A DNA stretch of 64,000 bases from Terriglobia bacterium (GTDB taxonomy: Bacteria; Acidobacteriota; Terriglobia; Versatilivoradales; Versatilivoraceae), in the NCBI GenBank assembly GCA_041476565.1, contig JBGOTQ010000002.1, positions 773-64,772 on the forward strand. Direction: 5' to 3'. Positions 1 through 64,000 of the stretch are shown here, one piece after another. A program made the translations under genes and the position numbers. The notes under the pieces are model-generated. The model was given only the letters and a program-made list of their open reading frames with translations, was not told the origin of the DNA and made no database searches. Each line of letters begins with the position of its first letter. Positions within the stretch are counted from its first letter, which is position 1.

Positions 1-46
1 GGAAATGCCGGCAATGCCGGCAGTAGAGCCCCAATGAGGGCTTTTG

Positions 47-314
47 TGAAAATGCAGGCTTCAAGGTGGGCGCCGCGCTCCGTCGCGGCGATCACTCTGG
101 TTTAAACTGGTCGCCGCTCGGGGGACAGCGGTCCCATGATCGGCTCCCACACTCTCCCCAAGACCGCCATTTTCATCGGCGGTGGTGAACTTGAAATAGG
201 TCATGGGGCACTCTCTTGAAAATCTCTGACTTCGTAGGGAACGGACGCCGTTCCGTTCCCTGGACCAAACAGGACCCATAATTCGGAATGGGGAACGCTA
301 CGGCGAGCGTTCCC
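47..314. repeat. Composite structured repeat, copy I. It has a B module (59-90, hairpin gccgcg/cgcggc) and a C module (162-224, core ggtcatggggcactct). Two perfect hairpins follow at 237-260 and 290-314.
   Basis: Sequence blocks are shared with 19041-19210, 22449-22805 and 27308-27483. The minus-strand ORF 61..279 lies across the element, but its reading frame is not conserved between copies, so it is non-coding. Confidence 0.7.
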
Positions 315-428
315 TACCATGTTCATCCGCGGTGGCGCGTTGAGAAATACCCTTTCGCACGATCTGGCAACTTGCTTAGTCCCATTCTCACGGATCGGAG
401 ATCTCCCCCCAAGGCCCTGAGCTTCCTG

Positions 429-2000
429 ATGACCAAGTTCCCTCTAACAGAAGCGGTTCCTCTCCTGCAGGATTACCTGATTCAGTCTGCCCTGCGCATG
501 CCAGAGAAAGTAGCGCTGGTATGCGAGGAACGCCGGGTGACCTACGCGGAGCTTGAGACCCGCTCCAACGCATTGTCACACGGATTGGTTCGCTGTGGCG
601 TCCGGCGGGGTGACCGCGTCATCATCTTTATGGACAACAGTGTGGAGGCGGCCCTTGCCTTCTGGGCAGTCCTAAAGGCTAACGCTGTGGTGTCTGTGGT
701 CAGTCCGCTCACTAAGATTGATAAACTGGCTTACCTTTTGAACGACTGCCAGGCTGTCGCCCTGGTCACCCATGCCGACTTCCTCTCCATAGCCTGCGAG
801 GCGGCTTCCAGGGCTCCGGGACTTAGAAACACAATTGTTGCCGGCAGTCCGAGTGAGGAAATGCTCAAAAATATGCCGGGAGTCTGGAGCTTTGAAGATC
901 TACTTTCCGGCCTGCCCTCTAATCAGACGCCGCCGCGATGCTGCATTGACATTGATCTGGCAGCTATTATCTACACGTCGGGGAGCACGGGCGAACCCAA
1001 GGGGGTGATGCTCTCCCACCGCAACATGCTAACGGCGGCTACTTCCATTGCGGCCTACCTGGAAATCAGCTCGGACGATGTGATTCTTTGTGTCCTGCCA
1101 CTCTCTTTTGACTACGGTCTCTATCAGATGATCATGGCATTCCGGCAGGGCGCCAGGCTGGTTCTGGAACAATCCTTCGCCTTCCCGGCAAAGGTATTGC
1201 AAACGGTTGTTGAGGAGAAGGTGACTGGCTTCCCTGGAGTTCCGACCATCTTTGCGATTTTGGCAGAAATGAAGAATTTGAACGTCTACGATTTCTGCAG
1301 CATTCGTTTTGTTAGCAACACGGCTGCGGCACTCCCACTCAGACAAATTGAGGCCTTAAAGCGGATTTTCCCCCAGGCGAAGATCTTCTCCATGTACGGA
1401 TTGACGGAATGTAAGCGCTGCAGCTACCTGCCTCCGGAAGATCTGGATTGCAAGCCCGACAGTGTCGGTATTGCCATCCCCAACACGGAGCTTTGGGTCG
1501 AAGACGAGAACGGCAATCACTTGGGACCAGGGCAAGTCGGGCAATTGGTGGTTCGCGGGGCTACTGTTATGAAAGGGTATTGGGGGAAACCAGAAGCCAC
1601 TGCCAAGAAGCTTCGCCCCGGGTTGTTCTCCGGCGAGATGGTCCTCCATACCGGAGACTACTGTAAGATGGATGAAGAAGGTTACCTCTATTTCGTTGGG
1701 CGCATGGACGACATCATTAAGTCGCGCGGCGAAAAAGTATCCCCCAGAGAGGTGGAAAACGTCTTGATGAACATTCAAGGGGTGAAAGAGGCAGCCGTCA
1801 TCGGGGTACCGGACGAGGTCCTGGGACAGTCCATCAAGGCTTTTGTAGTACTGGAATCCGGAATGGGCTTGACCGTCAAAGAACTCCAGCGGGAGTGTCT
1901 TCGCCGGCTGGAGAATTTCATGGTGCCCCACGAAATTGAACTGGTACCGGATCTGCCCAAGACCTCGTCCGGAAAGATCAAGAAGACCGGGTTGTCATAA
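429..2000 (+). CDS. AMP-dependent acyl-CoA synthetase/ligase (long-chain fatty acid--CoA ligase family)
   Basis: The AMP-binding signature YTSGSTGEPKG is present, with a C-terminal GEKV...SSGKIKK motif. The six-frame ORF starts at 288, but the first 47 codons translate the hairpin repeats. The ATG at 429 (MTKFPLTEAV...) is the more plausible start. Confidence 0.9.
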   Translation: MTKFPLTEAVPLLQDYLIQSALRMPEKVALVCEERRVTYAELETRSNALSHGLVRCGVRRGDRVIIFMDNSVEAALAFWAVLKANAVVSVVSPLTKIDKLAYLLNDCQAVALVTHADFLSIACEAASRAPGLRNTIVAGSPSEEMLKNMPGVWSFEDLLSGLPSNQTPPRCCIDIDLAAIIYTSGSTGEPKGVMLSHRNMLTAATSIAAYLEISSDDVILCVLPLSFDYGLYQMIMAFRQGARLVLEQSFAFPAKVLQTVVEEKVTGFPGVPTIFAILAEMKNLNVYDFCSIRFVSNTAAALPLRQIEALKRIFPQAKIFSMYGLTECKRCSYLPPEDLDCKPDSVGIAIPNTELWVEDENGNHLGPGQVGQLVVRGATVMKGYWGKPEATAKKLRPGLFSGEMVLHTGDYCKMDEEGYLYFVGRMDDIIKSRGEKVSPREVENVLMNIQGVKEAAVIGVPDEVLGQSIKAFVVLESGMGLTVKELQRECLRRLENFMVPHEIELVPDLPKTSSGKIKKTGLS

Positions 2001-2082
2001 GGCGGGTTAACCCTGTCTGTAAGTCCGACGCACGGGTGCAATCAAATAAACGGAACCCAATCGGTTAGAGAATAATAGGCGC

Positions 2083-3075
2083 ATGCCGAGTGACAGCCAC
2101 ACCCGAATATTGAATCTGTTGATGTCGGCAGCAGTTCCGAATGCGGAACGCGAAAGTGATCTGATCCTCCAATCTGCTCGTGACGATCTTCATGCCATGG
2201 AAATGGCAACTGACCGACTCAAGGGGATTCCGTTGGCGTATCTTCTAGAGAGGCAGAACTTCCTGGGAATTGAATTTCTGGTGGATCGTGGTGTGTTGAT
2301 CCCCCGGCCCGAGACGGAATTGCTTGCGAGGACTGCCATTCAATATCTGCAAACCCAACATAGCCTTCCCTCAGTGGAGGGAAAGAAGGAAGGAATTTCG
2401 CCGGGGCAGGGGAACCGGCCTGCAGGATTGTTTCTATCCGGATCGCCCGAGGGTCCGGCGGCTTCTCTCAGGATTTCCCGGGACAAGACAATGAAATCAA
2501 ACTCCGCCAACCCGGAGTCCAGGGGAGACGAAGCGGTTCGCTCCGACCGGCAACTGCGTCTCGTTGATATGTGCAGCGGGGCTGGCAATCTTGCTTGTGC
2601 ACTAGCCTTGAATCTGCCCGGAGCCCATGTGTGGGCAGCTGATATTGCCCAGAACTCTGTCTCATTGGCGCGCCGCAACGTGGCGCGCCTCGGCCTGGAT
2701 GGACAAGTCGAGGTTTTCCAAGGGGACTATTTCACGGCTTTTGATGGTGTTGGCCTGGAGAGCACCATCGATGCAATAGTCTGCAACCCTCCCTATATTC
2801 CGACGATCAAGTTGGACGAAGAAAGGCTTGAACTCTACCGGCACGAACCTCGCGAGGCCTTTGATGGCGGGCCTTATGGGCTTTCTGCTCATCTCCAGGT
2901 CCTGCGGCAAGCTGCAGCTTTCCTGCGGCCCGGCGGAGCTTTGTTTTGCGAGTTCGGTATAAAGCAAGGGCCCCAAATTCGGGGACTGTTCAAGCTGACC
3001 CGAAGTTATGAGCGATTTGAATTGATTAATGACGAACAGGGGGAACCCCGCGTGTTTCTCGCGGTCAACAGATGA
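2083..3075 (+). CDS. HemK-family protein-(glutamine-N5) methyltransferase (release-factor methyltransferase-like)
   Basis: The NPPY motif (VCNPPYIPT) and SAM motif I (VDMCSGAGNLA) are present. A low-complexity insertion of about 75 aa (SVEGKKEGISPGQG...SRDKTMKSNSANPESRGDE) is unusual for the family. Confidence 0.7.
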   Translation: MPSDSHTRILNLLMSAAVPNAERESDLILQSARDDLHAMEMATDRLKGIPLAYLLERQNFLGIEFLVDRGVLIPRPETELLARTAIQYLQTQHSLPSVEGKKEGISPGQGNRPAGLFLSGSPEGPAASLRISRDKTMKSNSANPESRGDEAVRSDRQLRLVDMCSGAGNLACALALNLPGAHVWAADIAQNSVSLARRNVARLGLDGQVEVFQGDYFTAFDGVGLESTIDAIVCNPPYIPTIKLDEERLELYRHEPREAFDGGPYGLSAHLQVLRQAAAFLRPGGALFCEFGIKQGPQIRGLFKLTRSYERFELINDEQGEPRVFLAVNR

Positions 3076-4064
3076 TTATGGCCAGCAAGGAATTCTTCGA
3101 AAATGCCCTCAAGATCGACGCCCCGGAAGTATGTGCGAAAATCAAGCGGGTCCTTCGCGATCAGGTAGGTCGGCAATTCAAGAAGAAGGGTATCGTGGTG
3201 GCTGTATCCGGCGGGATCGACAGCAGTGTCACGGTGGCACTCAGTGCCATGGCACTGGGGCGCGAACGGGTCCTTGCCTTGCTGATGCCGGAGCACGAGT
3301 CGTCGGACGAGAGCCTGAGTCTGGGATCGTTACTTGCCGGGCACCTAGGAATTGAGACCGTGGTGGAAGACATTGGCCCGCTGCTTGAGGCGGCTGGATG
3401 CTATCGCCGCCGCGATGCCGCCATTCGAACCCAGGTTCCGGAGTTCGGCCCCGGCTATCGATGCAAGATAGTTCTGACAAACGTTCTCGAGCGGGACGGA
3501 TTCAATTTCTTCCACCTGGTGGTGGAATCCGACAAGGGGATTCAGACCAAGATCCGGTTGAACGCTCAGACTTACCTGGAAATCGTGGCGGCCACCAACA
3601 TGAAACAGCGCAGCCGGAAATTCTTTGAATATTACCATGCCGACCGCCTGAACTACGCCGTGGCCGGCACGCCCAACCGGCTTGAATATGACCTCGGGTT
3701 CTTCGTAAAGAATGGCGATGGGGCTGCTGATCTCAAACCCATTGCCCACTTATATAAATGCCAGGTTTACCAACTGGCCGCCCATTTGAATATCCCTGCC
3801 GAAATCCAGCAGCGCCCCCCCACCACCGACACTTACTCCCTGCCCCAATCCCAGGAGGAGTTTTACTTTTCTCTCCCCTACGAGCAAATGGATATGTGCC
3901 TGTATGCTCGGGACCATGGATTGGCGCCGGCCGAAGTAGCCCCTGCCATTGGACTCACCCCCAAGCAGGTGGAACGGGTCTACCAGGACATCGATCGAAA
4001 ACGGTCTGTGGCCCATTATCTCCACGCTGCACCGCTCCTGATCGAAGAGATTTCACCCAAGTAG
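3072..4064 (+). CDS. nadE: NH3-dependent NAD+ synthetase
   Basis: The PP-loop SGGIDSS is present and the overall architecture is NadE-like. The start overlaps the upstream stop codon (ATGA). Confidence 0.85.
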   Translation: MIMASKEFFENALKIDAPEVCAKIKRVLRDQVGRQFKKKGIVVAVSGGIDSSVTVALSAMALGRERVLALLMPEHESSDESLSLGSLLAGHLGIETVVEDIGPLLEAAGCYRRRDAAIRTQVPEFGPGYRCKIVLTNVLERDGFNFFHLVVESDKGIQTKIRLNAQTYLEIVAATNMKQRSRKFFEYYHADRLNYAVAGTPNRLEYDLGFFVKNGDGAADLKPIAHLYKCQVYQLAAHLNIPAEIQQRPPTTDTYSLPQSQEEFYFSLPYEQMDMCLYARDHGLAPAEVAPAIGLTPKQVERVYQDIDRKRSVAHYLHAAPLLIEEISPK

Positions 4065-4200
4065 ACAACTCCATCCCTTCCGTTTTTCTTTCCAAGATTC
4101 ACCTGACCTGGTGACGGCACGCCAATGCAGCGTGTCAAACTCAAATCACGGCGTGGCGGACCAAGCCGGGACCCCAAAAAGGTTGGTTGTCAAACCGGGT

Positions 4201-4407
4201 TCATCGCTTCTTGTGGTTGTAGCTGGCGAGTTTCTTATTGAGGGTGTTGCGGTGAATGCCCATCACCTTGGCGGCTTTGGTTTGGTTTCCATTGCATTTT
4301 TCCAGGGCATTCAATATGAATTTCTTTTCGAATTCACTGACAGCTTCTTCAAAAAGCAAACCCTTGTCGATCATTTGGTTAATAAGTGCTTCCAGTTGGT
4401 CTTTCAC
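4201..4407 (-). CDS. Fis-family helix-turn-helix DNA-binding protein
   Basis: The 68-aa product has a C-terminal HTH_8-like sequence, QTKAAKVMGIHRNTLNKKL. Confidence 0.65.
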   Translation of the reverse strand: MKDQLEALINQMIDKGLLFEEAVSEFEKKFILNALEKCNGNQTKAAKVMGIHRNTLNKKLASYNHKKR

Positions 4408-4450
4408 GACGAGCTCCAGAGATCATGAGAACGGGAAAGTAATATTGAGC

Positions 4451-4972
4451 CTATTGTGATTGCCAGATTTTTTGGATCTGGTGATACCCATCCAGGAACT
4501 TGCTTTTCAATTCCCTGGGAACAACGAAAGAAATCACACGTGCCCCGACCAGCAGGTATGGGGCAAACCTGGATTTCTCCACACTCCCCAGTTTTACCGG
4601 GAAAGCCGTTAGCATCATAAACAGAATCGAACCGATCAGCCATCCCCTGAGGAGTCCAAAGGCAGCACCGAGGAAGCGGTCATACCACTGGAGGCTGGCC
4701 ATTTGCAGGAACTTTCCGACCGCGAAGGAAATGACTGCTCCCGCCAAAATACAGCCTACAAAAATGGTAATGAAGCCCAGCAGATTCGCGATGTCCGTAG
4801 TCTTCACGAAATCCGCATAAATGTGGGCAGCCGACGGGAAGAACCAACACGCCAGTACTAACCCGATCAGGACTGAAGCCAGGGCAATCACTTCCCGCGA
4901 AAATCCCTTGCTGATCCCGCCAGCAACAGAAACCACCAAGATTACCACAAACAGCCAGTCAAGAAGAGTCAT
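4451..4972 (-). CDS. cvpA: CvpA-family membrane protein (colicin V production protein-like)
   Basis: It has four TM helices and a CvpA-like N-terminus, MTLLDWLFVVILVVSV... Confidence 0.65.
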   Translation of the reverse strand: MTLLDWLFVVILVVSVAGGISKGFSREVIALASVLIGLVLACWFFPSAAHIYADFVKTTDIANLLGFITIFVGCILAGAVISFAVGKFLQMASLQWYDRFLGAAFGLLRGWLIGSILFMMLTAFPVKLGSVEKSRFAPYLLVGARVISFVVPRELKSKFLDGYHQIQKIWQSQ

Positions 4973-5206
4973 TGACGCAATGAGGGACTTTTTTATCTGG
5001 TCTAAACGGCCTGAACCGTAATGCTGAATTGACGGAGGAGAATGTCGTCGTCCGAATTCAACACGGGGAAACCCTCTTCCCGCCCCCGAATGAGTAAATT
5101 GTAGCGTGGACCGGAACTACAGGTCCACGGCTTCTAAAAGCCGGCCTGAGAGAGACGCTGCGACGGAGCGACAGCGGTCGCGCAGCGCGGCGCCTCCCTT
5201 TTCAGG

Positions 5207-6106
5207 TCACCTGCCACGAGAGAAAGCCTCCCGCCTGGCCAGCAGTTCGTCGAGCATTTCCCGCCCGCGATTTCTTACCGACCCAAACTGGACGCGTGGC
5301 TTCACCTTCCCATGAAAATCGGAGCCAGCCGTAACCACTAGCCGGTAACGGCCAGCCCATTCAGAGAACTTCTTTGTTTCCGCTGAGTCGTGATACGAAG
5401 AATATACTTCCAGCCCGTCCAGACCCCCTCTGACAAAGATCCCCAGCGTGACCTCATCCGCCTGAAAAGCAGGCGCTCCCGGATGGGCCAGCACAGGGAT
5501 GCCACCCGCCCTTTTAATTAATCCGAACGCCTCCAACGTGCCGATCTCTTCAGCCTCAGCGTAAGCTGGCCGGCCTTCTTCAAAGTAGTCGCGGTAAAAA
5601 CGAATGGCTCGTCCTTCGGATTTATCGCCGGTCAGGTATGGCTCGAGCCTGGGATCTTTCTGGTTCGAGGCTTTTGACAATACAGCCTCTGCGATGGACG
5701 GCCCCACAGGGACCGAGTTACCGTTCCGTTCCGCAACCTCTTCATAGCTCACATCGAAGCCCAGTTCCCTCAGTCTCTCAACCCGGCCCATGGCCTGCCT
5801 GATCCTGGCTAGCAACTGGGTCTCCAGGACCTCGTGCAGCTGCGGATTCCGCGGATCTACGAACGGCGCCAGCACGTGATAGGACCGCGACTGATACCGG
5901 GTGCTGAACTCCACCGAGGGAATCAGTTCAATCCCGAACTCACGAGACAGAGCCTCACCCTCTTCCAGGGCGCCAACTGTATCATGATCGGAGATCGAGA
6001 AAGCCGACAGTCCGGTATGCCTGGCCAGCTCAAATAACTGGCGCGGCACACAATCGGCGTCGCTCGAGTAAGAGGAATGGACATGAAGGTCGACGAAAGA
6101 CTCCAT
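5207..6106 (-). CDS. PHP-domain phosphoesterase (TrpH/YciV-like)
   Basis: The PHP motif DLHVHSSYSSDADC is N-terminal, with conserved His/Asp residues throughout. Confidence 0.8.
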   Translation of the reverse strand: MESFVDLHVHSSYSSDADCVPRQLFELARHTGLSAFSISDHDTVGALEEGEALSREFGIELIPSVEFSTRYQSRSYHVLAPFVDPRNPQLHEVLETQLLARIRQAMGRVERLRELGFDVSYEEVAERNGNSVPVGPSIAEAVLSKASNQKDPRLEPYLTGDKSEGRAIRFYRDYFEEGRPAYAEAEEIGTLEAFGLIKRAGGIPVLAHPGAPAFQADEVTLGIFVRGGLDGLEVYSSYHDSAETKKFSEWAGRYRLVVTAGSDFHGKVKPRVQFGSVRNRGREMLDELLARREAFSRGR

Positions 6107-6113
6107 CGGTGTT

Positions 6114-7028
6114 TTAAAGATTCCTTCCCGTCAGAAGTTGAAAGGCTTCCTGATATTTCTTGCTGGTTGCTTCCACCACCCAGTCAGGCAACGATGGGGC
6201 CGGCGGCTGCTTGTTCCAGCGAATCTCCTCCAGGTAGTCCCTCACAAACTGTTTGTCAAAGGACTGCTGAGACCGGCCGGGAGCATACTCAGACGCTGGC
6301 CAGAAACGGGATGAGTCTGGCGTCAGCACTTCATCGATAAGGAGGACCTGGTCCTCGTAGACGCCAAACTCGAACTTTGTATCGGCAATGAGGATTCCTC
6401 TGGTGGCCGCATACTCGACAGTTTTTTGATAGATCTGCAAAGTATAATCCCGCAATTGGCGGGCGATTTCGCCCCCTACTATAGTTGCCGCCTCTTCAAA
6501 TGAAATGTTTTCATCGTGGCCGCTGGTAGCCTTTGTGGCAGGGGTAAACAGCGGTTGCGGGAGCCGGGAAGACTCCTTCAAGCCTGCCGGCAAGGAAATC
6601 CCGCAGACCGTCTGCCGGGTTTGGTATTCTTTCCATCCCGATCCCGCCAGATAGCCCCGCGCCACGCACTCCACCGGAAAAGGCAGTGCACGGTTCACCA
6701 ACATGGACCGCCCTTCCAGTTGGTCGGCGTACTTCTGCAGTCCATCAGGGAACTCACGGACTTCTGCCGTAACCAGGTGGTTGGGGACGATATCCTTTAC
6801 CATGTTCAACCAGAACAGCGACATCTGGGTAAGGATTCTTCCCTTGTTAGGAATCCCGCTGCCCAAGATGAAATCAAATGCCGAAATCCGGTCCGTTGCA
6901 ATAATTAACAGGTGACCATCAACTGCATAAATGTCCCGGACTTTTCCACGGCCCACCAGCTCAAAATCAGACAAATCAGCCTGCAGCAGGACGTTAGAAT
7001 GAACCATATCCAGTTCCTTGTCAGACAA
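6114..7028 (-). CDS. purC: phosphoribosylaminoimidazole-succinocarboxamide synthase (SAICAR synthetase)
   Basis: The GKVRDIY motif is present at full-length similarity. Reverse-complementing the plus strand shows the start codon is TTG. Confidence 0.9.
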   Translation of the reverse strand: MSDKELDMVHSNVLLQADLSDFELVGRGKVRDIYAVDGHLLIIATDRISAFDFILGSGIPNKGRILTQMSLFWLNMVKDIVPNHLVTAEVREFPDGLQKYADQLEGRSMLVNRALPFPVECVARGYLAGSGWKEYQTRQTVCGISLPAGLKESSRLPQPLFTPATKATSGHDENISFEEAATIVGGEIARQLRDYTLQIYQKTVEYAATRGILIADTKFEFGVYEDQVLLIDEVLTPDSSRFWPASEYAPGRSQQSFDKQFVRDYLEEIRWNKQPPAPSLPDWVVEATSKKYQEAFQLLTGRNL

Positions 7029-7205
7029 TTTATAACCACTGCGTGACTGGGAATTTCAAAAAAGGACCAGGCCGGTCCGGAAAGGAAAATCACACCAGCC
7101 AAACTTCACGGCTCACCCTCCACTCATGGTGAAACGCAATTGTAGTACAAAAAGCGCGAATGTCAATTCCGATTAGAAGAGACTGATATTCGCTCAATTA
7201 TTCGA

Positions 7206-7313
7206 GGTCCATGCGGAGCATTGACCCTTCAGATTGGACATTTGTGAAGCGGCAGGAGCCGCAAGGGGCGCCCTGGGTCACCAATTCTCCAGGGTCCATG
7301 CGGAGCAATGACC
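7206..7313 (-). promoter_or_regulatory. Two copies of a 22-nt near-palindromic motif, GGTCCATGCGGAGCA(T/A)TGACCC, flanking a GC hairpin in the smc/purC intergenic region. Possible operator or terminator.
   Basis: The copies lie at 7206-7227 and 7292-7313, with the hairpin GCGGCaggaGCCGC between them. A second hairpin, GGACCaggccGGTCC, lies nearer purC at 7064-7079. Confidence 0.35.
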
Positions 7314-7318
7314 CAATC

Positions 7319-10300
7319 TTACTCGAATTGTACTGACACCAGCTTGGAGACCCCGGCTTCCTGCATGGTGACACCGTAGAGAGTGTCGGCCACCTCCATT
7401 GTCCGCTTGTTGTGGGTGATTACCACAAATTGTGTTCCCGCACTCATTAGCTGGATCATCTGTGAGAAGCGGCTAATATTGACTTCATCGAGAGGGGCAT
7501 CCACTTCATCCAGTACACAGAATGGACTGGGCTGGTACCTGAAAACGGCCAGCAACAAGGCTACGGCTGTCAGAGCCTTCTCCCCTCCTGAGAGGAGCAG
7601 CACATTCTGCAGGCGTTTGCCGGGGGGCTGAGCAATAATCTCGATTCCGCTTTCCAGTTCATCCTGCTCGTCGAGCAGTTTCATCTCCCCGTGCCCTCCG
7701 CCAAACAAGCTCTTGAAACTCTCCTGGAAATTGGCATTGATGGCATTGAAAGCTTCCCGGAATTGCTCGCGAGACACCTGGTCAATCTCTTTAATGGCGG
7801 CGTTAGTGTCGTCAATGGAGTCCAGCAAATCCTGGCGCTGCGTGGTCAGAAAACGAAAGCGCTGGTCACACTCCTGATACTCTTCGAGGGCCATCATATT
7901 CACAGGGCCGATACCTTCGATCCGGCTTTTGAGGTCCAGATGTTCCTGTTCGAGTTGATGAAAGTCTTCCTCAGATAACACGGCACATTCCGGAGAACAG
8001 ATCTCGGTCAGGACGACACCCGTTTCGTCCAAGCAAGCTTGCTGTAAATGTTCGAAATCTGAGGCCAGTTTTGCATGGCCAATTTCCAATTGGGTTTTCT
8101 CATCCTGGGTGGTCTCCAATGCTGTTCGAAGCTGCTGGAGTTCCTGCTCCAGGCCGGCCTGTATTGTCCGGGTTTCTGCCAGCTCATTTTCTCGACCACG
8201 AATGTCGGCTTCCAGGGAGGCTTTCTGAACCGACTGCCGAAAGGCTTCTTCCTCGGTGTTGCGTGAAGATTCTGAGATATCCTTGATTTGCTGAAGCCAC
8301 GAAGCTTTCTGGGCTTCGAGCCGGGAGACCCGGTCCTGGCATTCCTTCAAGCTCGCAGCCAGGCGGTTGAGTTCATTTTCTGCCGACAGTTTGCGTTCTT
8401 TGAATGTGGCGAGGTCCGAGCGGAGTTCGCTGAGGGTTTGAGAATCCTGGCTGGCCTGATCCTTCAGTTGTCTCAGGCTGCTCTGTTGCTCGGCGATGAG
8501 ATTCTCGATCTCATTCTTAGCTGCATCGGTAGCGGTAATCTCCTTTTCATGCTGCGCCTTCTGCTCTCGTATCTGAATTGTCTCTCCTTCAATCCGCTGC
8601 AACTCCAGTCTTGCCAGCTCCTCTCTCCGCGTCAAGCGGTCTAATTCACTCTCTAATTGCTTCACTTGAAGTTCGGATCCGACCAATGCTTTATCGAGCT
8701 CCTGGGTCTGATCACGAACGTCATTAAACTCGGCTTCTACAGACTGGATGGATTGACGAAGGATTTGGAGCGCCTCCTCCTTAACTGCGATTTCTTTTCG
8801 TAAGGAGTCAACTCTTCGGTTCAGCTCCCGGATTTCCCGTTTCAGAGAGAGGTGCCCACCGGAAGTCCTGCCTCCTCCGGAAATGAGCCGGCCGCGGACC
8901 ATTTCACCCTCGGCGGTTAAAAAGATCAACTGTGGGTAGATTTGGGCAAGTTCCCAGGCCCGCTGGTAATTCGGCACGATGAAAGCTTGCCGCAAATGAG
9001 GCAGAGCTTCGTGGGCTGCCGTGCGAATAGGCTCGGGAAACTTGACGATCGTGGTGAGAGGGATGGCGGAGGCCTCCTGTTGCGCCAATTCAGAGACTTG
9101 GGCTTCCCAGTCTGCCAACACTCCTTTTCCCCCGTTTCCCCAAAGCAGGAATGTACTCTTTCCGGCGCCCTTCTTACGCAGGAGGCTGATGCCGCCTGCG
9201 GCTTCCGAAGCGTGTTCGACCAGGAGATATTCCAGCTCCTGTTTTAGGAAATCTTCTACAGTCGCTTCATACGGAGGGTCCACTTCGACCAAGTCGGCCA
9301 GGATGCCAGAGGTCCGAAACCCGTCTCCGGCCGCGTCATTCGCCGCCGCCAGTAGGACCCGGACCGCTTCGGTGCTGTAGGCATGATGGGCAGCCAGTTC
9401 GTTTAGGGATTCCAGCCTATGCGAACTGGCGCTGAACTTCTCTTTCCTGTCACTCAGACCTTCGACAATGGATGCTTCCTGGCTCTTGAGTTCCGAGAGT
9501 TTCTGAGCCAGCACTGTGCCGGTCTCACGAAGGTGTTTCAGACGCCGGGAATGTTGTTCAAACTGCTGGCGAGATGCCTCGAGATCTCCCGCCATCAGTT
9601 CCTGGCTGGCGACGGTCTCGGCCTTCTCAGCTTTCAAGCGCGCAATTTGCTGTTGGAACCGCTTTTCCAGTTCGTCGAGTTGGACCAGTTGATTGCGGAG
9701 AGCCGCGGCGCGCCCGACCGAATCCAAGAGTTGAGACCGGTACTGGTCGTCCGAGGATTCCAGTTCCTGGATGCGGATCTGCAGGCCTTGTGAAAAAGAA
9801 TTTTGGGCTTGAAATTCAAACTGAACCCTGTCGAATGTCCCGTTGGCTTCCAGCAAGGCCTTCTGTTTTTGGTCGAATTCCTCCAGATAAACCTGCTCCT
9901 GCTGATGCAGTCGTTCGATCTCCAGGCTGTTTTCCTGAGATCGGGACTCCAAATCCCTTAATTGTTCCCTCTGGTACTGGACCCTCTGCTGGGCCCGCTC
10001 CAGTTCTACATTTAGCAGGGCCAGCTGTTCACGCAGCTGTTTCAATTGATCGTCCTTCTGCAGCAGCGCAAGGTTGTTCTGACGGTAGGCATTTTCCTCG
10101 TCCAGGATCTCCTGATGTTGCCGGCGGTACTGCTCGGTGATATTTCTAAGCACTTGATCGTTCTGCCTGATGAGGGCTTGCAGGTTCATCTCTCGTGCAA
10201 CAAACAGCCGCCTTGAAATGTCCCGCATCTTCTCCCGGAGTTCGCCATAGCGGCGAGCCCTGGCAGCCTGGCGTTTCAAGGAGTTTAACTGTTTGCTGAC

Positions 10301-11164
10301 TTCTTCCGCGATGTCGTTGACCCGCAGCAGGTTTTGTTTAGCCTGTTCCAGCCTGGATTCTGCCAGTTTGCGCTTGGATTTGAACTTGGTGATCCCGGCT
10401 GCCTCTTCAATAATGGCCCGCCGATCTGACGGCTTGGAACTGAGGATCATCCCCACACGCCCCTGTTCGATAATAGCGTAGGAATCCGGGCCCAGGCCCG
10501 TGCCCATGAAAATATCTTGGATATCACGGAGGCGGACCTGACGGCCGTTGATCAAATACTCACTCTCGCCTGAGCGGAAGAGGCGTCGGGAGATCACCAA
10601 TTCCCCCGGGGCGGTCTGAACCTTGAGACGGCGCTTCCGGCCAGTAGCTATGGCTGCACCGGTTTCGACGGTCAAGGCGGGATCAGTCGTTCCGGCTGAT
10701 TCTGCCTGCGGCTCCACGAGACTACCCGGATCGACCAAAGCAGTCGTAAGCTCCAGTAACTTGTTCTGAGGATTCTCCGATTCAGTGCTACCGGGCGGCA
10801 TCCGATAGCCGGCTTCCCTCAGCATCTCAGGGTCGACGAAAGTCAATGCGACTTCGGCCAAGCCCAGAGGCAGGCGCATCCGGGTACCGTTGAAGATCAC
10901 ATCCTCCATGCGGGCGCCTCGCAGTGACTTTGGGCTTTGTTCCCCGAGCACCCAGGCGATTGCATCCGATATGTTGCTTTTTCCGCAGCCGTTGGGCCCA
11001 ACGATGGCGGTAATCCCCTCACCCTTGAAGACCAGGTCGGTCTTGTCGGCAAAGGATTTAAAGCCTTGTATTTGAATCTTTTGGAGTTTTAGCAAGAGTC
11101 GAACCCAGATTTCAATTGGCGCAGGTACAGGCGACGGATCGTTTGATCGTCCTCTGAAGATCAA
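7319..11164 (-). CDS. smc: chromosome segregation protein SMC
   Basis: A Walker A motif (GPNGCGKSN) sits at the N-terminus, followed by long coiled coils, a hinge, and C-terminal LSGGEKAL and Walker B (DEVDAPLD) motifs. The true start is probably the TTG at 11096 (MLKLQKIQIQGFKSF), not the first ORF start. Confidence 0.95.
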   Translation of the reverse strand: MIFRGRSNDPSPVPAPIEIWVRLLLKLQKIQIQGFKSFADKTDLVFKGEGITAIVGPNGCGKSNISDAIAWVLGEQSPKSLRGARMEDVIFNGTRMRLPLGLAEVALTFVDPEMLREAGYRMPPGSTESENPQNKLLELTTALVDPGSLVEPQAESAGTTDPALTVETGAAIATGRKRRLKVQTAPGELVISRRLFRSGESEYLINGRQVRLRDIQDIFMGTGLGPDSYAIIEQGRVGMILSSKPSDRRAIIEEAAGITKFKSKRKLAESRLEQAKQNLLRVNDIAEEVSKQLNSLKRQAARARRYGELREKMRDISRRLFVAREMNLQALIRQNDQVLRNITEQYRRQHQEILDEENAYRQNNLALLQKDDQLKQLREQLALLNVELERAQQRVQYQREQLRDLESRSQENSLEIERLHQQEQVYLEEFDQKQKALLEANGTFDRVQFEFQAQNSFSQGLQIRIQELESSDDQYRSQLLDSVGRAAALRNQLVQLDELEKRFQQQIARLKAEKAETVASQELMAGDLEASRQQFEQHSRRLKHLRETGTVLAQKLSELKSQEASIVEGLSDRKEKFSASSHRLESLNELAAHHAYSTEAVRVLLAAANDAAGDGFRTSGILADLVEVDPPYEATVEDFLKQELEYLLVEHASEAAGGISLLRKKGAGKSTFLLWGNGGKGVLADWEAQVSELAQQEASAIPLTTIVKFPEPIRTAAHEALPHLRQAFIVPNYQRAWELAQIYPQLIFLTAEGEMVRGRLISGGGRTSGGHLSLKREIRELNRRVDSLRKEIAVKEEALQILRQSIQSVEAEFNDVRDQTQELDKALVGSELQVKQLESELDRLTRREELARLELQRIEGETIQIREQKAQHEKEITATDAAKNEIENLIAEQQSSLRQLKDQASQDSQTLSELRSDLATFKERKLSAENELNRLAASLKECQDRVSRLEAQKASWLQQIKDISESSRNTEEEAFRQSVQKASLEADIRGRENELAETRTIQAGLEQELQQLRTALETTQDEKTQLEIGHAKLASDFEHLQQACLDETGVVLTEICSPECAVLSEEDFHQLEQEHLDLKSRIEGIGPVNMMALEEYQECDQRFRFLTTQRQDLLDSIDDTNAAIKEIDQVSREQFREAFNAINANFQESFKSLFGGGHGEMKLLDEQDELESGIEIIAQPPGKRLQNVLLLSGGEKALTAVALLLAVFRYQPSPFCVLDEVDAPLDEVNISRFSQMIQLMSAGTQFVVITHNKRTMEVADTLYGVTMQEAGVSKLVSVQFE

Positions 11165-11585
11165 CGCAGTCTAGCACGGTTTTTAAATGGGTGCAAAGCG
11201 GTTGCGTCAGAGGCACTAGAGGGGGGGGTGGACAAGAAAATTGTGGGCTATAGGGTCGATACTCCGCATCGACCGCAGCCGATGACGAGACATCTGCCCC
11301 AACTGCTAACATGGCGGGGAAGAACCCTCGTCGCAAAATGGTCCCACAAATTTGTCACACGCCTCCTTGGGATTGAACCGATCAAGACTAACGCACAGAT
11401 CGGGTATCGACAGAATTTTTCTTTCCATTTTCTACTCTTGTGCTAAAATAAAAAACAGGATTGTTGGCCGTGTTTGCCTGATGCGGCAGGACTTAGTTTA
11501 GGTTGTCTGCCAAGCAACTTAAAGGATTGTTCCTGCGTCTAACGGTTAGCGTCTATGGAAATGTGCCGCCCGTTTTGGAGAGTCA

Positions 11586-13106
11586 ATGAATCCGATTGAA
11601 GAACAACGAACCTATGTGGAGTTTCTGGAATCCGCTGTTGAGGAGGCCAGAAGCTCAGGGAGTCTTGAACGGATAGATGGGCTGGAGAAACTGCTGAAAG
11701 AGGCGCGTTGGGAATATGCCCGCCTGAAAGTTAGCCTTCAGTCTGGACCAGTGACCAGGAGTCTGGAGAGTCTTGAAGTACCCCCGGCAAAGCCTCCTTT
11801 GGTCTCTCCTCCTCCATCGGGACCTGGAAACAAGGGATTGGAGGTCGCGGGGACGCTTCCCCTTGAGCCTCCTGTGATAGTCCAATCTGTTCCCAGGAGC
11901 ATAGCACTGGAAGGGCCTTCGGGGTCTGCACAATCGTCAGATTTTGAGGTCAAACTGACCTATGAATGGGAGCCTCGCTACAAAATACTCCTTAACAATC
12001 TGAAAGCGGCTTTCTCTCACGAAGTCAAAGTCTATCAAGTCAGCGCCCATCCGATAGAAACCAACCTGATCCTGGAGTCTCAGCCCTGGTACAAATCGCT
12101 CGTTAACAACGTCAAGGCGATTTTTTCTCCGGAAAAGAAAGACTATTCCAGGATCACCTCGCGACCCATTAGCACGAATCTAATCATTGAGGCCACTCCC
12201 TGGTACCTGGACATATTTTCGCAATTGAAGTCCCTGTTTTTCAAAACGGAAAAGCCAGCTATTGAAATCACCGCTCAGCCCGTTGAAGTTGAAGACATTT
12301 TCAAGGAGTACAAGTTTCGTTCCAGTTCGGTGCTTTTCTCAACGATGCTGCATGTTGTGGGATTAGTGGGAATACTGTTCTTCCCAATGTACCTCCTGCA
12401 CAATGCTGCCAATTCCAAGAAGCTAGAGGGGCCTGAGGTTTTACTTGAGCCTGCGAACCTTTTGCTTCCCCCCAGTTCCGAGAAGGCAGGCGGTGGTGGC
12501 GGCGGCGGACGCCGTGATCCCACCCCGGCCTCCCAGGGCCGTTTGCCGCGCCCTTCAACTATCCAGTTGACTCCGCCGACTCCCAAACTAGTAAACCTGG
12601 ATCCGATTCTTCCGGCAGAGCCCACAGTGATTGTGCCTCAGTTGGCCCAGTTACCTTCGCTCAATCTGCCCAACTATGGTGACCCGAACGGAATCCCGGG
12701 ACCCCCGTCAAGCGGTCCAGGTACAGGGGGAGGAATTGGGACAGGAACTGGTGGAGGTGTGGGTCCCGGCAAAGGGGGCGGTGTGGGACCTGGCGAAGGT
12801 GGTGGAATTGGGGGAGGAGTCTACCGGGTTGGTGGCGGAGTTACTCCACCCACTGTCGTATTCCGGGTGGAACCCACTTATTCGGAAGAGGCCCGCAAAG
12901 CCAAGTACCAGGGGGTTGTGGTGCTTTCCGCGATTGTTCGAAAGGACGGCACGATTGAAATCCTCAAAGTGGTTCGGGGCCTCGGTCTGGGTTTGGATGA
13001 GAACGCAATTCAAGCCCTGAAACAGTGGAAGTTTCGCCCCGGTATGAGGAACGGTGCTCCAGTGGATGTCGCTTTGAACATCGAGGTCAATTTCTCCCTG
13101 CGATAG
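11586..13106 (+). CDS. TonB C-terminal domain protein with a long N-terminal cytoplasmic extension
   Basis: The C-terminal ~90 aa are a canonical TonB_C domain (YQGVVVLSAIVRKDG...KFRPG). Upstream of it are a Gly/Pro-rich linker and one TM helix. Before the TM helix lie ~240 aa containing three tandem repeats of ~37 aa (PWY..L.NN.KA.FS.E.K.Y....PI.TNLI.E). Confidence 0.75.
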   Translation: MNPIEEQRTYVEFLESAVEEARSSGSLERIDGLEKLLKEARWEYARLKVSLQSGPVTRSLESLEVPPAKPPLVSPPPSGPGNKGLEVAGTLPLEPPVIVQSVPRSIALEGPSGSAQSSDFEVKLTYEWEPRYKILLNNLKAAFSHEVKVYQVSAHPIETNLILESQPWYKSLVNNVKAIFSPEKKDYSRITSRPISTNLIIEATPWYLDIFSQLKSLFFKTEKPAIEITAQPVEVEDIFKEYKFRSSSVLFSTMLHVVGLVGILFFPMYLLHNAANSKKLEGPEVLLEPANLLLPPSSEKAGGGGGGGRRDPTPASQGRLPRPSTIQLTPPTPKLVNLDPILPAEPTVIVPQLAQLPSLNLPNYGDPNGIPGPPSSGPGTGGGIGTGTGGGVGPGKGGGVGPGEGGGIGGGVYRVGGGVTPPTVVFRVEPTYSEEARKAKYQGVVVLSAIVRKDGTIEILKVVRGLGLGLDENAIQALKQWKFRPGMRNGAPVDVALNIEVNFSLR

Positions 13107-13165
13107 TCCTTCAGGTTCTGGATTGTCTTGATCTCCCTTCCAAAGCAGGAGCCTTGACGGAGGCC

Positions 13166-13948
13166 CTACTCTTTTTTGAGCCCCTTGAATGCCGCGGAGA
13201 TTCCCAGAAGGCAGATAACGACAAGCCAAACGGGAACTTGCTGGTTCGCCTCGATCCATGGCACAAAGTTCCGCAGTGGGTCATTAAGCAGAAGGATTCC
13301 TCCTGCATTAACTCCAAAGTGCGTGACGATGGCTGGGTAGAGGGTGCCGGTGCGAACCACCAGGGCCGCCAACACAGATCCTGCCGCGGCGGCGACGAGG
13401 AATCGGCTTGGATCTTGATGGAAAAAACCAAACATCACGGAAGTTATCAGGATTGACTGCGAAGTTGATCCTGCTTGAAGAAACCGGTCGAAAAGAAAAC
13501 CGCGAAAACAAAACTCCTCGCACAAGGCTGGGACCAGCGCTAGGGAAATCAACAACAGGAAGAGGTGGGAGGTCGAATCTGCTTTCACCAGGGCTTGTGT
13601 TTGGCGGCTAACCTCCAAGGTCTCCGGGATAACACAGGATTGCAAGGCCTCAATCTCGTCGAGGAGGAAAATCAGGCACAGCGAGGCAAACCCGCTCAGC
13701 AATGCGTTACGCCAGGAAAACGTTTTCCGCTTGAAGACTGGCAATGGGGTCACCCTTTGGGCCCAACTGAAAGCCAGAGGAAACCCCGCAACGACCATTA
13801 ACTGTAAAGCCGCCGAGATCAAAAAGCCCTGCCTGGATTGAACTGGGGAAGCGGCCAGCAATGAAACGAGCCAGACAGCGGAATAAACTGCGAATCCCTG
13901 AACTTTGGGAATAGAAAAAACCCCATGCTCGAATAACGGTCTTTTCAT
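13166..13948 (-). CDS. CPBP-family intramembrane metalloprotease (CAAX protease/Abi)
   Basis: The EEFCFRG (EExxxR) and FGFFH (FxxxH) motifs are present within multiple TM helices. Confidence 0.75.
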   Translation of the reverse strand: MKRPLFEHGVFSIPKVQGFAVYSAVWLVSLLAASPVQSRQGFLISAALQLMVVAGFPLAFSWAQRVTPLPVFKRKTFSWRNALLSGFASLCLIFLLDEIEALQSCVIPETLEVSRQTQALVKADSTSHLFLLLISLALVPALCEEFCFRGFLFDRFLQAGSTSQSILITSVMFGFFHQDPSRFLVAAAAGSVLAALVVRTGTLYPAIVTHFGVNAGGILLLNDPLRNFVPWIEANQQVPVWLVVICLLGISAAFKGLKKE

Positions 13949-13963
13949 TGTGGAATCCGGGAT

Positions 13964-14794
13964 TCAGTTTTTACCGGGATGCGAATCGCTGGCTGAGCCG
14001 GACGGGTCCTGGAATAGCCCGGGGTCAAGATTGGGGTCGTACTGGACACTGTTGAGGATAAGTCGTGATGTCTTATGTCCTTGCGTGGAAAGAATCTCGG
14101 CTGGAATCTTGAGACCGCCTTTTTCCTCGTACCGAAGGTAGCGTTCTTCGCCTTTCAAGATCCCTTTCCCCTTGGGAGACTCCTTTTCGGTCTCGTACTC
14201 GTAACGGTAGATGAGATGGGTGGTGGAGTCAAACGAGAGCCGGCCTCGAACATACTCCCCAGCCAAAAAACCGGAGACCTCGACGAAGTCCAGGGTCTTA
14301 CCATCCTCATGGGCTTGCCCAGTATATCGGTGCTTGGGAAAAGAAACCAGTAGAAGGTCCGGTCGCATCTGGACCACCATCCCGATTCTCATCGGATCAA
14401 TCTCTTTCCTGGGCAAACTTAGCACCGAATTACCCACCTTCACCCAGCCGCTGTTTCCATTTATGATAGTGACAGCTTCCAGACCGTCTCCTTTGGCTTC
14501 GGAACGAAAAAGGGTATCCGTTTTGAAACAGGCTTTGAGATTAATGGGCTTATCCCCAGAAGCCCCCACAGACTCGACTTGGTAGTCATAGCATCCGTCT
14601 TGCAGGGAAAGGATTTTTGACTCACCCCCATAAGCGATGGCCGACTGTCGGAAGAGTTCCGCGGACTTTTCTACCGGCGGGTTGGAAGGGGCAACCTGGG
14701 CCTGTGCCTCCGGCGTCACTTCGGACCAGGCGAACTGATATAGGAGAAAGAGGCCCGCGAGGCGGGTGCCTCGAAGCAATGTGGATTGGGTCAT
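13964..14794 (-). CDS. secreted protein of unknown function, possibly an outer-membrane lipoprotein-sorting (LolA-like) fold
   Basis: It has an N-terminal signal peptide and no recognised catalytic motifs. Confidence 0.4.
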   Translation of the reverse strand: MTQSTLLRGTRLAGLFLLYQFAWSEVTPEAQAQVAPSNPPVEKSAELFRQSAIAYGGESKILSLQDGCYDYQVESVGASGDKPINLKACFKTDTLFRSEAKGDGLEAVTIINGNSGWVKVGNSVLSLPRKEIDPMRIGMVVQMRPDLLLVSFPKHRYTGQAHEDGKTLDFVEVSGFLAGEYVRGRLSFDSTTHLIYRYEYETEKESPKGKGILKGEERYLRYEEKGGLKIPAEILSTQGHKTSRLILNSVQYDPNLDPGLFQDPSGSASDSHPGKN

Positions 14795-14801
14795 CTGGCG
14801 G

Positions 14802-15791
14802 CTAGGATTTTGGAGCGTAATACCCTTTCTTGGCCCGCACCTTGAGGCTCTTCTGGTTCTGAACTGAGACTTTCAGGGCACGATAACTTCCATCCCGAGC
14901 TTGATTCGTCGATCGGTAGGCGAGGCTATACTGGCTCCGTAGCTCTTCCTGAATCTGGTCGAAGGCCTTCTTAAACTCTTGCGGCTTCGAGGGGAAAAAC
15001 GCTCTCCCTCCGGTCACTTCCGCGTATTTTTTAAGCGTTGAGTCATCTCCTTCGTAGCCCATGCCCACGGGGCCCATTCCGAAACTAAATCCCCCTCTGG
15101 TTCGGTTCGAGATAGCAAAAATAATCACGTCTGCACGCTGTGCCGATTCCACAGCCTCTTTCATTTTGAGTTTGCTCGTGGTATCGGCGCCATCGCTGAG
15201 GAGTATGATGGATTTTCGGCCGGTCTCCTCTTTCAGCTTCTCATCGCAAGCCAGATAAACGGCATCGTGGATGGATGTTCCAGAGCCAATTGATATAGAC
15301 TGAATGGCCTTTTCCAGCCGTCGCAGCTCGGTTGTGAAATCCTGCAACAACGTCACGCTCCGGTCGAAATTCATAAGGAGAGCCAGATCTTCCTTCCGCA
15401 AAACCGACTCCAAGAATTCCATGGCCGTGCGTTTTTCTAAGCCAATTATTGGTTCAACGCTGGGACTGCTGTCGATCAGGATGGCCAAAGTTAGCGGCAA
15501 AGTGACTTCTTTGGAAAAGTATTCCACCTTTTGTCGCTTTCCATCCTCTTCAACAACAAAGTCATCCTTGTTGAGATTGGTAATGAGGCGGCCATTATTA
15601 TCGCTGATGGTGAACAGCACATTGACGAGATCTACTCTCACCCGGAGAGTTGTCTGATCATCCTTTTGTCCCTGGGTTTCTGCAAAGGTTTGAACGCCGC
15701 CAGTTAACCATAGGAAAATGGGCATTAAGGCTAACAACCCGCAGAGGCGAGGAAGTTTTAGATGAGAGTTATTTCCTTCAGGAGATTTCAC
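14802..15791 (-). CDS. von Willebrand factor A (VWA) domain protein, secreted
   Basis: A signal peptide is followed by a MIDAS-like DxSxS motif (IDSSPSVEP) and a later LLSDGADT. Confidence 0.75.
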   Translation of the reverse strand: MKSPEGNNSHLKLPRLCGLLALMPIFLWLTGGVQTFAETQGQKDDQTTLRVRVDLVNVLFTISDNNGRLITNLNKDDFVVEEDGKRQKVEYFSKEVTLPLTLAILIDSSPSVEPIIGLEKRTAMEFLESVLRKEDLALLMNFDRSVTLLQDFTTELRRLEKAIQSISIGSGTSIHDAVYLACDEKLKEETGRKSIILLSDGADTTSKLKMKEAVESAQRADVIIFAISNRTRGGFSFGMGPVGMGYEGDDSTLKKYAEVTGGRAFFPSKPQEFKKAFDQIQEELRSQYSLAYRSTNQARDGSYRALKVSVQNQKSLKVRAKKGYYAPKS

Positions 15792-16043
15792 TTGGATTCC
15801 CTTTGAACTTCGGCTCTTGGGTCAACCTGGCCTTCCACACTCGTGTCAACAATTATAGGCAAACTCCCGAATTTCCGCAAACAAAGGTGCCATCGGATCA
15901 TGATTGTCTCCATTTGTTAGAACCAGCTTTTGTACAGAAAGTTTCCTGAGGACGGAATTAAATCCTCTCCAAAGCCTTATTTTGTGCTGCGGGTCTGCTT
16001 GGAGTAAAATTCAAATTGGAGGTATCCTCAAGGGGTTTCTTGC

Positions 16044-16325
16044 TTGGCTCGGCTTGGGCGGTCTGCTCTTGAATTTCGCGCGTTCTCAAGCCTCGAGCCG
16101 ATTCGAGTGAATCTCGAGAAGGAGGAGACCGTGATCGAGGCTGTAGGCCTCGCGACCCAGTCAATCTGGCTGGGAGAAACCAGTCTGGTGATGGCGGGGG
16201 GAATGGAATCCATGACCAACGCCCCCTACATTCTGCCACAGGCGAGGAGTGGTTTGCGACTAGGGCACGGCAATGCCCCCAGGACCAACGACGTAGAAGA
16301 AAATCACCAGTTTGCGGGAGGCTGA
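16044..16325 (+). pseudogene. Relic of a thiolase (acetyl-CoA C-acetyltransferase) gene
   Basis: The translation [45 protein letters not shown] aligns with the thiolase core (..[30 protein letters not shown]...AR.G.RMG). The catalytic-Cys region upstream is degenerate, and the ORF stops after about 90 aa. Confidence 0.5.
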
Positions 16326-16572
16326 GACAAGAATGGGTGAGTGGCAACCTTTCCCTCCTCAGTTCGGTTGCTTGCGCTCTGGGCCAAGTGCCTTCTGACG
16401 CGCATTCCCCGCGCCTGGGGTTTTGCTCTTTCCAAAACAGGATCCGTATACTAGAATCCGGTTGAGCATGCGGGTCAGTTGAGTCGAGGGGATAACATCC
16501 GGCTAGCGGTGGTAGGAGGTCGGCACCCGGCGCTTCTGGTGCTGAGTTGTTCCGGAGTCCCAGGGGATTGAA

Positions 16573-17817
16573 TTGATAGGAAACTCGTTCGAGATGATTC
16601 TCTGTCAAAAATGTGGAGCAGTTAACAGAATAGGCGAAGAGAGCTGCCAGAAGTGTGGTTGCAGGCTGATGATCATCTCCTACGCTGATCAACAGAATAG
16701 TCCATTGCCCGCTTGGGAAGAGCATCTGCTGGAACGGATCAGTTCGCTGGAATACAGCGTAGGCCGTCTGGATGAGCGGCTCACCGAGATTCATGACCTG
16801 GTTCACCAGCTGGCGACCGAGAGCTTTTATGACCATACCATGATTGAATCCATTGCCGGAGCCCTGAAGCGCATGCAGATCGTCGGGAAGCGGGAATTGG
16901 AGAATGATTGGCAACAGCGGGTAGCCCGGCGTCTCATTGAGAGTGAGGAACGTGAACGGTTCGAGGCCAGAAAGAAGGACTTCCTCAATGCCTTTCGGGG
17001 TAAGGATAAGAAACTGTTTGTCAAGCTGATTGATGAAAGCAGCCAGTGCTTTGTACGGAGGAACTATCAGCGTGCTCTCCGGGCTCTGGAGAAGGCGCTA
17101 GCAGTTGATCCGCAGAATTGTGAAGTGGGGGTTTTTCTCGGGAAAGTCTATTACGAGTTTGAGAACTTTTCCAGTGCCGGGAAGTGCCTGCGTTGTGTTT
17201 TAAGATTCAATCCACATCATTTTGAGGCTAATCTTCTCGCTGGTCTGCTGGCCAAACACCGAGGGGAATTCGACAGGGCCAGGAAGCACCTGACCAATGC
17301 TGCAGACATCGGTCGGACCTCGCCGGCGGCCCACTTGTTGTTGGGATCGGTATTACTAACACAGGGAGAGGATCATCTGGCGCTCACTCATTTTTCGCAG
17401 GCCCTCAATTTGAAACCCTCTCCCCAAATGTACCTTCTGGTGGGTACCATTTATTCCCGCCAGGGGAAATTGAGCACTGCCATCAAGCACATCGAGAAAG
17501 CTATCGAGATGGATCCGCGTTGTGACGAAGCTTTCTTCCAGTTAGGATTGGCCTTCTGGGGGCACAACTGGCGCAAGAAGGCCAAAGAATGCTTCAAGAA
17601 GGCAATTCATCTAAATCCCAAGGAATTTCGCTACAAGAGTGCGCTGGACCTGTTCGTCAAGAATTCGAGAAGTGGCAACCCTCCCCCGGGTGAACGAGTC
17701 AATGAGGATTTGAGTGACAGGAACATTGAGTTCCTGGTAAAGCATGAGCTCCGACTGGACTTTCTCCGCACGCGGGAAGATTTTACTCGCTTGGAAGAAG
17801 GCTCGGACAAGAAATAG
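16573..17817 (+). CDS. TPR-repeat protein with an N-terminal zinc-ribbon
   Basis: The motif CQKCGAVN...CQKCGC is followed by several TPR units. Confidence 0.7.
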
Positions 17818-17894
17818 TACGGGGTTCGCCGGAACGCACTGGTAGGGGTTTATCGCTTAAGCACATTTCATTCTTAATAATCTGTAGAGGAAAC

Positions 17895-18971
17895 ATGGCC
17901 GACGAAAAGACAGAACGAGGCAGGGCAATTGAGCTGGCTTTATCGCAGATCGAAAAGCAGTTTGGAAAAGGGTCAATTATGCGGCTGGGCAGCCGCGAAT
18001 CAATTGCCAGTATCGGGATTATTCCCACCGGGTCCTTGGCCTTTGATGCGGCCTTGGGGGTGGGTGGCATGCCGCGAGGGCGCGTCATTGAAATCTTTGG
18101 GCCTGAATCCAGCGGCAAAACAACTCTGGCGCTCCATGTTATTGCTCAAGCCCAAAAAACAGGGGGCATGGCCGCCTTTGTGGATGCCGAGCATGCTTTG
18201 GATGCTGCTTACGCCCGCAAGTTGGGTGTGGATATTGACAATCTGCTTGTTTCACAACCAGACAGCGGCGAGCAGGCTCTAGAGATTGCGGAAATGCTGG
18301 TTCGCAGCGGCGCCCTCGACGTTTGCGTCGTAGACTCTGTAGCCGCGTTGGTTCCCAGGGCCGAGCTTGAAGGTGAGATGGGGGATGCTCATATGGGATT
18401 GCAGGCTCGCCTGATGTCCCAGGCCTTGCGCAAGCTGACCGGCATTGTTTCCAAGTCCCGGACCTGCATGATCTTCATTAACCAGATCCGCGAGAAGATT
18501 GGTATTTTGTTTGGGAATCCCGAAACCACCACTGGAGGGCGCGCTCTGAAGTTCTATGCCTCAGTGCGAGTAGATGTCCGCCGGGTGGCCTCAATCAAAG
18601 ATGGAGACGAGGTCACGGGAAGCCGGACCAAAGTCAAAATCGTGAAGAACAAGGTGGCGCCGCCGTTCCGGGAAGCCGAATTCGACATTATGTATGGGGA
18701 GGGAATTTCCAGAGAGGGGGATATGATCGATCTGGGTGTGGACAAAGGAATCATTGAAAAAACCGGAGCCTGGTTTTCGTACCGTGGCGAACGGCTGGGA
18801 CAGGGGCGCGAAAATGTGAAGCAGTTCCTGAAAGAAAATCAGGACATTCGCCTCCAGATCGAAGAAGACTTACGGAAGGCACTGAATATCGCTCTGGGGT
18901 CTGACCATGAAGCTACGGCCGCATCTCCCCCCGAACCGGTAGCTCCCAGGACGAAGGCCAGCCGGGGATAA
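17895..18971 (+). CDS. recA: recombinase RecA
   Basis: The Walker A motif GPESSGKTT, the L1/L2 regions and RecA-like similarity along the whole length are present. Confidence 0.97.
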
Positions 18972-19040
18972 GGTTTCGGGAGACTGGTTCTCAGTGGCTG
19001 GAAGTCTGCGACTTGCTCACAATGCCTTATCTCCTGTTAT

Positions 19041-19210
19041 GAAGATGCAAGTTTTGGTAGCCACGACAAACCGCTTTTGGTTTGTCGTGGGCTTTTGACC
19101 ACGTATGAAAAGCCCACGACGAATTCAGAGTACGAATTCATCGTGGCTACCCCTGCCATGCGGGCTTGAAGGTGGGCGCTGCGCGACGGCTGTCGCTCCG
19201 TCCCGGCGCT
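19041..19210. repeat. Composite structured repeat, copy II. It consists of an A module (19049-19158, closed by ggtagccacg/cgtggctacc with two internal hairpins) and a B module (19164-19208).
   Basis: The conserved single-stranded blocks agttttggtagccacg, gaaaagcccacga and atcgtggctacccctgcca are shared with copy IV. The internal stems differ in sequence from copy IV but remain complementary. Confidence 0.7.
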
Positions 19211-19871
19211 TCTCTCGTGCCAGTTTGAGAAAGCGGCGGACGTGGGAGACAGGTCCGTGCTACCGTAGGAGCTTGGCGAAAACTCAGCGCAGAAGTTCGG
19301 GGAGGGGCCATTTTCCGGCTGAACCCCAAAAATCCAATTAGGCATATTTTCCCGTTGGTGGTCTTTACTAGATCGGCAATGTATGATCGAGACTTATAGA
19401 ATTTATGACCCAGTTGGTACTTTGGTCTAGAACACCCTAGACTAGAATAGTTTCTGACTTTCAGTTACTCCTCTAAGCAGCCTTGATTGAACGCTCTACC
19501 CTGTTCACAAACCCTTTCATCCTCTCCCTCTTCCTTAGCTTACTGGCAGGGGCCCTGGCCCTGTTCCCGATCTCATCCTACGATACTTGGTGGATCTTAG
19601 CCCCTGGCGAGAGAATGCTGGAGACCCGAGAGCTTCTAAGGTCCGGTATTGGGTCATGGACACGTGACGTGCGTCAACCCCTTATGTTTATCACGGCTGG
19701 ATGTTCGCCATTCTCACTGCCTTCAGCCACCGGCTTGCAGGAGACTGAAGCTTAATTCTCCTGAGGTCCTCGCTGGGCAGTATTTCAGCGTGAAAAAGAA
19801 CGGCCGCTATTGTCTGTTCGTGAAAGCCGGTTAGGATAAGGTCAGGGTGGTAATTTGTCGATTTTAATGAC

Positions 19872-22421
19872 ATGACCTTAGTTGTCAATAAACCCTTAGA
19901 CTACCCCATGACAGAAATCTCACACGCCGACCAACGGAGCTTCAAAGACGTCGTCCACAGGATTCTGAAAGGTAATGTCCCATGGGTGCTTCTTATAGTG
20001 TTTCTCAACCTTGTTTTCTTCGGGGATGTTCTATTCACAGACAAGACCTTTTTCTATCGGGATGTCTCTTTCTTTGCCTATCCGCTTAGGAAACTGGTTA
20101 CCGAGGCCTATTCTCGAGGCGAGTGGCCGCTTTGGAACCCTTACATTCAGTTAGGCCAGCCACTGCTAGCCAATCCTAATGCGATGGCATTTTACCCGAC
20201 TCAGGTGTTATTTCATCTGCTTCCGTTTCATCTTGCCTTTAAGCTGCACTTTGTACTTCATTCCACACTCGCAGGGATTGCGTTTTTCTACCTGAGCCGT
20301 GAACTTGGCATATCAGTTTTCTCGGCTTTCCTCGCCGCTATCCTTTACAATTTCAGTGGGGTCAACCTATCGTTTGTGAATCTATACCTTATTCTCCCTG
20401 CAGTCCTATTTCTTCCCCTGTTAAGCTTCTCACTGCTCAGGCTCTTGAAGGCTCCATCAATCCTACAGATCGCTTGGAACAGTCTTCTGGTCGGTTGTTT
20501 CTTCTTGTTGATTGAACCTCTCTGTACATTCGGGGTTGCTCTATTCGTTGTGCCCTTCTTGATATTGGGTCTCTTCTACATTCCTGGTTTGAGAGCTACA
20601 AGACGCGCTGCAATCCCCGTACTTACGGTTGTCCTCGTCATGGCCTTGCTTCTGGTTAGTGTCCAGATTCTACCCACCTATGAGATGGTGCAGAAATCCG
20701 GTCGAAAAGGAGGTATGGACTTCCAGGTCATCACTTACTGGTCCATGCATCCTATCAACCTCTTGCAGGTATTTTTCCCTAAGATATTTGGCGACTACTT
20801 CAAGCTAGTCAATCCCACATTTTGGGCTGGCCAATTCTTCGAGAATCGGGAACCTTATCTCATTTCGTCTTATATTGGGATATTTCCATTGATCATGGCA
20901 TTTGCTGGCTTGTTCTTTAGGCCTCAGCGCTGGCTGCGGATCCTCCTCGCCAGTGCGGCAGGGTTTTGTCTCTTGCTGGCTCTTGGCAAGTACACTCCTC
21001 TTTACGAATGGCTATTTCGTTATTGTCCTTTGTTCCGTTATGGTCGCTACCCTGTGAAGTACCTCCTTACCGTCAACTTTTGTATAACCTTGCTGGCTGG
21101 GTTGGGTATTGATGATGTCGTCAAGATTCGAGACTCGATTACTTTTCCCAACAAGAAGCTCTGGAAGCTATTCGCTGTTGCACTTGCAACCACTTGTCTA
21201 CTTGGGTTGCTCTTTTCAGCACTCTCGACCGAAACTCTCTGGTCAAGTTTGCATGGCGTCAGACTCAATGGAAATCAGCTGATCGCCACTCTGAACGGAC
21301 AAACGGTGATGATTGGGAGGGAGTTCATCCAAGGTGCGGTCAGGAAAGGGCAACTGCACTCGGCTTTCTTGCTCATTTTCCTGGTGATGGTCGCATCCAG
21401 AAGCGTCCGGAGTACCCTTATTCAGGCGGGAATCGCTTGCTTCTTGATTGTAGATCTCTTTGCCAGCAACTTCTGGGTCAACCCTCTAACTTTGGAGGAC
21501 TTTTATGATACCCCGCCTGTGGCCAAGTGCATTATCGACCAAATGAACCCGAATTCCCTAGGGAGGGTATATAGATTTCAGGATGTAGATTTTGAGAAAC
21601 TTCCAAATGTCCTAGGGGCCACCGATTCAGTCATGTGGGTTTCGCTTTACCGGAAACTGACCCTTTACCAGTTCCTTTCTGCCAAAGACCACATTCAGTT
21701 CGCTGTATTTGGTCCAATTGATCGAATGGAGACCTTACCTAGCCAGATCATCAGCAGTGAGCTCCGGAACATAAACACCTTGGAGGAGAAGCTGGACTTT
21801 TTGGCCGGGCTAAATGTAGGGTACATCCTCTGTATGCATTCACTAGAGACGCCGTTACTTTCATTGGACGGCCTCTTCCGGATTAACAGCGAGACTCCCC
21901 TGCGAGTTTACCGACTGAGAAACCGGTTACCGAGGGCCTTTTTGGTTCTCGATGCCAAGCCGTCCCAGGAGAAATTTCAGAGTTTTGAAAGCTTCCTGGC
22001 AGTGGATCCCAACACGACAGGACCAATACCGGCTACTTCAAGCAGCAAGCCCGCTCCACCTGCGGTTGGGCAAGTAAATGTCGTCCAGTCTCTGGTTCAA
22101 ATTCAAAGCTATGACCCAAACCGGATAGAAATGGAATCCAAGAGCGACAAAGCCGGAGTGTTAATCCTGCTGGACAGTTATTTTCCCGGATGGCATGCCC
22201 TTGTGGATGGCAAGGAGACGCCGGTAAAGAGTATCAATTTTGTTTTCCGAGGAGTGAGTTTGCCTTCTGGATCCCATCATATTACGCTCCGCTACCAACC
22301 CAACAGCTTCAAATATGGACTGTGGATCTCTTCGGTAGGTGTGTTCATTTGGATGATATTGTTCCTGACAGGGATTGTGGGCACATTTCGAAGGAGACTT
22401 AGGCAGCCGGTTCGATCGTGA
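19872..22421 (+). CDS. large polytopic membrane protein, YfhO-like (putative GT-C-type glycosyltransferase)
   Basis: The 849-aa product has about 14 N-terminal TM helices and a C-terminal extracytoplasmic domain. The W/P-rich first loop (EWPLWNPYIQLGQP) resembles the YfhO family. Confidence 0.5.
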   Translation: MTLVVNKPLDYPMTEISHADQRSFKDVVHRILKGNVPWVLLIVFLNLVFFGDVLFTDKTFFYRDVSFFAYPLRKLVTEAYSRGEWPLWNPYIQLGQPLLANPNAMAFYPTQVLFHLLPFHLAFKLHFVLHSTLAGIAFFYLSRELGISVFSAFLAAILYNFSGVNLSFVNLYLILPAVLFLPLLSFSLLRLLKAPSILQIAWNSLLVGCFFLLIEPLCTFGVALFVVPFLILGLFYIPGLRATRRAAIPVLTVVLVMALLLVSVQILPTYEMVQKSGRKGGMDFQVITYWSMHPINLLQVFFPKIFGDYFKLVNPTFWAGQFFENREPYLISSYIGIFPLIMAFAGLFFRPQRWLRILLASAAGFCLLLALGKYTPLYEWLFRYCPLFRYGRYPVKYLLTVNFCITLLAGLGIDDVVKIRDSITFPNKKLWKLFAVALATTCLLGLLFSALSTETLWSSLHGVRLNGNQLIATLNGQTVMIGREFIQGAVRKGQLHSAFLLIFLVMVASRSVRSTLIQAGIACFLIVDLFASNFWVNPLTLEDFYDTPPVAKCIIDQMNPNSLGRVYRFQDVDFEKLPNVLGATDSVMWVSLYRKLTLYQFLSAKDHIQFAVFGPIDRMETLPSQIISSELRNINTLEEKLDFLAGLNVGYILCMHSLETPLLSLDGLFRINSETPLRVYRLRNRLPRAFLVLDAKPSQEKFQSFESFLAVDPNTTGPIPATSSSKPAPPAVGQVNVVQSLVQIQSYDPNRIEMESKSDKAGVLILLDSYFPGWHALVDGKETPVKSINFVFRGVSLPSGSHHITLRYQPNSFKYGLWISSVGVFIWMILFLTGIVGTFRRRLRQPVRS

Positions 22422-22448
22422 TATAGACAGGTTTTAGGAGAATACTTG

Positions 22449-22805
22449 GTTAAAGGTGGCCGCCGCGCGGGTGACCGCCGTCACCCGTCGCGGCGGTTGC
22501 CGGGGTCAAATTGCTCGCCGCTCTCCCACCCTCCCTCCAAGACCGCCATTTCATCTGCGGGGGTGAACTTGAAAAGGTCATGGGGCACTCTCTTGCAAAT
22601 CCCCTCCCTTGGAGGGGTGGTGGACCGCAGGTCCACCGGGGTGGGTTGAAAGCTACGAACTTCGGATTCAAACCCACCCCTGGCACTAGCGCGCCTTCCC
22701 CTCCGTCGGAGGGCATTTTCATCATACGTGGCGCCCCCGAGGGGGCATGAAAGGCTCTTATGAAAATGCGGTTCTTGCTGGAGGGTCGCGCTACGTCGCG
22801 GCCCT
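22449..22805. repeat. Composite structured repeat, copy III. It runs B (22449-22495), C (22541-22601), a run of six or more tight GC hairpins (22601-22745), then a second B-like module (22760-22803).
   Basis: It contains the ggtcatggggcactctcttg core and the B hairpin gccgcgcgggtgac/gtcacccgtcgcggc. The overlapping minus-strand ORF 22450..22947 is frame-shifted relative to the copy-I ORF, so it is non-coding. Confidence 0.7.
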
Positions 22806-22938
22806 TATGGCTAATAGGGCGCATTTCTATAAGCTGTGTTGCGCCGTAACAAAGCATGAACACCATCATGAGGTTTATGATGTGTCTCGCCCCGTTGATG
22901 CATCTGACGATACCGTAAAGGAGTTTGAAGAAGGCCCG

Positions 22939-24936
22939 ATGTTGCAACGCAGATACTCTTTCCTTTTGTCACTTCTACTCTTCCTGGCAGGTTTATTTGC
23001 AGTCAGTCAGTCCGGCGGCTTTGATGTCAAAAGGTACTTCACTTTGTTGGCGGTCCTTGTGGGAGAGAGTTGGATCCCGCTATTGTGGATTCTGGGTGCT
23101 GCTGGTTGGGGATGGGTTGCTGAGTGGTTGTTTTTTGGCAAGACAGGCAGAGAGTTAAGCATTCAAATCCTTTTTGGTATTGGCCTTCAACTCCTTCTCG
23201 ATTGGGTTCTCAGTTGGACTGTGGGGTTGAACCATGGGCTTGCTTGGGGATTGAATGGTGTAGGCCTGGGGCTCCTGGCCATCCAGCTGGGTGTCGAACC
23301 ACAGCGGCTCCAAAGGAGAGAGAGACGGGGTCCCCGAAGCTGGGGATTGATGTTGTCCGCGCTTCCTACAAGCCTTTTGTTGGGTGCATGCACAATACCT
23401 CCAGGTATCCTGTGGCCGAGCGAATACGGTGGTTATGACGTATTGGAATATCACCTCCAACTCCCCCAAGAATGGATGAAGCTGGGCAGGATGGAGGGAC
23501 TTCAGCACAATGTGTTTTCATTTCTGCCTAATCTGGTAGAGTCTGGATACCTCCACTTGGCTCTCTACAAAGGTTCAGCAATCGAGGCAGGTTATGCAGC
23601 TCAGTTATTCAGTTCAGCAACGGCGGTTTTGGTGGCCTGGATCGTAGGTCAAACTGCTGTGTCGCTGGCGAGGAGAATCTCGCCGACAAGTGGAGTGGAG
23701 GACTCAAGATTGGCCTTTGCAGCAGGTTCCATTTACTTGGCGGTGCCGTGGACTCTTGTTACTGGATCCATTGCCTATAACGAGCAGACAATGATGGCCT
23801 TGGGAGCTGGCGTCTTATATCTCGCTTTCGGAAGGAAGCTTGAATACTCTTCTCCGAGAGGTGAGTTCCGCAAGGGTGCCGCAATTGGTTTTCTGTGTTC
23901 CCTTTCAATTCTGGTGAAGCCAAGCAGCGCGCTTCTGATCACAGCTCCGATATGTTTCTTATGGCTTTTCCTCGACCGGCCAAGAATAAGAACGTTTGGA
24001 GCCAGACTGGGCGGAATCATTAGCAGCCTCTTGCCGTTGATGACTTTATGGATGACACGTAATTACTCATGGACCGGCAACCCCTTTTTCCCCATGCTCA
24101 CCCAGTGGTTTGGGACAGGGCATTGGACCTCCGATCAAGCAACCCGCTGGGTGCATGCGATCTCTTCCAGCCTTTCCCTAGGAAAGCGAATACCCATGTT
24201 TTTGTCCCAGGTCCACGGCATATTCCACCCCCAGTTCGGCTGGATCCTGCTGCCAGCACTGGCCCTCTCAATCTGGTCCATAATAAAGCGTCAAATTCAT
24301 CAACAGTCACTGACTAAACTCCTTGGCATTCTCTTATTGCAGATTTTTTTTTGGCTCGGATTCACTCATCTAATGAGTCGTTTCCTCCTTCCTGTCCTGC
24401 TTCCAATGTGTGTAATAATCGGACTAGGTTTGGCCACATTGGACAGAAAGACACAGACGGTAGCCGCTTCGATCCTGGTGATTGTGTTAACCTTCCAAGG
24501 TTGTTGCCTCTTTTGGAACATCCGCGGTGGGAAGGCAGGATTGCTGATTGACGGAGTTACATTGATGGAATATGGATTCGAACCGTTTCGAACATTGAAC
24601 CAATTGCCTCAGGGCAGCAAGGTTTATGCAGAAGGGTTTGCGACCCCGTTTTATGTTAAGACGGCACTGACTTACCATACAGCTTGGGACACCAGCCTAA
24701 TGGGCGAAGCCATGGTGCAAGGGGGAGAGCGAGGTGCTCGAGCTTGGCTTCGTAATCAAGGCTACACACACCTGCTGATAGACTGGTACATGTTGGGATT
24801 ATATTACAGGCCTGGGGGATACGGGTATGATCATCGTATCACAGTGAGTAGCCTGACCAAATTGATTCAGATCGGGTTTCAGGAAGTCTATACGGATCCA
24901 AGGAAAAGTCTGGTGATCCTCAAAATCTCCGGCTGA
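22939..24936 (+). CDS. large polytopic membrane protein, possible GT-C glycosyltransferase
   Basis: I chose the ATG at 22939 with an upstream GAAGAAGG as the start. The ORF-track start at 22747 lies inside the repeat array. About 14 TM helices are predicted. A T9 homopolymer tract lies in the CDS at 24344-24352. Confidence 0.5.
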   Translation: MLQRRYSFLLSLLLFLAGLFAVSQSGGFDVKRYFTLLAVLVGESWIPLLWILGAAGWGWVAEWLFFGKTGRELSIQILFGIGLQLLLDWVLSWTVGLNHGLAWGLNGVGLGLLAIQLGVEPQRLQRRERRGPRSWGLMLSALPTSLLLGACTIPPGILWPSEYGGYDVLEYHLQLPQEWMKLGRMEGLQHNVFSFLPNLVESGYLHLALYKGSAIEAGYAAQLFSSATAVLVAWIVGQTAVSLARRISPTSGVEDSRLAFAAGSIYLAVPWTLVTGSIAYNEQTMMALGAGVLYLAFGRKLEYSSPRGEFRKGAAIGFLCSLSILVKPSSALLITAPICFLWLFLDRPRIRTFGARLGGIISSLLPLMTLWMTRNYSWTGNPFFPMLTQWFGTGHWTSDQATRWVHAISSSLSLGKRIPMFLSQVHGIFHPQFGWILLPALALSIWSIIKRQIHQQSLTKLLGILLLQIFFWLGFTHLMSRFLLPVLLPMCVIIGLGLATLDRKTQTVAASILVIVLTFQGCCLFWNIRGGKAGLLIDGVTLMEYGFEPFRTLNQLPQGSKVYAEGFATPFYVKTALTYHTAWDTSLMGEAMVQGGERGARAWLRNQGYTHLLIDWYMLGLYYRPGGYGYDHRITVSSLTKLIQIGFQEVYTDPRKSLVILKISG

Positions 24937-24951
24937 GCTTTTCTGCAAGAT

Positions 24952-26646
24952 ATGTCCCCGCAACACGTCGTCTCATTTGAATCACTGGAACTGTGTCTTC
25001 TTTGTCTCGCGATCGTGTGGGCCATTCTTCTCCCTCGGTTAGGAGCCGGGGCCTTTGCTGCCTTGGAGAAGAGGTGTCGGGTTTTAGCGAGGAATGAAAA
25101 ACAGGCGGTGTTGATGGTTGGACTATTGGCCTTTTCCACCAGTGCAGCCACGTCTCTCTTTATTCACTGGCCGCAACCGCGGGTTCCGGATGAATTTAGC
25201 TACCTTCTTGCGGCCGACACCTTCGCGCACGAACGACTGAGCAATTCTCCACACCCCATGTGGAGGCACTTTGAAAGTTTCCATATCATTCAGCAACCTA
25301 CTTATGCTTCCAAGTATCCCCCGGCTCAGGGTCTTTTCTTGGCAATTGGAAAGGTACTCAGCGGCCATCCAATTGTCGGAGTATGGATCAGCGCCGCATT
25401 GGCATGCGGGAGTATTTGTTGGATGTTGCAGGCCTGGCTTTCGCCCGGCTGGGCATTACTTGGGGGATTCTTCTCTATTCTTCGCATGTGCTTCTTGGGA
25501 TTCTCATACCCTGGCGCTCCATTTGGGTATTTCTCGCAAAGCTACTGGGGAGGAGCAGTGGCCGCCATGTCTGGAGCAGTAGCACTTGGGGCGGCTCGTC
25601 GAATGGCCAAGGAACCGAGTCTCCATCATTCCCTGATGATTGCCTGTGGTCTCGTGATTCTGGCTAACAACCGGCCCTTTGAGGGGCTGCTTTTAGCAAT
25701 TCCACTGGCCGTCTGGATTGGCCGATTGATAGCCAGACAGTGGGAGAATGGCGCGACAAGGATGGTCAGAAGGACCACTCTATCCCTTGCTTTGATACTG
25801 TCAGCTGGAGCAGGGATTACCCTGTACTACAACCTCCGAGTCACGGGACATTCACTGGTTTTCCCTTATCAACTGTACGAAAAGACCTACGCCGTCAGTC
25901 CCGCTTTCCTGTGGGCTCAGCCGAATTTAGAACCCGATTACCATCACGACGTGATGAGAGAGTGGGCACACGGCACCCTTTATCAATTCTATTTCTACCA
26001 GAAATCGGCAAAGGGAATTTTCCTTGCAACTTTGTACAAGCTGAATGTGCTGAGAAGACACTATCTGGGACTCTTACTGATGGTGCCGTTGGTGTTTCTG
26101 CCCTGGACGATGAAAAGGGGAGGGATGAGAACGCTTGCTGGATTTCTTCTGGTGATGATTGTCGGAGTCTTATCTGAAACCTGGGTCTTTCCTCACTATA
26201 TTGCTCCTGGCTACGGACTGATATTTGCCGTCGTACTGGGCTCGATGCGCAACATGAGATGCTTTTGCTACCGAGGGAAACGGATGGGGCTCGCGTTATC
26301 GCGATCGATTGTGGTTTTCTCTCTGGTTCTTGTCCTATACCCACTGGCTACTCGCATGGGTGTCAACCCCAAAAGCTGGAGTCTGTGGCGCGCCGATGCC
26401 ATTAAGGAGCTGACGCGAAGACCAGATCAACATCTCATCCTGGTTCGTTACCAGGCGGGTCACAATACGGATCTTGAATGGGTTTATAACGATGCAGATA
26501 TTGACAGCTCAAGGGTGATTTGGGCGCGGGAGATGGACCTGGGAAGCAACCTCAAGTTGTTTCAATATTTCAGGAAAAGAAGGATCTGGTTATTGGAGGC
26601 CGATAAGCTTCCACTTGTTCTGCGCCCGATCCAGGTAGAACAGTGA
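24952..26646 (+). CDS. GT-C superfamily glycosyltransferase-like membrane protein (ArnT/PMT-like)
   Basis: There are 10-12 TM helices. A DE-containing first extracytoplasmic loop (PDEFSYLLAADTFAHER) resembles the catalytic loop of polyprenol-phosphate-sugar-dependent GT-C enzymes. Confidence 0.5.
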   Translation: MSPQHVVSFESLELCLLCLAIVWAILLPRLGAGAFAALEKRCRVLARNEKQAVLMVGLLAFSTSAATSLFIHWPQPRVPDEFSYLLAADTFAHERLSNSPHPMWRHFESFHIIQQPTYASKYPPAQGLFLAIGKVLSGHPIVGVWISAALACGSICWMLQAWLSPGWALLGGFFSILRMCFLGFSYPGAPFGYFSQSYWGGAVAAMSGAVALGAARRMAKEPSLHHSLMIACGLVILANNRPFEGLLLAIPLAVWIGRLIARQWENGATRMVRRTTLSLALILSAGAGITLYYNLRVTGHSLVFPYQLYEKTYAVSPAFLWAQPNLEPDYHHDVMREWAHGTLYQFYFYQKSAKGIFLATLYKLNVLRRHYLGLLLMVPLVFLPWTMKRGGMRTLAGFLLVMIVGVLSETWVFPHYIAPGYGLIFAVVLGSMRNMRCFCYRGKRMGLALSRSIVVFSLVLVLYPLATRMGVNPKSWSLWRADAIKELTRRPDQHLILVRYQAGHNTDLEWVYNDADIDSSRVIWAREMDLGSNLKLFQYFRKRRIWLLEADKLPLVLRPIQVEQ

Positions 26647-26672
26647 GTTTCGAGCCGGAGTATGCGGTAAGA

Positions 26673-27263
26673 TCATTTTTCGGCTGTTCCCCAAAGATTA
26701 AGCAAAAACTCAAAATACCCGAATTTGACCTTGTTCATGGGAAATCCGGCTATGCCGAAGTACCAGCCTATAAGAGGAAGGGTGTAAGCATAAACGTGTT
26801 CGTCAATCTCCTCAGTGCTCACCAGCCCGAGTCGCGCCATCCGTCTTAGAATTGAATCCGACCAGGCTGCAGGTGTCGTTACGACGAGGATTCCACCCGG
26901 ATGAAGAATCCTATGTATGTCCTTCAGTAGCAGGACGAGCCTGTCTGGATCCAGATGTTCGAGCACAGCGAGCATTGTGACCACACTAAAGAACTGGTCA
27001 GCAAACGGCAGAGAGGTGTTCAGATTCAAGTCCAACGTATGCCACTTGATATCAGAGTAGTCGCTAGATGGTTCTACTTGGTCCACGGCAAACTTCTCTT
27101 TGAAATAGGTGTGGGCCAAGAAATAGGGAGATGAGCCACACCCGATATCCAAAGCCCTTCCTTTACGAAGATGCTCTGGAATAAGAAGATTTGCTCGACG
27201 CGCGCGCAACTTCGCCAAGTAAGGCTCGATAAAGCCGATTCCCCTGGTTGGACGTCTGGACAC
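26673..27263 (-). CDS. class I SAM-dependent methyltransferase
   Basis: SAM motif I is ALDIGCGSSPY, and VLEHLDPD and GGILVV motifs follow. Confidence 0.75.
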   Translation of the reverse strand: MSRRPTRGIGFIEPYLAKLRARRANLLIPEHLRKGRALDIGCGSSPYFLAHTYFKEKFAVDQVEPSSDYSDIKWHTLDLNLNTSLPFADQFFSVVTMLAVLEHLDPDRLVLLLKDIHRILHPGGILVVTTPAAWSDSILRRMARLGLVSTEEIDEHVYAYTLPLIGWYFGIAGFPMNKVKFGYFEFLLNLWGTAEK

Positions 27264-27307
27264 TGGTTCACCTTTACTATCGGTGCAGCACTAGTACCAT
27301 TCTTTCA

Positions 27308-27483
27308 TGAAAATGCGAGTTTTGGTAGCCACGGTTACGGCGCTCTTGGCAGTAACCGTGGGCATTTCTAACTTTTTGAAAAGCCCACGATTGATTCAAG
27401 AAGCGAATCAATCGTGGCTACCCCTGCCACTTTCATCGTGGTGGTGAAGTTGAAACGGTCATGGGGCACTCTTAGGAAAACCC
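27308..27483. repeat. Composite structured repeat, copy IV. It consists of an A module (27318-27429) and a C module (27430-27483).
   Basis: The framework is the same as copy II, with hairpins of different sequence that are still fully paired (cggttac/gtaaccg; cgattgattc/gaatcaatcg). The C module carries ggtcatggggcactct. Confidence 0.7.
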
Positions 27484-27610
27484 TCGGAACACGTGCGCCC
27501 ATACATCATTCAGGAAAGAGGCCGGACCCGCCTGAAAGGGCAATCTTACGCAGAGTGAAGCGTTCGACCATTTGGGGATGCTCGTGTCATGATGTGGATC
27601 ATGGCAATTC

Positions 27611-28504
27611 TCAGTCGACCCTCCTGATTGCGCTTTCGGGAGAGAGTTCTACCATCCCTGTAGATGGGTTAAGCAAATAGCGATACCCTTTAGGATCCAA
27701 AGGGTAACGATTCAACACCCCAATCTGTACCAGTTCTTGTAATGATGATAGGGGTTTCCCCATCTGCCTTTGCACCTTCATTATCAGATTCTGGAGAAGG
27801 TCGATATCATCCTGAGCTGCCAGTGCCAATAGATTCTCTCGCGCATTTTCCTTCACCTGGGAGATAGTAGCTGTTTCATAGGCCTCCTTCCAGAGGAGCT
27901 CTGCAGCCTTACGGCTTCCACCCCTGGCCAGGAGTTCAGCCGCAAAGGTCCTCATCCAAGGCCTGGCATTGGGCTTCTTGCTTCCCTCCAGAAAAGTCTC
28001 GGCTGCCTTTGTATAATCGTGGAGATACCAGTAGTAAACAAAGCCGAGATCCTTGTATAGCAACCACTCCTGGGGATTATGATCAATTCCGTTCTTCAGG
28101 AGGTCTGTGGCCTTCTGGGGTTGATTAGCTCCAATAGGCTCCCGCTCTGAAAGGAATATGGCGCCGAACCGGTAGGCATGCAGGAGGTTCGGATCCAAGG
28201 TGGTCGCAATATTGATGAGAGGCTCCAGCAAATCGAACCGCTTTTCCCCTTGCAATCTCTGGCCACCATAGTACTGCACAGCTCTCATCCAGTAGATATC
28301 CGCCAGGAGTCCATTGTTACCGAGAGAAAGCTTCTTAAGGACTTTTCCGGAAGTGACATAAAGCGCCTCCTCCTTGGACATGTGTTCTCTCATTCTCCTG
28401 TCGATCATTCTCTGTAGATGAACCACAACTAGAGAACTGAAAACCAGGCCAAGGAAAATCATCCACTCCACTCGAAATGCCGGCGAAGCCGCTGTCTTGT
28501 TCAT
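27611..28504 (-). CDS. membrane-anchored TPR-like protein (possible PilG-like partner of the adjacent ABC transporter)
   Basis: It has a single N-terminal TM helix and a helical-repeat periplasmic domain. Its stop abuts the start of the ABC permease. Confidence 0.45.
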   Translation of the reverse strand: MNKTAASPAFRVEWMIFLGLVFSSLVVVHLQRMIDRRMREHMSKEEALYVTSGKVLKKLSLGNNGLLADIYWMRAVQYYGGQRLQGEKRFDLLEPLINIATTLDPNLLHAYRFGAIFLSEREPIGANQPQKATDLLKNGIDHNPQEWLLYKDLGFVYYWYLHDYTKAAETFLEGSKKPNARPWMRTFAAELLARGGSRKAAELLWKEAYETATISQVKENARENLLALAAQDDIDLLQNLIMKVQRQMGKPLSSLQELVQIGVLNRYPLDPKGYRYLLNPSTGMVELSPESAIRRVD

Positions 28505-29278
28505 CTACTTAAAATTTTTCCTCTGAAACACCAATATGGAAAAGAGCAATATGCACGCAGAATAGACAAGACCATACAGTAGGGAATAGAGATAAACCTC
28601 CGACGCTATGAACCCGCCATGGGCCGTCTGTGAGATGATGTCGAAATTCCCAAAATTTGGAAGCAGATAGTACAAGAACTGGGAAAGTGCCTTAGTCAGG
28701 AAAGACATACTTGTTGACCCATAGACTCGTATATCGGTGTTAAAGTGCCCGATTGCATAGAGAGCGAACGTAAAAAGAGCCGAAAGCGCAGGAGTGGAGA
28801 AACTAGAGAAGAGAATGGCAATTGCCACTACCAGCATTAGTTCATCCAGAATAAGAATCCCTGCCAACAAGATATGGATGTCGGAGGAATGAATGGAGTG
28901 TCGCAGATAGAAAATGGAGGCAAAGATTCCCAGAACCATCACTGCGATATTCACGGCCAGCGTGAGAATCAGCCCCAGAAACTTCCCCAGTAGGAATTCG
29001 TAGCGGTGCACAGGCTTTGCCAGGAGACTGTACAGCGTTTTCTTGTCGATCTCTTTGTAAACCAGTTGAATACCGATGAAGATGGCGATCAACGTTCCAA
29101 ATACAGTCAATGTGCTCAGTCCCAGATTAATGATGACCTGGGTGACGTCTCCGATGGTAATCGATCCCAGGATCAAGGAACTGACAATGATGAGGACACC
29201 AAAGAGAACCAGGTTGTAAAGGATCTTGTCCCGAACACATTCTCGAAACGTATTGTGGGCTATTAAGAGGATCTTCAT
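28505..29278 (-). CDS. ABC-2 family transporter permease
   Basis: Six TM helices are predicted. I chose the ATG at 29278 ([11 protein letters not shown]...), which gives an ATGA overlap with the upstream ATPase stop. Confidence 0.75.
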   Translation of the reverse strand: MKILLIAHNTFRECVRDKILYNLVLFGVLIIVSSLILGSITIGDVTQVIINLGLSTLTVFGTLIAIFIGIQLVYKEIDKKTLYSLLAKPVHRYEFLLGKFLGLILTLAVNIAVMVLGIFASIFYLRHSIHSSDIHILLAGILILDELMLVVAIAILFSSFSTPALSALFTFALYAIGHFNTDIRVYGSTSMSFLTKALSQFLYYLLPNFGNFDIISQTAHGGFIASEVYLYSLLYGLVYSACILLFSILVFQRKNFK

Positions 29279-30228
29279 TGGTGTCTTGGTGGGTTGTTTG
29301 TGCCTCCCTGAATGACTTTCAGGAAATAGTCTTCCATTGTCTGGCGGACCGGGTTTACGGAGATAATCTTGCCCTTGGCACACTCGATAGCGGAGACCAG
29401 GGGGTTCAAGTTCGTATCAGCATCGACCTCGATCTTCATGGTGGTTCCCACTTGGCTCACTGAGACTGCCGGTTCTAGCACCTGTCGGAGTTGATCGATT
29501 CCCATTCCGCTGATGATGATTTCCACGTGGCTCACTTGCTTGGATATCAAATCCTTCAGCAGTCCTGCGCCCACAAGCCTTCCCCGGTTCAGAATGGCCA
29601 CCCGGTCGCAAAGAGTCTCGATATCGTTGAGAATGTGACTTGAAAAGAAGACGGTCTTTCCTTCGGCCTTTAGCCGAAGAATAAGATTACGGACCTCACG
29701 CCTCCCAATGGGATCCAGTCCCGACATCGGTTCATCCAGGAAGACAATTTCCGGATCGTTGATCAGGGCCTGTGCAATTCCTGCACGCTGAATCATCCCC
29801 TTGGAAAACTTGCGCAATTGAAGCTTCCTGGCATCGGCAATCCCGGTCAATCTCAAGAAACGGTCGACACGAATCCGTACCTCATAGGAGGAGAAGCCAA
29901 AAAGGCCCGCATAGTAGGTGAGGAATTCCTCTGCTGTCAGGTATTCGTAGAAGTAAGGGTTCTCGGGGAGAAACCCGAGGATACGGTGATTGGAGACATC
30001 CGTGACGGGCTGGCCCAGGATCTCAGCGTGCCCGGAACATGGGTAGATCAACGCCATGAGCAGCTTTAGCGTCGTGGATTTCCCCGCCCCGTTAGGTCCC
30101 AGGTATCCAAAGATCTCATTGCGATGAATCTCCAGGTCCAAGCCGTCCAGGGCGGTCACTGTTCGAGTTTTCCAAAACCCTACCCGGAATTTCTTGCTCA
30201 AGCTGTGAGTGGAGACAACGACGGGCAT
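29275..30228 (-). CDS. ABC transporter ATP-binding protein
   Basis: Walker [10 protein letters not shown], a signature-like FSKGMIQR, Walker B IVFLDEP and an H-loop are present. Confidence 0.9.
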
Positions 30229-30303
30229 CAGGAGGTCAGAAACAGAGTGGATTATGCCGAACCGGCATTTATCTTATAGTACATATGAAACAGGCAAGGA
30301 ACA

Positions 30304-30336
30304 AAAAAATGGGTGGAGGGGTATCCCTCCACCCTG
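30304..30336 (-). terminator. Rho-independent terminator downstream of the pilin genes
   Basis: On the minus strand the sequence reads GGGTGGAGGG-atac-CCCTCCACCC followed by ATTTTTTTG. Confidence 0.8.
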
Positions 30337-30354
30337 AAGGCGATTTTCTCTTGG

Positions 30355-30807
30355 TTACTCTCCGATTGGGCTGGCGGTAGAGTCAGGTGTACCAGTGAGG
30401 TTGTAACGAATCACTTGAGACTCGTCCGTGAAGTAATAACGCACACCTGAAGCCGTGGGTCCACTAGTAACTTGAGGGTCGGCCGTCGCGGTAAACTGCA
30501 ACGTGGGCGCTGCGCCGGCAACTGCGGCAAAAAGGTAACCGCTCTTCGCGCCACTACCAAGGACGTTGTCAATCACACCATCCTGTGAAAGACCTGTCAA
30601 AGTGGTGAATGCCCCTTGCGAAGAACGATACAACAGTTCTCCGCTTCCAATCGTTCTCATTGAAGCCGTGGCAGATCCCTCATTGGCAGACCTGCGGGCC
30701 TTTAACAAGTTCGGAATTGCAATTGCGGCAATGATCAGAATGATGGCCACCACAATCAACAACTCGATCAGCGAAAACCCCTTGTTTCTCTTCTTTGCTT
30801 TTTTCAT
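30355..30807 (-). CDS. type IVa pilin (prepilin-type N-terminal cleavage/methylation domain)
   Basis: The leader MKKAKKRNKG precedes the cleavage site and FSLIELLIVVAIILIIAAIAIPNLLKA. An AAGGAGA RBS lies upstream of the ATG at 30807. The Ser/Thr-rich C-terminal tail ends ...TGTPDSTASPIGE. Confidence 0.85.
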   Translation of the reverse strand: MKKAKKRNKGFSLIELLIVVAIILIIAAIAIPNLLKARRSANEGSATASMRTIGSGELLYRSSQGAFTTLTGLSQDGVIDNVLGSGAKSGYLFAAVAGAAPTLQFTATADPQVTSGPTASGVRYYFTDESQVIRYNLTGTPDSTASPIGE

Positions 30808-30877
30808 TTGCGTCTCCTTTGTTGGATTGATCATTTGATTTGTGAATTTAAGTTGAGAGAATCCGTCCGTCAATCAC

Positions 30878-31315
30878 CTACTGCATGGGTGGACTGCTGA
30901 GGTCAGCGGACCCTGTCAGGCTGAAACGGACCACCGACGTCTCGTCTCCAAAGTAATAGCGAGCCCCTGAGGCTGATGGGCCCATAGCCAGTACCGGTTC
31001 GGCCGTCACAGTGTACTCGTAAGCGGCCCGAGCCCCCGGTGTCGTGTCAAAGTAGTACCCACTCTTCTCTCCGTTGGCCAGCCTTTGGTCGGTCAGGTAA
31101 TCTGCGCCGAGATCACTAAGAACCCCATAGGTCCCGAAGCTGTTGCGATAAAGACTCTGGGCACTCATGATGGCCCGGATCGATGAGGCTGCAGAAGCCT
31201 CGTTAGCTCTTGCTCTTGCCCCCAGGTAACTTGGAACTGCCATAGCTGAAACAATCATAATAATGGAAAGAACCAGCAAAAGCTCAATGAGTGAAAACCC
31301 CTTGTTGTTTCTCAT
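30878..31315 (-). CDS. type IVa pilin paralogue
   Basis: The leader MRNNKG precedes FSLIELLLVLSIIMIVSAMAVPSYLGA. The C-terminal tail ends ...LTGSADLSSPPMQ. The ORF-track start at 31492 would give an implausibly long leader. Confidence 0.8.
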   Translation of the reverse strand: MRNNKGFSLIELLLVLSIIMIVSAMAVPSYLGARARANEASAASSIRAIMSAQSLYRNSFGTYGVLSDLGADYLTDQRLANGEKSGYYFDTTPGARAAYEYTVTAEPVLAMGPSASGARYYFGDETSVVRFSLTGSADLSSPPMQ

Positions 31316-31589
31316 GACCACGATCCCCGTTCCTTTAGATCCATCGCCAGCACGAACCCAGCTTTGATACTTGAACCCCTTCGCATCTCCTTCAATCCCG
31401 ACGGCTCCCTCTAACTTCATCTTGCGTGTTGACTTGTGCATACGGCTCTCCAAAGTGACAGGGAATATGTGAAATTCGAATTCCTGCAGCAAAATAACTA
31501 TATTCTATTGAAATGCCAAGATTTGTAAATAACGATTTGTCAGAAATCTTTTATCTTCCAGTCCTGTCTTATCCCTCGAGAGCCCGATT

Positions 31590-31606
31590 GTGACATTTCT
31601 TGTCAC
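31590..31606. promoter_or_regulatory. Perfect palindrome GTGACA-N5-TGTCAC in the pilin promoter region
   Basis: It lies in the 319-bp intergenic region between the Wzy_C-TPR gene stop and the pilin start. No T-run follows it, so it looks like an operator, not a terminator. Confidence 0.3.
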
Positions 31607-31634
31607 TCTCAATTCGCAATTTTTGTTTTCTTTG

Positions 31635-33647
31635 TCAGTTCGGTCGGCCCATTGCAGTGTCGTTCTCATGTCTCTTGAATGGTTGTTGGTACTTGGGTTC
31701 GGAGGGGAACAGGTTCCGAGCCTTCAACCTGGCTTTCTCGGCATCATCCTCTCTTCCTAGTGCCATCAAAATCCGCCCTAGCTCGTAGACCGTTTCAGCA
31801 TTATAAGGGTCAAGCGCTGTAGCTTTCTCGAAGGAATCAAGAACAGATTCAAGGAGTCTCTGGTCCACTCGTTGCTGCTGAATTGCCAGTTGGAGTCGAA
31901 CCTTGGCCTCCAAGGTAATCGCCGCTGGGTTATTTGCATCGAAGTGTAGCGAATCCCTGAGGTCTTCTTGTGCTACATTCAAATGATTCGTGGCCATAGA
32001 GTCCATGCCCTGGTCCAAGGAGGTCTGGGCCAGGTATTGACGCCCGACCAGCCAGGACAAAACGCAAGAAAGTAGCAGACCAATAGTCCATACAGATCTG
32101 GATAGCCAACTGAATGATACAAATCGCAACCTGTCGAAACCCTGCACTCTGACGAGGTTTAGTAACAGGCCAAAAATAAGAATTCCAAGACTTCCTACGC
32201 TTGGGAAGTAAAGGTTAATGTCAATGAGGTTATGGACCCCCCAGGCCGCTAAAGACGAAGCGAGTGCGATGCTTAGAGCTATTCGATTTCCAGTTCCAAA
32301 TTTGAGATGGGGTAAGGGGTCAGTTACATGGGGATTTCTGGAGGGCTGAGCTCTGCGAAGCCGCAGACAACGTGGCGTAATGTGGCCTCGCAGAGCTCGG
32401 CCCTCCACTTGTAAATGACCTATTGCGGGATGGCAATAAGCCGGAGATGGATTCCTGTTTTCCGGGCCCCCGGAGTCTCCTCGGACGGTGTCAAGAAGGA
32501 GTTTTAACGATTGGAACGAGAGCACTAGCAGTCCTGCAGCCAGGATGAAAGCCATCACGCCGACCTCAGAAAGAAGTTGGAGCGGCGTATTATGTGCATA
32601 CTGTGTCACTGTCAGAGGAGAACCTTGGTAGCGTGGGTTGATGGTTCCGTAGTTGCCCAGCCCCACTCCGGTCCATGGGAAGTCCTCAAAGATATACCAT
32701 GCAGTCTTGTAGTTATTCCAACGCAAAACCATGGGGTTCGTGCTCGCGGTTAGATTGCCGAGGCTGAATCCTCGCTTATGAGTCACCCAGGCCATCCAGG
32801 CGCTCAACAGCACGAGAACAAGCACGAGACTGGCTGCAACACGGCGGAGGCGGAGTTTCCGGGGAATTACCATGAGGATCCCGGCGAAAGACACAGAAAC
32901 TAAAACAGAGGCCCATCCCCCGAAGGATTGTGTTAGAAGGAGCACGGCCATAGAAAGCAGGCAACTGCACATCATAAGAGTGCTCATGAGTCGGCTTTTC
33001 CGTATTGGTCCGGGCGCACCACCCATGATGCCCTCACACAAACGCGAACGAGCAATTGCAAAGTAAATTTGAAGAGGCAGAACCGTTGCCAGAAAACCGG
33101 CGAGAGTGTTGGGCAACGGAAAATTGGCGAGAACTCGTCGCGATTGGATTCGCGCCAACACTCTTGACTTGAAGGCCGGCTCAAGAAATGAAGCTTCTTG
33201 GAATTTCTCTCGCAGGTAATCCAGGCCGAAGAAGTACTGGTAAAGAGCAACAAGGCCGACGATTGTGGCTACCAGGCAGACCACTGCCACGGCGCCCTCT
33301 ATTTGTTTGAAATCAAAATCCAGCCAAGTCACGCTCAACAGAAGCAGGAGATAGGCAAGGAACAACCAGAAAACCTCCTGGCTTCGCGTTTTGTTGATGG
33401 AGCCGTACCACGACGGAAGCAAGCAAAGCAACGTCAGCAACGAAATCTTCAAAGAACGGGAAATGAAGTCATTCACGCCCTGTTGGTGTCGATATAACAA
33501 GGCTAGGAGAAAAGCCAAAAATGAGGTGAGGATGAAAAGGAATCTAGAATGATGAAAAACCTCTCCAGGATAAAACTGATTAACTGCGATCGGAAACAGA
33601 ATTACACCCACTAGCACGGCAGTCTTGAAATGGGGGTGTGCAGTCAT
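31635..33647 (-). CDS. O-antigen ligase (Wzy_C) domain protein fused to C-terminal TPR repeats; candidate PglL/TfpO-like O-oligosaccharyltransferase
   Basis: The Wzy_C signature loop WTGVGLGNYG...YAHNTPLQLLSEVGVMAF follows about 10 TM helices, and the C-terminus carries a TPR domain. I chose the start at 33647 (MTAHPHFK...), just after the upstream gene stop. Confidence 0.7.
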   Translation of the reverse strand: MTAHPHFKTAVLVGVILFPIAVNQFYPGEVFHHSRFLFILTSFLAFLLALLYRHQQGVNDFISRSLKISLLTLLCLLPSWYGSINKTRSQEVFWLFLAYLLLLLSVTWLDFDFKQIEGAVAVVCLVATIVGLVALYQYFFGLDYLREKFQEASFLEPAFKSRVLARIQSRRVLANFPLPNTLAGFLATVLPLQIYFAIARSRLCEGIMGGAPGPIRKSRLMSTLMMCSCLLSMAVLLLTQSFGGWASVLVSVSFAGILMVIPRKLRLRRVAASLVLVLVLLSAWMAWVTHKRGFSLGNLTASTNPMVLRWNNYKTAWYIFEDFPWTGVGLGNYGTINPRYQGSPLTVTQYAHNTPLQLLSEVGVMAFILAAGLLVLSFQSLKLLLDTVRGDSGGPENRNPSPAYCHPAIGHLQVEGRALRGHITPRCLRLRRAQPSRNPHVTDPLPHLKFGTGNRIALSIALASSLAAWGVHNLIDINLYFPSVGSLGILIFGLLLNLVRVQGFDRLRFVSFSWLSRSVWTIGLLLSCVLSWLVGRQYLAQTSLDQGMDSMATNHLNVAQEDLRDSLHFDANNPAAITLEAKVRLQLAIQQQRVDQRLLESVLDSFEKATALDPYNAETVYELGRILMALGREDDAEKARLKARNLFPSEPKYQQPFKRHENDTAMGRPN

Positions 33648-33657
33648 GAACCATCCG

Positions 33658-35490
33658 CTAATTCTTACCCTGGGCGTTGATCTTTTGATAACTGGCAGCC
33701 AGCTTCTGGTCAAAACGGGTAATCTCAGGCCCATTGCCTTCCACGAGCATTCTCCCTGCTTCCCATGCTTTCACTGCGTCTAACAATTGACCCTTTTCCT
33801 CCAAAACCCTTCCCAGCAGCCAGTATCCGTCAGGGGCTTGCGGGGATTTCCCCACAATCAGGCGCGCCGCCTCTTGGGCACGGGACAGCTGTTTTGTGTT
33901 CAAGTAAAAATTGGCAATACGATAAAAGGCACTGAGGTTTCCCGGGTTTATGTAAGTTGCCCTGTAGAACATGTAGAGGGCGCGAAGAAGATCGCCTTTT
34001 TCGGCATAGACTAGACCCAAGCCTTCAACTTCGACATCGGAGTTGGGCGCTGCGTTACTGGCTGAACGGTAGTATTTTTCAGCCAAATCCAAGCGTCCCT
34101 TTTGGAGGTAATATCCACCCAGGCCCTTCAGCGCAAAGTTAAAGTCCGGCCTCAACTCACAGGCAATTTGATATTGTAAACCCGCGGCATTGAACTGTCC
34201 CCGGGAGGCAAGCCATTCGCCCAAGTTGCAGTGGGCTAGACTCGATGTGAAGTTCTTTCTGGTTACGTCGGTCCAGAGAGTATAACTGGTCTTCCATGTC
34301 TGGCTGTATTGGAAAGCTCTGACCCAGAGCGTCCCTCCCATCAAACAGAGCACCCCTATCCATGCGATTCTCAACACGCCGTAATGGGCGAGTCGCTTCA
34401 CTGAACGAAGTACCAGATACGAGACGAGGCACCAGATCCCAATTTGTGGGATATAGAGATAACGGTTCGCCATCCTGACCGGGAGTGGGACAAGGTTGAG
34501 AACAGGTATGAGGAATATGACAAAGAACCAGAGCGCGAACTGCAGTCGCCGGTTCAAATAACCCAGGCCAGCAATGGTCAACAACGCAAGCACCAGCGAG
34601 AGCCAGAGTCCAACGTCAGCCCAAACCGGCGGATCCCCTGATCGATAGATCGCGCTGAGCTTAAAGGGAAAGAACAACAATCCAAGATAATCCCAGAATA
34701 ACCGGCCAAAACCCAGGAGGCTCAAAATGGATCCACCGCCGTGATAGGAACGCAGGGAGTTGCCTGATCCGGCAGCGTAGACGGTTGTAAACGCCAGCAC
34801 TTCGGCAGGAATAAGATAAGGTAACTTTTCATACAATTTCAATTCGCGCAGTTTCTCTCCCTTCATTCCGTAATCAAAAGCCAGGTAGATTGCCGGAGCC
34901 ACAATAGTACCGGCCTTGGAGAGAATCGAAAGCAGGAAAAAGAGAATGCTGCACAAGTAAGAGGTTCGGGATTGCTCTTGCCTGTAGCGAATATAGAAGT
35001 AGAACGACAAAAGGAAGAATAGGGCTGACAACAACGTTTTCCGCTCCGAAGCCCAGCTCACCGCTTCCACATTCACTGGATGGAAGGCAAAGAGGGCTAC
35101 CGTCAAGAGGGCTGCATCAGATCGGATTTGAGCGGTTCGCAACACCAGCAGCAGTGTCAATACACAACCAAGATGGATCCCTACGTTCAACAGGTGAGAA
35201 GCGTTTGCATTCAGCTTGAAAAGATGGAAATCGATCAGGTAAGAAAAAAGCGTAACCGGGGCGTAATTGCTGAAATAAGGTTGTGTAAGAATTCGGTTCA
35301 GATTGCCCAGCGAAACAATGTGAATCAGTGGGTTTTCTGTGATGTAGGTAGGGTCGTCCCAGTTCGTATACTCTTTTGGCAACGACCCTAGGTAGAGGGC
35401 GATGGTGGCCAGCAGGATTGCAACCAGTACCATCGAATGAGATCTAGAGGGGCTCTCCTTCATGGGGTTATTAGCGATCCAGCGACCCAC
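33658..35490 (-). CDS. GT39/PMT-like (TMTC-like) membrane glycosyltransferase with C-terminal TPR repeats
   Basis: The N-terminal polytopic domain has a WDD-containing first loop (NWDDPTYITENP), typical of protein O-mannosyltransferase-like GT-C enzymes. The C-terminal ~200 aa form TPR units. Confidence 0.65.
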   Translation of the reverse strand: MGRWIANNPMKESPSRSHSMVLVAILLATIALYLGSLPKEYTNWDDPTYITENPLIHIVSLGNLNRILTQPYFSNYAPVTLFSYLIDFHLFKLNANASHLLNVGIHLGCVLTLLLVLRTAQIRSDAALLTVALFAFHPVNVEAVSWASERKTLLSALFFLLSFYFYIRYRQEQSRTSYLCSILFFLLSILSKAGTIVAPAIYLAFDYGMKGEKLRELKLYEKLPYLIPAEVLAFTTVYAAGSGNSLRSYHGGGSILSLLGFGRLFWDYLGLLFFPFKLSAIYRSGDPPVWADVGLWLSLVLALLTIAGLGYLNRRLQFALWFFVIFLIPVLNLVPLPVRMANRYLYIPQIGIWCLVSYLVLRSVKRLAHYGVLRIAWIGVLCLMGGTLWVRAFQYSQTWKTSYTLWTDVTRKNFTSSLAHCNLGEWLASRGQFNAAGLQYQIACELRPDFNFALKGLGGYYLQKGRLDLAEKYYRSASNAAPNSDVEVEGLGLVYAEKGDLLRALYMFYRATYINPGNLSAFYRIANFYLNTKQLSRAQEAARLIVGKSPQAPDGYWLLGRVLEEKGQLLDAVKAWEAGRMLVEGNGPEITRFDQKLAASYQKINAQGKN

Positions 35491-35545
35491 ACTGACACTT
35501 GGATGAATTCCTCACCGTCGACCATGATCAGGCAAAGGACGGATG

Positions 35546-36478
35546 TCAAGTCAATCGCCTGGCGAACACCCGCAAAACAGCGCCCTTGCCGAAGAAAGCC
35601 TCGACAATCGAGAATATAAAAGAGGGCAGAATCAAGACTGCCGCCAACCCCATGTGTAGCCCTTTAGTTATTATCGGTACCTGAATCTCCCTCTTTAAGA
35701 TCTTGTAAAGGGTCTCTGGTGGAAAGTTAAGGCAATTCAGCAGACTCTGCAAGGCGCCGAAAGGAGCTTGTTCTAATGACATCGTCGAGACCTGCTGGAC
35801 TGCAAACTGGCGAGAGTTAAGCAACTGTAAAATGCCGTTCCGGCTGTAGTGGACCAGATGTCGCGGAATATCCAGGTGGAACCATTTTTTTCCATACATC
35901 TGGGCTTGCAGACTCGAGAAATTAGGTACCTCCAGAACCAGTGCTCCCTTCGGTTTGAGAACTCGATGAACCTCTTTCAAAAATTCATTCGGATTCTCAA
36001 GGTGCTCCAGGACATGCCAGAGCACAACAAGATCGAAACTGCCAACTGCGAATCGGCAATCTTCCAAAGACTGCGTGAATACCTGCAACGCTGCAATCCG
36101 CCTTGCCCGAGCTGCAGCCAGGCTGGATCTCTCAATACCATAGCATTCATGCCCCATTTTTGCGAGCTGGTACAGGAGAAGCCCCCGGCCACAGCCGATT
36201 TCAAGGACCCTCCCAGGAGCTTGCAGCAATCGGTGAAGCTGGTGGGCCCGCACCCGGTTCATCCACTCGACGGCCATTTCCATTGGCTTGACGAACTTGA
36301 CATTCTCAGGGCCGTAATAGTCGTGGCAGTAGTAATGTTCAAGTTCTTCAGCCGAGGGCCGAGGTGAGGTCCATGCAGTTCCACATCGCCGGCAGCAGGA
36401 TAACCTGAACCCAGGAGAGGCAGAGGGCTTGTGATCGAATTCCTGGAATCCACATCCAGGACAGGCCTCTAAGTTCAT
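35546..36478 (-). CDS. class I SAM-dependent methyltransferase with an N-terminal zinc ribbon
   Basis: CPGCG...CCRRCG precedes motif I VLEIGCGRG and DLVVLWHVLEHL. The start at 36478 (MNLEACPGCG) avoids overlap with the downstream GT2 gene. Confidence 0.75.
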   Translation of the reverse strand: MNLEACPGCGFQEFDHKPSASPGFRLSCCRRCGTAWTSPRPSAEELEHYYCHDYYGPENVKFVKPMEMAVEWMNRVRAHQLHRLLQAPGRVLEIGCGRGLLLYQLAKMGHECYGIERSSLAAARARRIAALQVFTQSLEDCRFAVGSFDLVVLWHVLEHLENPNEFLKEVHRVLKPKGALVLEVPNFSSLQAQMYGKKWFHLDIPRHLVHYSRNGILQLLNSRQFAVQQVSTMSLEQAPFGALQSLLNCLNFPPETLYKILKREIQVPIITKGLHMGLAAVLILPSFIFSIVEAFFGKGAVLRVFARRLT

Positions 36479-36486
36479 TTCGGTTC

Positions 36487-37326
36487 CTAAACAAACTGCT
36501 TGAGGCGCACAATCCCCCATTTGAAAAGCAAATACTTGAGAATGGTCTTCAGGATGGATAGGCCATAAATGACTCCCGCTTTGAAGCTCACCGAGGACGA
36601 ATCAAAAGAGTATCTGGTTGGAACGGGAATTTCCTTGATTCGCACTTTCTTCAATACAAATTGCACCAGGATCTCGTTGTCAAAGACAAAGTTTTCGGAG
36701 TTAGCTTCGAAATTCACACACTCCAAAGCATGGCGGTTATAGGCTCGGTATCCGGTGTGAAACTCGGAAAGGTGAGTTCCGAGGGCGAAATTCTCCAACG
36801 CTGTAAGGAATTTATTAGCCACAAACTTATAAAGAGGCATTCCGCCAGCCAAAGGATTACCGAGCATGCGGGAAGCCAAGACGACATCCGCTTCACCTCG
36901 CAGGATGGGTTGGACGATATCTTTGGCGATAGTCGGGTCGTACTGGTAATCCGGGTGGAGCATAACAATGATGTCAGCTCCCTCTTCGAGAGCCTTGGTG
37001 TAACAGGTTTTCTGGTTTCCACCGTAGCCACGGTTCTTCCGGTGCCGGATGGCCTGAATTTTCAGCTTGGAGGCAATTTCCAGAGTGTTATCCGAACTTG
37101 CATCGTCAACCAAAATGATTTGATCGTAACTTCCATCCGGCAGTGCGTAGTAAGTTTTTTCCAAGGTGAGCGCCGCATTATAAGCCGGCATTACTATCAC
37201 GATCTTCGGCGTCTTCTGCACTGGAAGCGCCAATGACGGCCCGTTAGGTTCAGGCTCGCCACCGGAAGAAGACGAGGTTTGTTTGGAAATTAAACTGACC
37301 ATGGCTGACATCCAGGTGAAATTCAA
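36487..37326 (-). CDS. GT2 polyprenol-phosphate sugar synthase-like glycosyltransferase (DPM1/ArnC/GtrB-like)
   Basis: The GT-A fold carries IVIVMPAYNAALTLEKT and a DxD motif (LVDDASSDNT). The start codon is TTG at 37326, overlapping the upstream stop as TTGA. Its architecture matches the enzymes that supply lipid-linked monosaccharides to GT-C transferases. Confidence 0.7.
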   Translation of the reverse strand: MNFTWMSAMVSLISKQTSSSSGGEPEPNGPSLALPVQKTPKIVIVMPAYNAALTLEKTYYALPDGSYDQIILVDDASSDNTLEIASKLKIQAIRHRKNRGYGGNQKTCYTKALEEGADIIVMLHPDYQYDPTIAKDIVQPILRGEADVVLASRMLGNPLAGGMPLYKFVANKFLTALENFALGTHLSEFHTGYRAYNRHALECVNFEANSENFVFDNEILVQFVLKKVRIKEIPVPTRYSFDSSSVSFKAGVIYGLSILKTILKYLLFKWGIVRLKQFV

Positions 37327-38510
37327 GCCGAAGATTGCTTAGGATTCAATACGGGCCCAGCCCGCTCGGCTAATTTCGAGTAAAGGGAGGCGTGCTTTCG
37401 CAGCATGTTGGCCACGGAGAATTCCTCCAGCGAGGCTCCGCTCCCTTGCCCAAGCCGTAGCCTAAGAGACTCATTACTTAGCAACTCCACAATTCTTTCG
37501 GCCATGGCTTCCAAATCTCCTGGAGCCACGAGAAATCCACTCTCACCATTCTGGATGACTTCCGAGACCCCGTCAATATCATACGCGACCACAGGCAGGC
37601 CAGCCAACCTGGCTTCCACCAGAACCCTTGGCAACCCCTCCCAGAGCGACGTGAGAATGAAGACTTCGAAAACTCGCAGCAGTTCAGGGATATCTTTCCT
37701 CCATCCCATCAGCGTGACCACCGACTCGAGATGCAAATCTTGAATCAGAGCTTCCAACTCGGGTCGGAGCTCCCCGTCTCCAACGACCAGGAATTTTAGG
37801 TTGGGCACACGGGCACTCACCATACCAGCCACCCTGAGAAGGTGATCGAGGGCTTTAGGAGGCTTAAACCCCGCCACCGTTCCGACTATTCTAACTGATG
37901 CGTCGCATTCCGATTCCCTTTTCTTGGCTGCTTCGTCTCTGCCGACCTCTAGAAAGGCATGTAGGTCAATGCCAGAACGAATCAACTCACAATCCTGCTT
38001 GTGGAGGATTCCGTAAGCCTCTCCTCTTTTCCAATTGTTTTTCGAAACAGCGATAAAGTGCTGGGTAATAATTGCTGTCAATTGTTCGGCCCAGATTAAG
38101 GGAAGTCTTTTCCAAAACGGATGTGCATCGCTGAATCCAAAGCCGTGATATGTGTGGATGATGGTAGGAACGCCACCAGCCCAAGCAGCCCATCGGCCCA
38201 CGATCCCCGCCTTTGGGGTATGGGTATGAACGATGTCAGGCTTTTCGTTTTGGAGGATGTTTCGGATCTTCAAAATCGCTCTGAGATCTGTCCAGGCGCC
38301 TGATATGCCGACTCGCCTGGTGAGTTCAGGTACCACGTATTTCCTGACGTGAGTGATCGCAGCCAGCTCTTCAAATAATAGGCCTCCCTCGCCTGTTATG
38401 AGAATCTGCTCAAAAAGGTCCGGACTGAGCCCCCTGGAGAGGAACAGTACCGCCTGTTGGGCCCCGCCCAAGTCCATGCGTGTAATGATTCGAGCAATTT
38501 TAACTTTCAT
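37323..38510 (-). CDS. GT4 (group 1) glycosyltransferase
   Basis: The GT-B fold carries the C-terminal E..7..E-like motif ILTSLWEGLPRVLVEARLAGLPVVAYD. Confidence 0.8.
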   Translation of the reverse strand: MKVKIARIITRMDLGGAQQAVLFLSRGLSPDLFEQILITGEGGLLFEELAAITHVRKYVVPELTRRVGISGAWTDLRAILKIRNILQNEKPDIVHTHTPKAGIVGRWAAWAGGVPTIIHTYHGFGFSDAHPFWKRLPLIWAEQLTAIITQHFIAVSKNNWKRGEAYGILHKQDCELIRSGIDLHAFLEVGRDEAAKKRESECDASVRIVGTVAGFKPPKALDHLLRVAGMVSARVPNLKFLVVGDGELRPELEALIQDLHLESVVTLMGWRKDIPELLRVFEVFILTSLWEGLPRVLVEARLAGLPVVAYDIDGVSEVIQNGESGFLVAPGDLEAMAERIVELLSNESLRLRLGQGSGASLEEFSVANMLRKHASLYSKLAERAGPVLNPKQSSA

Positions 38511-38719
38511 AGATCAGCTATGGCCACGGAACCACACTGAAACACACGGCGAACCTTGCAATCATGCCTTATCAGAAGCAGCGGTGTAGCCGTCCAAAGA
38601 TATATGCGTGTCAGACCGAAAGCCTGGATTGTTTTTGGCCTCAGCCATAGTCTGAGTTAGAGGTAAAGCAGTACTCAAGGGCTTGCTTCCGTGTACTTCT
38701 GTGTGTTTCCGTGGCCAGT

Positions 38720-48853: not shown

Positions 48854-50035
48854 TTATGAGTTCTGGATCTCACGATAGATACACGCTAGGCGCCCTGCTT
48901 GCGTCACTGCATTGTATTCTGCTTCCACGTGTCGACGGCCCTGCATGCCCATCTCGGGCCATTTCTCCGGGTTCTCAACCAGCCAAAAAAGATTATTTAC
49001 TATCCCTTCAACGTCTCGTTCTTCGGCCAAGAGTCCACTCTGGCCATGTTTCACAATCGCGGGGATATCGCAATGGTATGTACTGACAACCGGCATTCCT
49101 GTAGCCAATACTTCAATGAGACTTACTGGCGCACCACCTTCAGTGTCACCGTCGATTGACGTTATACTGGGAGACAAAAAGATGTGATGTCGATAACACT
49201 CTTCCAGAAAAACATTATAAGGCTGAAACCCCAGCAGCCTCGTTGTGTTACGCATTCTGTACCTATCGATTGTGTCTAGGATTCTTTGTTTTTCAGAATG
49301 GTTGCGAGATTCGTGGTCGGCATCACCGATAATAGTTGTGGTAATTGGAACATCCTGCTGCAGGCGTCCCAGGGCTTCCAAGGCGTAAGGGATACCTTTC
49401 TTCTCCCGGAACGAGGCAGCTATTAGCACGCGCAAGTCTTCTGAACGCTCCCAGAACCTTGGTCTAAAATCGATGCAGTGGACAGGCACACCAAGATGAT
49501 GAACCTTAACCAGAGCCGGAGGGCACCCCAATTCCACCAGACATTGTGCCATGTGCGGCCCCTCGCATAAGACGCCATCAACTTGGTCAAATAACTCCAT
49601 GTACCTTTCCCTCCAGACGGCATCCTGCCTTGGGAGATAGTTTACGTCCAGCCCGTAAAAACTGACAAGGTGCCTGAGTCCAGACTGCTTTGCGGCTTTG
49701 GAGTTAATCCAGCCGACATTACCGAAATGAGAGTGAAGAATCTTGGCATGATGTTGTCGTGCGGCTCGAATCAAAAATCCAAGATGCCGCCGGACCCCAA
49801 ATTTCCGCATGGCCCTGTCAAAATATTGCATGTAAAAGGGAACCTCGGCAAAAGCATGCAAGTTGGCTATGGGGAATTGCTGTAGATTCAAGGTCTCTCG
49901 GCAGAGGATATGACTCTCTACTGTGGACGGCAACAGCCGGATTTGATGGTAAAGCCAGGGTTGGGTTTGCGGCAGCCAGCAAGGAACGTCATGGCACACT
50001 ACAACTCTATTGTCTATCTTGGATTTGACAGCCAT
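48854..50035 (-). CDS. GT4 (group 1) glycosyltransferase
   Basis: The EGGAPVSLIEVLATGMPVVST motif is typical of GT4 enzymes. Confidence 0.85.
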   Translation of the reverse strand: MAVKSKIDNRVVVCHDVPCWLPQTQPWLYHQIRLLPSTVESHILCRETLNLQQFPIANLHAFAEVPFYMQYFDRAMRKFGVRRHLGFLIRAARQHHAKILHSHFGNVGWINSKAAKQSGLRHLVSFYGLDVNYLPRQDAVWRERYMELFDQVDGVLCEGPHMAQCLVELGCPPALVKVHHLGVPVHCIDFRPRFWERSEDLRVLIAASFREKKGIPYALEALGRLQQDVPITTTIIGDADHESRNHSEKQRILDTIDRYRMRNTTRLLGFQPYNVFLEECYRHHIFLSPSITSIDGDTEGGAPVSLIEVLATGMPVVSTYHCDIPAIVKHGQSGLLAEERDVEGIVNNLFWLVENPEKWPEMGMQGRRHVEAEYNAVTQAGRLACIYREIQNS

Positions 50036-50277
50036 TGTTCTTTCCTTGCTTCTCCAACCGACTCGATGAAATGTGACAGTGGCTTAGAGACACCGGACCA
50101 CCCCCTCATGCCATATGGATCGTCATCTCCATGTCGTGCAGAGAGGAACAAGCATTGGTGGCAAACCAAGCCTTAGTTTGTCGAAATCGGATAGGAAGCC
50201 CATGTATGACTCTTGCTTGGTTATTGGACTTCATACCCTAGGCATTAATCCAGAAAACAAAAGGCATCACATGTTCT

Positions 50278-51759
50278 CTAAATCTGTTCTCGGAGCATAT
50301 CAAGCAAGCGAACAGATTGCTGGCGATTGATGAACCAACTCGAAACCAAGTATACAATTCCTCCCACAGCAACCATTAGCGTCAGTGCGGCAAAGGAAGG
50401 GATCCTGAAAACAAAACGGGCCTTGAGGAAAGAAAGCACTACATACATCACTAGGCTGCTTGCGAAAGGGCGCCAAAGTGTGACGGCAAGGTCGGCGACC
50501 GGGAGGTCGATTAAACGAAAGGAAATAACAAAACTTGGACCCGCCAAGATGAAAGACATGACAGCATAGCAGGTCGCAACGCCGTAAATGCCCCAGCGCA
50601 ATCCCACCAGAAATGAAATGATTGTCAGCACACCGGCGACGACTCCCCAACGAAGCATCAGATCTGTTCTTCCTTTAGCCTGATAAATAGCTCCAACTGT
50701 AGTTCCGATTGATTGGATCATGCCTACTGGCACCAAAATTAACAAGAGCTTGGGGACAGGTGCCCATTGCGGTCCAAACACGGTGAAGACAAACAGGTCA
50801 CGGGTGACGAGCAAGCCGAATGCCATAGGAAAAGAGAGGAACGCAATCGCGCTAGACACATTCAAGTATGCACGTCGAAATCGCGATTCCGTGTCTTGGA
50901 GTTGCGAGTAGACAGGAAACATGACTCTCCCCACCACATCTGACATGACTTGGATGGGATAGTACATAATGCGATAGGCCAAAGCGTAGAAACCCAGATT
51001 GCCTGGGCCAAGATACCTCCCGATCAGGAAGTTGTCCGCATTTCTCGCAAGGTAATTGAAGATATTAAAGCCGGTCAAGTTCAGGCTGTACCAGCCAATG
51101 GTTTTGACGGCCGACGCCTTAAAAACGAACCGGGGAGCCCAAGGGCTAAGGATCCACTGCAGTACCGATGTGACTAGGACAATTGTCAGGGTCTGAAAGA
51201 TTAGACTCCAACTGCCTGCTCCCCAATAAGCCAGCCCAATGCCGACCGGAGCACCAACCGCGACAGCGGCCATCTCAGTCTTTGCAATGGTGTGAAAAGC
51301 CAACTGTCGTTGCATTAATGCTTGTTGTACAGTACTGAAGCTGGAAATCAAGAAAGTGAACGCGAGCACCTTGAGCATGAGGACGATCCGCGTATCGTGA
51401 AAAAGTATTCCAAACACCGGAGAGAGCACAACAAGACCTCCCGTGGCTGCGAAGCCTATGGCAACGTTGGTCCAAAACACGCTCGAAGCTATCTCTTCGG
51501 GGAGATCCCGCGCCTGGATGATGGCCGCCGAAGTACCCAAGTCTCTGATGAGTCCCAAAAACCCGACAGCAATGGTTGCCATCCCCACCAGTCCGAAATC
51601 CGTCGGTGTTAAGAGACGGGCCAGGATGACCACGGAGGCGAAATGCAGAAATTGTTTTCCGATGTTTGAGACAAATGACCATTTGACCCCAGAAGAAGCA
51701 GACTGTCTTAGACTCACAATGACTTCTTTCTGGCGACCACAAGGTACATCAATGTCCAT
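50278..51759 (-). CDS. wzx: Wzx-like oligosaccharide flippase (MOP superfamily polysaccharide biosynthesis protein)
   Basis: It has 12-14 TM helices and a Wzx-type N-terminus, VKWSFVSNIGKQFLHFASVVILARLLTP. Confidence 0.8.
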   Translation of the reverse strand: MDIDVPCGRQKEVIVSLRQSASSGVKWSFVSNIGKQFLHFASVVILARLLTPTDFGLVGMATIAVGFLGLIRDLGTSAAIIQARDLPEEIASSVFWTNVAIGFAATGGLVVLSPVFGILFHDTRIVLMLKVLAFTFLISSFSTVQQALMQRQLAFHTIAKTEMAAVAVGAPVGIGLAYWGAGSWSLIFQTLTIVLVTSVLQWILSPWAPRFVFKASAVKTIGWYSLNLTGFNIFNYLARNADNFLIGRYLGPGNLGFYALAYRIMYYPIQVMSDVVGRVMFPVYSQLQDTESRFRRAYLNVSSAIAFLSFPMAFGLLVTRDLFVFTVFGPQWAPVPKLLLILVPVGMIQSIGTTVGAIYQAKGRTDLMLRWGVVAGVLTIISFLVGLRWGIYGVATCYAVMSFILAGPSFVISFRLIDLPVADLAVTLWRPFASSLVMYVVLSFLKARFVFRIPSFAALTLMVAVGGIVYLVSSWFINRQQSVRLLDMLREQI

Positions 51760-52484
51760 TGTTCGGTTCTATCAATTCTGTCCACCCCGAAGGATATAAG
51801 CTGAGTGAGTAGTCCCACAAGGTCGACAAGGTGCAACCAGCGGAGAGGCCCGCGATTGAAGCGATAAAGGTTATACACAAATAGTTGCCCAAAGGTGCCC
51901 CAAAATCCTGAAAGAGCATTGATCTCGACGATCTCAAACCCAACCTTCTCAAATAGATATTTCAATCCATACCTACTGAACCTAAAGAAGTCTCGAGGTT
52001 CCTCATGAAGGTGCCAGATGAACGGGACAGTATACAGAGCATATCCACCAGCCCGCAAAAGGCGATGGCATTCCCGAAGCGCTACCTCTGGCTCCTCAAG
52101 GTGCTCCATGACCGATGTGCACAACACCGAGTCAAATGACTGGTCATCAGCGGGAATTCTGTAAGCCGTTCCCCAAAGGTCAACATCCTTTGGGCCATGA
52201 AGAGTACCAGAATGGTCAATTCCGATGTGTTCAGTCACCAAGGATGAAAGCACTTGCCTGAAAGGCTTGGTTCCACAGCCGATATCGATGAGTCTGCCGC
52301 AGAGATACTTCTTTGCGGCTCTAACGACTTCGCGATCGTGAATATAGTGGACTAACAAGTTTCTGATTTGGCGTACCACAGTCTTCCTACCCAGGGTGTG
52401 AAGCTGCTTGACGTCACGAGCCGGGTCAAGCCTAAGATGGATAAGACAAATTACATCGCGCCGTCCCAAGGTTTCAGGAGCCAA
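51714..52484 (-). CDS. class I SAM-dependent methyltransferase
   Basis: Motif I is LIDIGCGTKPF, with CTSVMEHLEEP and RAGGYALYTVP. Confidence 0.8.
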   Translation of the reverse strand: MAPETLGRRDVICLIHLRLDPARDVKQLHTLGRKTVVRQIRNLLVHYIHDREVVRAAKKYLCGRLIDIGCGTKPFRQVLSSLVTEHIGIDHSGTLHGPKDVDLWGTAYRIPADDQSFDSVLCTSVMEHLEEPEVALRECHRLLRAGGYALYTVPFIWHLHEEPRDFFRFSRYGLKYLFEKVGFEIVEINALSGFWGTFGQLFVYNLYRFNRGPLRWLHLVDLVGLLTQLISFGVDRIDRTEQWTLMYLVVARKKSL

Positions 52485-52629
52485 CGAGACACAAAAGCAA
52501 CTTGGGAGAGATCAAGCTGGTGAACGATAATAGTGAAGTCCCAGTCTCCTATTCACTGCCCATTCATCGAAGCGTCTTATCCGCAGGGCTACTAGTCTAT
52601 CGCTCAAGCACGATTGGTCGTTCAGTCTG

Positions 52630-53163
52630 TCAAGACTCCGTTTTCTTATAGGCAATGCAGCTTGCGGAGGCACTCAGCCTTTGCCACTTAGTCACTTTGA
52701 GCAGGAGTGAGACGAAGTACCGTTCAGCCTGGCTGTTGCCAAAGAAACTTCGTGGGGAGTTCCAGGGGACGATCCTCTCAAACCCTTTCGAAGATAACAA
52801 ATGGACCAATTCTCGAGGGGAATACATGTGAAGGTGCGTAGGATCAGCGCTTCGTTCAGCCTTGTTGAACCGGCTAGGTGAAGCCACAAACAACATTCCT
52901 CCGGGACGCAGCACCCGACGAGTTTCCTCCAGGCACGTGACGGCGACCCCGGGTTCCAGATGTTCGATCACTTGGTTGCATACAACTGTCTGAAAGATGG
53001 CATTCCCAAAAGGAAATGGCTGGCTCAACATATGCAACAGAATCTGAACCCCCGGGCATCGAACCTGGGCCGCCTCGATAGCCTTGCTAGATCCTTCTAA
53101 ACCTTCACAATTCAAACCCCAACGCACGGCACACTCAACAAATAGTCCAATTCCTGCTCCCAC
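52630..53163 (-). CDS. class I SAM-dependent methyltransferase; the start is unresolved and it may be frameshifted or a pseudogene
   Basis: The GTG called as start is the Val inside motif I (ILD-V-GAGIG). The frame stays open upstream to 53349 (…YFERFYSSRDWRFYRDILSLIVRFSEPGPILDVGAGIG) with no ATG, GTG or TTG. That extension overlaps the 3' end of the 53307.. gene in another frame. Confidence 0.55.
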   Translation of the reverse strand: MGAGIGLFVECAVRWGLNCEGLEGSSKAIEAAQVRCPGVQILLHMLSQPFPFGNAIFQTVVCNQVIEHLEPGVAVTCLEETRRVLRPGGMLFVASPSRFNKAERSADPTHLHMYSPRELVHLLSSKGFERIVPWNSPRSFFGNSQAERYFVSLLLKVTKWQRLSASASCIAYKKTES

Positions 53164-53306
53164 ATCCAGGATCGGACCTGGCTCAGAGAATCTGACGATC
53201 AGGGAGAGTATATCCCTGTAAAATCTCCAATCTCGAGACGAATAGAATCGTTCGAAGTACTGCCCTGTTCCGATTCCCCCATTAATGGAGTATTGCTGTG
53301 ACGTAG

Positions 53307-53912
53307 CTATGTTTTTCTCCCAGCCATGATGGAAATTCGTTCTCCAAGATCAAAATAGTCATGCAAATGCGCAAGATGTACAAAAGGGAACATCAGTTCA
53401 TAATCGCCGAATTGTCGAAACACCCAGTGCGTCCCGTTTTGCAAGGGAGAAGTATTCTCGACCAGGAACAAAAGGCCCCTATCTTTCAAAACCCTTCTAA
53501 TTTCAGCAATTGTGTTGACCAGAGTGATGCCAACTATGCCGCCTAACACAAGACAAGACCATACAACGTCCACTGACTTATCACAGAGTGGAATGTTCCC
53601 CTCTTTCATGATTTTGTATTCCACATTCGGAGTTTTGGGTGCCATGGCGATCAATGCGGGAATGGGATCAGCACCTATTACCAAGCCTCCATTGATAATT
53701 GAAGCCAGTTCCGAGCTGAACCGCCCAGGGCCACAGCCAAGGTCGAGAATCACTTTGTCTGATGGCAGCAGAACTTGCTGGAGACAAGGGAAAATCTCTT
53801 TGTGCTGAAAATCTGTAATAGCGTCGTATTCATTTTGGCCGTGGTTTATATTCAGAACAGCTCTTTTGCCATAACACTTTACCCGGCTCTGCCAGTAAGA
53901 GACCCCTGTCAA
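53307..53912 (-). CDS. class I SAM-dependent methyltransferase
   Basis: Motif I is ILDLGCGPGRF. The ORF-track start at 54107 would overlap the DegT gene by 142 bp. An internal TTG at 53912 with an upstream GGAAG is the more likely start. Confidence 0.7.
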   Translation of the reverse strand: MTGVSYWQSRVKCYGKRAVLNINHGQNEYDAITDFQHKEIFPCLQQVLLPSDKVILDLGCGPGRFSSELASIINGGLVIGADPIPALIAMAPKTPNVEYKIMKEGNIPLCDKSVDVVWSCLVLGGIVGITLVNTIAEIRRVLKDRGLLFLVENTSPLQNGTHWVFRQFGDYELMFPFVHLAHLHDYFDLGERISIMAGRKT

Positions 53913-53965
53913 TTCTTGCTTCCGACGGAAGCTGAGCCAAATCCATCTTTCGATGATTCTTCGGA

Positions 53966-55159
53966 TTAACGATCTTTCCACAATATAGTTGACGTGACCG
54001 CCTGAACAACGTCCTGCCTGTCCTGGGTATATAGCTTCGGAGACAACGGTAGGCTCACAGTCTTCCTCCCGATGCACATTGCATTCGGGTAGTCTTCGGG
54101 TTTCCAATCAAAGGTACTTTGGTAGTATGGGTGTTCGGGAATACTCAAGTAGTGCACCCCCACTCCGATGTTTTCCCTGGTCATGGCCTCAAGAAATTGG
54201 TCTCGTTCAATCCCGGCGTGTACAGGGTCGATTAGAATGGTATAGAGATGATAGGCATGTCGTATCCACGGCTCGGGATCTGAGGGTAAACCGACGGGTA
54301 ATTCGCTTAAGGCTTGATTATAGTAATTCCAGATCTCACGTCGGCGAAACCAGTTCTGATCCACCCGTGCCAGTTGGTGGATTCCAATGGCGGCTTGGAG
54401 GTCCATCATGTTGTATTTGAACCCGCATTCCACCACCTGATAATGCTTGTATCCCTCATCACTGTAGCGTTTCCAGGCGTCATGGCTCATTCCATGGAGA
54501 GCCAGCACCTTGATGCGAGCTGAATCTTCTTCCCTCCGGGCAAGTACCATTCCCCCTTCCCCAGTAACTACGTTCTTGGTCACATAAAAGCTGAAACACC
54601 CAAAATCTCCAAACGTGCCCACTTTGCGCCCCTTGTATTCAGCTTCAATGGCGTGGGCGCAGTCCTCTATGACCTTCAAGCCGTGACTCTCGGAAATCGA
54701 ACACAAGGAATCCATGTCACAGGATCTGCCAGCAAAATGAACAGGCAGGATGGCACGCGTTCTGGGGGTAATCCTGGCTTCCACCTGTGCCGGATCGATG
54801 GTCATAGTCCTGGGATCCACGTCAGCCAGCACAGGAGTGGCCCCTGCATGGATGATGGCATTGACGGTAGCACAAAAGGTCAAGGCAGAAGTAATGACCT
54901 CGTCGCCCGCCTTGATGCCCGCAGCAAGCAGGCTGAGATGCAGGGCAGCCGTGCAGGAGTTGACTGCGACCGCAAATTCCGCACCTTTGTAAGCCGCGAA
55001 TTCCCTTTCGAATTGGGCCACCTTGGGCCCGGTTCCCAGCCATCCCTTCTTCAGGGAGTCTACAACTTCCTCAATTTCAGCGTCTTCAATAACCGGAGCG
55101 CCAAAGACTAGAAACCTGTCTTTGGTCCGAACGGGGCGGAATTCCTTCTTATTCTTCAT
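53966..55159 (-). CDS. DegT/DnrJ/EryC1/StrS-family PLP-dependent sugar aminotransferase
   Basis: The conserved DEVITSALTFCAT motif and the PLP-lysine region SFYVTKNVVTGEGG are present. I chose the start at 55159 (MKNKKEF...). Confidence 0.85.
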   Translation of the reverse strand: MKNKKEFRPVRTKDRFLVFGAPVIEDAEIEEVVDSLKKGWLGTGPKVAQFEREFAAYKGAEFAVAVNSCTAALHLSLLAAGIKAGDEVITSALTFCATVNAIIHAGATPVLADVDPRTMTIDPAQVEARITPRTRAILPVHFAGRSCDMDSLCSISESHGLKVIEDCAHAIEAEYKGRKVGTFGDFGCFSFYVTKNVVTGEGGMVLARREEDSARIKVLALHGMSHDAWKRYSDEGYKHYQVVECGFKYNMMDLQAAIGIHQLARVDQNWFRRREIWNYYNQALSELPVGLPSDPEPWIRHAYHLYTILIDPVHAGIERDQFLEAMTRENIGVGVHYLSIPEHPYYQSTFDWKPEDYPNAMCIGRKTVSLPLSPKLYTQDRQDVVQAVTSTILWKDR

Positions 55160-55450
55160 AGAGTGCCTCAAGAGTTCTCTCAATAGCATGACTCCCGAGG
55201 AAAATGGTTTACGAAGATGGGGGCCACGCTCCGACCGGGCATCGAGCCCTGTCCGGCGGACTTGCCGCGCAGGAGTGCGGCTCCCACTTTGAAGAGCCCA
55301 TTTTCACGTAGGTACCTTAAGTATGGACAATCTGCTCCAACCATCCTTAGAATGAAACTCTGAATGGACCTTTCGGGCATAACCTGCGAATCTAGCCCGA
55401 AGGTTAGCTATCTCAAGACTCACAGATCGTAAGATAATCGACCCAACTGC

Positions 55451-56209
55451 GTGATACCAGCTAGGCGACACGAGATCAGCATTGAATATGACCGTCCCGA
55501 AACTCATGCGGTTCGGGTCAAGGCGGAGATTACCCCATTGATTTGGCGAAGAGCTTTAGTGGTATCGCTCTTAATGGTTGCCCCTGTCGCCACCCCTTCG
55601 GCCAACCTGGACGATCTGAATAGCACTATTAATTCCCTTCAAAAGAAATACTCAAAGGTCATAGACCTCCGCATGGACTTTATTCAGACGTACAAAACAC
55701 CACGAAGGCCTCCACGGACGGAGACCGGGATTCTTTACCTTCGCCGTCCCGGCATGATGCGTTGGGAGTACCATTCTCCCAGTGAAAAGCTCTTTGTATC
55801 CAACGGGAAGGACATTTACTTTTATCTCCCCGAAGAGCAACAAGTTCAGAAGACCACGGTCAAAGAAAGCCGGGACCAGCGTCTGCCCTTTCTTTTTCTC
55901 CTTGGCAGAAGCAATCTAAGGAAGGACTTTTCTAAAATAGAATGGGCTAACGAGCAAAAGTCCTTTTTTGCTGGCAACCGCATCCTTTACGCTTACCCTA
56001 AGAAGAATATCGACGATTTTTCAAAAGTCCTTATGGAGTATGAACCTGGAAGGGTTCAACTGCAACGGGTCATTATCTTTGACATTGATGGATCAACGAG
56101 CGAATTCGTTTTTACCAATATCAAGGAAAATTCCGGACTCAGCCCCAAGCTCTTTGAGTTTCATATTCCAAGCAACGTCGAGGTGATCGGCTCGGGGGAG
56201 AACCAGTAA
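55451..56209 (+). CDS. LolA-like outer-membrane lipoprotein carrier protein
   Basis: The LolA signature region is GILYLRRPGMMRWEY.P...LFVSNGKDIYFY. The true start is probably the TTG at 55538, which gives a clean signal peptide MIWRRALVVSLLMVAPVATPSA. Confidence 0.65.
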   Translation: MIPARRHEISIEYDRPETHAVRVKAEITPLIWRRALVVSLLMVAPVATPSANLDDLNSTINSLQKKYSKVIDLRMDFIQTYKTPRRPPRTETGILYLRRPGMMRWEYHSPSEKLFVSNGKDIYFYLPEEQQVQKTTVKESRDQRLPFLFLLGRSNLRKDFSKIEWANEQKSFFAGNRILYAYPKKNIDDFSKVLMEYEPGRVQLQRVIIFDIDGSTSEFVFTNIKENSGLSPKLFEFHIPSNVEVIGSGENQ

Positions 56210-56880
56210 AACTCAGCACAACCCAGACCCTTCGTAGCGATGGGGGTCTCACCAGTGCAATCAAAAGTGACGTACAGAGGGCGAGCATCGTAACCCTAGC
56301 CTGAAAGGCCGGAATAGCTCAGCCAAGGCAGAGCGAGTGTTGGTAACAAGCGCCGCCCTAGCTACAAGTACCCCTAAAACGTCCCCGGCCCTGAAAAGGC
56401 GAAATGGAGACCTTGAACCTCAAGGTTCTTGCGCTCACAGCCAACCCCCTTCCTCCTCAACATTGGGTTGATTTGGTCCAGTTTGTCATTCCGCTCTTTC
56501 AGAGCTTTCTTGTCCTTCCAATCCCTAACCCAAGGCGTTGCGGCCGGCAGTCGCCTGCCGGCTCCTGCTTTTCGTCCGCTCTGCCCTGGGCTGGATTATG
56601 TCGGCCTTTCAGGCCTCGCACATCAATATCCTAAGAAATTGACATCGATCCTTCACCCCAGGTCGAAGCTCGGGACAGAAGTCGCTTCGCTTGTCCTCTG
56701 GCCTCTGCTATCCTAGCCTTTCAGGCCAAGTGGGGAGTCGCTAGGTCGCCGAGAAACCCTGACCCAGCTTCTCCGTTGTACGCCACTTTTGACTGCACCT
56801 GTCGCTTCACGCGGATGTGGAGATCCCATGGGGTCTTGGTTTATAATTAAGTATTAGTGCTCTTGATTCCAGGAATCACG

Positions 56881-58095
56881 ATGCCTGAATTTCGATGTCG
56901 GATTGCCAACGGTAATGGGGAAATACTCACCTCCAGCTACAACTCTCCCTCAGAGGCTGAACTGCGCCACCGGTTGACTGACCAAGGCTATTATATTTAT
57001 TCCATCAAAGAAAAGGGCAGAATCGCCTCCCTAGGTTTCTCTTTTCAGGCCCGAACCAGAAAGATCAAACCGACAGAATTCATTATCTTTAACCAGCAGT
57101 TTGTAGCTTTGATCCATGCGGGACTACCTATTCTGAAATCATTGGAACTCCTCACCCAGCGAGTCAAGAACGATCGATTCCGTGAGATGCTGAACGATGT
57201 GTCAGGCCGCGTTAAGTCCGGTGCGTCATTATCGGAGTCTTTTGAGGTTCAGGGTGTCTTTTCCAAAGTCTACACAGCCTCCCTCTACGCTGGTGAGAAG
57301 AGCGGGAACTTGGAGGAGGTCATCAGGCGCTTCATCGAATACCAACGAATCGTTACCCAAACGAAGAGTAAAATCATATCGGCATTAACTTATCCTGCTA
57401 TCCTCACGTTCCTGCTGGTAGTGATGGTTACCTTCATCCTATCGGTCGTTGTTCCTCGATTCACAGAGTTCTATTCCGGCTTGGGGGCACAGCTTCCCCA
57501 AATTACTTTAGTACTAATCGCTGTCTCCAATGCGGTTAGTGGGCATCTAGTCAGTGGAGTGGTTTCTTCCATTGCTGCCGTCGTGGCGGTCCGATTCTGG
57601 GTTGGAACCCCGCGGGGCGGAATCTACCTGGACGGCCTCAAACTGAGACTCCCCATCATTGGCGACATTTGGAATAAGTTTGCCTTTTCTCAGTTAAGCC
57701 GGACTCTATCCACCTTGCTTTCGGGGGGCATCCCGCTGGTCAATTCTCTTGAAATCGTGGCAGACTCCTCGGGAAACCAGGTGATTACCCAAGCGGTGAA
57801 ATCTGCGATCACTTCAGTGAGGGAGGGACAATCTCTATCCAAAAGCTTAGAGCTGAGTGGTATTGTCCCCGATCTGGCCATTGAGATGGTGCAGGTCGGC
57901 GAATCCACGGGCTCTCTTAGCGATATGCTCAGGTACATTGCCGACTTCTACGATGAAGAGGTTAATGTTCGTCTCAGCCGGTTGTTTACTTTTATCGAAC
58001 CGGCTCTGCTTGTTGTTCTGGCGAGTATCGTGGCTTTTGTGCTGATTGCCCTCTACTTGCCGATCTTTAATTTAGCAGGTACGTTAAAGGTATAG
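56881..58095 (+). CDS. pilC: type IV pilus assembly platform protein PilC (GspF family)
   Basis: Two GspF repeats and three TM helices are present. The ATG at 56881 with an AGGAA RBS is preferred over the GTG at 56857. A perfect TATAAT lies at 56842-56847. Confidence 0.85.
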   Translation: MPEFRCRIANGNGEILTSSYNSPSEAELRHRLTDQGYYIYSIKEKGRIASLGFSFQARTRKIKPTEFIIFNQQFVALIHAGLPILKSLELLTQRVKNDRFREMLNDVSGRVKSGASLSESFEVQGVFSKVYTASLYAGEKSGNLEEVIRRFIEYQRIVTQTKSKIISALTYPAILTFLLVVMVTFILSVVVPRFTEFYSGLGAQLPQITLVLIAVSNAVSGHLVSGVVSSIAAVVAVRFWVGTPRGGIYLDGLKLRLPIIGDIWNKFAFSQLSRTLSTLLSGGIPLVNSLEIVADSSGNQVITQAVKSAITSVREGQSLSKSLELSGIVPDLAIEMVQVGESTGSLSDMLRYIADFYDEEVNVRLSRLFTFIEPALLVVLASIVAFVLIALYLPIFNLAGTLKV

Positions 58096-58125
58096 GGGAC
58101 AGGTTAGAGAAGAAAGAGAAAACTG

Positions 58126-58488
58126 GTGGAGAGGATTCAGTCGCACAAGGATTTGGTGGTATGGAAGAAGGCTATGGATCTTGTGGTCGAGGTGTATAGG
58201 CTGACAATTTATTTCCCTCAGTCAGAGAATTTCCGTTTGGTCTCGCAGATCACTCGGGCTGCAGCGTCAGTTCCGGCCAATATCGCAGAGGGGCATGCGC
58301 GAGCTACTCGAAGGGACTTTGCCAACTTCTTGGCGATCCCCAAAGGCTCTCTGATGGAAACTGAGACTTATATTATGTTGGCGCAAAGACTGAATTATCT
58401 AAAGGCAGAACAGGTAACCCCGATTTTGAGTCTTATAGTTGAGATTAGTAAGGTGCTTACCTCTTTGAGAAATAAGTTGATCCAGTGA
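58126..58488 (+). CDS. four-helix-bundle protein of the family annotated as 23S rRNA-intervening-sequence protein
   Basis: The family signature ...WKKAMDLVVEVYRLT..FP..E.F.L.SQ..RAA.S...NIAEG... is present. The start codon is GTG. Confidence 0.7.
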   Translation: MERIQSHKDLVVWKKAMDLVVEVYRLTIYFPQSENFRLVSQITRAAASVPANIAEGHARATRRDFANFLAIPKGSLMETETYIMLAQRLNYLKAEQVTPILSLIVEISKVLTSLRNKLIQ

Positions 58489-58547
58489 CCACTTTAGGTG
58501 GAAGTGGTTAACTGTTCCCTGTAACCTATGACCTGTAACCTAAAACC

Positions 58548-60197
58548 ATGAATCAGAAAACTCTAAATCTGTCGGAAACGAAAACGCAAACCAAGTTGGA
58601 TCCGAAGCCTACCCGGCAGGATGAAGAACGAGAAGCGCGCCGGCTGGCTGAGCGCTATCGCTTGGAGTTCGTTGACCTCAAGAATTATCCGATTGATCCT
58701 GAGTTGTTTCGCACCATTCCGGCAGATCTGATGTTTCGATACAATTTTGTGCCCCTAAAACCGGTTGGTGCGAGGCTTATAGTCGCCGTTGCTGATCCCA
58801 GCGAATTGTTGTTGACTGATGAACTGGGGGTGCTGCTTAACAAGAAGCTCCTTGTAAGGGTGGCTGCCCCCTCCCAGATTGGCGATATCCTGAAAAAGAG
58901 CGAATCGTCCCAAAGGGTATTGGAGGAAGCAACAGAAGGATTCACGCTGGATTTGATCAAGGAGAATGAGGCGGGCGAAGAGATCATATCCATCGAAAAA
59001 CTCACCAGTGAGGCCGAGAACCCGATTATCCGGTTGGTCGATTCAACCATCTTCAATGCGCTGGAGCGCCGTGCCAGCGATATCCACGTTGAAACCGGAG
59101 ACAATGAGGTCATCATCAAGTACCGGGTTGACGGCGTCCTGCAGCAGGCCATGCAGCCCATTGCCAAAGAACATCATTCGACCATCATCTCGCGCATCAA
59201 AGTCATGTCAGAACTCGACATCTCCGAGCGCCGCATCCCGCAGGACGGCCGATTCCGTGTGCGGTACAAAGGCCGCTTGATCGATTTTCGAGTGTCAATC
59301 ATGCCATCTATCCACGGTGAGGACGCAGTGTTGCGCGTCCTGGATAAGGAGGCGATGAGTGAAAAATTCCGGCAACTAAGCCTCGATGTCGTCGGCTTTT
59401 CGGAGGCGGATCTCAAAAAATTCCGCCGCTACATCAGTGAACCCTATGGAATGGTGCTGGTCACCGGGCCGACCGGCAGCGGGAAAACCACGACCCTTTA
59501 CGCGGCTTTGTCGGAAATCAAGAGTGACGAAGACAAGATCATCACGATCGAGGACCCGGTCGAATACCAGATCCGCGGAATCACTCAGATTCCTGTCAAT
59601 GAGAAGAAGGGTCTCACTTTTGCCCGCGGTCTGCGGTCCATTCTGCGCCACGATCCCGACAAAATCATGGTTGGGGAAATCCGAGATCCCGAGACGGCCC
59701 AAATCGCAATCCAGTCAGCCCTGACGGGGCATTTAGTGTTCACGACAGTTCACGCCAACAACGTGGTCGATGTGCTGGGCCGTTTCCTCAACATGGGGGT
59801 CGAACCTTACAACTTTGTGTCGGCCCTCAACTGTATCCTGGCACAACGCCTGGTTCGTGTCATTTGCGAACAGTGCAAACACTCAATGAAACAGGGCGAC
59901 CGCGCGTTGTCCGAATCCGGCCTCGACCCCAAGCTTTATATGGATCATCCGTTTTACGAAGGAATGGGCTGTCTGGACTGCGGCGGTACGGGATACCGAG
60001 GACGTACCGCAATCCATGAGTTGCTCGATCTTTCCGATCGAATTCGCGAGATGATCCTGGAGAGGAAGCCTGCTTCTGAAATCAAACGAGTGGCTCATGA
60101 GGAAGGGATGACGTTCCTCAGGGAATCTGCCGTGCAAAAAGTCCTGGCAGGGGAGACAACTCTGAAAGAAATTAACAAAGTTACATTCATCGAGTAA
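58548..60197 (+). CDS. pilB: type IV pilus assembly ATPase PilB (GspE family)
   Basis: It has an N-terminal GspE_N domain, Walker A GPTGSGKTT, Asp/His boxes and a tetracysteine motif (CEQC...CLDCGG). Confidence 0.9.
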   Translation: MNQKTLNLSETKTQTKLDPKPTRQDEEREARRLAERYRLEFVDLKNYPIDPELFRTIPADLMFRYNFVPLKPVGARLIVAVADPSELLLTDELGVLLNKKLLVRVAAPSQIGDILKKSESSQRVLEEATEGFTLDLIKENEAGEEIISIEKLTSEAENPIIRLVDSTIFNALERRASDIHVETGDNEVIIKYRVDGVLQQAMQPIAKEHHSTIISRIKVMSELDISERRIPQDGRFRVRYKGRLIDFRVSIMPSIHGEDAVLRVLDKEAMSEKFRQLSLDVVGFSEADLKKFRRYISEPYGMVLVTGPTGSGKTTTLYAALSEIKSDEDKIITIEDPVEYQIRGITQIPVNEKKGLTFARGLRSILRHDPDKIMVGEIRDPETAQIAIQSALTGHLVFTTVHANNVVDVLGRFLNMGVEPYNFVSALNCILAQRLVRVICEQCKHSMKQGDRALSESGLDPKLYMDHPFYEGMGCLDCGGTGYRGRTAIHELLDLSDRIREMILERKPASEIKRVAHEEGMTFLRESAVQKVLAGETTLKEINKVTFIE

Positions 60198-60200
60198 TTC

Positions 60201-61205
60201 ATGGCTTTAAAGAGGTTCAACGAGCGCATCTACAAATTCTTTCAGCCTGGCTTGCCTCCAATCAGTTGCGAGATTTCTCAGGAATTTGTCTCCGTGGTAC
60301 GCCTCAACGCCAAGGACCCCGCTATTGTCGAACGCTCAGTAGTGACTCCAATTCCAGAGGGTTTAGTGACTCCCTCACTCAGCCAACCCAACATCAGATC
60401 AATTCCGGATCTCTCGGATCTCTTGAAGTCGAGCCTGGCAAGGGCTGAGATCAAGACCAACAAGATTTCTGTGGCCGTCCCTGACAGTTCGGTTAAGGTG
60501 GCTATTCTCAGCTTTGACAAACTCCCCGGCAATGAAAATGAGAGGCAACAACTCTTAAAATGGCGGCTGAAGAAGACTACCCCGTTCAATGTGGAGGACT
60601 CTCACGTTGCCTATTATCAGCAACAAGGGGCGAACGGCAAAATCAGTGTTGTGACGGTGGTTGTTTACCGGGAAGTTCTCGCGCAATACGAAGCTCTCTT
60701 TCGAGGTCTAGGGATGCAAGCCGGTTTTATTACTCCGGCGTCATTGGCGGCTTTTGAACTGCTGGCGCGCTCGGAACCTTCGGCTTTGAAGGGATCGATT
60801 CTCTTCGTGCACTGGAATAGTTCGTCTCTTTCCGCCCTGATAGTGCGAGAGACCTCCGTTGTGTTCTTCCGCCATCTGGATTACTTCGACGGGGAAGGAA
60901 GAAATGGAGCTGGCTTGGAGGCTTCGAACGTAGCAGAAAGAGAACGAGAATCCATCTACGACGAGATCCACCCTTGTCTGATGTACTATCAAGACAAACT
61001 AGGGGACGTCGGCGTGGATAAGATCTACATCCTGGCACGCCAGGAACTGGGGCTGCCAAGTCTGGAATTCCTTTCACAGAAAACGGGAAGCCCTGTAGTG
61101 AATTTGGATCCCTTGCATTTGTTCCGCAGCCACCCGGCGGGGTACCTGCCAATGTCGAAGAATGCGTTGGCACCCGCGCTGGGCCTGGCCCTGGGGAGCG
61201 CCTAA
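60201..61205 (+). CDS. pilM: type IV pilus assembly protein PilM-like
   Basis: It is an actin-like ATPase-fold protein of 334 aa, placed immediately upstream of the pilN and pilO homologues. Confidence 0.65.
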   Translation: MALKRFNERIYKFFQPGLPPISCEISQEFVSVVRLNAKDPAIVERSVVTPIPEGLVTPSLSQPNIRSIPDLSDLLKSSLARAEIKTNKISVAVPDSSVKVAILSFDKLPGNENERQQLLKWRLKKTTPFNVEDSHVAYYQQQGANGKISVVTVVVYREVLAQYEALFRGLGMQAGFITPASLAAFELLARSEPSALKGSILFVHWNSSSLSALIVRETSVVFFRHLDYFDGEGRNGAGLEASNVAERERESIYDEIHPCLMYYQDKLGDVGVDKIYILARQELGLPSLEFLSQKTGSPVVNLDPLHLFRSHPAGYLPMSKNALAPALGLALGSA

Positions 61206-61769
61206 ATGATAAGGGTCAACCTGAATCTATCGTCCAATCCGTTTGTCAATAACCGGAGTTTTTACTTGTTAGCCGGGTGCCTCTTTTTGCTCTTGGTTGG
61301 CCTGTCTTACTGGAATGTTGCTTTGCAGCGGAAGGTTCACGCTCGGAAGGTCAAGATGGACTCGTCACTCAGTCAAAGCCGGGAGCAGTTTGGGAAGATG
61401 GAGCGGGAAGAAGAAGAGATTAAATCACGGCTCCTGAAGCCTGAGACAGCCGATTTCCTGGAAACGGTCGAGTTTGTGAATCAGTTGATCGAGAGAAAGA
61501 CCTTTTCCTGGACGGCACTCTTAAACGATTTGGAACAACTGACCCCGGGGAGTATTCAGGTGGTGTCCATCCGCCCCAGAGTGGTCAAGAATGAATTCGG
61601 AATTGAAATCACAGCGAATGCCCGGAACAGCGCTGATTATATCGAGTTTATAAAAAACCTGGAGAATTCTGACAAGTTCCAAAACCTAACACCCATTTAT
61701 GAGGATTTGTCCAAGACTCCCGGGTTTTCTGGGAAGCAGATTTCTATCGCTGTCAGGTACAAACGATGA
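61206..61769 (+). CDS. pilN: type IV pilus assembly protein PilN-like
   Basis: It begins MIRVNLNLSS, has a single TM helix and a coiled-coil periplasmic domain. Confidence 0.65.
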   Translation: MIRVNLNLSSNPFVNNRSFYLLAGCLFLLLVGLSYWNVALQRKVHARKVKMDSSLSQSREQFGKMEREEEEIKSRLLKPETADFLETVEFVNQLIERKTFSWTALLNDLEQLTPGSIQVVSIRPRVVKNEFGIEITANARNSADYIEFIKNLENSDKFQNLTPIYEDLSKTPGFSGKQISIAVRYKR

Positions 61770-62320
61770 TTGTTAAAGAGAAACCTCGACGGCTCATTTA
61801 CGGTTTGCTTCTTGCATTGATCGCCGCAAATCTCCCTCTCTATCTCGTCTTTGTTCGCCCCGAAGGCGAAGCTGTTTCAATTGAAGCCCAGAGAATAGAA
61901 CAGGCAAGCGTGGAACTTCGCGAAAAAAAATCGTCCATTAACACAGTGAAAGAAATTGAAGTGAAGTTGGCAGAGTCACGCAAGGCCAGGAAGGAGTTAG
62001 GGACTCGTTACCTTTTCTCCAGGAGCAAGGTCAGTTCCGAACTCCTCAATGAATTGGATCAGATCTGTGCTCAAGCCGGGTTGCTGCGCAATCGGGTGGC
62101 TTTTAGCTATGGTGCTGAATCGGAATTCGGCTACCAGCGGCTTTCTCTCACCCTACCTGTACAGGGCACCTATTCGAATATAAGGAAATTCCTTAATGTT
62201 CTGGAAAGCCGATCTAAACTGATCATAGTGGATTCCATGGTCCTGCAATCCGAAAAAGAGGGCACTGGCTTGATCCAAATGGACATGAATTTGTCTACTT
62301 ACTTTCCTGTGCAACCATGA
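61766..62320 (+). CDS. pilO: type IV pilus assembly protein PilO-like
   Basis: It has a single N-terminal TM helix and a coiled-coil periplasmic domain. An ATGA overlap with pilN suggests translational coupling. Confidence 0.55.
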   Translation: MIVKEKPRRLIYGLLLALIAANLPLYLVFVRPEGEAVSIEAQRIEQASVELREKKSSINTVKEIEVKLAESRKARKELGTRYLFSRSKVSSELLNELDQICAQAGLLRNRVAFSYGAESEFGYQRLSLTLPVQGTYSNIRKFLNVLESRSKLIIVDSMVLQSEKEGTGLIQMDMNLSTYFPVQP

Positions 62321-62955
62321 AGACTCCCAAGCAGAAGAGGCAGATGGCTATTCTCGGAGTACTGGGTCTGGGGCTGGCGACGAGCCTGTACTATGCGATT
62401 CGAACATCCAATTCCGGGCTTCAACTCAGTCTTACTAAGCCGGCGGCCGGCTCCGGCCGTGCTCTGCAGGGGTTGGTGATCGAGCACAGTCGGGCCAGAG
62501 GGAAAAAAAGTATTTCCCTGGTGGGCGTCGACCCGAAAATCCATTTGGAGAGACTCGCCGGATTTAGTCCAGGAATTCCCTTGAATGCCCGGAACATGTT
62601 TGCGTTTGAATCTGCACCTCCCCCGACTGAGGGGAAGTCCAAAGCCGGGAAAGGCTACCGGCCAGGGGGACCATCAGAAGAAGCAAAAGGCGGGACTCCA
62701 CCTCCTATTGCTACGCCTGTCGGACCACCTCCACCGCCGCCGGTGGTCATCAACTTGAAGTTTTACGGTGTGAAGGTCGATCTGGAGACCAAGAAACGTC
62801 AAGGTTTCTTTGCCGATGGTGACGCGATGTACCTGGCAGGAGAGGGTGATCTGGTTGGGAACCGTTATCGAATTTTGAAAGTGGCTGAAGCTTTCGCCGA
62901 GATTGAGGAAGTCAGCAGTAAGGCTCACCGCCAGCTACCTATGGTAACGCAATGA
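62317..62955 (+). CDS. PilP-like lipoprotein (Pro-rich linker plus C-terminal beta domain)
   Basis: A signal/anchor sequence, a PPPPPP linker and its position after pilO support this call. The start overlaps the pilO stop. Confidence 0.45.
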   Translation: MKTPKQKRQMAILGVLGLGLATSLYYAIRTSNSGLQLSLTKPAAGSGRALQGLVIEHSRARGKKSISLVGVDPKIHLERLAGFSPGIPLNARNMFAFESAPPPTEGKSKAGKGYRPGGPSEEAKGGTPPPIATPVGPPPPPPVVINLKFYGVKVDLETKKRQGFFADGDAMYLAGEGDLVGNRYRILKVAEAFAEIEEVSSKAHRQLPMVTQ

Positions 62956-63079
62956 GGGGACAGAAGGTGGAGAATAGGGAATAGGGGCTAGCGGCTAGCG
63001 GTTAACACCTGACACCCAGCACCCAGCGCCTGTTCCCACTCCTGACTGAATTGAATTCAAGAGTTATCGTTAATACCCT

Positions 63080-63880
63080 ATGGCTCGAATGGGCAAGTTT
63101 ACCGGTGAAGTTGGCTTTTCGTTGGCCACAGTGATGGTGTTCACAACCATCTTGCTGGTGGGGCTTTCGGAAGCTGTAGTCAACTGGCAAAAGGCCATGC
63201 AACGTGAAAGAGAAGAAGAACTCATCTTTCGCGGCAAACAGTACATCCGTGCCATTGGTCTCTGGCAGAGGAAGTTCCCCGGTACACTCCCCACTACCAT
63301 TGACGCCCTTCTAAATACCAACAACACCAGATTCCTCAGAAAGCGCTGGAAGGACCCGATCACCAATTCTGAAGAATGGCGATTAATTAAGATGAATCCG
63401 GACGGCACTATTTCGGGGCTAACCATTGTGCCCAGTACCGTCAGCACTCGGGACGTGAATATTCCGGGCGCGCCAACCGCGGGGCAGCGGTCGACGACGG
63501 GGAATCCTCTGTCGATCTCTCCAACCGGGGGCTCATCAACAGGAACACAACTTGGCGGACAAGGACTGGGGACCCAGGGCAATCCGTTAAATATGGGTTC
63601 CGTCCAGGCATCCGATCCGAGACGCTCAACTTTGCAAGGCTCCGGATCACCTGTGCTCGGAGGAATTGTCGGAGTCGCCAGCAAGAGCGAGAAGGAGTCT
63701 CTGAAGACGTATAATGGGAGAAATAAGTACAACGAATGGGAATTCTATTTTATCTCTCAAGCTCCGATTCAGACAGGGGCGCCCCAGGGCCAAGGAACCA
63801 AGACGGCTACCCCAGGTTCGCCCGCCGGACCGGGAGCTGTTCAGCCGCCTTTTCGCGGATCGGGTCTCCCTCAGCAATAG
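63080..63880 (+). CDS. GspG-like pseudopilin with an atypical N-terminus and a Gly/Thr/Pro-rich C-terminal extension
   Basis: The sequence G-FSLATVMVF lacks Glu at position +5. The GspG-like core is LWQRKFPGTLPTT...RFLRKRWKDPITNSEEWRLI, followed by a tail of about 120 aa rich in G/T/P/S. Confidence 0.55.
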   Translation: MARMGKFTGEVGFSLATVMVFTTILLVGLSEAVVNWQKAMQREREEELIFRGKQYIRAIGLWQRKFPGTLPTTIDALLNTNNTRFLRKRWKDPITNSEEWRLIKMNPDGTISGLTIVPSTVSTRDVNIPGAPTAGQRSTTGNPLSISPTGGSSTGTQLGGQGLGTQGNPLNMGSVQASDPRRSTLQGSGSPVLGGIVGVASKSEKESLKTYNGRNKYNEWEFYFISQAPIQTGAPQGQGTKTATPGSPAGPGAVQPPFRGSGLPQQ

Positions 63881-64000
63881 CGCAATCATCAAATGACCGT
63901 GCCATCCGGAATGACTGCAAACTTTGGAATGACCACAATCTTATTTCTGACATGGAAGTTGTCGCCGTCGTGATTGGTCCAATCTTCCGTGTTTCGAATT

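Follow-up and report, generated by a model that had tools for sequence, protein, structure and literature searches.

The GC-rich repeats found in the window, the 64-kb stretch of DNA analysed here, are real, and the best reading of them is a new family, lineage-specific and of the REP/BIME type, in an uncultured soil acidobacterium. They are probably REP-type elements arranged in REPIN-like doublets and BIME-like mosaics in an uncultured lineage of Terriglobia (Acidobacteriota), for which we infer a mechanism involving single-stranded DNA and a transposase. The kind of element is already known, as GTAG-tagged REPs in BIMEs or REPINs are well described (PMC3733652, PMC2817692, PMC3116915); the phylum is new for it, and such elements had not been described there before. 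The sequences themselves are undescribed, as a first, sequence-only reading of this DNA had said of the family.

The elementary unit consists of a 5' head, GTAG, GTGG or a degenerate GGAG, followed by a GC-rich palindrome that often carries a C[TG][CT]CG[TC] hexaloop or, at its tip, a nested mini-hairpin, GNGAC-CGCYG-TCNC. Units occur mostly in inverted pairs with their heads outward and are framed by two kinds of arms of about 20 nt (arm-1 and arm-2), which end in ATGAAAATG / CATTTTCAT, with module C commonly coming next. The sequence-only reading had described four loci with different combinations of three modules, A, B and C. All four are present at the coordinates it gave and combine the modules as described, but the modules are related to one another, nearly all of them being built on this one unit plan. 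Its list of loci was also incomplete: it lacked the members at 5101-5200 and at 55196-55308, as well as a second doublet of GTAG units at 233-318. In total the window holds six family loci (Table 1). The GC content of the elements is 57-66%, compared with 51.5% for the window, and all copies in the window and in 12 related loci (given below by L numbers) lie between long ORFs.

As in REP palindromes, which are imperfect and form stem-loops of about 20-40 nt, the units are 20-40 nt long with stems of 6-13 bp, and they carry the unpaired 5' GTAG/GTGG/GTRG tag at the foot that is typical of REPs. Composites of the REPIN/BIME kind are also present, with doublets at 47-176, 233-318, 5101-5200, 19056-19151, 27324-27422, and 55196-55308, and mosaics of 3-6 units at loci 1 and 3. 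Module C is a GTGG-headed hairpin of 5-6 bp, TGA(A/C)C(T)..AGGTCA, with a conserved tail and a nearly invariant core of 16 nt. Conservation extends to the arms and to the module C tail, neither of which is palindromic.

Table 1. Units and modules of the repeat family in the 64-kb window, with their composition and context
Position	Strand	Feature	Composition and context
23..46	+	Possible GTAG hairpin	GTAG AGCCC caatga GGGCT, then TTTTG, by direct reading; weak, 5-bp stem; may just as well be a simple terminator of the gene that precedes the window
47..90	+	Module B	Arm-1 (TGAAAATGCAGGCTTCAAG), GTGG head, palindrome CGCCGCG ctccgt CGCGGCG
112..176	-	B2 unit	Arm-2 (ATGAAAATGGCGGTCTTGGGGAGAGT), GTGG head, GAGCCGATC[nested hairpin GGGACCGCTGTCCC]GAGCGGC; GTGGGAGCCGATC motif at 138, minus strand; inverted, forming a heads-out doublet with 47-90
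169..224	+	Module C	ATTTTCAT, 5 nt, GTGG, hairpin TGAAC..GGTCA, tail TGGGGCACTCTC, TTGAAAAT
233..318	both	Second-type GTAG doublet, heads outward	Plus-strand unit GTAG GGAACGGA cgccgt TCCGTTCC; minus-strand unit GTAG GGAACGCT cgccgt AGCGTTCC; DNA fold z = -6.0; overlaps a spurious 5' extension of the acyl-CoA synthetase ORF
5101..5130	+	GTAG unit	GTAG CGTGGACC ggaactaca GGTCCACG
5140..5200	-	B-like unit	Degenerate GGAG head, nested tip GCGACCGCTGTCGC-TCCGT; inverted relative to 5101-5130; just 3' of the PHP-domain gene stop
19039..19158	+	Module A, subfamily A1	Arm-1, GTAG-CCACGACAAACC..GGTTTGTCGTGG, spacer, CCACGACGAATTC..GAATTCATCGTGG-CTAC, truncated arm-2; fold z = -8.3; 68 nt past the recA stop; kept at the orthologous site in L108
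19158..19210	+	Module B	Nested tip GCGACGGCTGTCGC-TCCGT, fused to arm-2 of A
19236..19266	-	Weak GTAG unit	GGTAG CACGGAC ctgtctcccac GTCCG; 5-bp stem, fold z only -1.1; inverted relative to module B at 19158-19210
22440..22497	+	Module B, long form	GTGG CCGCCGCG [GGGTGACCGCCGTCACC] CGCGGCGG
22510..22554	-	Degenerate B2 unit with arm-2	By comparison with ortholog L092, where the hairpin is intact; here lost by a 10-nt deletion
22547..22601	+	Module C	
22602..22690	+	Filler, three GC-rich hairpins	CCCCTCC/GGAGGGG, GGTGGACC/GGTCCACC, GGGGTGGGTTGAA/TTCAAACCCACCCC; a different module at the orthologous position in L092
22714..22759	+	Module F	CATTTTCAT, 5 nt, GTGG, hairpin GCCCCC ga GGGGGC, then ATGAAA; same plan as module C; recurs in L037, L039, L041, L091, L092
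22760..22805	+	B-like unit	ATGAAAATGC arm, GGAG head, GGGTCGCG ctacgt CGCGGCCC
27307..27436	+	Module A, subfamily A2	Arm-1, GTAG-CCACGGTTAC..GTAACCGTGG, spacer, CCACGATTGATTC..GAATCAATCGTGG-CTAC, arm-2; fold z = -5.7
27428..27480	+	Module C	
55196..55308		Heads-out doublet of B-like units	Each unit with a GAAAATGG arm; fold z = -3.0; between divergent genes

The module C core (GGTCATGGGGCACTCT) occurs exactly three times in the window, at 199, 22576, and 27457, while 0.58 matches are expected from shuffles at up to three mismatches. CGTGGCTACCCCTGCCA is found twice against 0.10 expected, and the B head AAGGTGGGCGCCGCGC, again at up to three mismatches, has eight matches against 0.56 expected. 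Across the window and 13 related loci, GTAG is the top 4-mer directly 5' of the foot of perfect hairpins that are 7 bp or longer (20 of 917 feet, a 10-fold enrichment). GTAG heads stand on at least six distinct non-A palindromes and GTGG heads on many more, and a minority of units are headed GGAG, not GT[AG]G. The C[TG][CT]CG[TC] loop is present in 11 of the 55 distinct hairpins with loops of 6 nt and stems of 6 bp or more (110 when both strands are counted); as these 11 loops sit on about nine different stems, this is the pattern that recognition of head and loop would produce.

Module A consists of two GTAG-CCACG...CGTGG units placed tail to tail. Between its GGTAG and CTACC ends it measures 96-99 nt (19056-19151 and 27324-27422), and the ATGAAAATGC / CATTTTCAT arms bring it to about 120-130 nt. 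The hairpin pairs of module A quoted in the sequence-only reading are present as written, and its claim that they stay paired despite sequence change was borne out by 11 copies from five genomes or metagenomes. The two variable hairpins were 90.8% paired, compared with 80.3% in shuffles and only 28-43% when the partner columns were slid, and both sides had changed in 11 of 23 pairs. Selection for pairing is real, and it would look the same whether RNA or single-stranded DNA were the target. The two window copies, whose paired differences had been taken as the hallmark of such selection, come from two old subfamilies, A1 and A2, with several copies each in each genome, so that the difference reflects a few ancient events and not many independent compensations. 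Neither the outer stem of module A (ggtagccacg/cgtggctacc), which had been proposed to close it, nor the middle stem covaries across copies, and we therefore do not claim the cloverleaf, the minimum-energy fold of the module. One double change, in L039 (CCTCG/CGAGG), suits local hairpins and breaks the cloverleaf, which favours the former. A covariance model of module A found nothing in 1.04 Mb beyond the copies of its training set; it matches both strands, as expected from the near-palindromic nature of the module.

The same folds might suggest that the elements are structured non-coding RNAs, either small RNAs or cis-acting 3' or 5' UTR elements, whose modules are RNA domains and whose stems are kept by selection on RNA folding. 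Strong predicted folds (z down to -8.3) and pairing retained through sequence change would fit this explanation, as would the location of several loci just 3' of genes (recA, a YfhO-like gene, and the PHP-domain gene) and the ATTTTCAT that follows some hairpins and resembles a weak U-tract. However, both strands of the elements fold equally well, as is seen in their DNA folds (z -5.7 to -8.6). Relative to co-directional neighbours, module C is in sense orientation about seven times and in antisense about four times, and one doublet lies between divergent genes. No promoter-like sites were found at the elements, and the 17 terminator-like sites, against 10.1 +/- 3.1 expected, are not a clear enrichment. 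Comparison of orthologous sites shows modules that have been shuffled, cut short or exchanged, and an RNA model gives the GT[AG]G heads no role. The whole window had no match in Rfam at gathering thresholds, and the loci gave only chance-level matches at E<=5. With strands that fold alike, mixed orientation, no promoter-like site and no Rfam match, the multi-copy small RNA that had been put forward for these repeats is not supported, and we consider an RNA identity in the wider sense to be quite unlikely. As for the functional strand, G·T versus A·C mismatches were only three in number and pointed both ways.

ORFs run through the elements, and many modules start with ATGAAAATG, which would read Met-Lys-Met; in L022, L039, L091, and L092, an ORF of 33-38 codons follows module C with its indels in frame. 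Nevertheless, there is hardly any chance that the repeats are short protein genes or N-terminal gene extensions, and for modules A, B, and C coding is already contradicted. Indels of 1 nt distinguish copies of A, and likewise copies of C, an in-frame stop interrupts A1 at a point where A2 stays open, and the orthologous A copies of the window and L108 are two separate 1-nt deletions apart. The in-frame indels are also expected from slippage of (GTC)n/(GAC)n trinucleotides. Homology of downstream genes begins past the elements. For example, homology to the downstream gene in the orthologous contig starts only at window position 22820, and the N-terminal extension at 22747 is therefore spurious. 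The sequence-only reading, which had called both the elements and this extension non-coding, was thus correct. Module C was also considered as a ribosome-binding site with a start codon (GGGGCACTCTC-ATGAAA, resembling the start of the gene at 55189), and this was rejected because the downstream frames are not conserved.

Beyond the window, copies of the family are present in at least two MAGs of Terriglobia and at least two contigs from metagenomes; among the matches listed, it is found on at least 10 contigs of MAG SMAG_U14705 and at least two contigs of MAG OBJ_0618_7090110_347. A genome scan with the module C core brought these two MAGs to light, although most of the at least 107 loci listed are chance matches at gene starts, the 16-mer query being too short for 596 Gb. 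REPs typically have more than 100 copies per genome. A1 and A2 each occupy several non-orthologous sites in each of three genomes, and non-orthologous A copies are 95-97% identical between genomes, compared with about 77-88% for orthologous coding DNA.

Orthologous sites differ by whole modules. In L108, A1 is kept after recA and the B doublet (19158-19210, 19236-19266) is absent, while L092 keeps the whole mosaic of locus 3 with one module replaced and hairpin tips altered. L113 has an A copy where the syntenic site of the window has none, with flanks too diverged to define insertion boundaries, and no clean empty site with defined boundaries was seen among the orthologous sites compared. The persistence of whole mosaics at orthologous sites, in genomes about 80% identical in coding DNA, indicates slow turnover and, like the missing empty site, speaks against a REP identity. 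Taken with the GT[AG]G tag, the GC-rich palindromes in inverted pairs, and the extragenic, multi-copy spread, the gain and loss of whole modules supports the REP/BIME-like mosaic that the sequence-only reading had offered as one possibility. In a public MAG, the recA region of the same organism is a 3.5-kb contig.

In REPIN/REPtron systems, the cognate RAYT gene (TnpA-REP, Pfam Y1_Tnp) is flanked by the same REPs. In the present family, hairpins would form on single-stranded DNA at the replication fork, and a Y1 HUH tyrosine transposase of the RAYT, or TnpA(REP), kind would recognise them by head, foot, and loop, and copy or rearrange the hairpin units. Only pairing would matter in the rest of the stem, so that stems could be swapped wholesale yet remain complementary. 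Hairpins transcribed within 3' UTRs may secondarily stabilise or terminate mRNAs. TnpA(REP) is known to read GTAG and the loop or bulge (PMC8266576). Using E. coli RAYT and six acidobacterial tyrosine transposases (supplement of PMC3733652) as tblastn queries, we found neither a cognate RAYT gene nor that of any other Y1 transposase, be it within the window or across about 1 Mb of related loci, so that membership in the known kind of element is incomplete. The sole match of the E. coli query was on an unrelated contig, L124, whose flanks have no similarity to the family. The acidobacterial tyrosine transposases have nearly 8,000 database homologues, with lineages not separated. The flanks of two that were inspected show no similarity to the modules, and the repeats flanking the A. 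capsulatum locus, one of the TIRYT kind, are unrelated to this family.

The units are directional, in that their two arms show consistent differences from each other and module C is always placed after arm-2, and they could also be viewed as non-autonomous derivatives of IS200/IS605-type elements (palindrome-associated transposable elements), moved by a multi-copy TnpA and not by a domesticated single-copy RAYT. The left end would then be arm-1 with a hairpin, and the right end a hairpin with arm-2 and module C; TGAAAAT would be a target or cleavage-linked motif, and (A/T)TGAAAAT does recur at the unit start and right after module C. The lack of DDE-type terminal inverted repeats and of a target-site duplication would also fit. 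However, no such transposase or TnpB was seen in the window or related loci, a full-length parent element was not seen, and the GTAG head is a signature of REPs, not of IS200/IS605 ends (PMC8266576). The derivation, the assignment of the ends, and the role of TGAAAAT each appear improbable to us, and the mechanism overlaps so largely with the REP explanation that this is a variant of it and no true alternative.

It is very improbable that the repeats are classical MITEs of a DDE-transposase IS with ATGAAAATG...CATTTTCAT as terminal inverted repeats. The arms do form an imperfect inverted repeat of 9-10 bp around modules A and B, which pairs in the plus-strand centroid fold and the minus-strand MFE fold of A2. 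Yet they share only about 9 nt, past which they are dissimilar to each other, and no direct repeat flanks the complete units in the window, L039, or L050, so that terminal inverted repeats with a target-site duplication were not found. Moreover, tagged palindromes dominate the internal structure, and the mosaics do not behave like single insertions.

Another explanation, which we regard as unlikely, is a directional two-ended class of element (arm-1, paired tagged hairpins, arm-2, module C) that differs from RAYT-driven REPs. The C core and ATGAAAAT would then serve a host function, for example as a processing signal or as a binding site for a protein of the nucleoid or of replication, or they could mark the ends that an undescribed acidobacterial single-strand transposase recognises. 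New hairpins inserted into old loops would explain the nested GNGAC-CGCYG-TCNC.

The REP/BIME reading can be compared with several known systems. E. coli BIMEs combine y, z1, and z2 REPs and conserved linker motifs into mosaics, and their subclasses are defined by the binding of IHF, gyrase or Pol I. As in those BIMEs, a single mosaic here holds different REP types in alternating orientation, the linkers between them are conserved but not palindromic, and loci carry differing combinations of the same modules. The likeness is one of arrangement, as the sequences are unrelated, and the present linker (arm-2 with module C) differs in holding a small tagged hairpin and a nearly invariant core of 16 nt.

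REPs have a GTAG tag (sometimes GTGG), form inverted dimers, and lie mostly downstream of genes, and a survey of GTAG repeats found them in Proteobacteria, Cyanobacteria, Chloroflexi, and the PVC group, with Acidobacteria not reported (PMC3733652). The present family shares with GTAG-tagged REPs an unpaired GTAG/GTGG head 5' of a GC-rich palindrome of 6-13 bp, several REP types per genome, the location of most units near a partner of opposite orientation, and an extragenic position mostly downstream of genes (PMC3733652, PMC2817692). In contrast to them, it has conserved arms of about 20 nt ending in ATGAAAATG, and some of its stems keep only the foot CCACG/CGTGG, with an entirely variable upper stem. 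Nothing exactly like the arms and the module C tail is found in ordinary REP descriptions.

The REPINs of P. fluorescens likewise consist of two inverted REPs with a short spacer in a larger hairpin of about 100 nt, with distinct subfamilies coexisting in one genome, mainly vertical inheritance, and persistence at orthologous sites (PMC3116915), whereas the halves of module A share head and foot only. The upper stems of these halves are not mutually complementary, and the predicted fold is therefore a cloverleaf, not one long hairpin. In the same phylum, the TIR repeats of acidobacterial tyrosine transposases (TIRYTs; PMC3733652) and the class 3 TnpA(Y1) of Acidobacteria and Planctomycetes (PMC6006769) provide examples of repeat families of moderate abundance with a link to Y1 transposases. 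The motif GGGGWSAS, reported for some of these TIRs (PMC3733652), matches GGGGAGAG in arm-2 of locus 1, a match of 8 nt in one copy that may be chance, while the structures flanking class 3 TnpA(Y1) have a CnGA foot and not GTAG (PMC6006769).

In annotation, these repeats create spurious ORFs and N-terminal extensions, and they may help to fragment the assemblies of these genomes. To our knowledge, work on REP/REPIN systems has been confined almost entirely to Proteobacteria, and a well-defined family in Terriglobia, which are dominant in soil but poorly cultured, would add a further phylum to their range. With head, foot, and loop conserved and the rest of the stem free, the family would also represent a natural experiment on which parts of a hairpin such a transposase reads.

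The four loci of the repeat family carry the sequences that had been described from the sequence alone. In the window, the 16-nt core of module C occurs in exactly three copies, while shuffled sequences give 0.58 matches at up to three mismatches; a 17-mer at the junction between module A and its arm is present twice (0.10 expected), and the head of module B has eight matches at up to three mismatches (0.56 expected). A search with the B head, combined with a repeat scan, revealed additional members that were absent from the earlier list (see table), and all copies are sited between long ORFs. Nowhere in the window does an Rfam match reach its gathering threshold, and at E ≤ 5 the loci have matches of chance level only.

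Repeat units, subfamilies and neighboring features (window positions unless a related locus, L, is named)
Feature	Position or members	Strand	Setting or source
Locus 1	1-314
Second kind of GTAG doublet	233-318		within locus 1
Inverted pair (5.1-kb locus)	5101-5200		after PHP-domain gene; B-head search and repeat scan
Locus 2	19041-19210		after recA
Locus 3	22449-22805		between YfhO-like gene and glycosyltransferase-like gene
Locus 4	27308-27483		between two minus-strand genes
Inverted doublet (55.2 kb)	55196-55308		between divergent genes; B-head search and repeat scan
Mini-palindrome GNGAC-CGCYG-TCNC	70-90, 128-142, 5161-5174, 19183-19196, 22470-22486		also L004, L022, L091
Module A subfamily A1	locus 2, L108, L050, L010, L009
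Module A subfamily A2	locus 4, L039, L091, L037
Module A subfamily A3	L113
Module A subfamily A4	L004
33-38 codon ORF	L091:4958-5060, L039:4923-5028
33-38 codon ORF	L092:1620-1740, L022:4740-4822	minus
Paralogous genes	ORFs 30355..30873 and 30878..31492	minus

Side-by-side reading of all copies revealed that one unit type underlies modules A, B, and C. Module A consists of two tail-to-tail units, GTAG-CCACG-x-loop-x'-CGTGG, a spacer, and an inverted partner with the end CGTGG-CTAC, while module B reads GTGG-(G)-CGCCGCG-ctccgt-CGCGGCG and usually stands opposite an inverted B2 unit, GTGG-GAGCCGATC...GAGCGGC. The motif GTGG-GCGCCGCG belongs to the family alongside GTAG-CCACG and module C. The doublet that ends locus 1 places GTAG-GGAACGGA-cgccgt-TCCGTTCC opposite GTAG-GGAACGCT-cgccgt-AGCGTTCC. 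Module C is likewise a GTGG-headed hairpin, with a conserved tail added (consensus of 18 aligned copies, ATTTTCAT-N5-GTGG-TGA(A/C)C(T)-loop-AGGTCA-TGGGGCACTCTC-(A/T)TGAAAAT), and module F, present in locus 3 and five related loci, follows the same plan. Two consistent arm types frame the units, arm-1 (ATGAAAATGC(G/A)RGYTTYGG) and arm-2 (ATGAAAATGGCRG..GGG, read on the other strand), and module C always comes after arm-2.

An unbiased count over the window and 13 related loci supports the tag: at the 917 feet of perfect hairpins that pair over 7 bp or more, GTAG is the commonest preceding 4-mer (20/917, 10-fold enriched), and several of the stems with this head have no relation to module A. Loop sequence is conserved as well. 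There are 55 distinct hairpins in which a stem of 6 bp or more closes a 6-nt loop (110 over both strands), and 11 of these share the loop C[TG][CT]CG[TC], spread over about nine different stem sequences. In longer forms of B and B2, the tip holds a nested mini-palindrome, for example GTGACCGCCGTCAC, GGGACCGCTGTCCC, or GCGACGGCTGTCGC. The 14-nt form GNGAC-CGCYG-TCNC caps hairpins that otherwise differ from one another (B, B2, and one A copy); TCCGT usually comes next, and the closing pair covaries (T-A, G-C, C-G). The pattern suggests nested insertion into the loops of hairpins.

Repetitive extragenic palindromes (REPs) of the GTAG superfamily have been defined by a tagged GC-rich palindrome, several unit types per genome, inverted pairs, extragenic sites, lineage restriction, and composite mosaics with conserved linkers (PMC3733652, PMC2817692, PMC3116915, PMC3333891). 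All of these features match, and, judged by sequence, the window repeats are best read as REPs of the GTAG superfamily together with their dimers and mosaics; a REP/BIME-like mosaic element was one option that the sequence-only reading had offered. A classical MITE is disfavored, since the copies lack target-site duplications and real terminal inverted repeats. Single-nucleotide indels between copies exclude the reading of the modules as protein-coding, which the earlier reading had also rejected. Its remark that it did not recognize a described family agrees with our finding no description of these sequences in the papers searched; the kind of element is well known, and Acidobacteria do not figure in a 2013 survey of GTAG repeats (PMC3733652). 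Beyond textbook REPs, the family has a conserved foot beneath a free upper stem, directional arms with ATGAAAATG ends, and a nearly invariant module C core.

We aligned 11 copies of module A in four subfamilies, with identities of 82-97% inside a subfamily and 59-68% between A1 and A2, both of which are present in each of three closely related genomes. In the two variable hairpins, 90.8% of cells are paired across the 11 copies, as compared to 80.3% in shuffles and 28-43% with slid partners, and 11 of 23 pairs have changed on both sides. The minimum-energy fold is a cloverleaf (z = -8.3 and -5.7), whose outer and middle stems show essentially no covariation; a double change in L039 (CCACG to CCTCG, CGTGG to CGAGG) keeps the local hairpin and breaks both cloverleaf stems. 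The earlier claim of stems that stay paired despite change is thus real for individual hairpins, through a handful of old events, but does not extend to the closing stem. Fold strength is equal on both strands, and pairing therefore does not indicate which strand or nucleic acid is under selection. A dedicated RNA product, the other option raised earlier, is disfavored by this strand symmetry, mixed orientation, shuffling of modules, and absence of promoters; between co-directional neighbors, module C lies sense about seven times and antisense about four.

The REP-associated Y1 tyrosine transposase, TnpA(REP) or RAYT, acts on single-stranded DNA, where it recognizes the GTAG head together with either a bulge or particular loop bases; in one system studied, cleavage was only moderately reduced when the whole stem was swapped for its complement (PMC8266576). 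The window family shows a constant head, foot, and loop, and an upper stem that varies freely provided that pairing holds. From this agreement we infer that a RAYT-type mechanism is the most likely, in which the transposase would recognize head, foot, and loop and the upper stem would need only to pair. An IS200/IS605-derived two-ended element is a possible alternative, differing from the REP reading solely in which Y1 enzyme acts. Neither the window nor about 1 Mb of related loci yielded a Y1 transposase gene, and repeats at the inspected acidobacterial tyrosine-transposase loci are unrelated to the family. One such locus, in Acidobacterium capsulatum (L188:2230-2490), has four tandem units of ~68 nt upstream of an IS200-like tyrosine transposase gene, each with a hairpin CCCACATCTCGC(A/C)GAGATGTGGG after GGGT(G/A)CC, and forms a different repeat family; the adjacent transposase has nearly 8,000 database homologs, the best 120 being ~66-81% identical.

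A genome-wide scan with the C core, in which chance matches predominate among those listed, yielded at least 12 true family loci from two Terriglobia (Acidobacteriota) MAGs, SMAG_U14705 and OBJ_0618_7090110_347. Metagenomes queried with the YfhO-like protein, whose gene lies between loci 2 and 3, supplied two informative contigs: L108, closely related and syntenic (77% amino-acid identity), and L113, which is more distant yet has a module A copy. In 1.04 Mb of sequence, including about 80 loci of more distant relatives, a module A covariance model detected only the copies from which it had been built; the family is therefore lineage-restricted, like REP families.

Sequence comparisons at orthologous sites show slow turnover, module by module. 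L108 retains A1 after recA, 90% identical and with one hairpin showing paired changes, and is without the B doublet and about 120 more nt. The order of locus 3 (B, B2, C, filler, F, B') is fully retained in its ortholog L092, where the B tip differs by a nested hairpin, the filler is a different module, and the B2 hairpin is intact, the window copy having a 10-nt deletion. The intergenic region of L113 holds an A copy where the window has a plain hairpin only. Non-orthologous A copies reach 95-97% identity across genomes, as compared to 77-88% for orthologous coding DNA, which suggests either constraint or ongoing copying from conserved master copies.

Several neighboring sequences were also observed. 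Window 19400-19870 is a gene remnant, 78% identical to the first ~290 nt of a 496-codon ORF in L108 (7552-9042); that ORF is missing in the window, and the YfhO-like gene comes directly after. In four related loci, a 33-38 codon ORF (e.g., MKIVLVVVLVPRKEPFEYDDENEDEYNPLDLAQ) starts at the (A/T)TGAAAAT directly after module C, at the position where locus 3 holds a different filler. It has a hydrophobic N-terminus, an acidic C-terminus, and in-frame indels between copies, and is also a (CTCGTC)n/(GACGAG)n inverted repeat; instead of a gene, the stretch may form a hairpin. A 74-nt stretch is common to two neighboring paralogous genes (30713-30786 and 31233-31306, 73% identity); its minus-strand translation, ...NKGFSLIELLIVVAIILIIAAIAIP, presumably resembles the prepilin-type signal at the N-terminus of type IV pilins or pseudopilins. 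The start region (55150-55175) of minus-strand gene 53966..55189 reads GAGGCACTCT-ATGAAGAAT, a sequence similar to the 3' half of module C together with the punctuation motif (GGGGCACTCTC-ATGAAAAT). The likeness may be coincidental, or module C may imitate a region where translation starts.

Contigs that match the window along their full length, at 99.97% and 100% identity, also encode the window RecA; they come from the NCBI MAG GCA_041497875.1 and a JGI metagenome. In two assemblies of the same organism, L196 (contig JBGQHI010000398.1 of that MAG) and L197, the region is present only as 3.0-3.5 kb contigs around recA and locus 2. The repeat family may be a cause of breaks in short-read assemblies from this lineage.

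Follow-up and report, generated by a model that had tools for sequence, protein, structure and literature searches.

Type IV pilin genes that lie among genes for glycan assembly raise the question of whether the glycan is built for the pilins or for another part of the cell envelope. Here we analyze a window of 64 kb, the whole stretch of acidobacterial DNA under study, in which 26 consecutive minus-strand ORFs occupy positions 26673-55189 with a largest gap of 347 bp (ORF survey), bearing out the near-continuous block described in the initial annotation. The glycan locus is placed between the pilins and the plus-strand type IV pilus assembly genes pilC, pilB, pilM, pilN and pilO (56857-62320; T2SSF 3.5e-57, T2SSE 1.8e-132, PilM_2, PilN, PilO). 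On the basis of synteny and folds, we consider it on balance probable that the pilins are embedded in a two-route protein O-glycosylation machinery, within a type IV pilus locus that is conserved among acidobacteria.

Gene content of the block

Pfam and NCBIfam profile searches back each of the WecA-like initiator, Wzx flippase, DegT aminotransferase, Wzy_C protein and two pilins proposed at the outset, and glycosyltransferase and methyltransferase families were matched across the block. GT2 and GT4 types are both present, but they number seven and not eight or more as first counted: three GT2 (36487-37326, 43552-44487, 44683-45696), three GT4 (37323-38510, 41860-42939, 48854-50035) and one GT4-like protein of 422 aa (46774-48042), all on the minus strand. 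The total reaches nine only if both GT-C enzymes (39833-41785, PMT_2; 33658-35433, GT-C-TPR) are added. The four genes at the 3' end, encoding an ABC ATPase, an ABC-2 permease, a 297-aa protein and the methyltransferase MT196, are not evidently glycan-related.

Profile searches across the whole 64 kb found no Wzz, PCP, OPX or second Wzy, consistent with the earlier claim that a polymerase and a chain-length regulator are missing, and no waa/LPS-core genes, near Wzy_C or elsewhere. The data thus support a locus for polyprenol-linked glycan assembly without Wzz, PCP or OPX. Two elements of the initial description do not hold. Wzx is not adjacent to the Wzy_C gene but 17 kb away, and "island" is a misleading term for what is a conserved chromosomal core with variation confined to a distal cassette: GC stays at 0.48-0.53 all along, and the check for a compositional island found neither a shift nor a tRNA.

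Two TPR membrane enzymes beside the pilins

The Wzy_C-TPR enzyme (31635-33647, minus strand; 670 aa; Wzy_C 5.7e-19; true start at M30 of the ORF) has about 13 TM helices and a C-terminal TPR domain that is periplasmic by helix parity. The TPR signal, initially assigned to this one gene, spans two separate adjacent genes. The top PDB fold match of its AF2 model (pLDDT 86.7) is WaaL 7TPG (E 5e-5, TMt 0.61), its sole structural relative; solved structures do not tell ligase, polymerase and protein transferase apart. In a profile alignment R309 and H352 align with R265 and H313 of CmWaaL, and none of R171, R309, H352 and D476 varies among 43 homologues. Pilin-adjacent Wzy_C enzymes are O-oligosaccharyltransferases in four known classes (PMC9829042), 21 of 31 PglL homologues lie beside pilins (PMC3643930), and C-terminal TPR motifs are reported in the protein O-oligosaccharyltransferases PglL and WsfB (review, PMC2943079). 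Wzy_C-TPR is thus a candidate en-bloc O-oligosaccharyltransferase.

The PglL/TfpO type originally suggested is not supported by the tests applied. None of the 43 family members matches the PglL_A motif, the protein has 670 aa and about 13 TM helices plus TPR where about 425-460 aa would be expected, its gene lies upstream and not downstream of the pilins, and the pilins terminate in N/D/E and not Ser/Thr. Neither the size nor the gene order of TfpO and TfpM is matched. Since the enzyme fails the defining tests of PglL, TfpO and TfpM, it would be a new variant.

Ending 10 bp upstream of the Wzy_C gene is a second TPR enzyme (33658-35433, minus strand), a TfpW/TMTC-like GT-C glycosyltransferase of 591 aa. 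It shares the architecture of TfpW and TMTC, that is a GT-C fold, a DD motif (here in periplasmic loop 1) and a C-terminal TPR; TfpW is a GT-C enzyme encoded beside a pilin gene, with DDX and a periplasmic TPR (bioRxiv 10.1101/2020.04.19.049825). As conserved as Wzy_C-TPR, it is a second candidate pilin-modifying enzyme. Its donor could come from the GT2 at 36487-37326 (minus strand), by PDB and profile matches a likely polyprenyl-phosphate sugar synthase of the DPM1/PpgS/AglJ kind and a possible source for both GT-C enzymes of the block. This protein has no TM helix and probably starts near 37221; its top PDB matches are the Pyrococcus Dol-P-Man synthase 5mlz (5e-10) and ArnC, and its NCBIfam matches (AglJ, PpgS, Dol-P-hexose transferase, PgfS) all fall under curated cut-offs. 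The initial annotation described neither the GT-C-TPR enzyme nor this synthase.

Pilins and their transcription signals

The PilA-like (type B) pilin (30355-30810, minus strand; N_methyl 1.7e-9) carries the leader MKKAKKRNKG|FSLIELL and is Cys-free, with a mature length of 140 aa and the C-terminal tail ...TGTPDSTASPIGE. Its top NCBIfam model is the Myxococcus-type PilA, and many homologues are labelled PilA by JGI. Across 111 PilA homologues the tail consensus is AA[TD]SxSx[AP]IG[NDE], with two Ser conserved at 85-89%. The type A paralogue (30878-31318, minus strand; N_methyl 1.4e-8; mature 139 aa, tail ...TGSADLSSPPMQ) has counterparts in the majority of related loci, where the tail reads ...ADSSSPPI(Q). 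Homologue comparison shows the tails of both types to be rich in Ser/Thr/Ala/Pro.

A sigma-70-like promoter, TTTACA-16-TAGAAT (31502-31529, minus strand), identified by consensus match alone (10/12), is the best match of a 10-kb scan and sits in the 316-bp gap 5' of the pilins; no sigma-54 site was found. A strong Shine-Dalgarno sequence precedes the PilA-like gene and an intrinsic terminator follows directly 3' of it (30311-30334, minus strand; a 10-bp stem with 8 GC pairs, then ATTTTTTTGT). With a promoter-like site and a strong terminator of their own, the pilins do not require co-transcription with the enzymes.

Conservation of the locus

The locus was compared across 15 distinct acidobacterial loci, all sampled relatives being metagenome-assembled genomes or metagenome contigs. 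The order WecA, GT4, GT2, methyltransferase, GT-C-TPR, Wzy_C-TPR, two to three pilins and ABC trio is conserved in 11 of them; three others are short and show partial order only, and L007 is a variant without the ABC trio. Pilins lie downstream of Wzy_C-TPR in 14/14 loci with downstream sequence, GT-C-TPR lies upstream in every locus having the needed flank, and the core of WecA, GT4, GT2, MT324, GT-C-TPR, Wzy_C-TPR, pilins and ABC trio is syntenic in every informative locus, with RecA identity between loci of only 80-82%. The Wzy_C gene is thus physically and evolutionarily tied to the pilin genes. The pilin-linked clade is set apart by bit score (at least 693 versus at most 499); more distant Wzy_C-TPR proteins (at most 32% identity) are mostly not pilin-linked in the three cases sampled, making pilin linkage a property of this clade.

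Sugar-building and methylating genes

The WecA/MraY-family polyprenyl-phosphate HexNAc-1-phosphate transferase (38720-39745; PF00953, Glycos_transf_4, 3.6e-35; WecA model 9.3e-27, under its curated cut-off) has nine TM helices and is 72-85% identical between loci, while the DPM1/PpgS-like GT2, at 83-90%, is on par with RecA. The core GT4 (37323-38510; Glycos_transf_1 1.8e-34) has orthologues in all loci at 46-56% identity. The 650-aa PMT_2 protein, ArnT/PMT-like GT-C (39833-41785; 7.2e-6, just over the Pfam cut-off), is extended at its N-terminus by a further domain of about 190 aa. Its gene is lineage-specific, without a tblastn match in any fetched locus; three relatives have an AsnB-like gene in the same position. 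The Pfam-assigned module GT4_359-MT200-GT2_311 (41860-44487) is semi-conserved, its order being kept in L006, L009 and L010, with GT4_359 alone in L012, L014 and L016 (50-69% identity). Further along lie GT4_393, Wzx and MT256 (48854-52484; Pfam/NCBIfam), the Wzx/MOP flippase itself (50278-51759) matching PF13440 (Polysacc_synt_3) at 2.4e-82 and a MOP flippase model over cut-off, and then the DegT-family sugar aminotransferase (53966-55189; PF01041 1.3e-127), whose nearest models, ArnB and PseC, are both under cut-offs. Four loci (L017, L019, L022, L023) share the order DegT-MT256-Wzx-GT4_393, which L024 shows less strongly; most of the genes are 49-77% identical, and DegT itself reaches 73-77% in L017-L024 as against 67% in L007. 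Within the window we found neither a 4,6-dehydratase nor an acetyltransferase for the DegT substrate, nor any Und-P-sugar flippase. All these genes, like the methyltransferases below, are on the minus strand.

Pfam matches and CxxC inspection agree with the eight class-I SAM methyltransferases, two with zinc ribbons, counted initially; MT324 and MT236 have two N-terminal CxxC pairs apiece. The core enzyme MT324 (35546-36520; Methyltransf_23 9.6e-28), with CxxC pairs at residues 20 and 43 and a C-terminal TM helix at 281-299, has orthologues at 48-53% identity in all related loci. The variable cassette of GT2_337, MT328, the 422-aa GT4-like protein and MT236 (44683-48792; Pfam) finds only paralogue-level matches in relatives, bar a 43% GT4-like match in L023. 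MT177 and MT266 (52630-54107; Pfam) are lineage-specific, with no orthologues in the sampled relatives; the MT177 frame is open upstream and lacks a canonical start codon. The terminal MT196 (26673-27263; Methyltransf_23 2e-13) likewise finds only paralogue-level matches. Orthologues among the sampled relatives exist for just three of the eight methyltransferases; five are specific to this lineage. A heavily methylated glycan is a plausible product. Eight methyltransferases among 26 genes, together with pilin adjacency repeated in every informative related locus, are far beyond chance.

Flanking genes

The ABC ATPase, ABC-2 permease and 297-aa single-TM protein 3' of the pilins (27611-30228, minus strand; ABC_tran 2.9e-24, ABC2_membrane_2 2.1e-14) are translationally coupled at spacings of -4 and 0 bp. 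Of the 14 distinct loci that have downstream sequence, 12 carry the trio after the pilins, with full-length copies about 60-69% identical; the exceptions are L005, which breaks off within the ABC ATPase gene, and L007, where the trio is missing. In its position and its domains it is like PilH/PilI/PilG of Myxococcus, where PilGHI is needed for pilin export in M. xanthus (PMC3724824), and it appears to resemble this pilus biogenesis module and not a glycan exporter, a likeness absent from the initial annotation. Convergent with the block, three plus-strand multi-TM proteins (19872-26646), YfhO-like (849 aa; 6.1e-18), Alg9/LIC_10190-like (729 aa; Glyco_transf_22 9.8e-4, weak) and of 564 aa, are candidates for additional polyprenyl-P-sugar-dependent transferases. 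YfhO beside recA is conserved in relatives.

Discussion

The analysis establishes domains and folds, the conservation of catalytic residues, and the order of the genes together with its conservation; from synteny and folds we infer the substrates, the pilins as acceptors, the modified site and the action of the methyltransferases on the glycan. In a first route undecaprenyl phosphate at the cytoplasmic face would receive its first sugar from the WecA-like transferase, and GT4 and GT2 enzymes would lengthen the glycan with an aminosugar supplied by DegT; the methyltransferases would modify it and Wzx would flip it into the periplasm. There Wzy_C-TPR, with its WaaL fold and putative catalytic His352/Arg309, would move the oligosaccharide onto pilin Ser/Thr, its periplasmic TPR serving as acceptor-docking domain and the conserved Ser-rich C-terminal tail being the likely site. 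In a second route the DPM1/PpgS-like GT2 would make a polyprenyl-phosphate monosaccharide, which GT-C-TPR would use in the periplasm either to glycosylate pilin directly, as TfpW, or to decorate the transferred glycan; the PMT_2 protein and the YfhO-like neighbours may share this donor. The ABC trio would act in PilHIG-like pilus biogenesis.

Pilin decoration is hypervariable in other bacteria, and the RecA-level conservation of WecA (72-85%) and GT2 (83-90%), expected of essential envelope functions, fits a housekeeping envelope glycan better. The locus could then merely adjoin pilus genes, with Wzy_C-TPR a WaaL-type ligase passing an Und-PP-oligosaccharide to lipid A-core or another lipid and the GT-C enzymes decorating LPS or a different polymer in the manner of ArnT, GtrC and YfhO. 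WaaL is the closest structural and sequence relative of Wzy_C-TPR, the pilins form their own transcription unit, and the combination of DegT, an ArnC-like GT2 and a PMT_2 protein is reminiscent of the Arn genes for lipid A modification. However, ArnA and ArnD equivalents are absent, as are LPS-core genes from the 64 kb; the comparison WaaL has about 400 aa and no TPR, a domain reported in protein-directed Wzy_C enzymes (PMC2943079); and pilin adjacency is invariant at 80-82% RecA identity and absent from the more distant Wzy_C-TPR homologues. We regard this explanation as unlikely. A repeat-unit polymerase in a Wzx/Wzy-dependent exopolysaccharide locus, whose polymer would serve pilus-dependent motility or biofilm, is highly improbable: polymerases also contain the Wzy_C domain, Wzx is present and exopolysaccharide production and pilus function are genetically coupled in Myxococcus (PMC3724824), but the co-polymerase (Wzz/PCP) and the OPX/Wza exporter are missing from the window, the invariant His/Arg align with the ligase catalytic pair and a polymerase role leaves the periplasmic TPR unexplained.

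Strongly conserved initiating enzymes with a variable outer cassette recall known general systems, in which the core glycan is conserved. Both TPR enzymes could accordingly modify many periplasmic or surface proteins, as in Neisseria, Burkholderia and Bacteroidota, with pilins the most abundant clients. TPR domains would lend themselves to broad acceptor recognition. The wider Wzy_C-TPR superfamily, with proteins of about 600 aa, is also very extensive: 2,817 clusters score E<=1e-30, a count that TPR-only matches raise in part, and in the three distant cases sampled a pilin link is mostly absent. This we find doubtful, a little less probable than an envelope glycan, given that the pilins are the only candidate acceptors whose genes the locus conserves and that strict pilin linkage in the clade suggests a dedicated pairing, as for TfpO, TfpM and PglS (PMC9829042).

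We therefore favor pilin O-glycosylation by two routes, with the pili of abundant soil bacteria as the probable recipients of the decoration. The literature searched gave no account of such an arrangement, in line with the initial view that it matches no characterised protein glycosylation locus. Compared with known systems, pilin genes beside two different candidate protein-glycosylating membrane enzymes, together with a sugar-building and methylating set, constitute an uncharacterised arrangement.

Results

A glycan-assembly block between recA and the pilus assembly genes

The block at 26673-55189 (-) consists of 26 minus-strand ORFs in a near-continuous array, in which the spacing between neighbors is -142 bp at the tightest and +347 bp at the widest. 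Nearly the whole gene list of the initial annotation is borne out by Pfam and NCBIfam: a Glycos_transf_4 (WecA/MraY-family) initiator (38720-39745, -), a MOP/Wzx flippase (50278-51759, -), a DegT aminotransferase (53966-55189, -), three GT2, three GT4 and one GT4-like glycosyltransferase, and eight class-I SAM methyltransferases. Two of the latter, MT324 and MT236 (genes are named by class and protein length in aa), carry two N-terminal CxxC pairs each. The initial annotation had also claimed that Wzz and a Wzy polymerase are missing, and this holds: domain scans of the ORFs across the 64 kb found no Wzz, PCP, OPX/Poly_export or second Wzy, leaving the locus without the Wzz/PCP and OPX that would be expected alongside a Wzy polymerase.

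The block is flanked on one side by recA and three convergent multi-TM proteins (17895-26646) and on the other by lolA, pilC, pilB and pilMNO (55451-62320). A mobile or horizontally acquired island was rejected in view of the flat GC (0.48-0.53), the lack of tRNA genes, the lack of an integrase among the scanned ORFs and the synteny of the core across the phylum, and the term 'island', under which the region was originally described, has been dropped.

Three local features are worth recording. Within the pilus assembly operon, pilC and pilB are separated by a gene for a 23S rRNA-intervening-sequence protein (58126-58488, +; PF05635, 4.7e-38). The frame of MT177 (52630-53300, -) is open for about 45 codons upstream of the called GTG and there encodes the expected pre-motif-I segment, with no ATG, GTG or TTG in this stretch; a non-canonical start, a decaying gene or an assembly error could each account for it. 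Finally, a 112-aa ORF (38562-38900, -) that overlaps the 3′ end of the WecA-like gene has a chance-level colipase as its sole match and is probably not a gene.

Two TPR enzymes encoded in tandem

What had been taken for one Wzy_C-TPR gene is in fact two adjacent genes, 10 bp apart, with TPR on both proteins. Their starts were corrected from the identical database proteins P0001 and P0077. The Wzy_C-TPR protein (31635-33647, -) is 670 aa long, with about 13 TM helices and TPR, and belongs to the O-antigen-ligase/Wzy_C superfamily: PF04932 (Wzy_C) matches it at 5.7e-19 and is present in all 43 homologues, in which R309 and H352 are invariant. Its AlphaFold model (pLDDT 86.7) has a single strong solved relative, the WaaL ligase 7TPG (Foldseek E 5e-5, TMt 0.61), and a TM-domain profile (E 5e-9) pairs R309/H352 with R265/H313 of this ligase, CmWaaL. 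Reaching 7TPG required a profile of 10 truncated homologues; queried with the single sequence of this TM domain, phmmer matched nothing in the PDB. Counting helices from a cytoplasmic N-terminus, we infer that the loop carrying the Arg and His is periplasmic, as would be the C-terminal TPR after the thirteenth TM helix. An Arg/Pro-rich, low-pLDDT insert of about 55 aa at residues ~400-445 (32313-32450, -), in a predicted cytoplasmic loop, is found only in this protein and its closest homologue, P0002, and is missing from the other family members.

The enzyme fits neither of the types to which it had been likened. PglL_A or any other PglL-specific Pfam match is found in 0/43 family members, which speaks against PglL-type membership, and weak Wzy_C_2 matches below the curated cut-off occur in 3/43. 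Membership of the TfpO/TfpM type fails on protein size, on the position of the gene upstream of the pilins and on the lack of a C-terminal Ser/Thr. The proposed adjacency of Wzy_C and pilins is upheld: the location is that of a PglL-type enzyme, with pilins immediately downstream (3′) in 14/14 informative loci and no waa/LPS-core genes within the 64-kb window.

The neighbouring gene (33658-35433, -) encodes a multi-TM protein of 591 aa with TPR and a transmembrane domain of GT-C fold. Its acidic DD(x) motif lies within NWDDPxYIxxNP, directly after TM1 in the first extracytoplasmic loop; D26 is invariant and D27 is conserved in at least 90% of 46 homologues. The consensus LFAxHPxNVESV represents a 'HPxxxE'-type motif. 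Distant full-length homologues carry PMT_2, and many of them are named protein O-mannosyl-transferase by JGI. With its TPR domain predicted on the periplasmic side, this GT-C-TPR enzyme has the architecture of TfpW and TMTC. An hhalign comparison of its family with PMT2_650, the PMT_2 protein of the block, was not significant.

A candidate donor synthase is encoded at 36487-37326. This GT2 of 279 aa has Pyrococcus Dol-P-Man synthase (5mlz, 5e-10) and ArnC (8e-4) as best PDB matches, and its nearest NCBIfam families are AglJ, PpgS, Dol-P-hexose transferase and PgfS, all far below curated cut-offs. At the level of the family, it is therefore probably a polyprenyl-phosphate sugar synthase that would supply the GT-C enzymes. 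An Arn-type lipid A modification set, formed by DegT, the ArnC-like GT2 and PMT_2, was not adopted as a reading: ArnA and ArnD equivalents are missing and the scores are far below equivalog cut-offs. The three multi-TM proteins on the plus strand (19872-26646, +) are a YfhO-like protein of 849 aa, a weakly Alg9/LIC_10190-like protein of 729 aa and a 564-aa protein without family; together with PMT2_650 and GT-C-TPR they bring the GT-C-type candidates to as many as five within 22 kb. YfhO is kept beside recA in relatives, and the 729-aa and 564-aa proteins are without match in the fetched loci.

Pilins and a PilGHI-like ABC module

Both prepilins of the window (30355-30810 and 30878-31318, -) carry the cleavage site G|FSLIELL. 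They represent two conserved paralogue types, each of 139-141 aa when mature and mostly without Cys. Their tails are rich in Ser, Thr, Ala, Gly and Pro, with type A ending ...ADSSSPPI(Q) and type B ...AA[TD]SxSx[AP]IG[NDE]. Of 111 PilA-type homologues, 102 end in N, D or E and one in T, and two Ser of the tail show a conservation of 85-89%. The window pilins end in E and Q. The region's best sigma-70-like site (31529-31502, -) precedes the pair and a strong terminator (30334-30311, -) follows it, so that the pilins can plausibly be expressed independently of the enzymes of the block. No sigma-54 promoter of the kind found in Myxococcus and Geobacter was seen upstream of the pilins, matches in the window being no more frequent than chance.

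Immediately 3′ of the pilins, three translationally coupled genes (27611-30228, -) encode an ABC ATPase, an ABC-2 permease and a single-TM protein of 297 aa, which has no Pfam, NCBIfam or PDB relative. In Myxococcus xanthus, the genes directly 3′ of pilA encode PilG, PilH and PilI, which are needed to export pilin and to assemble the pilus (PMC3724824, PMC6060248). Gene order, domains and coupling are alike in the two systems, and by position and domain composition the trio probably corresponds to PilH/PilI/PilG. We considered and rejected a Wzm/Wzt-like glycan exporter: where present, the trio is always 3′ of the pilins, comes after a terminator, is coupled to a conserved third protein and coexists with Wzx, all of which favor the PilHIG-like assignment.

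A conserved core with lineage-specific additions

Wzy_C-TPR has about 70 homologues, of 34-73% identity and all of about 600-660 aa; source labels, present for a few of them, read Acidobacteriota or Terriglobia MAG. Fifteen distinct related loci were compared by tblastn with every window protein. All loci with sufficient flanking sequence keep the order WecA, GT4, GT2, MT324, GT-C-TPR, Wzy_C-TPR, two to three pilins and ABC trio, the one exception being L007, a variant without the trio. YfhO and recA usually lie beyond this core, and GT-C-TPR is 5′ of Wzy_C in 14/14 informative loci. In L007 (MFD04492 MAG; positions 11890-13569 and 17513-21789), a second GT-C-TPR paralogue is encoded between Wzy_C and the pilins, and DegT and MT256 take the place of the ABC trio downstream of the pilins.

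Conservation is uneven across the core. Identity to the window protein is 83-90% for GT2, 72-85% for WecA and 80-82% for RecA, about 60-70% for the pilins, the ABC proteins and the 297-aa protein, about 50% for GT4 and MT324, and about 38-49% for the two TPR enzymes. Outside the core, GT2_311, MT200 and GT4_359 occur together in three loci, and GT4_359 alone in three more; four metagenome contigs keep DegT, MT256, Wzx and GT4_393 in this order, and a fifth does so more weakly. In the fetched loci, matches to MT196, MT266, MT177, MT236, MT328 and GT2_337 are no closer than paralogue level, and PMT2_650 has no match. The wealth of methyltransferases is thus largely a lineage-specific addition to a conserved core. 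In loci L001-L003, an AsnB-like amidotransferase (630-656 aa) stands exactly where the window has PMT2_650 (39833-41785, -), which is extended at its N-terminus by a domain of about 190 aa; the exchange looks like a cassette swap in an otherwise syntenic region.

An exhaustive profile search shows the pilin-linked clade to be a distinct high-scoring group (at least 693 bits) inside a large, wider family of ~600-aa Wzy_C-TPR proteins, for which the 2,817 clusters at E<=1e-30 are partly inflated by TPR-only matches. The distant homologues P0070, P0075 and P0072 (<=32% identity) are not pilin-linked and, thus, the pilin linkage cannot be generalized to the superfamily. Five MAGs with an acidobacterial-type locus (L004, L010, L014, L015, L016) are recorded as 'Acidimicrobiia' (Actinomycetota); as their proteins are 60-85% identical to those of Acidobacteriota-labelled MAGs, these labels are likely wrong.

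Discussion

The most economical reading of these data, which we favor with little more than even confidence, is a pilus locus that brings its own O-glycosylation machinery, working by two routes. WecA, the glycosyltransferases and the methyltransferases would make an Und-PP-oligosaccharide, which Wzx would flip and the Wzy_C-TPR enzyme would transfer en bloc. The DPM1-like GT2 would make a polyprenyl-P-monosaccharide, whose sugar the GT-C-TPR enzyme would add either to the pilin or to the pilin's glycan. The support is circumstantial but convergent: the pilin linkage is invariant in the clade; TPR is present on both enzymes, with precedents in PglL, WsfB and TfpW; and the window contains no LPS-core, co-polymerase or export genes. 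The four pilin-adjacent Wzy_C classes known so far all consist of O-oligosaccharyltransferases (PMC9829042, PMC3643930).

As the main rival, we considered an envelope or LPS glycan ligase whose gene simply happens to lie beside the pilus genes. The WaaL-like fold of Wzy_C-TPR and the RecA-level conservation of WecA and GT2 speak for it; the absence of LPS-core genes from the window and the constant company of pilins favor the two-route reading, and we regard the ligase as unlikely. We give somewhat less credence still to a general protein O-glycosylation system, which would modify other proteins besides the pilins; the distant homologues do occur apart from pilins, and within the clade the linkage is without exception. 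An EPS polymerase, a kind of enzyme in which the Wzy_C domain is also found, is very improbable given that co-polymerase and export genes are absent from the window.

Two-route glycosylation of the pilins would place the locus, as a predicted variant, in a known kind of system, pilin-linked protein glycosylation. The literature searched yielded nothing on pilin glycosylation in Acidobacteria, nor on genes combined in this way. A bolder and rather doubtful proposal is that the locus encodes a fifth class of O-oligosaccharyltransferase, a Wzy_C enzyme of ~600-670 aa with periplasmic TPR, encoded beside acidobacterial pilins and acting in tandem with a TfpW/TMTC-like GT-C-TPR. Throughout an entire and very abundant soil phylum, pilins would then be doubly O-glycosylated on the conserved Ser-rich C-terminal tail [TD]SxSx[AP]IG[NDE], with a conserved core and a variable, here multiply methylated, outer glycan.

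To our knowledge, nearly all known cases of pilin glycosylation come from a small number of proteobacterial pathogens. In these it shapes pilus assembly and phage resistance, and its enzymes are used in conjugate-vaccine engineering. If true, our reading would extend pilin glycosylation to the Acidobacteriota, which are among the most abundant soil bacteria, and would add a class of oligosaccharyltransferases that carry their own TPR domain for docking the acceptor and use a new C-terminal sequon. Pilin glycosylation enzymes of the Wzy_C and GT-C types would, for the first time, be found in adjacent genes, and the reading would offer a concrete, testable substrate for the bacterial TMTC-like GT-C-TPR proteins, a large family that, as far as we know, is largely uncharacterized. 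The methyltransferase expansion suggests hydrophobic, methyl-capped pilus glycans that could affect soil-particle adhesion or phage evasion.

Comparison with known systems

The pilin-specific O-oligosaccharyltransferases TfpO (PilO) and TfpM of Pseudomonas, Acinetobacter and Moraxella are, like the window enzyme, Wzy_C membrane enzymes encoded beside their cognate pilin and have a catalytic His; they transfer Und-PP-linked glycans in the periplasm (PMC9829042). However, they are about 425-460 aa long, lack TPR, are encoded downstream of the pilin and modify a C-terminal Ser/Thr, whereas the window enzyme has 670 aa (600-660 in relatives) and TPR, its gene is upstream, and the pilins mostly end in N, D or E. 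PglL/PglS of Neisseria, Burkholderia and Acinetobacter share Wzy_C with a conserved Arg/His set. PglL homologues are pilin-adjacent in 21 of 31 cases, their acceptor Ser lies in low-complexity Ala/Pro/Ser regions, and the type is defined by PglL_A/PglL_B motifs flanking Wzy_C (PMC3643930); these motifs were not detected in the 43 members of the window family, and no significant sequence similarity was seen outside Wzy_C. According to a review, both PglL and WsfB have a C-terminal TPR motif (PMC2943079).

In the slg clusters of Paenibacillus and Geobacillus, Wzy_C is combined with a C-terminal TPR (WsfB) or a neighboring TPR protein (WsaA/WsaB), a likeness of architecture. These clusters also hold glycosyltransferases, a methyltransferase that O-methylates the glycan and, as in the acidobacterial relatives, an asparagine-synthase homologue; the capping of S-layer glycans by the methyltransferase domain of WsaE is a precedent for methylated protein-linked glycans (PMC2943079). 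They differ in being Gram-positive, in having S-layer proteins as acceptors and, in Geobacillus, in exporting the glycan by a Wzm/Wzt ABC route.

For the GT-C-TPR enzyme, the closest architectural parallel in a pilus locus is TfpW, the pilin D-arabinofuranosyl transferase of P. aeruginosa Pa5196/PA7. This GT-C protein is encoded beside pilA, has a periplasmic TPR, depends on its DDX motif and takes the sugar from a polyprenyl-P-sugar donor (bioRxiv 10.1101/2020.04.19.049825). Here, unlike in TfpW, the Wzy_C gene separates the GT-C-TPR gene from the pilins. The window showed no DprE1/E2-type genes for making D-Araf, so that a hexose or HexNAc supplied by the DPM1/PpgS-like GT2 is the probable donor. 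The eukaryotic O-mannosyltransferases TMTC1-4 (GT-C/PMT clan) share the DD motif in EL1, the 'HPxxxE'-type motif, a conserved Lys after a TM helix and an 11-TM GT-C domain with TPR after it, on the luminal side in TMTC and predicted to be periplasmic here (PMC7801869); the window protein differs by its bacterial context and by having no DUF1736 Pfam match. Finally, WaaL of Cupriavidus metallidurans is the best fold match of Wzy_C-TPR, with aligned catalytic Arg and His. WaaL is a chain of 403-413 aa without TPR that acts on lipid A-core, whereas the window enzyme has an extra TM helix and TPR and is linked to pilins instead of waa genes.

Follow-up and report, generated by a model that had tools for sequence, protein, structure and literature searches.

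TfpO/PilO of Pseudomonas aeruginosa 1244 and Acinetobacter and TfpM of the Moraxellaceae are Wzy_C enzymes dedicated to the pilin encoded next to them, which they modify at its C-terminal tail (PMC9829042). The genes for TfpO, TfpM and PglS all lie beside those of their own pilin substrates, as do 21 of 31 predicted PglL homologues (PMC3643930, PMC9829042, PMC12645811). Such tight linkage is typical of the dedicated oligosaccharyltransferases (OTases) TfpO, TfpM and PglS, and is reportedly not a general feature of PglL (PMC12645811), whose glycan acceptors favour flexible segments of low complexity that are rich in Ala, Ser and Pro (PMC3643930). A thirteenth transmembrane helix (TM13) and an extra periplasmic domain have been described for the protein O-OTases and are absent from the O-antigen ligase WaaL (PMC12800693, PMC12645811).

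The 64-kb stretch of Terriglobia DNA analysed here (the window) carries on its reverse strand, at 31635..33647, a gene for a 670-residue Wzy_C-TPR protein that probably works as a pilin-dedicated O-oligosaccharyltransferase using an Und-PP-linked glycan. The candidate is most likely a new class of pilin sugar-attaching enzyme from soil Acidobacteria, because a WaaL fold and a periplasmic TPR domain adjoin pilin genes in nearly all related genomes. What the analysis shows directly is the domains and fold of the protein, its conserved residues and topology, and the linkage of its gene. The open reading frame extends at most over 31635..33734 (699 aa, reverse strand), with an alternative upstream ATG at 33734; position 33647 is Met30 of this longer frame and gives the 670-aa product, with the same start as in the NCBI call (P0001). 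In the 699-aa numbering, Pfam places Wzy_C (PF04932) at residues 257-399 with an E-value of 5.7e-19 (68.8 bits against a cut-off of 31.7) and TPR_19 at residues 632-683 (E 3.6e-5). The reading frame is thus real and the fusion of Wzy_C to TPR repeats is as the earlier note had described it, including the Wzy_C signature motifs, which are present as GVGLGNYG...QYAHNTPLQLLSEVG. In the 670-aa numbering, used from here on unless stated, the Wzy_C domain spans residues 228-370 (32538..32966, reverse strand) and holds the periplasmic catalytic loop with R309, G327/G329 and H352, while the TPR domain forms three helical hairpins at residues 556-646 (31710..31982, reverse strand). All 33 homologues match PF04932. 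Wzy_C_2 (PF11846 / IPR021797) is matched by four of the 33 members of the family, and in the window protein only below threshold (22.6 bits against 28.5; residues 489-655, profile positions 31-184 of 191), over the C-terminal periplasmic helical region. PglL_A (PF15864 / IPR031726) gives no Pfam match to the window protein at E<=1, nor is it one of the Pfam families that at least two of the 33 members match.

When the family profile is compared with the PDB, consensus TPR proteins are matched with an E-value of 2.6e-68 and the WaaL structure 7TPG with 1.4e-9; once the TPR part is removed from the profile, WaaL 7TPG is the sole match (E 3.6e-12). A single Wzy_C-TPR sequence finds TPR proteins only in the PDB, so that WaaL is reached only by the family profile. 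By profile comparison, the protein has the WaaL (GT-C_B) fold. In the HMM alignment to 7TPG, R309 (32721-32723, reverse strand) falls on WaaL R265 and H352 (32592-32594, reverse strand) on WaaL H313; both coordinates were confirmed by translation, and both residues are invariant in the 33 homologues. The column of WaaL R191 holds Phe242, placing the third arginine outside the canonical column. Arg171 (33135..33137, reverse strand), invariant in alignment A1 and located by topology in the periplasmic loop before TM6, is a candidate for the pyrophosphate-binding arginine, a role suggested by conservation and position rather than by alignment to WaaL R191.

Helices in the AF2 model and the charge pattern of the loops define 13 transmembrane helices followed by a C-terminal periplasmic helical domain, so that the TPR domain is placed in the periplasm after the thirteenth helix. 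A second invariant periplasmic motif, H472-N-L-I-D476-x-x-L-Y-F-P-S (32199..32234, reverse strand), lies by topology between TM11 and TM12; H472 and N473 never vary across alignment A1, where D476 is at least 90% conserved. Of the polar and Gly/Pro residues, 14 that are invariant or nearly so were examined, and every one falls in a periplasmic loop. An Arg/Pro/His-rich loop with eight Lys/Arg, at about residues 390-446 (32310..32480, reverse strand), lies on the cytoplasmic side and contains a lineage-specific disordered insertion, found in only P0001 and P0002 of alignment A1, with pLDDT below 50 at residues 403-438. A frameshift or assembly artefact was rejected for this segment: the frame is continuous, the insertion occurs at the equivalent place in the closest homologue (P0002) and the loop is cytoplasmic.

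As the earlier note had observed, two pilin genes adjoin the enzyme gene; both lie downstream on the same strand, with N_methyl matches and G/FSLIE leaders. Type IV pilin 1 (30878..31315, reverse strand) has the leader MRNNKG/FSLIE, a mature length of 139 aa, no Cys and the tail ...VVRFSLTGSADLSSPPMQ (N_methyl E 1.4e-8, besides a weak PilA_Myxo match), and its orthologues occupy the equivalent position in 28 genomes. Pilin 2 (30355..30807, reverse strand), with the leader MKKAKKRNKG/FSLIE, a mature length of 140 aa and the tail ...VIRYNLTGTPDSTASPIGE (N_methyl E 1.7e-9), represents a second conserved pilin type. Both carry a class III signal peptide (G/F-x-x-x-E, followed by a hydrophobic N-terminal helix), here KG/FSLIELL, with N_methyl and TIGR02532 matches. 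The Ser/Thr-rich tails recorded earlier, ...SADLSSPPMQ and ...TASPIGE, were recovered exactly. All linked pilins extend beyond the last strand, V[IV]R[FY], in a tail of 12-17 residues rich in S, T, A, G and P, although the clade-B tails are poor in Ser/Thr and the Ser/Thr positions are not conserved between clades. The last residue of the listed clade-A and clade-B pilins is Q, N, D, E, G or I, with one exception ending ...PVGS, and Thr-ending pilins occur in clade C only. The best sigma-70-like promoter in the scan, TTTACA-16-TAGAAT (31502..31529, reverse strand), stands upstream of pilin 1 and is a consensus match only (10/12). A sigma-54 promoter (TGGCAC-N5-TTGC) was rejected, as its 65 matches against 62 expected are at chance level, with nothing convincing upstream of the pilins. 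Directly after pilin 2 there is a terminator-like hairpin (30311..30334, reverse strand) with a 10 bp stem of 8 GC pairs followed by a T-run, which suggests that the two pilin genes are transcribed as a unit of their own.

The pairing of enzyme and pilin extends far beyond chance. Among 30 species-representative genomes with a Wzy_C-TPR homologue, 28 have one to three pilin genes within 4.3 kb of it and no pilin ORFs elsewhere in the +/-10 kb examined, and the two exceptions without an adjacent pilin are truncated contigs. Linkage is kept in three gene arrangements, down to about 26% identity. Pilins lie 284-355 nt downstream of the Wzy_C-TPR gene in clade A, divergent pilins stand behind a tandem Wzy_C-TPR paralogue in clade B, and in clade C the pilin is immediately upstream. 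Clade B is represented by MAGs of Solibacteraceae and Terriglobia, and by complete chromosomes such as OZ252023.1. The only glycosyltransferase common to all of these pilin-linked arrangements is the Wzy_C-TPR gene, and how many enzyme genes a locus has follows from whether both pilin types are present there. More distant relatives were also sampled, and three of five have an adjacent pilin. Since distant Wzy_C-TPR relatives exist without pilins, the TPR fusion alone is not diagnostic of a pilin O-OTase.

Pilins and enzyme gene lie at one end of a glycan-assembly island of about 24 kb, which combines a WecA-like initiator with transferases of families GT1 and GT2, numerous methyltransferases and a Wzx flippase, and has PilC, PilB and PilMNO on its other flank. 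The conserved core of this module (35546..39745, reverse strand; Pfam) comprises a SAM methyltransferase (35546-36520), a polyprenyl-phosphate-sugar-synthase-like GT2 (36487-37326; NCBIfam AglJ, PpgS and Dol-P-hexose transferase), a GT1 (37323-38510) and a WecA/MraY-family initiating transferase (38720-39745; NCBIfam WecA and MraY), all on the reverse strand and in identical order at other loci (L001, L002, P0012 and L008-L022). The variable part (39833..55189, reverse strand; Pfam) holds a PMT_2-like protein, GT1 and GT2 genes, six more methyltransferases, the MOP/Wzx flippase (50278-51759, reverse strand; 295 bits against a cut-off of 273) and a DegT aminotransferase (53966-55189, reverse strand). 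Divergent from the island, the type IV pilus machinery (55451..62320, forward strand; Pfam) encodes a LolA-like protein, PilC (T2SSF), PilB (MshEN+T2SSE), PilM, PilN and PilO. Acceptor, transferase, a second TPR-bearing GT-C enzyme, glycan assembly line and pilus machinery are thus all found within about 37 kb. Downstream of the pilins are an ABC ATPase (29275-30228), an ABC-2 permease (28505-29383; both Pfam) and a conserved 297-aa single-TM protein (27611-28504), all on the reverse strand, a set that recurs in this position in L001, L002, P0012 and further loci of clade A. Equivalence of this transporter to Myxococcus PilH/PilI, and of the 297-aa protein to PilG (PMC6060248), stays a lead only, because NCBIfam gives generic DrrA/GldA-type and ABC-2 matches alone.

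The protein might instead act on a surface polysaccharide, ligating the island glycan as WaaL-type O-antigen ligases do or polymerising it in the manner of Wzy, with the pilins adjacent only through co-regulation. Wzy_C spans both ligases and polymerases, the closest solved structure is that of WaaL, and the island has a Wzx flippase with the Wzy_C-TPR protein as its sole Wzy_C protein. Two distant relatives also stand without a pilin, L038 and the 1055-aa L039, the latter in an LPS-like context adjoining KdsA, KpsF-like, GT2 and WecA-like genes. However, Wzy polymerases work with a Wzz/PCP chain-length regulator, and with Wza/OPX for EPS, usually in one cluster. The 64-kb window contains no Wzz, Wza or second Wzy, no Wzz or Poly_export match among the ORFs of 150 aa or more that were scanned with Pfam, and no lipid A-core or LPS core biosynthesis genes. 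In clades B and C, furthermore, the Wzy_C-TPR genes sit with pilins and are surrounded by no glycosyltransferase cluster comparable to the island of the window; nearby are an NTP_transferase and a DegT gene in L003, and two GT1 genes and a Polysacc_synt gene in L042. Clade B adds PilB, PilC and LolA, the LolA-T2SSF-T2SSE set directly flanking the pilins in L003 and L006. TM13 and the periplasmic domain, features of protein O-OTases that WaaL does not have (PMC12800693, PMC12645811), also weigh against a polysaccharide enzyme, which we regard as unlikely.

A general PglL-like O-oligosaccharyltransferase acting on many periplasmic and membrane proteins, with the pilins merely its most abundant substrates, would fit the PglL/PglS-like size and architecture, and the Ala/Ser/Pro-rich tails (...SSPP...) resemble the low-complexity acceptor regions of PglL substrates (PMC3643930). 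The tight linkage to pilins is nonetheless typical of dedicated OTases (PMC12645811), enzyme gene number follows the two pilin types, and PglL_A is absent, so we hold such a general enzyme to be quite unlikely.

Immediately upstream of the Wzy_C gene, and probably translationally coupled to it, is a gene for a membrane glycosyltransferase of GT-C fold (PMT/ArnT-like) with a C-terminal TPR domain (33658..35433, reverse strand; 591 aa per NCBI). This PMT-, ArnT- or TfpW-like enzyme could itself be the pilin glycosyltransferase, with the Wzy_C-TPR protein extending or polymerising that glycan or ligating it elsewhere. It combines the GT-C fold with TPRs and has a Dpm1-like donor synthase gene two genes upstream, past a methyltransferase gene. 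There is also a precedent in TfpW, a membrane glycosyltransferase that arabinosylates pilin in P. aeruginosa and whose gene neighbours pilA (bioRxiv 10.1101/2020.04.19.049825). The GT-C/TPR gene is nevertheless confined to clade A, whereas in clades B and C it is Wzy_C-TPR genes alone that remain linked to pilins, and the two activities are compatible rather than mutually exclusive; this assignment seems improbable. Finally, a TPR scaffold without catalytic activity that helps pili to assemble or keeps them stable, like PilF, PilW or Tgl, is scarcely credible: the catalytic Arg and His and a dozen more periplasmic residues are invariant among homologues 24-74% identical, which points to an active enzyme.

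The earlier reading of the protein as a candidate pilin O-oligosaccharyltransferase is thus strengthened by a WaaL fold that keeps Arg and His, a periplasmic TPR domain and near-obligate pilin linkage, together with a complete Und-PP-glycan assembly line including Wzx, the lack of polymerase partners in the window, the type IV pilus flank and the conserved Ser/Thr-rich tails. From these features we infer which glycan donor and acceptor the enzyme uses, where glycosylation occurs and what the TPR domain does. For a pilin-dedicated enzyme, the WecA-like initiator, GT1/GT2 transferases and SAM methyltransferases of the adjacent island would assemble a methylated oligosaccharide on Und-P on the cytoplasmic side, and the Wzx flippase would carry the lipid-linked glycan to the periplasmic face. 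There the Wzy_C enzyme would grip the pyrophosphate through conserved arginines, R309 and perhaps R171, and His352 may act as the base for en bloc transfer of the glycan to Ser/Thr in the flexible C-terminal tails of the two membrane-anchored pilins, which PilB/C/M/N/O from the other flank would then assemble. Docking of the pilin, by its tail or its globular domain, is the probable task of the TPR domain, and the GT-C/TPR neighbour probably adds single sugars to the pilin or its glycan, drawing on a polyprenyl-phosphate donor that the Dpm1-like GT2 would supply.

A bolder extension of this mechanism, which we put forward tentatively as possible but doubtful, is that pilin glycosylation is guided by TPRs throughout. 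The WaaL-fold enzyme and the PMT/ArnT-fold (TMTC-like) enzyme would each dock a pilin tail (e.g. ...PP[IM]Q, ...AIGN) through a periplasmic three-repeat TPR, with one enzyme per pilin paralogue and a second Wzy_C-TPR paralogue replacing the GT-C enzyme in clades B and C. Among eukaryotic glycosyltransferases, TMTC1-4 and OGT have TPR arrays that are used, or proposed, for the selection of acceptor proteins, and the neighbour at 33658-35433, like TMTC, is a GT-C enzyme with C-terminal TPRs, although any homology with TMTC or TfpW goes no further than the fold. If the TPR-guided reading is true, the locus would provide a bacterial counterpart of this acceptor selection by OGT and TMTC, and an O-oligosaccharyltransferase class with a defined, portable peptide tag.

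If the protein is a pilin O-oligosaccharyltransferase, it would represent a fifth bacterial class of these enzymes after TfpO, TfpM, PglL and PglS, and the first outside the Proteobacteria defined by a canonical TPR acceptor-binding module. Acidobacteriota are abundant in soil and hard to culture. The enzyme would, within the literature searched, give the first evidence of type IV pilus glycosylation in this phylum; that literature yielded no description of a WaaL-fold OTase with a TPR domain, and nothing on acidobacterial pilin glycosylation by an O-antigen ligase or on an O-antigen ligase combined with TPRs and a type IV pilin. Bioconjugate vaccines are produced with O-OTases, so there would be practical value in a new class whose sequon is a short C-terminal tail and whose recognition domain can be separated. 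The compact locus (about 37 kb) also suits the study of how membrane glycosyltransferases choose their protein substrates.

Compared with described systems, the window enzyme shows no sequence similarity to known O-OTases within reach of the tools used. WaaL from Cupriavidus metallidurans (PDB 7TPG/7TPJ) possesses neither TM13 nor a TPR domain, its R191 is unmatched (Phe242), and the context of WaaL is the LPS core, whereas that of the window enzyme is the type IV pilus. The conserved Arg/His pair has equivalents in R298/H349 of PglL, R288/H338 of E. coli WaaL and R265/H313 of CmWaaL, while the second pyrophosphate-binding arginine of the known enzymes is R191 in CmWaaL, R215 in E. coli and R224 in PglL. 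The earlier analogy to TfpO and PglL stands in part: adjacency to pilins and a PglS/PglL-like architecture favour it, while size, the last pilin residue (Q/E) and the lack of a PglL_A match do not. TfpO and TfpM are 420-470 aa long without a C-terminal periplasmic domain (PMC9829042, Table 2), in contrast to the 670 aa and TPR domain found here. Their genes lie downstream of pilA, whereas the window gene is upstream of its pilins, and they glycosylate the very last pilin residue, Ser or Thr, while the window pilins end ...PPMQ and ...PIGE. Membership of TfpO/TfpM was therefore rejected, the enzyme being too large and the pilins not Ser/Thr-ending. PglL/PglO of Neisseria shares the fold family and a GxG motif before the His, and after TM11 the H472-x3-D476 of the window enzyme recalls H400-x3-E404 of PglL (PMC3643930, PMC12800693) as a pattern match rather than an alignment; PglL is, however, a general OTase that is not pilin-linked, whereas the Wzy_C-TPR family almost always is. 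The ComP-specific PglS of Acinetobacter baylyi ADP1 likewise has a Wzy_C/WaaL-like core with a catalytic His flanked by Arg, and its gene adjoins that of its own pilin-like substrate (PMC12800693, PMC12645811); it is also described with 13 transmembrane helices and, at its C-terminus, a large periplasmic domain (PMC12800693). It differs in that the window enzyme has no PglL_A match and only a sub-threshold Wzy_C_2 match, carries a canonical three-repeat TPR as its C-terminal domain and comes from the phylum Acidobacteriota. By Pfam the window enzyme therefore falls outside PglL, and in architecture it is closest to PglS and PglL.

The gene at 31635..33647 (-), described in the earlier note as a Wzy_C domain fused to TPR repeats, forms part of one long ORF, 31635..33734 (-), encoding 699 amino acids from the first ATG, with position 33647 corresponding to a start at Met30 and a 670-residue product identical (100%) to the NCBI call P0001. 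The fusion is borne out: Pfam places Wzy_C at residues 257-399 (E 5.7e-19, 68.8 bits vs a gathering score of 31.7) and TPR_19 and TPR_17 at residues 632-683, with a sub-threshold Wzy_C_2 match across residues 518-684 (all in 699-residue numbering), and the quoted Wzy_C motifs, GVGLGNYG and QYAHNTPLQLLSEVG, can be read in the ORF. A profile of the homologue core, leaving out the TPR region, returned a single match from the PDB, WaaL, the C. metallidurans O-antigen ligase (7TPG, E 3.6e-12), with R309 and H352 (670-residue numbering, used from here on) aligned to WaaL R265 and H313. These are the arginine and the catalytic histidine that WaaL and PglL have in common (E. coli R288/H338; PglL R298/H349; PMC3643930). 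WaaL R191 aligns with Phe242, so that an equivalent arginine would lie outside the canonical column. Across 33 homologues aligned over their full length (24-74% identity to the window protein), P27, E29, R171, T239, G243, R309, G327, G329, H352, Q357, E361, H472, and N473 are invariant and D476 nearly so.

The structure model predicts 13 membrane helices. With the catalytic loop 293-364 set as periplasmic, following WaaL, all invariant residues are predicted to lie on the periplasmic face, the domain C-terminal to TM13 would also be periplasmic, and the Arg-rich loops 390-446 and 501-513 would be cytoplasmic. The first of these loops (32310-32480 (-), residues ~390-446) carries a disordered, lineage-specific Arg/Pro/His-rich insertion limited to the window protein and its closest relative, P0002 (73% identical), and already strongly diverged between the two.

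On the same strand follow the two pilin genes, as the earlier note had them, both with prepilin leaders cleaved at KG|FSLIE and N_methyl matches: pilin 1 at 30878-31315 (-) (E 1.4e-8) and pilin 2 at 30355-30807 (-) (E 1.7e-9), whose translations end exactly as described, in ...SADLSSPPMQ and ...TASPIGE. A sigma-70-like promoter match (10-of-12; 31502-31529 (-)) falls in the ~320-nt gap between the Wzy_C gene and the pilins, and a strong terminator-like hairpin (10 bp, GC-rich, then a T-run; 30311-30334 (-)) lies past pilin 2; from these signals the pilins appear to form a transcription unit of their own, probably strongly expressed. On the 3' side of the pilins (27611-30228 (-)) lie genes for an ABC ATPase and an ABC-2 permease, and one for a conserved single-TM protein of 297 residues.

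Upstream of the Wzy_C-TPR gene lies a gene for a GT-C-fold glycosyltransferase with C-terminal TPRs (33658..35433 (-)), and beyond it genes for a SAM methyltransferase, a GT2, a GT1 and a WecA/MraY-family initiating transferase (Pfam, NCBIfam); the top matches of the GT2 are polyprenyl-phosphate sugar synthases (AglJ, PpgS, Dol-P-hexose transferase). The next ~15 kb encode six further methyltransferases, a PMT_2-like protein and more glycosyltransferases of the GT1 and GT2 families. This glycan island also encodes a MOP/Wzx flippase (295 bits vs a cut-off of 273), and its last gene is a DegT aminotransferase. Among the ORFs of at least 150 residues scanned in the 64-kb window there is no Wzz, Wza or second Wzy_C. 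SAM-dependent methyltransferase genes in and around the island are unusually numerous, at least eight (35546-54107 (-) plus 26673-27263 (-)), suggesting that the glycan is heavily O- or N-methylated. Other large polytopic proteins, likely of GT-C type, are encoded at 19872-26646 (+) and 39833-41785 (-): a YfhO-family protein of 849 residues, unclassified proteins of 729 (a weak LIC_10190-family match) and 564 residues, and the PMT_2-like protein of 650. Beyond the far end of the island run divergent LolA-like, PilC, PilB, PilM, PilN, and PilO genes, so that the island is sandwiched between pilins and pilus machinery. The region 27611-62320 can be read as a single type IV pilus "superlocus", in which a ~24-kb glycan-assembly island (31.6-55.2 kb) is flanked by the pilins and ABC transporter on one side and the divergent machinery genes on the other.

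Comparative genomics provides what we regard as the decisive evidence for the proposed link to pilins. In clade A (loci L001, L002 and the P0012 contig; 37-47% identity) the gene order is shared: WecA-like, GT1, GT2, methyltransferase, GT-C/TPR, Wzy_C/TPR, two to three pilins, ABC, ABC-2, and a gene of unknown function, the last three kept immediately 3' of the pilins. Myxococcus has its PilG/PilH/PilI ABC-transporter genes after pilA in the pil cluster, and the clade A order is reminiscent of this, although database matches are to generic ABC proteins only. YfhO and PMT_2 genes likewise flank the L002 and P0012 loci. In clade B (L003 and L006; 27-35% identity) a tandem pair of Wzy_C-TPR paralogues is transcribed divergently from two pilins, immediately adjoined by LolA, T2SSF (PilC) and T2SSE (PilB) genes; this layout occurs at L003/L024 (7980-11587), L006/L023, L021 and L025-L037, and the paralogues, beside two pilin types, are only ~20% identical to each other; the Arg and His are retained in the second paralogue. 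Clade A pairs one Wzy_C-TPR with one GT-C/TPR, and the two layouts are alike in having two TPR-bearing enzymes per two pilin types.

When each species was represented by a single genome (GTDB), 30 loci were found, every one in Acidobacteriota MAGs. A motif search of their ±10-kb flanks placed pilin ORFs, of mostly 132-143 mature residues, within 4.3 kb in 28 of these and nowhere else in the flanks; the other two contigs end short of the expected pilin position. Five clade A MAGs (L008, L014, L018, L019, L022) are labelled "Acidimicrobiia", and are probably mislabelled bins, as both their gene order and their proteins agree with those of Acidobacteriota/Terriglobia MAGs. The pilins of clades A and B align end to end, with Cys absent in all but one. 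Beyond the final strand, V[IV]R[FY], each carries a tail of 12-17 residues in which Ser, Thr, Ala, Gly, and Pro abound. These tails are of two types in clade A (...[ST]SP[PV][IM]Q and ...S[GS]AIGN), whereas those of clade B read ...RAP[AS]GxxGxPVQ, ...GVTxGAPVQ, and ...PTGxxAGDPVG; in either clade Ser or Thr is almost never the final residue.

HMMER, run in full against 1.84 billion representatives, gave 1540 proteins at E<=1e-30, many of them full-length matches (540-650 residues) lying outside the core family. Among five distant full-length relatives sampled for gene context, three (L040 336-7343, L041 5382-12439, L042 5458-9869) have the genes in a third arrangement, with a GspG-like pilin followed by Wzy_C and then Wzy_C/TPR; one (L038 6001-12352) has the enzyme pair and no pilin. 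The next gene encodes a ~860-residue MFS transporter/spermine-spermidine-synthase-like fusion in L038, L040, and L041, and a GT1 in L042. A pilin of the third-arrangement type also lies just upstream in L020, and some third-arrangement pilins end in Thr (...YPEGVQT). The fifth, L039 (3879-7046), encodes a Wzy_C protein of 1055 residues that carries a long array of TPRs, beside KdsA, a KpsF-like SIS/CBS gene, GT2, and WecA-like genes, with no pilin nearby; judged by its neighbours this is an LPS-like context, and the protein may be a TPR-bearing O-antigen ligase. The TPR fusion is thus not specific to pilin contexts, and the pilin link is deep and recurrent, yet not universal for the architecture.

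The earlier proposal of a pilin oligosaccharyltransferase is supported as a candidate by what the analysis shows, namely the WaaL fold, the conserved residues, the topology and the pilin-linked loci. The best-supported reading, which we hold to be probable if well short of certain, is a pilin-dedicated O-oligosaccharyltransferase for the island's Und-PP-linked oligosaccharide. We infer that Wzx would flip this donor, after which the enzyme would move the oligosaccharide onto Ser/Thr in the pilin tail, with His352 as base, conserved Arg residues holding the pyrophosphate and the TPR domain docking the acceptor, while the GT-C/TPR neighbour and the Dpm1-like GT2 may add single sugars from polyprenyl-phosphate donors. 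A ligase or polymerase for surface polysaccharide, as the L039 context might bring to mind, is unlikely. Slightly less likely still is a general PglL-like OTase, set beside the recurrent pilin neighbours. That the real pilin enzyme is the GT-C neighbour, itself TPR-bearing, seems improbable, and a scaffold without catalysis scarcely credible.

The feature itself is real, and the candidate pilin oligosaccharyltransferase is best filed as a new class within a known kind of system. The logic of a Wzy_C gene adjoining a pilin is established, and our literature search found no paper on a pilin-linked TPR-bearing Wzy_C enzyme or on pilin glycosylation in Acidobacteria; what is new and directly testable is the TPR module and the GT-C/TPR enzyme paired with it, as well as the phylum and a locus that is both compact and self-contained. 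All four known O-OTase classes (TfpO, TfpM, PglL, PglS) contain Wzy_C, PglL and PglS also carrying PglL_A and a periplasmic C-terminal Wzy_C_2, and the TfpO, TfpM, and PglS genes adjoin those of their pilin substrates (PMC9829042, PMC12645811). The likeness to TfpO and PglL drawn earlier holds in part: the window protein differs from TfpO and TfpM in size and in that its pilins lack the C-terminal Ser/Thr, and from PglL and PglS in giving no PglL_A match and only a sub-threshold Wzy_C_2 (Pfam). Its invariant H472-x3-D476 motif, about 60 residues past the catalytic His with the insertion discounted, resembles PglL H400-x3-E404 and PglS E379 by pattern match rather than by alignment. The model of PglS has 13 TM helices and, at the C-terminus, a large domain in the periplasm (PMC12800693), and it is this PglS/PglL architecture, together with pilin adjacency, that the Wzy_C-TPR protein shares, making it a candidate for the same kind of activity.
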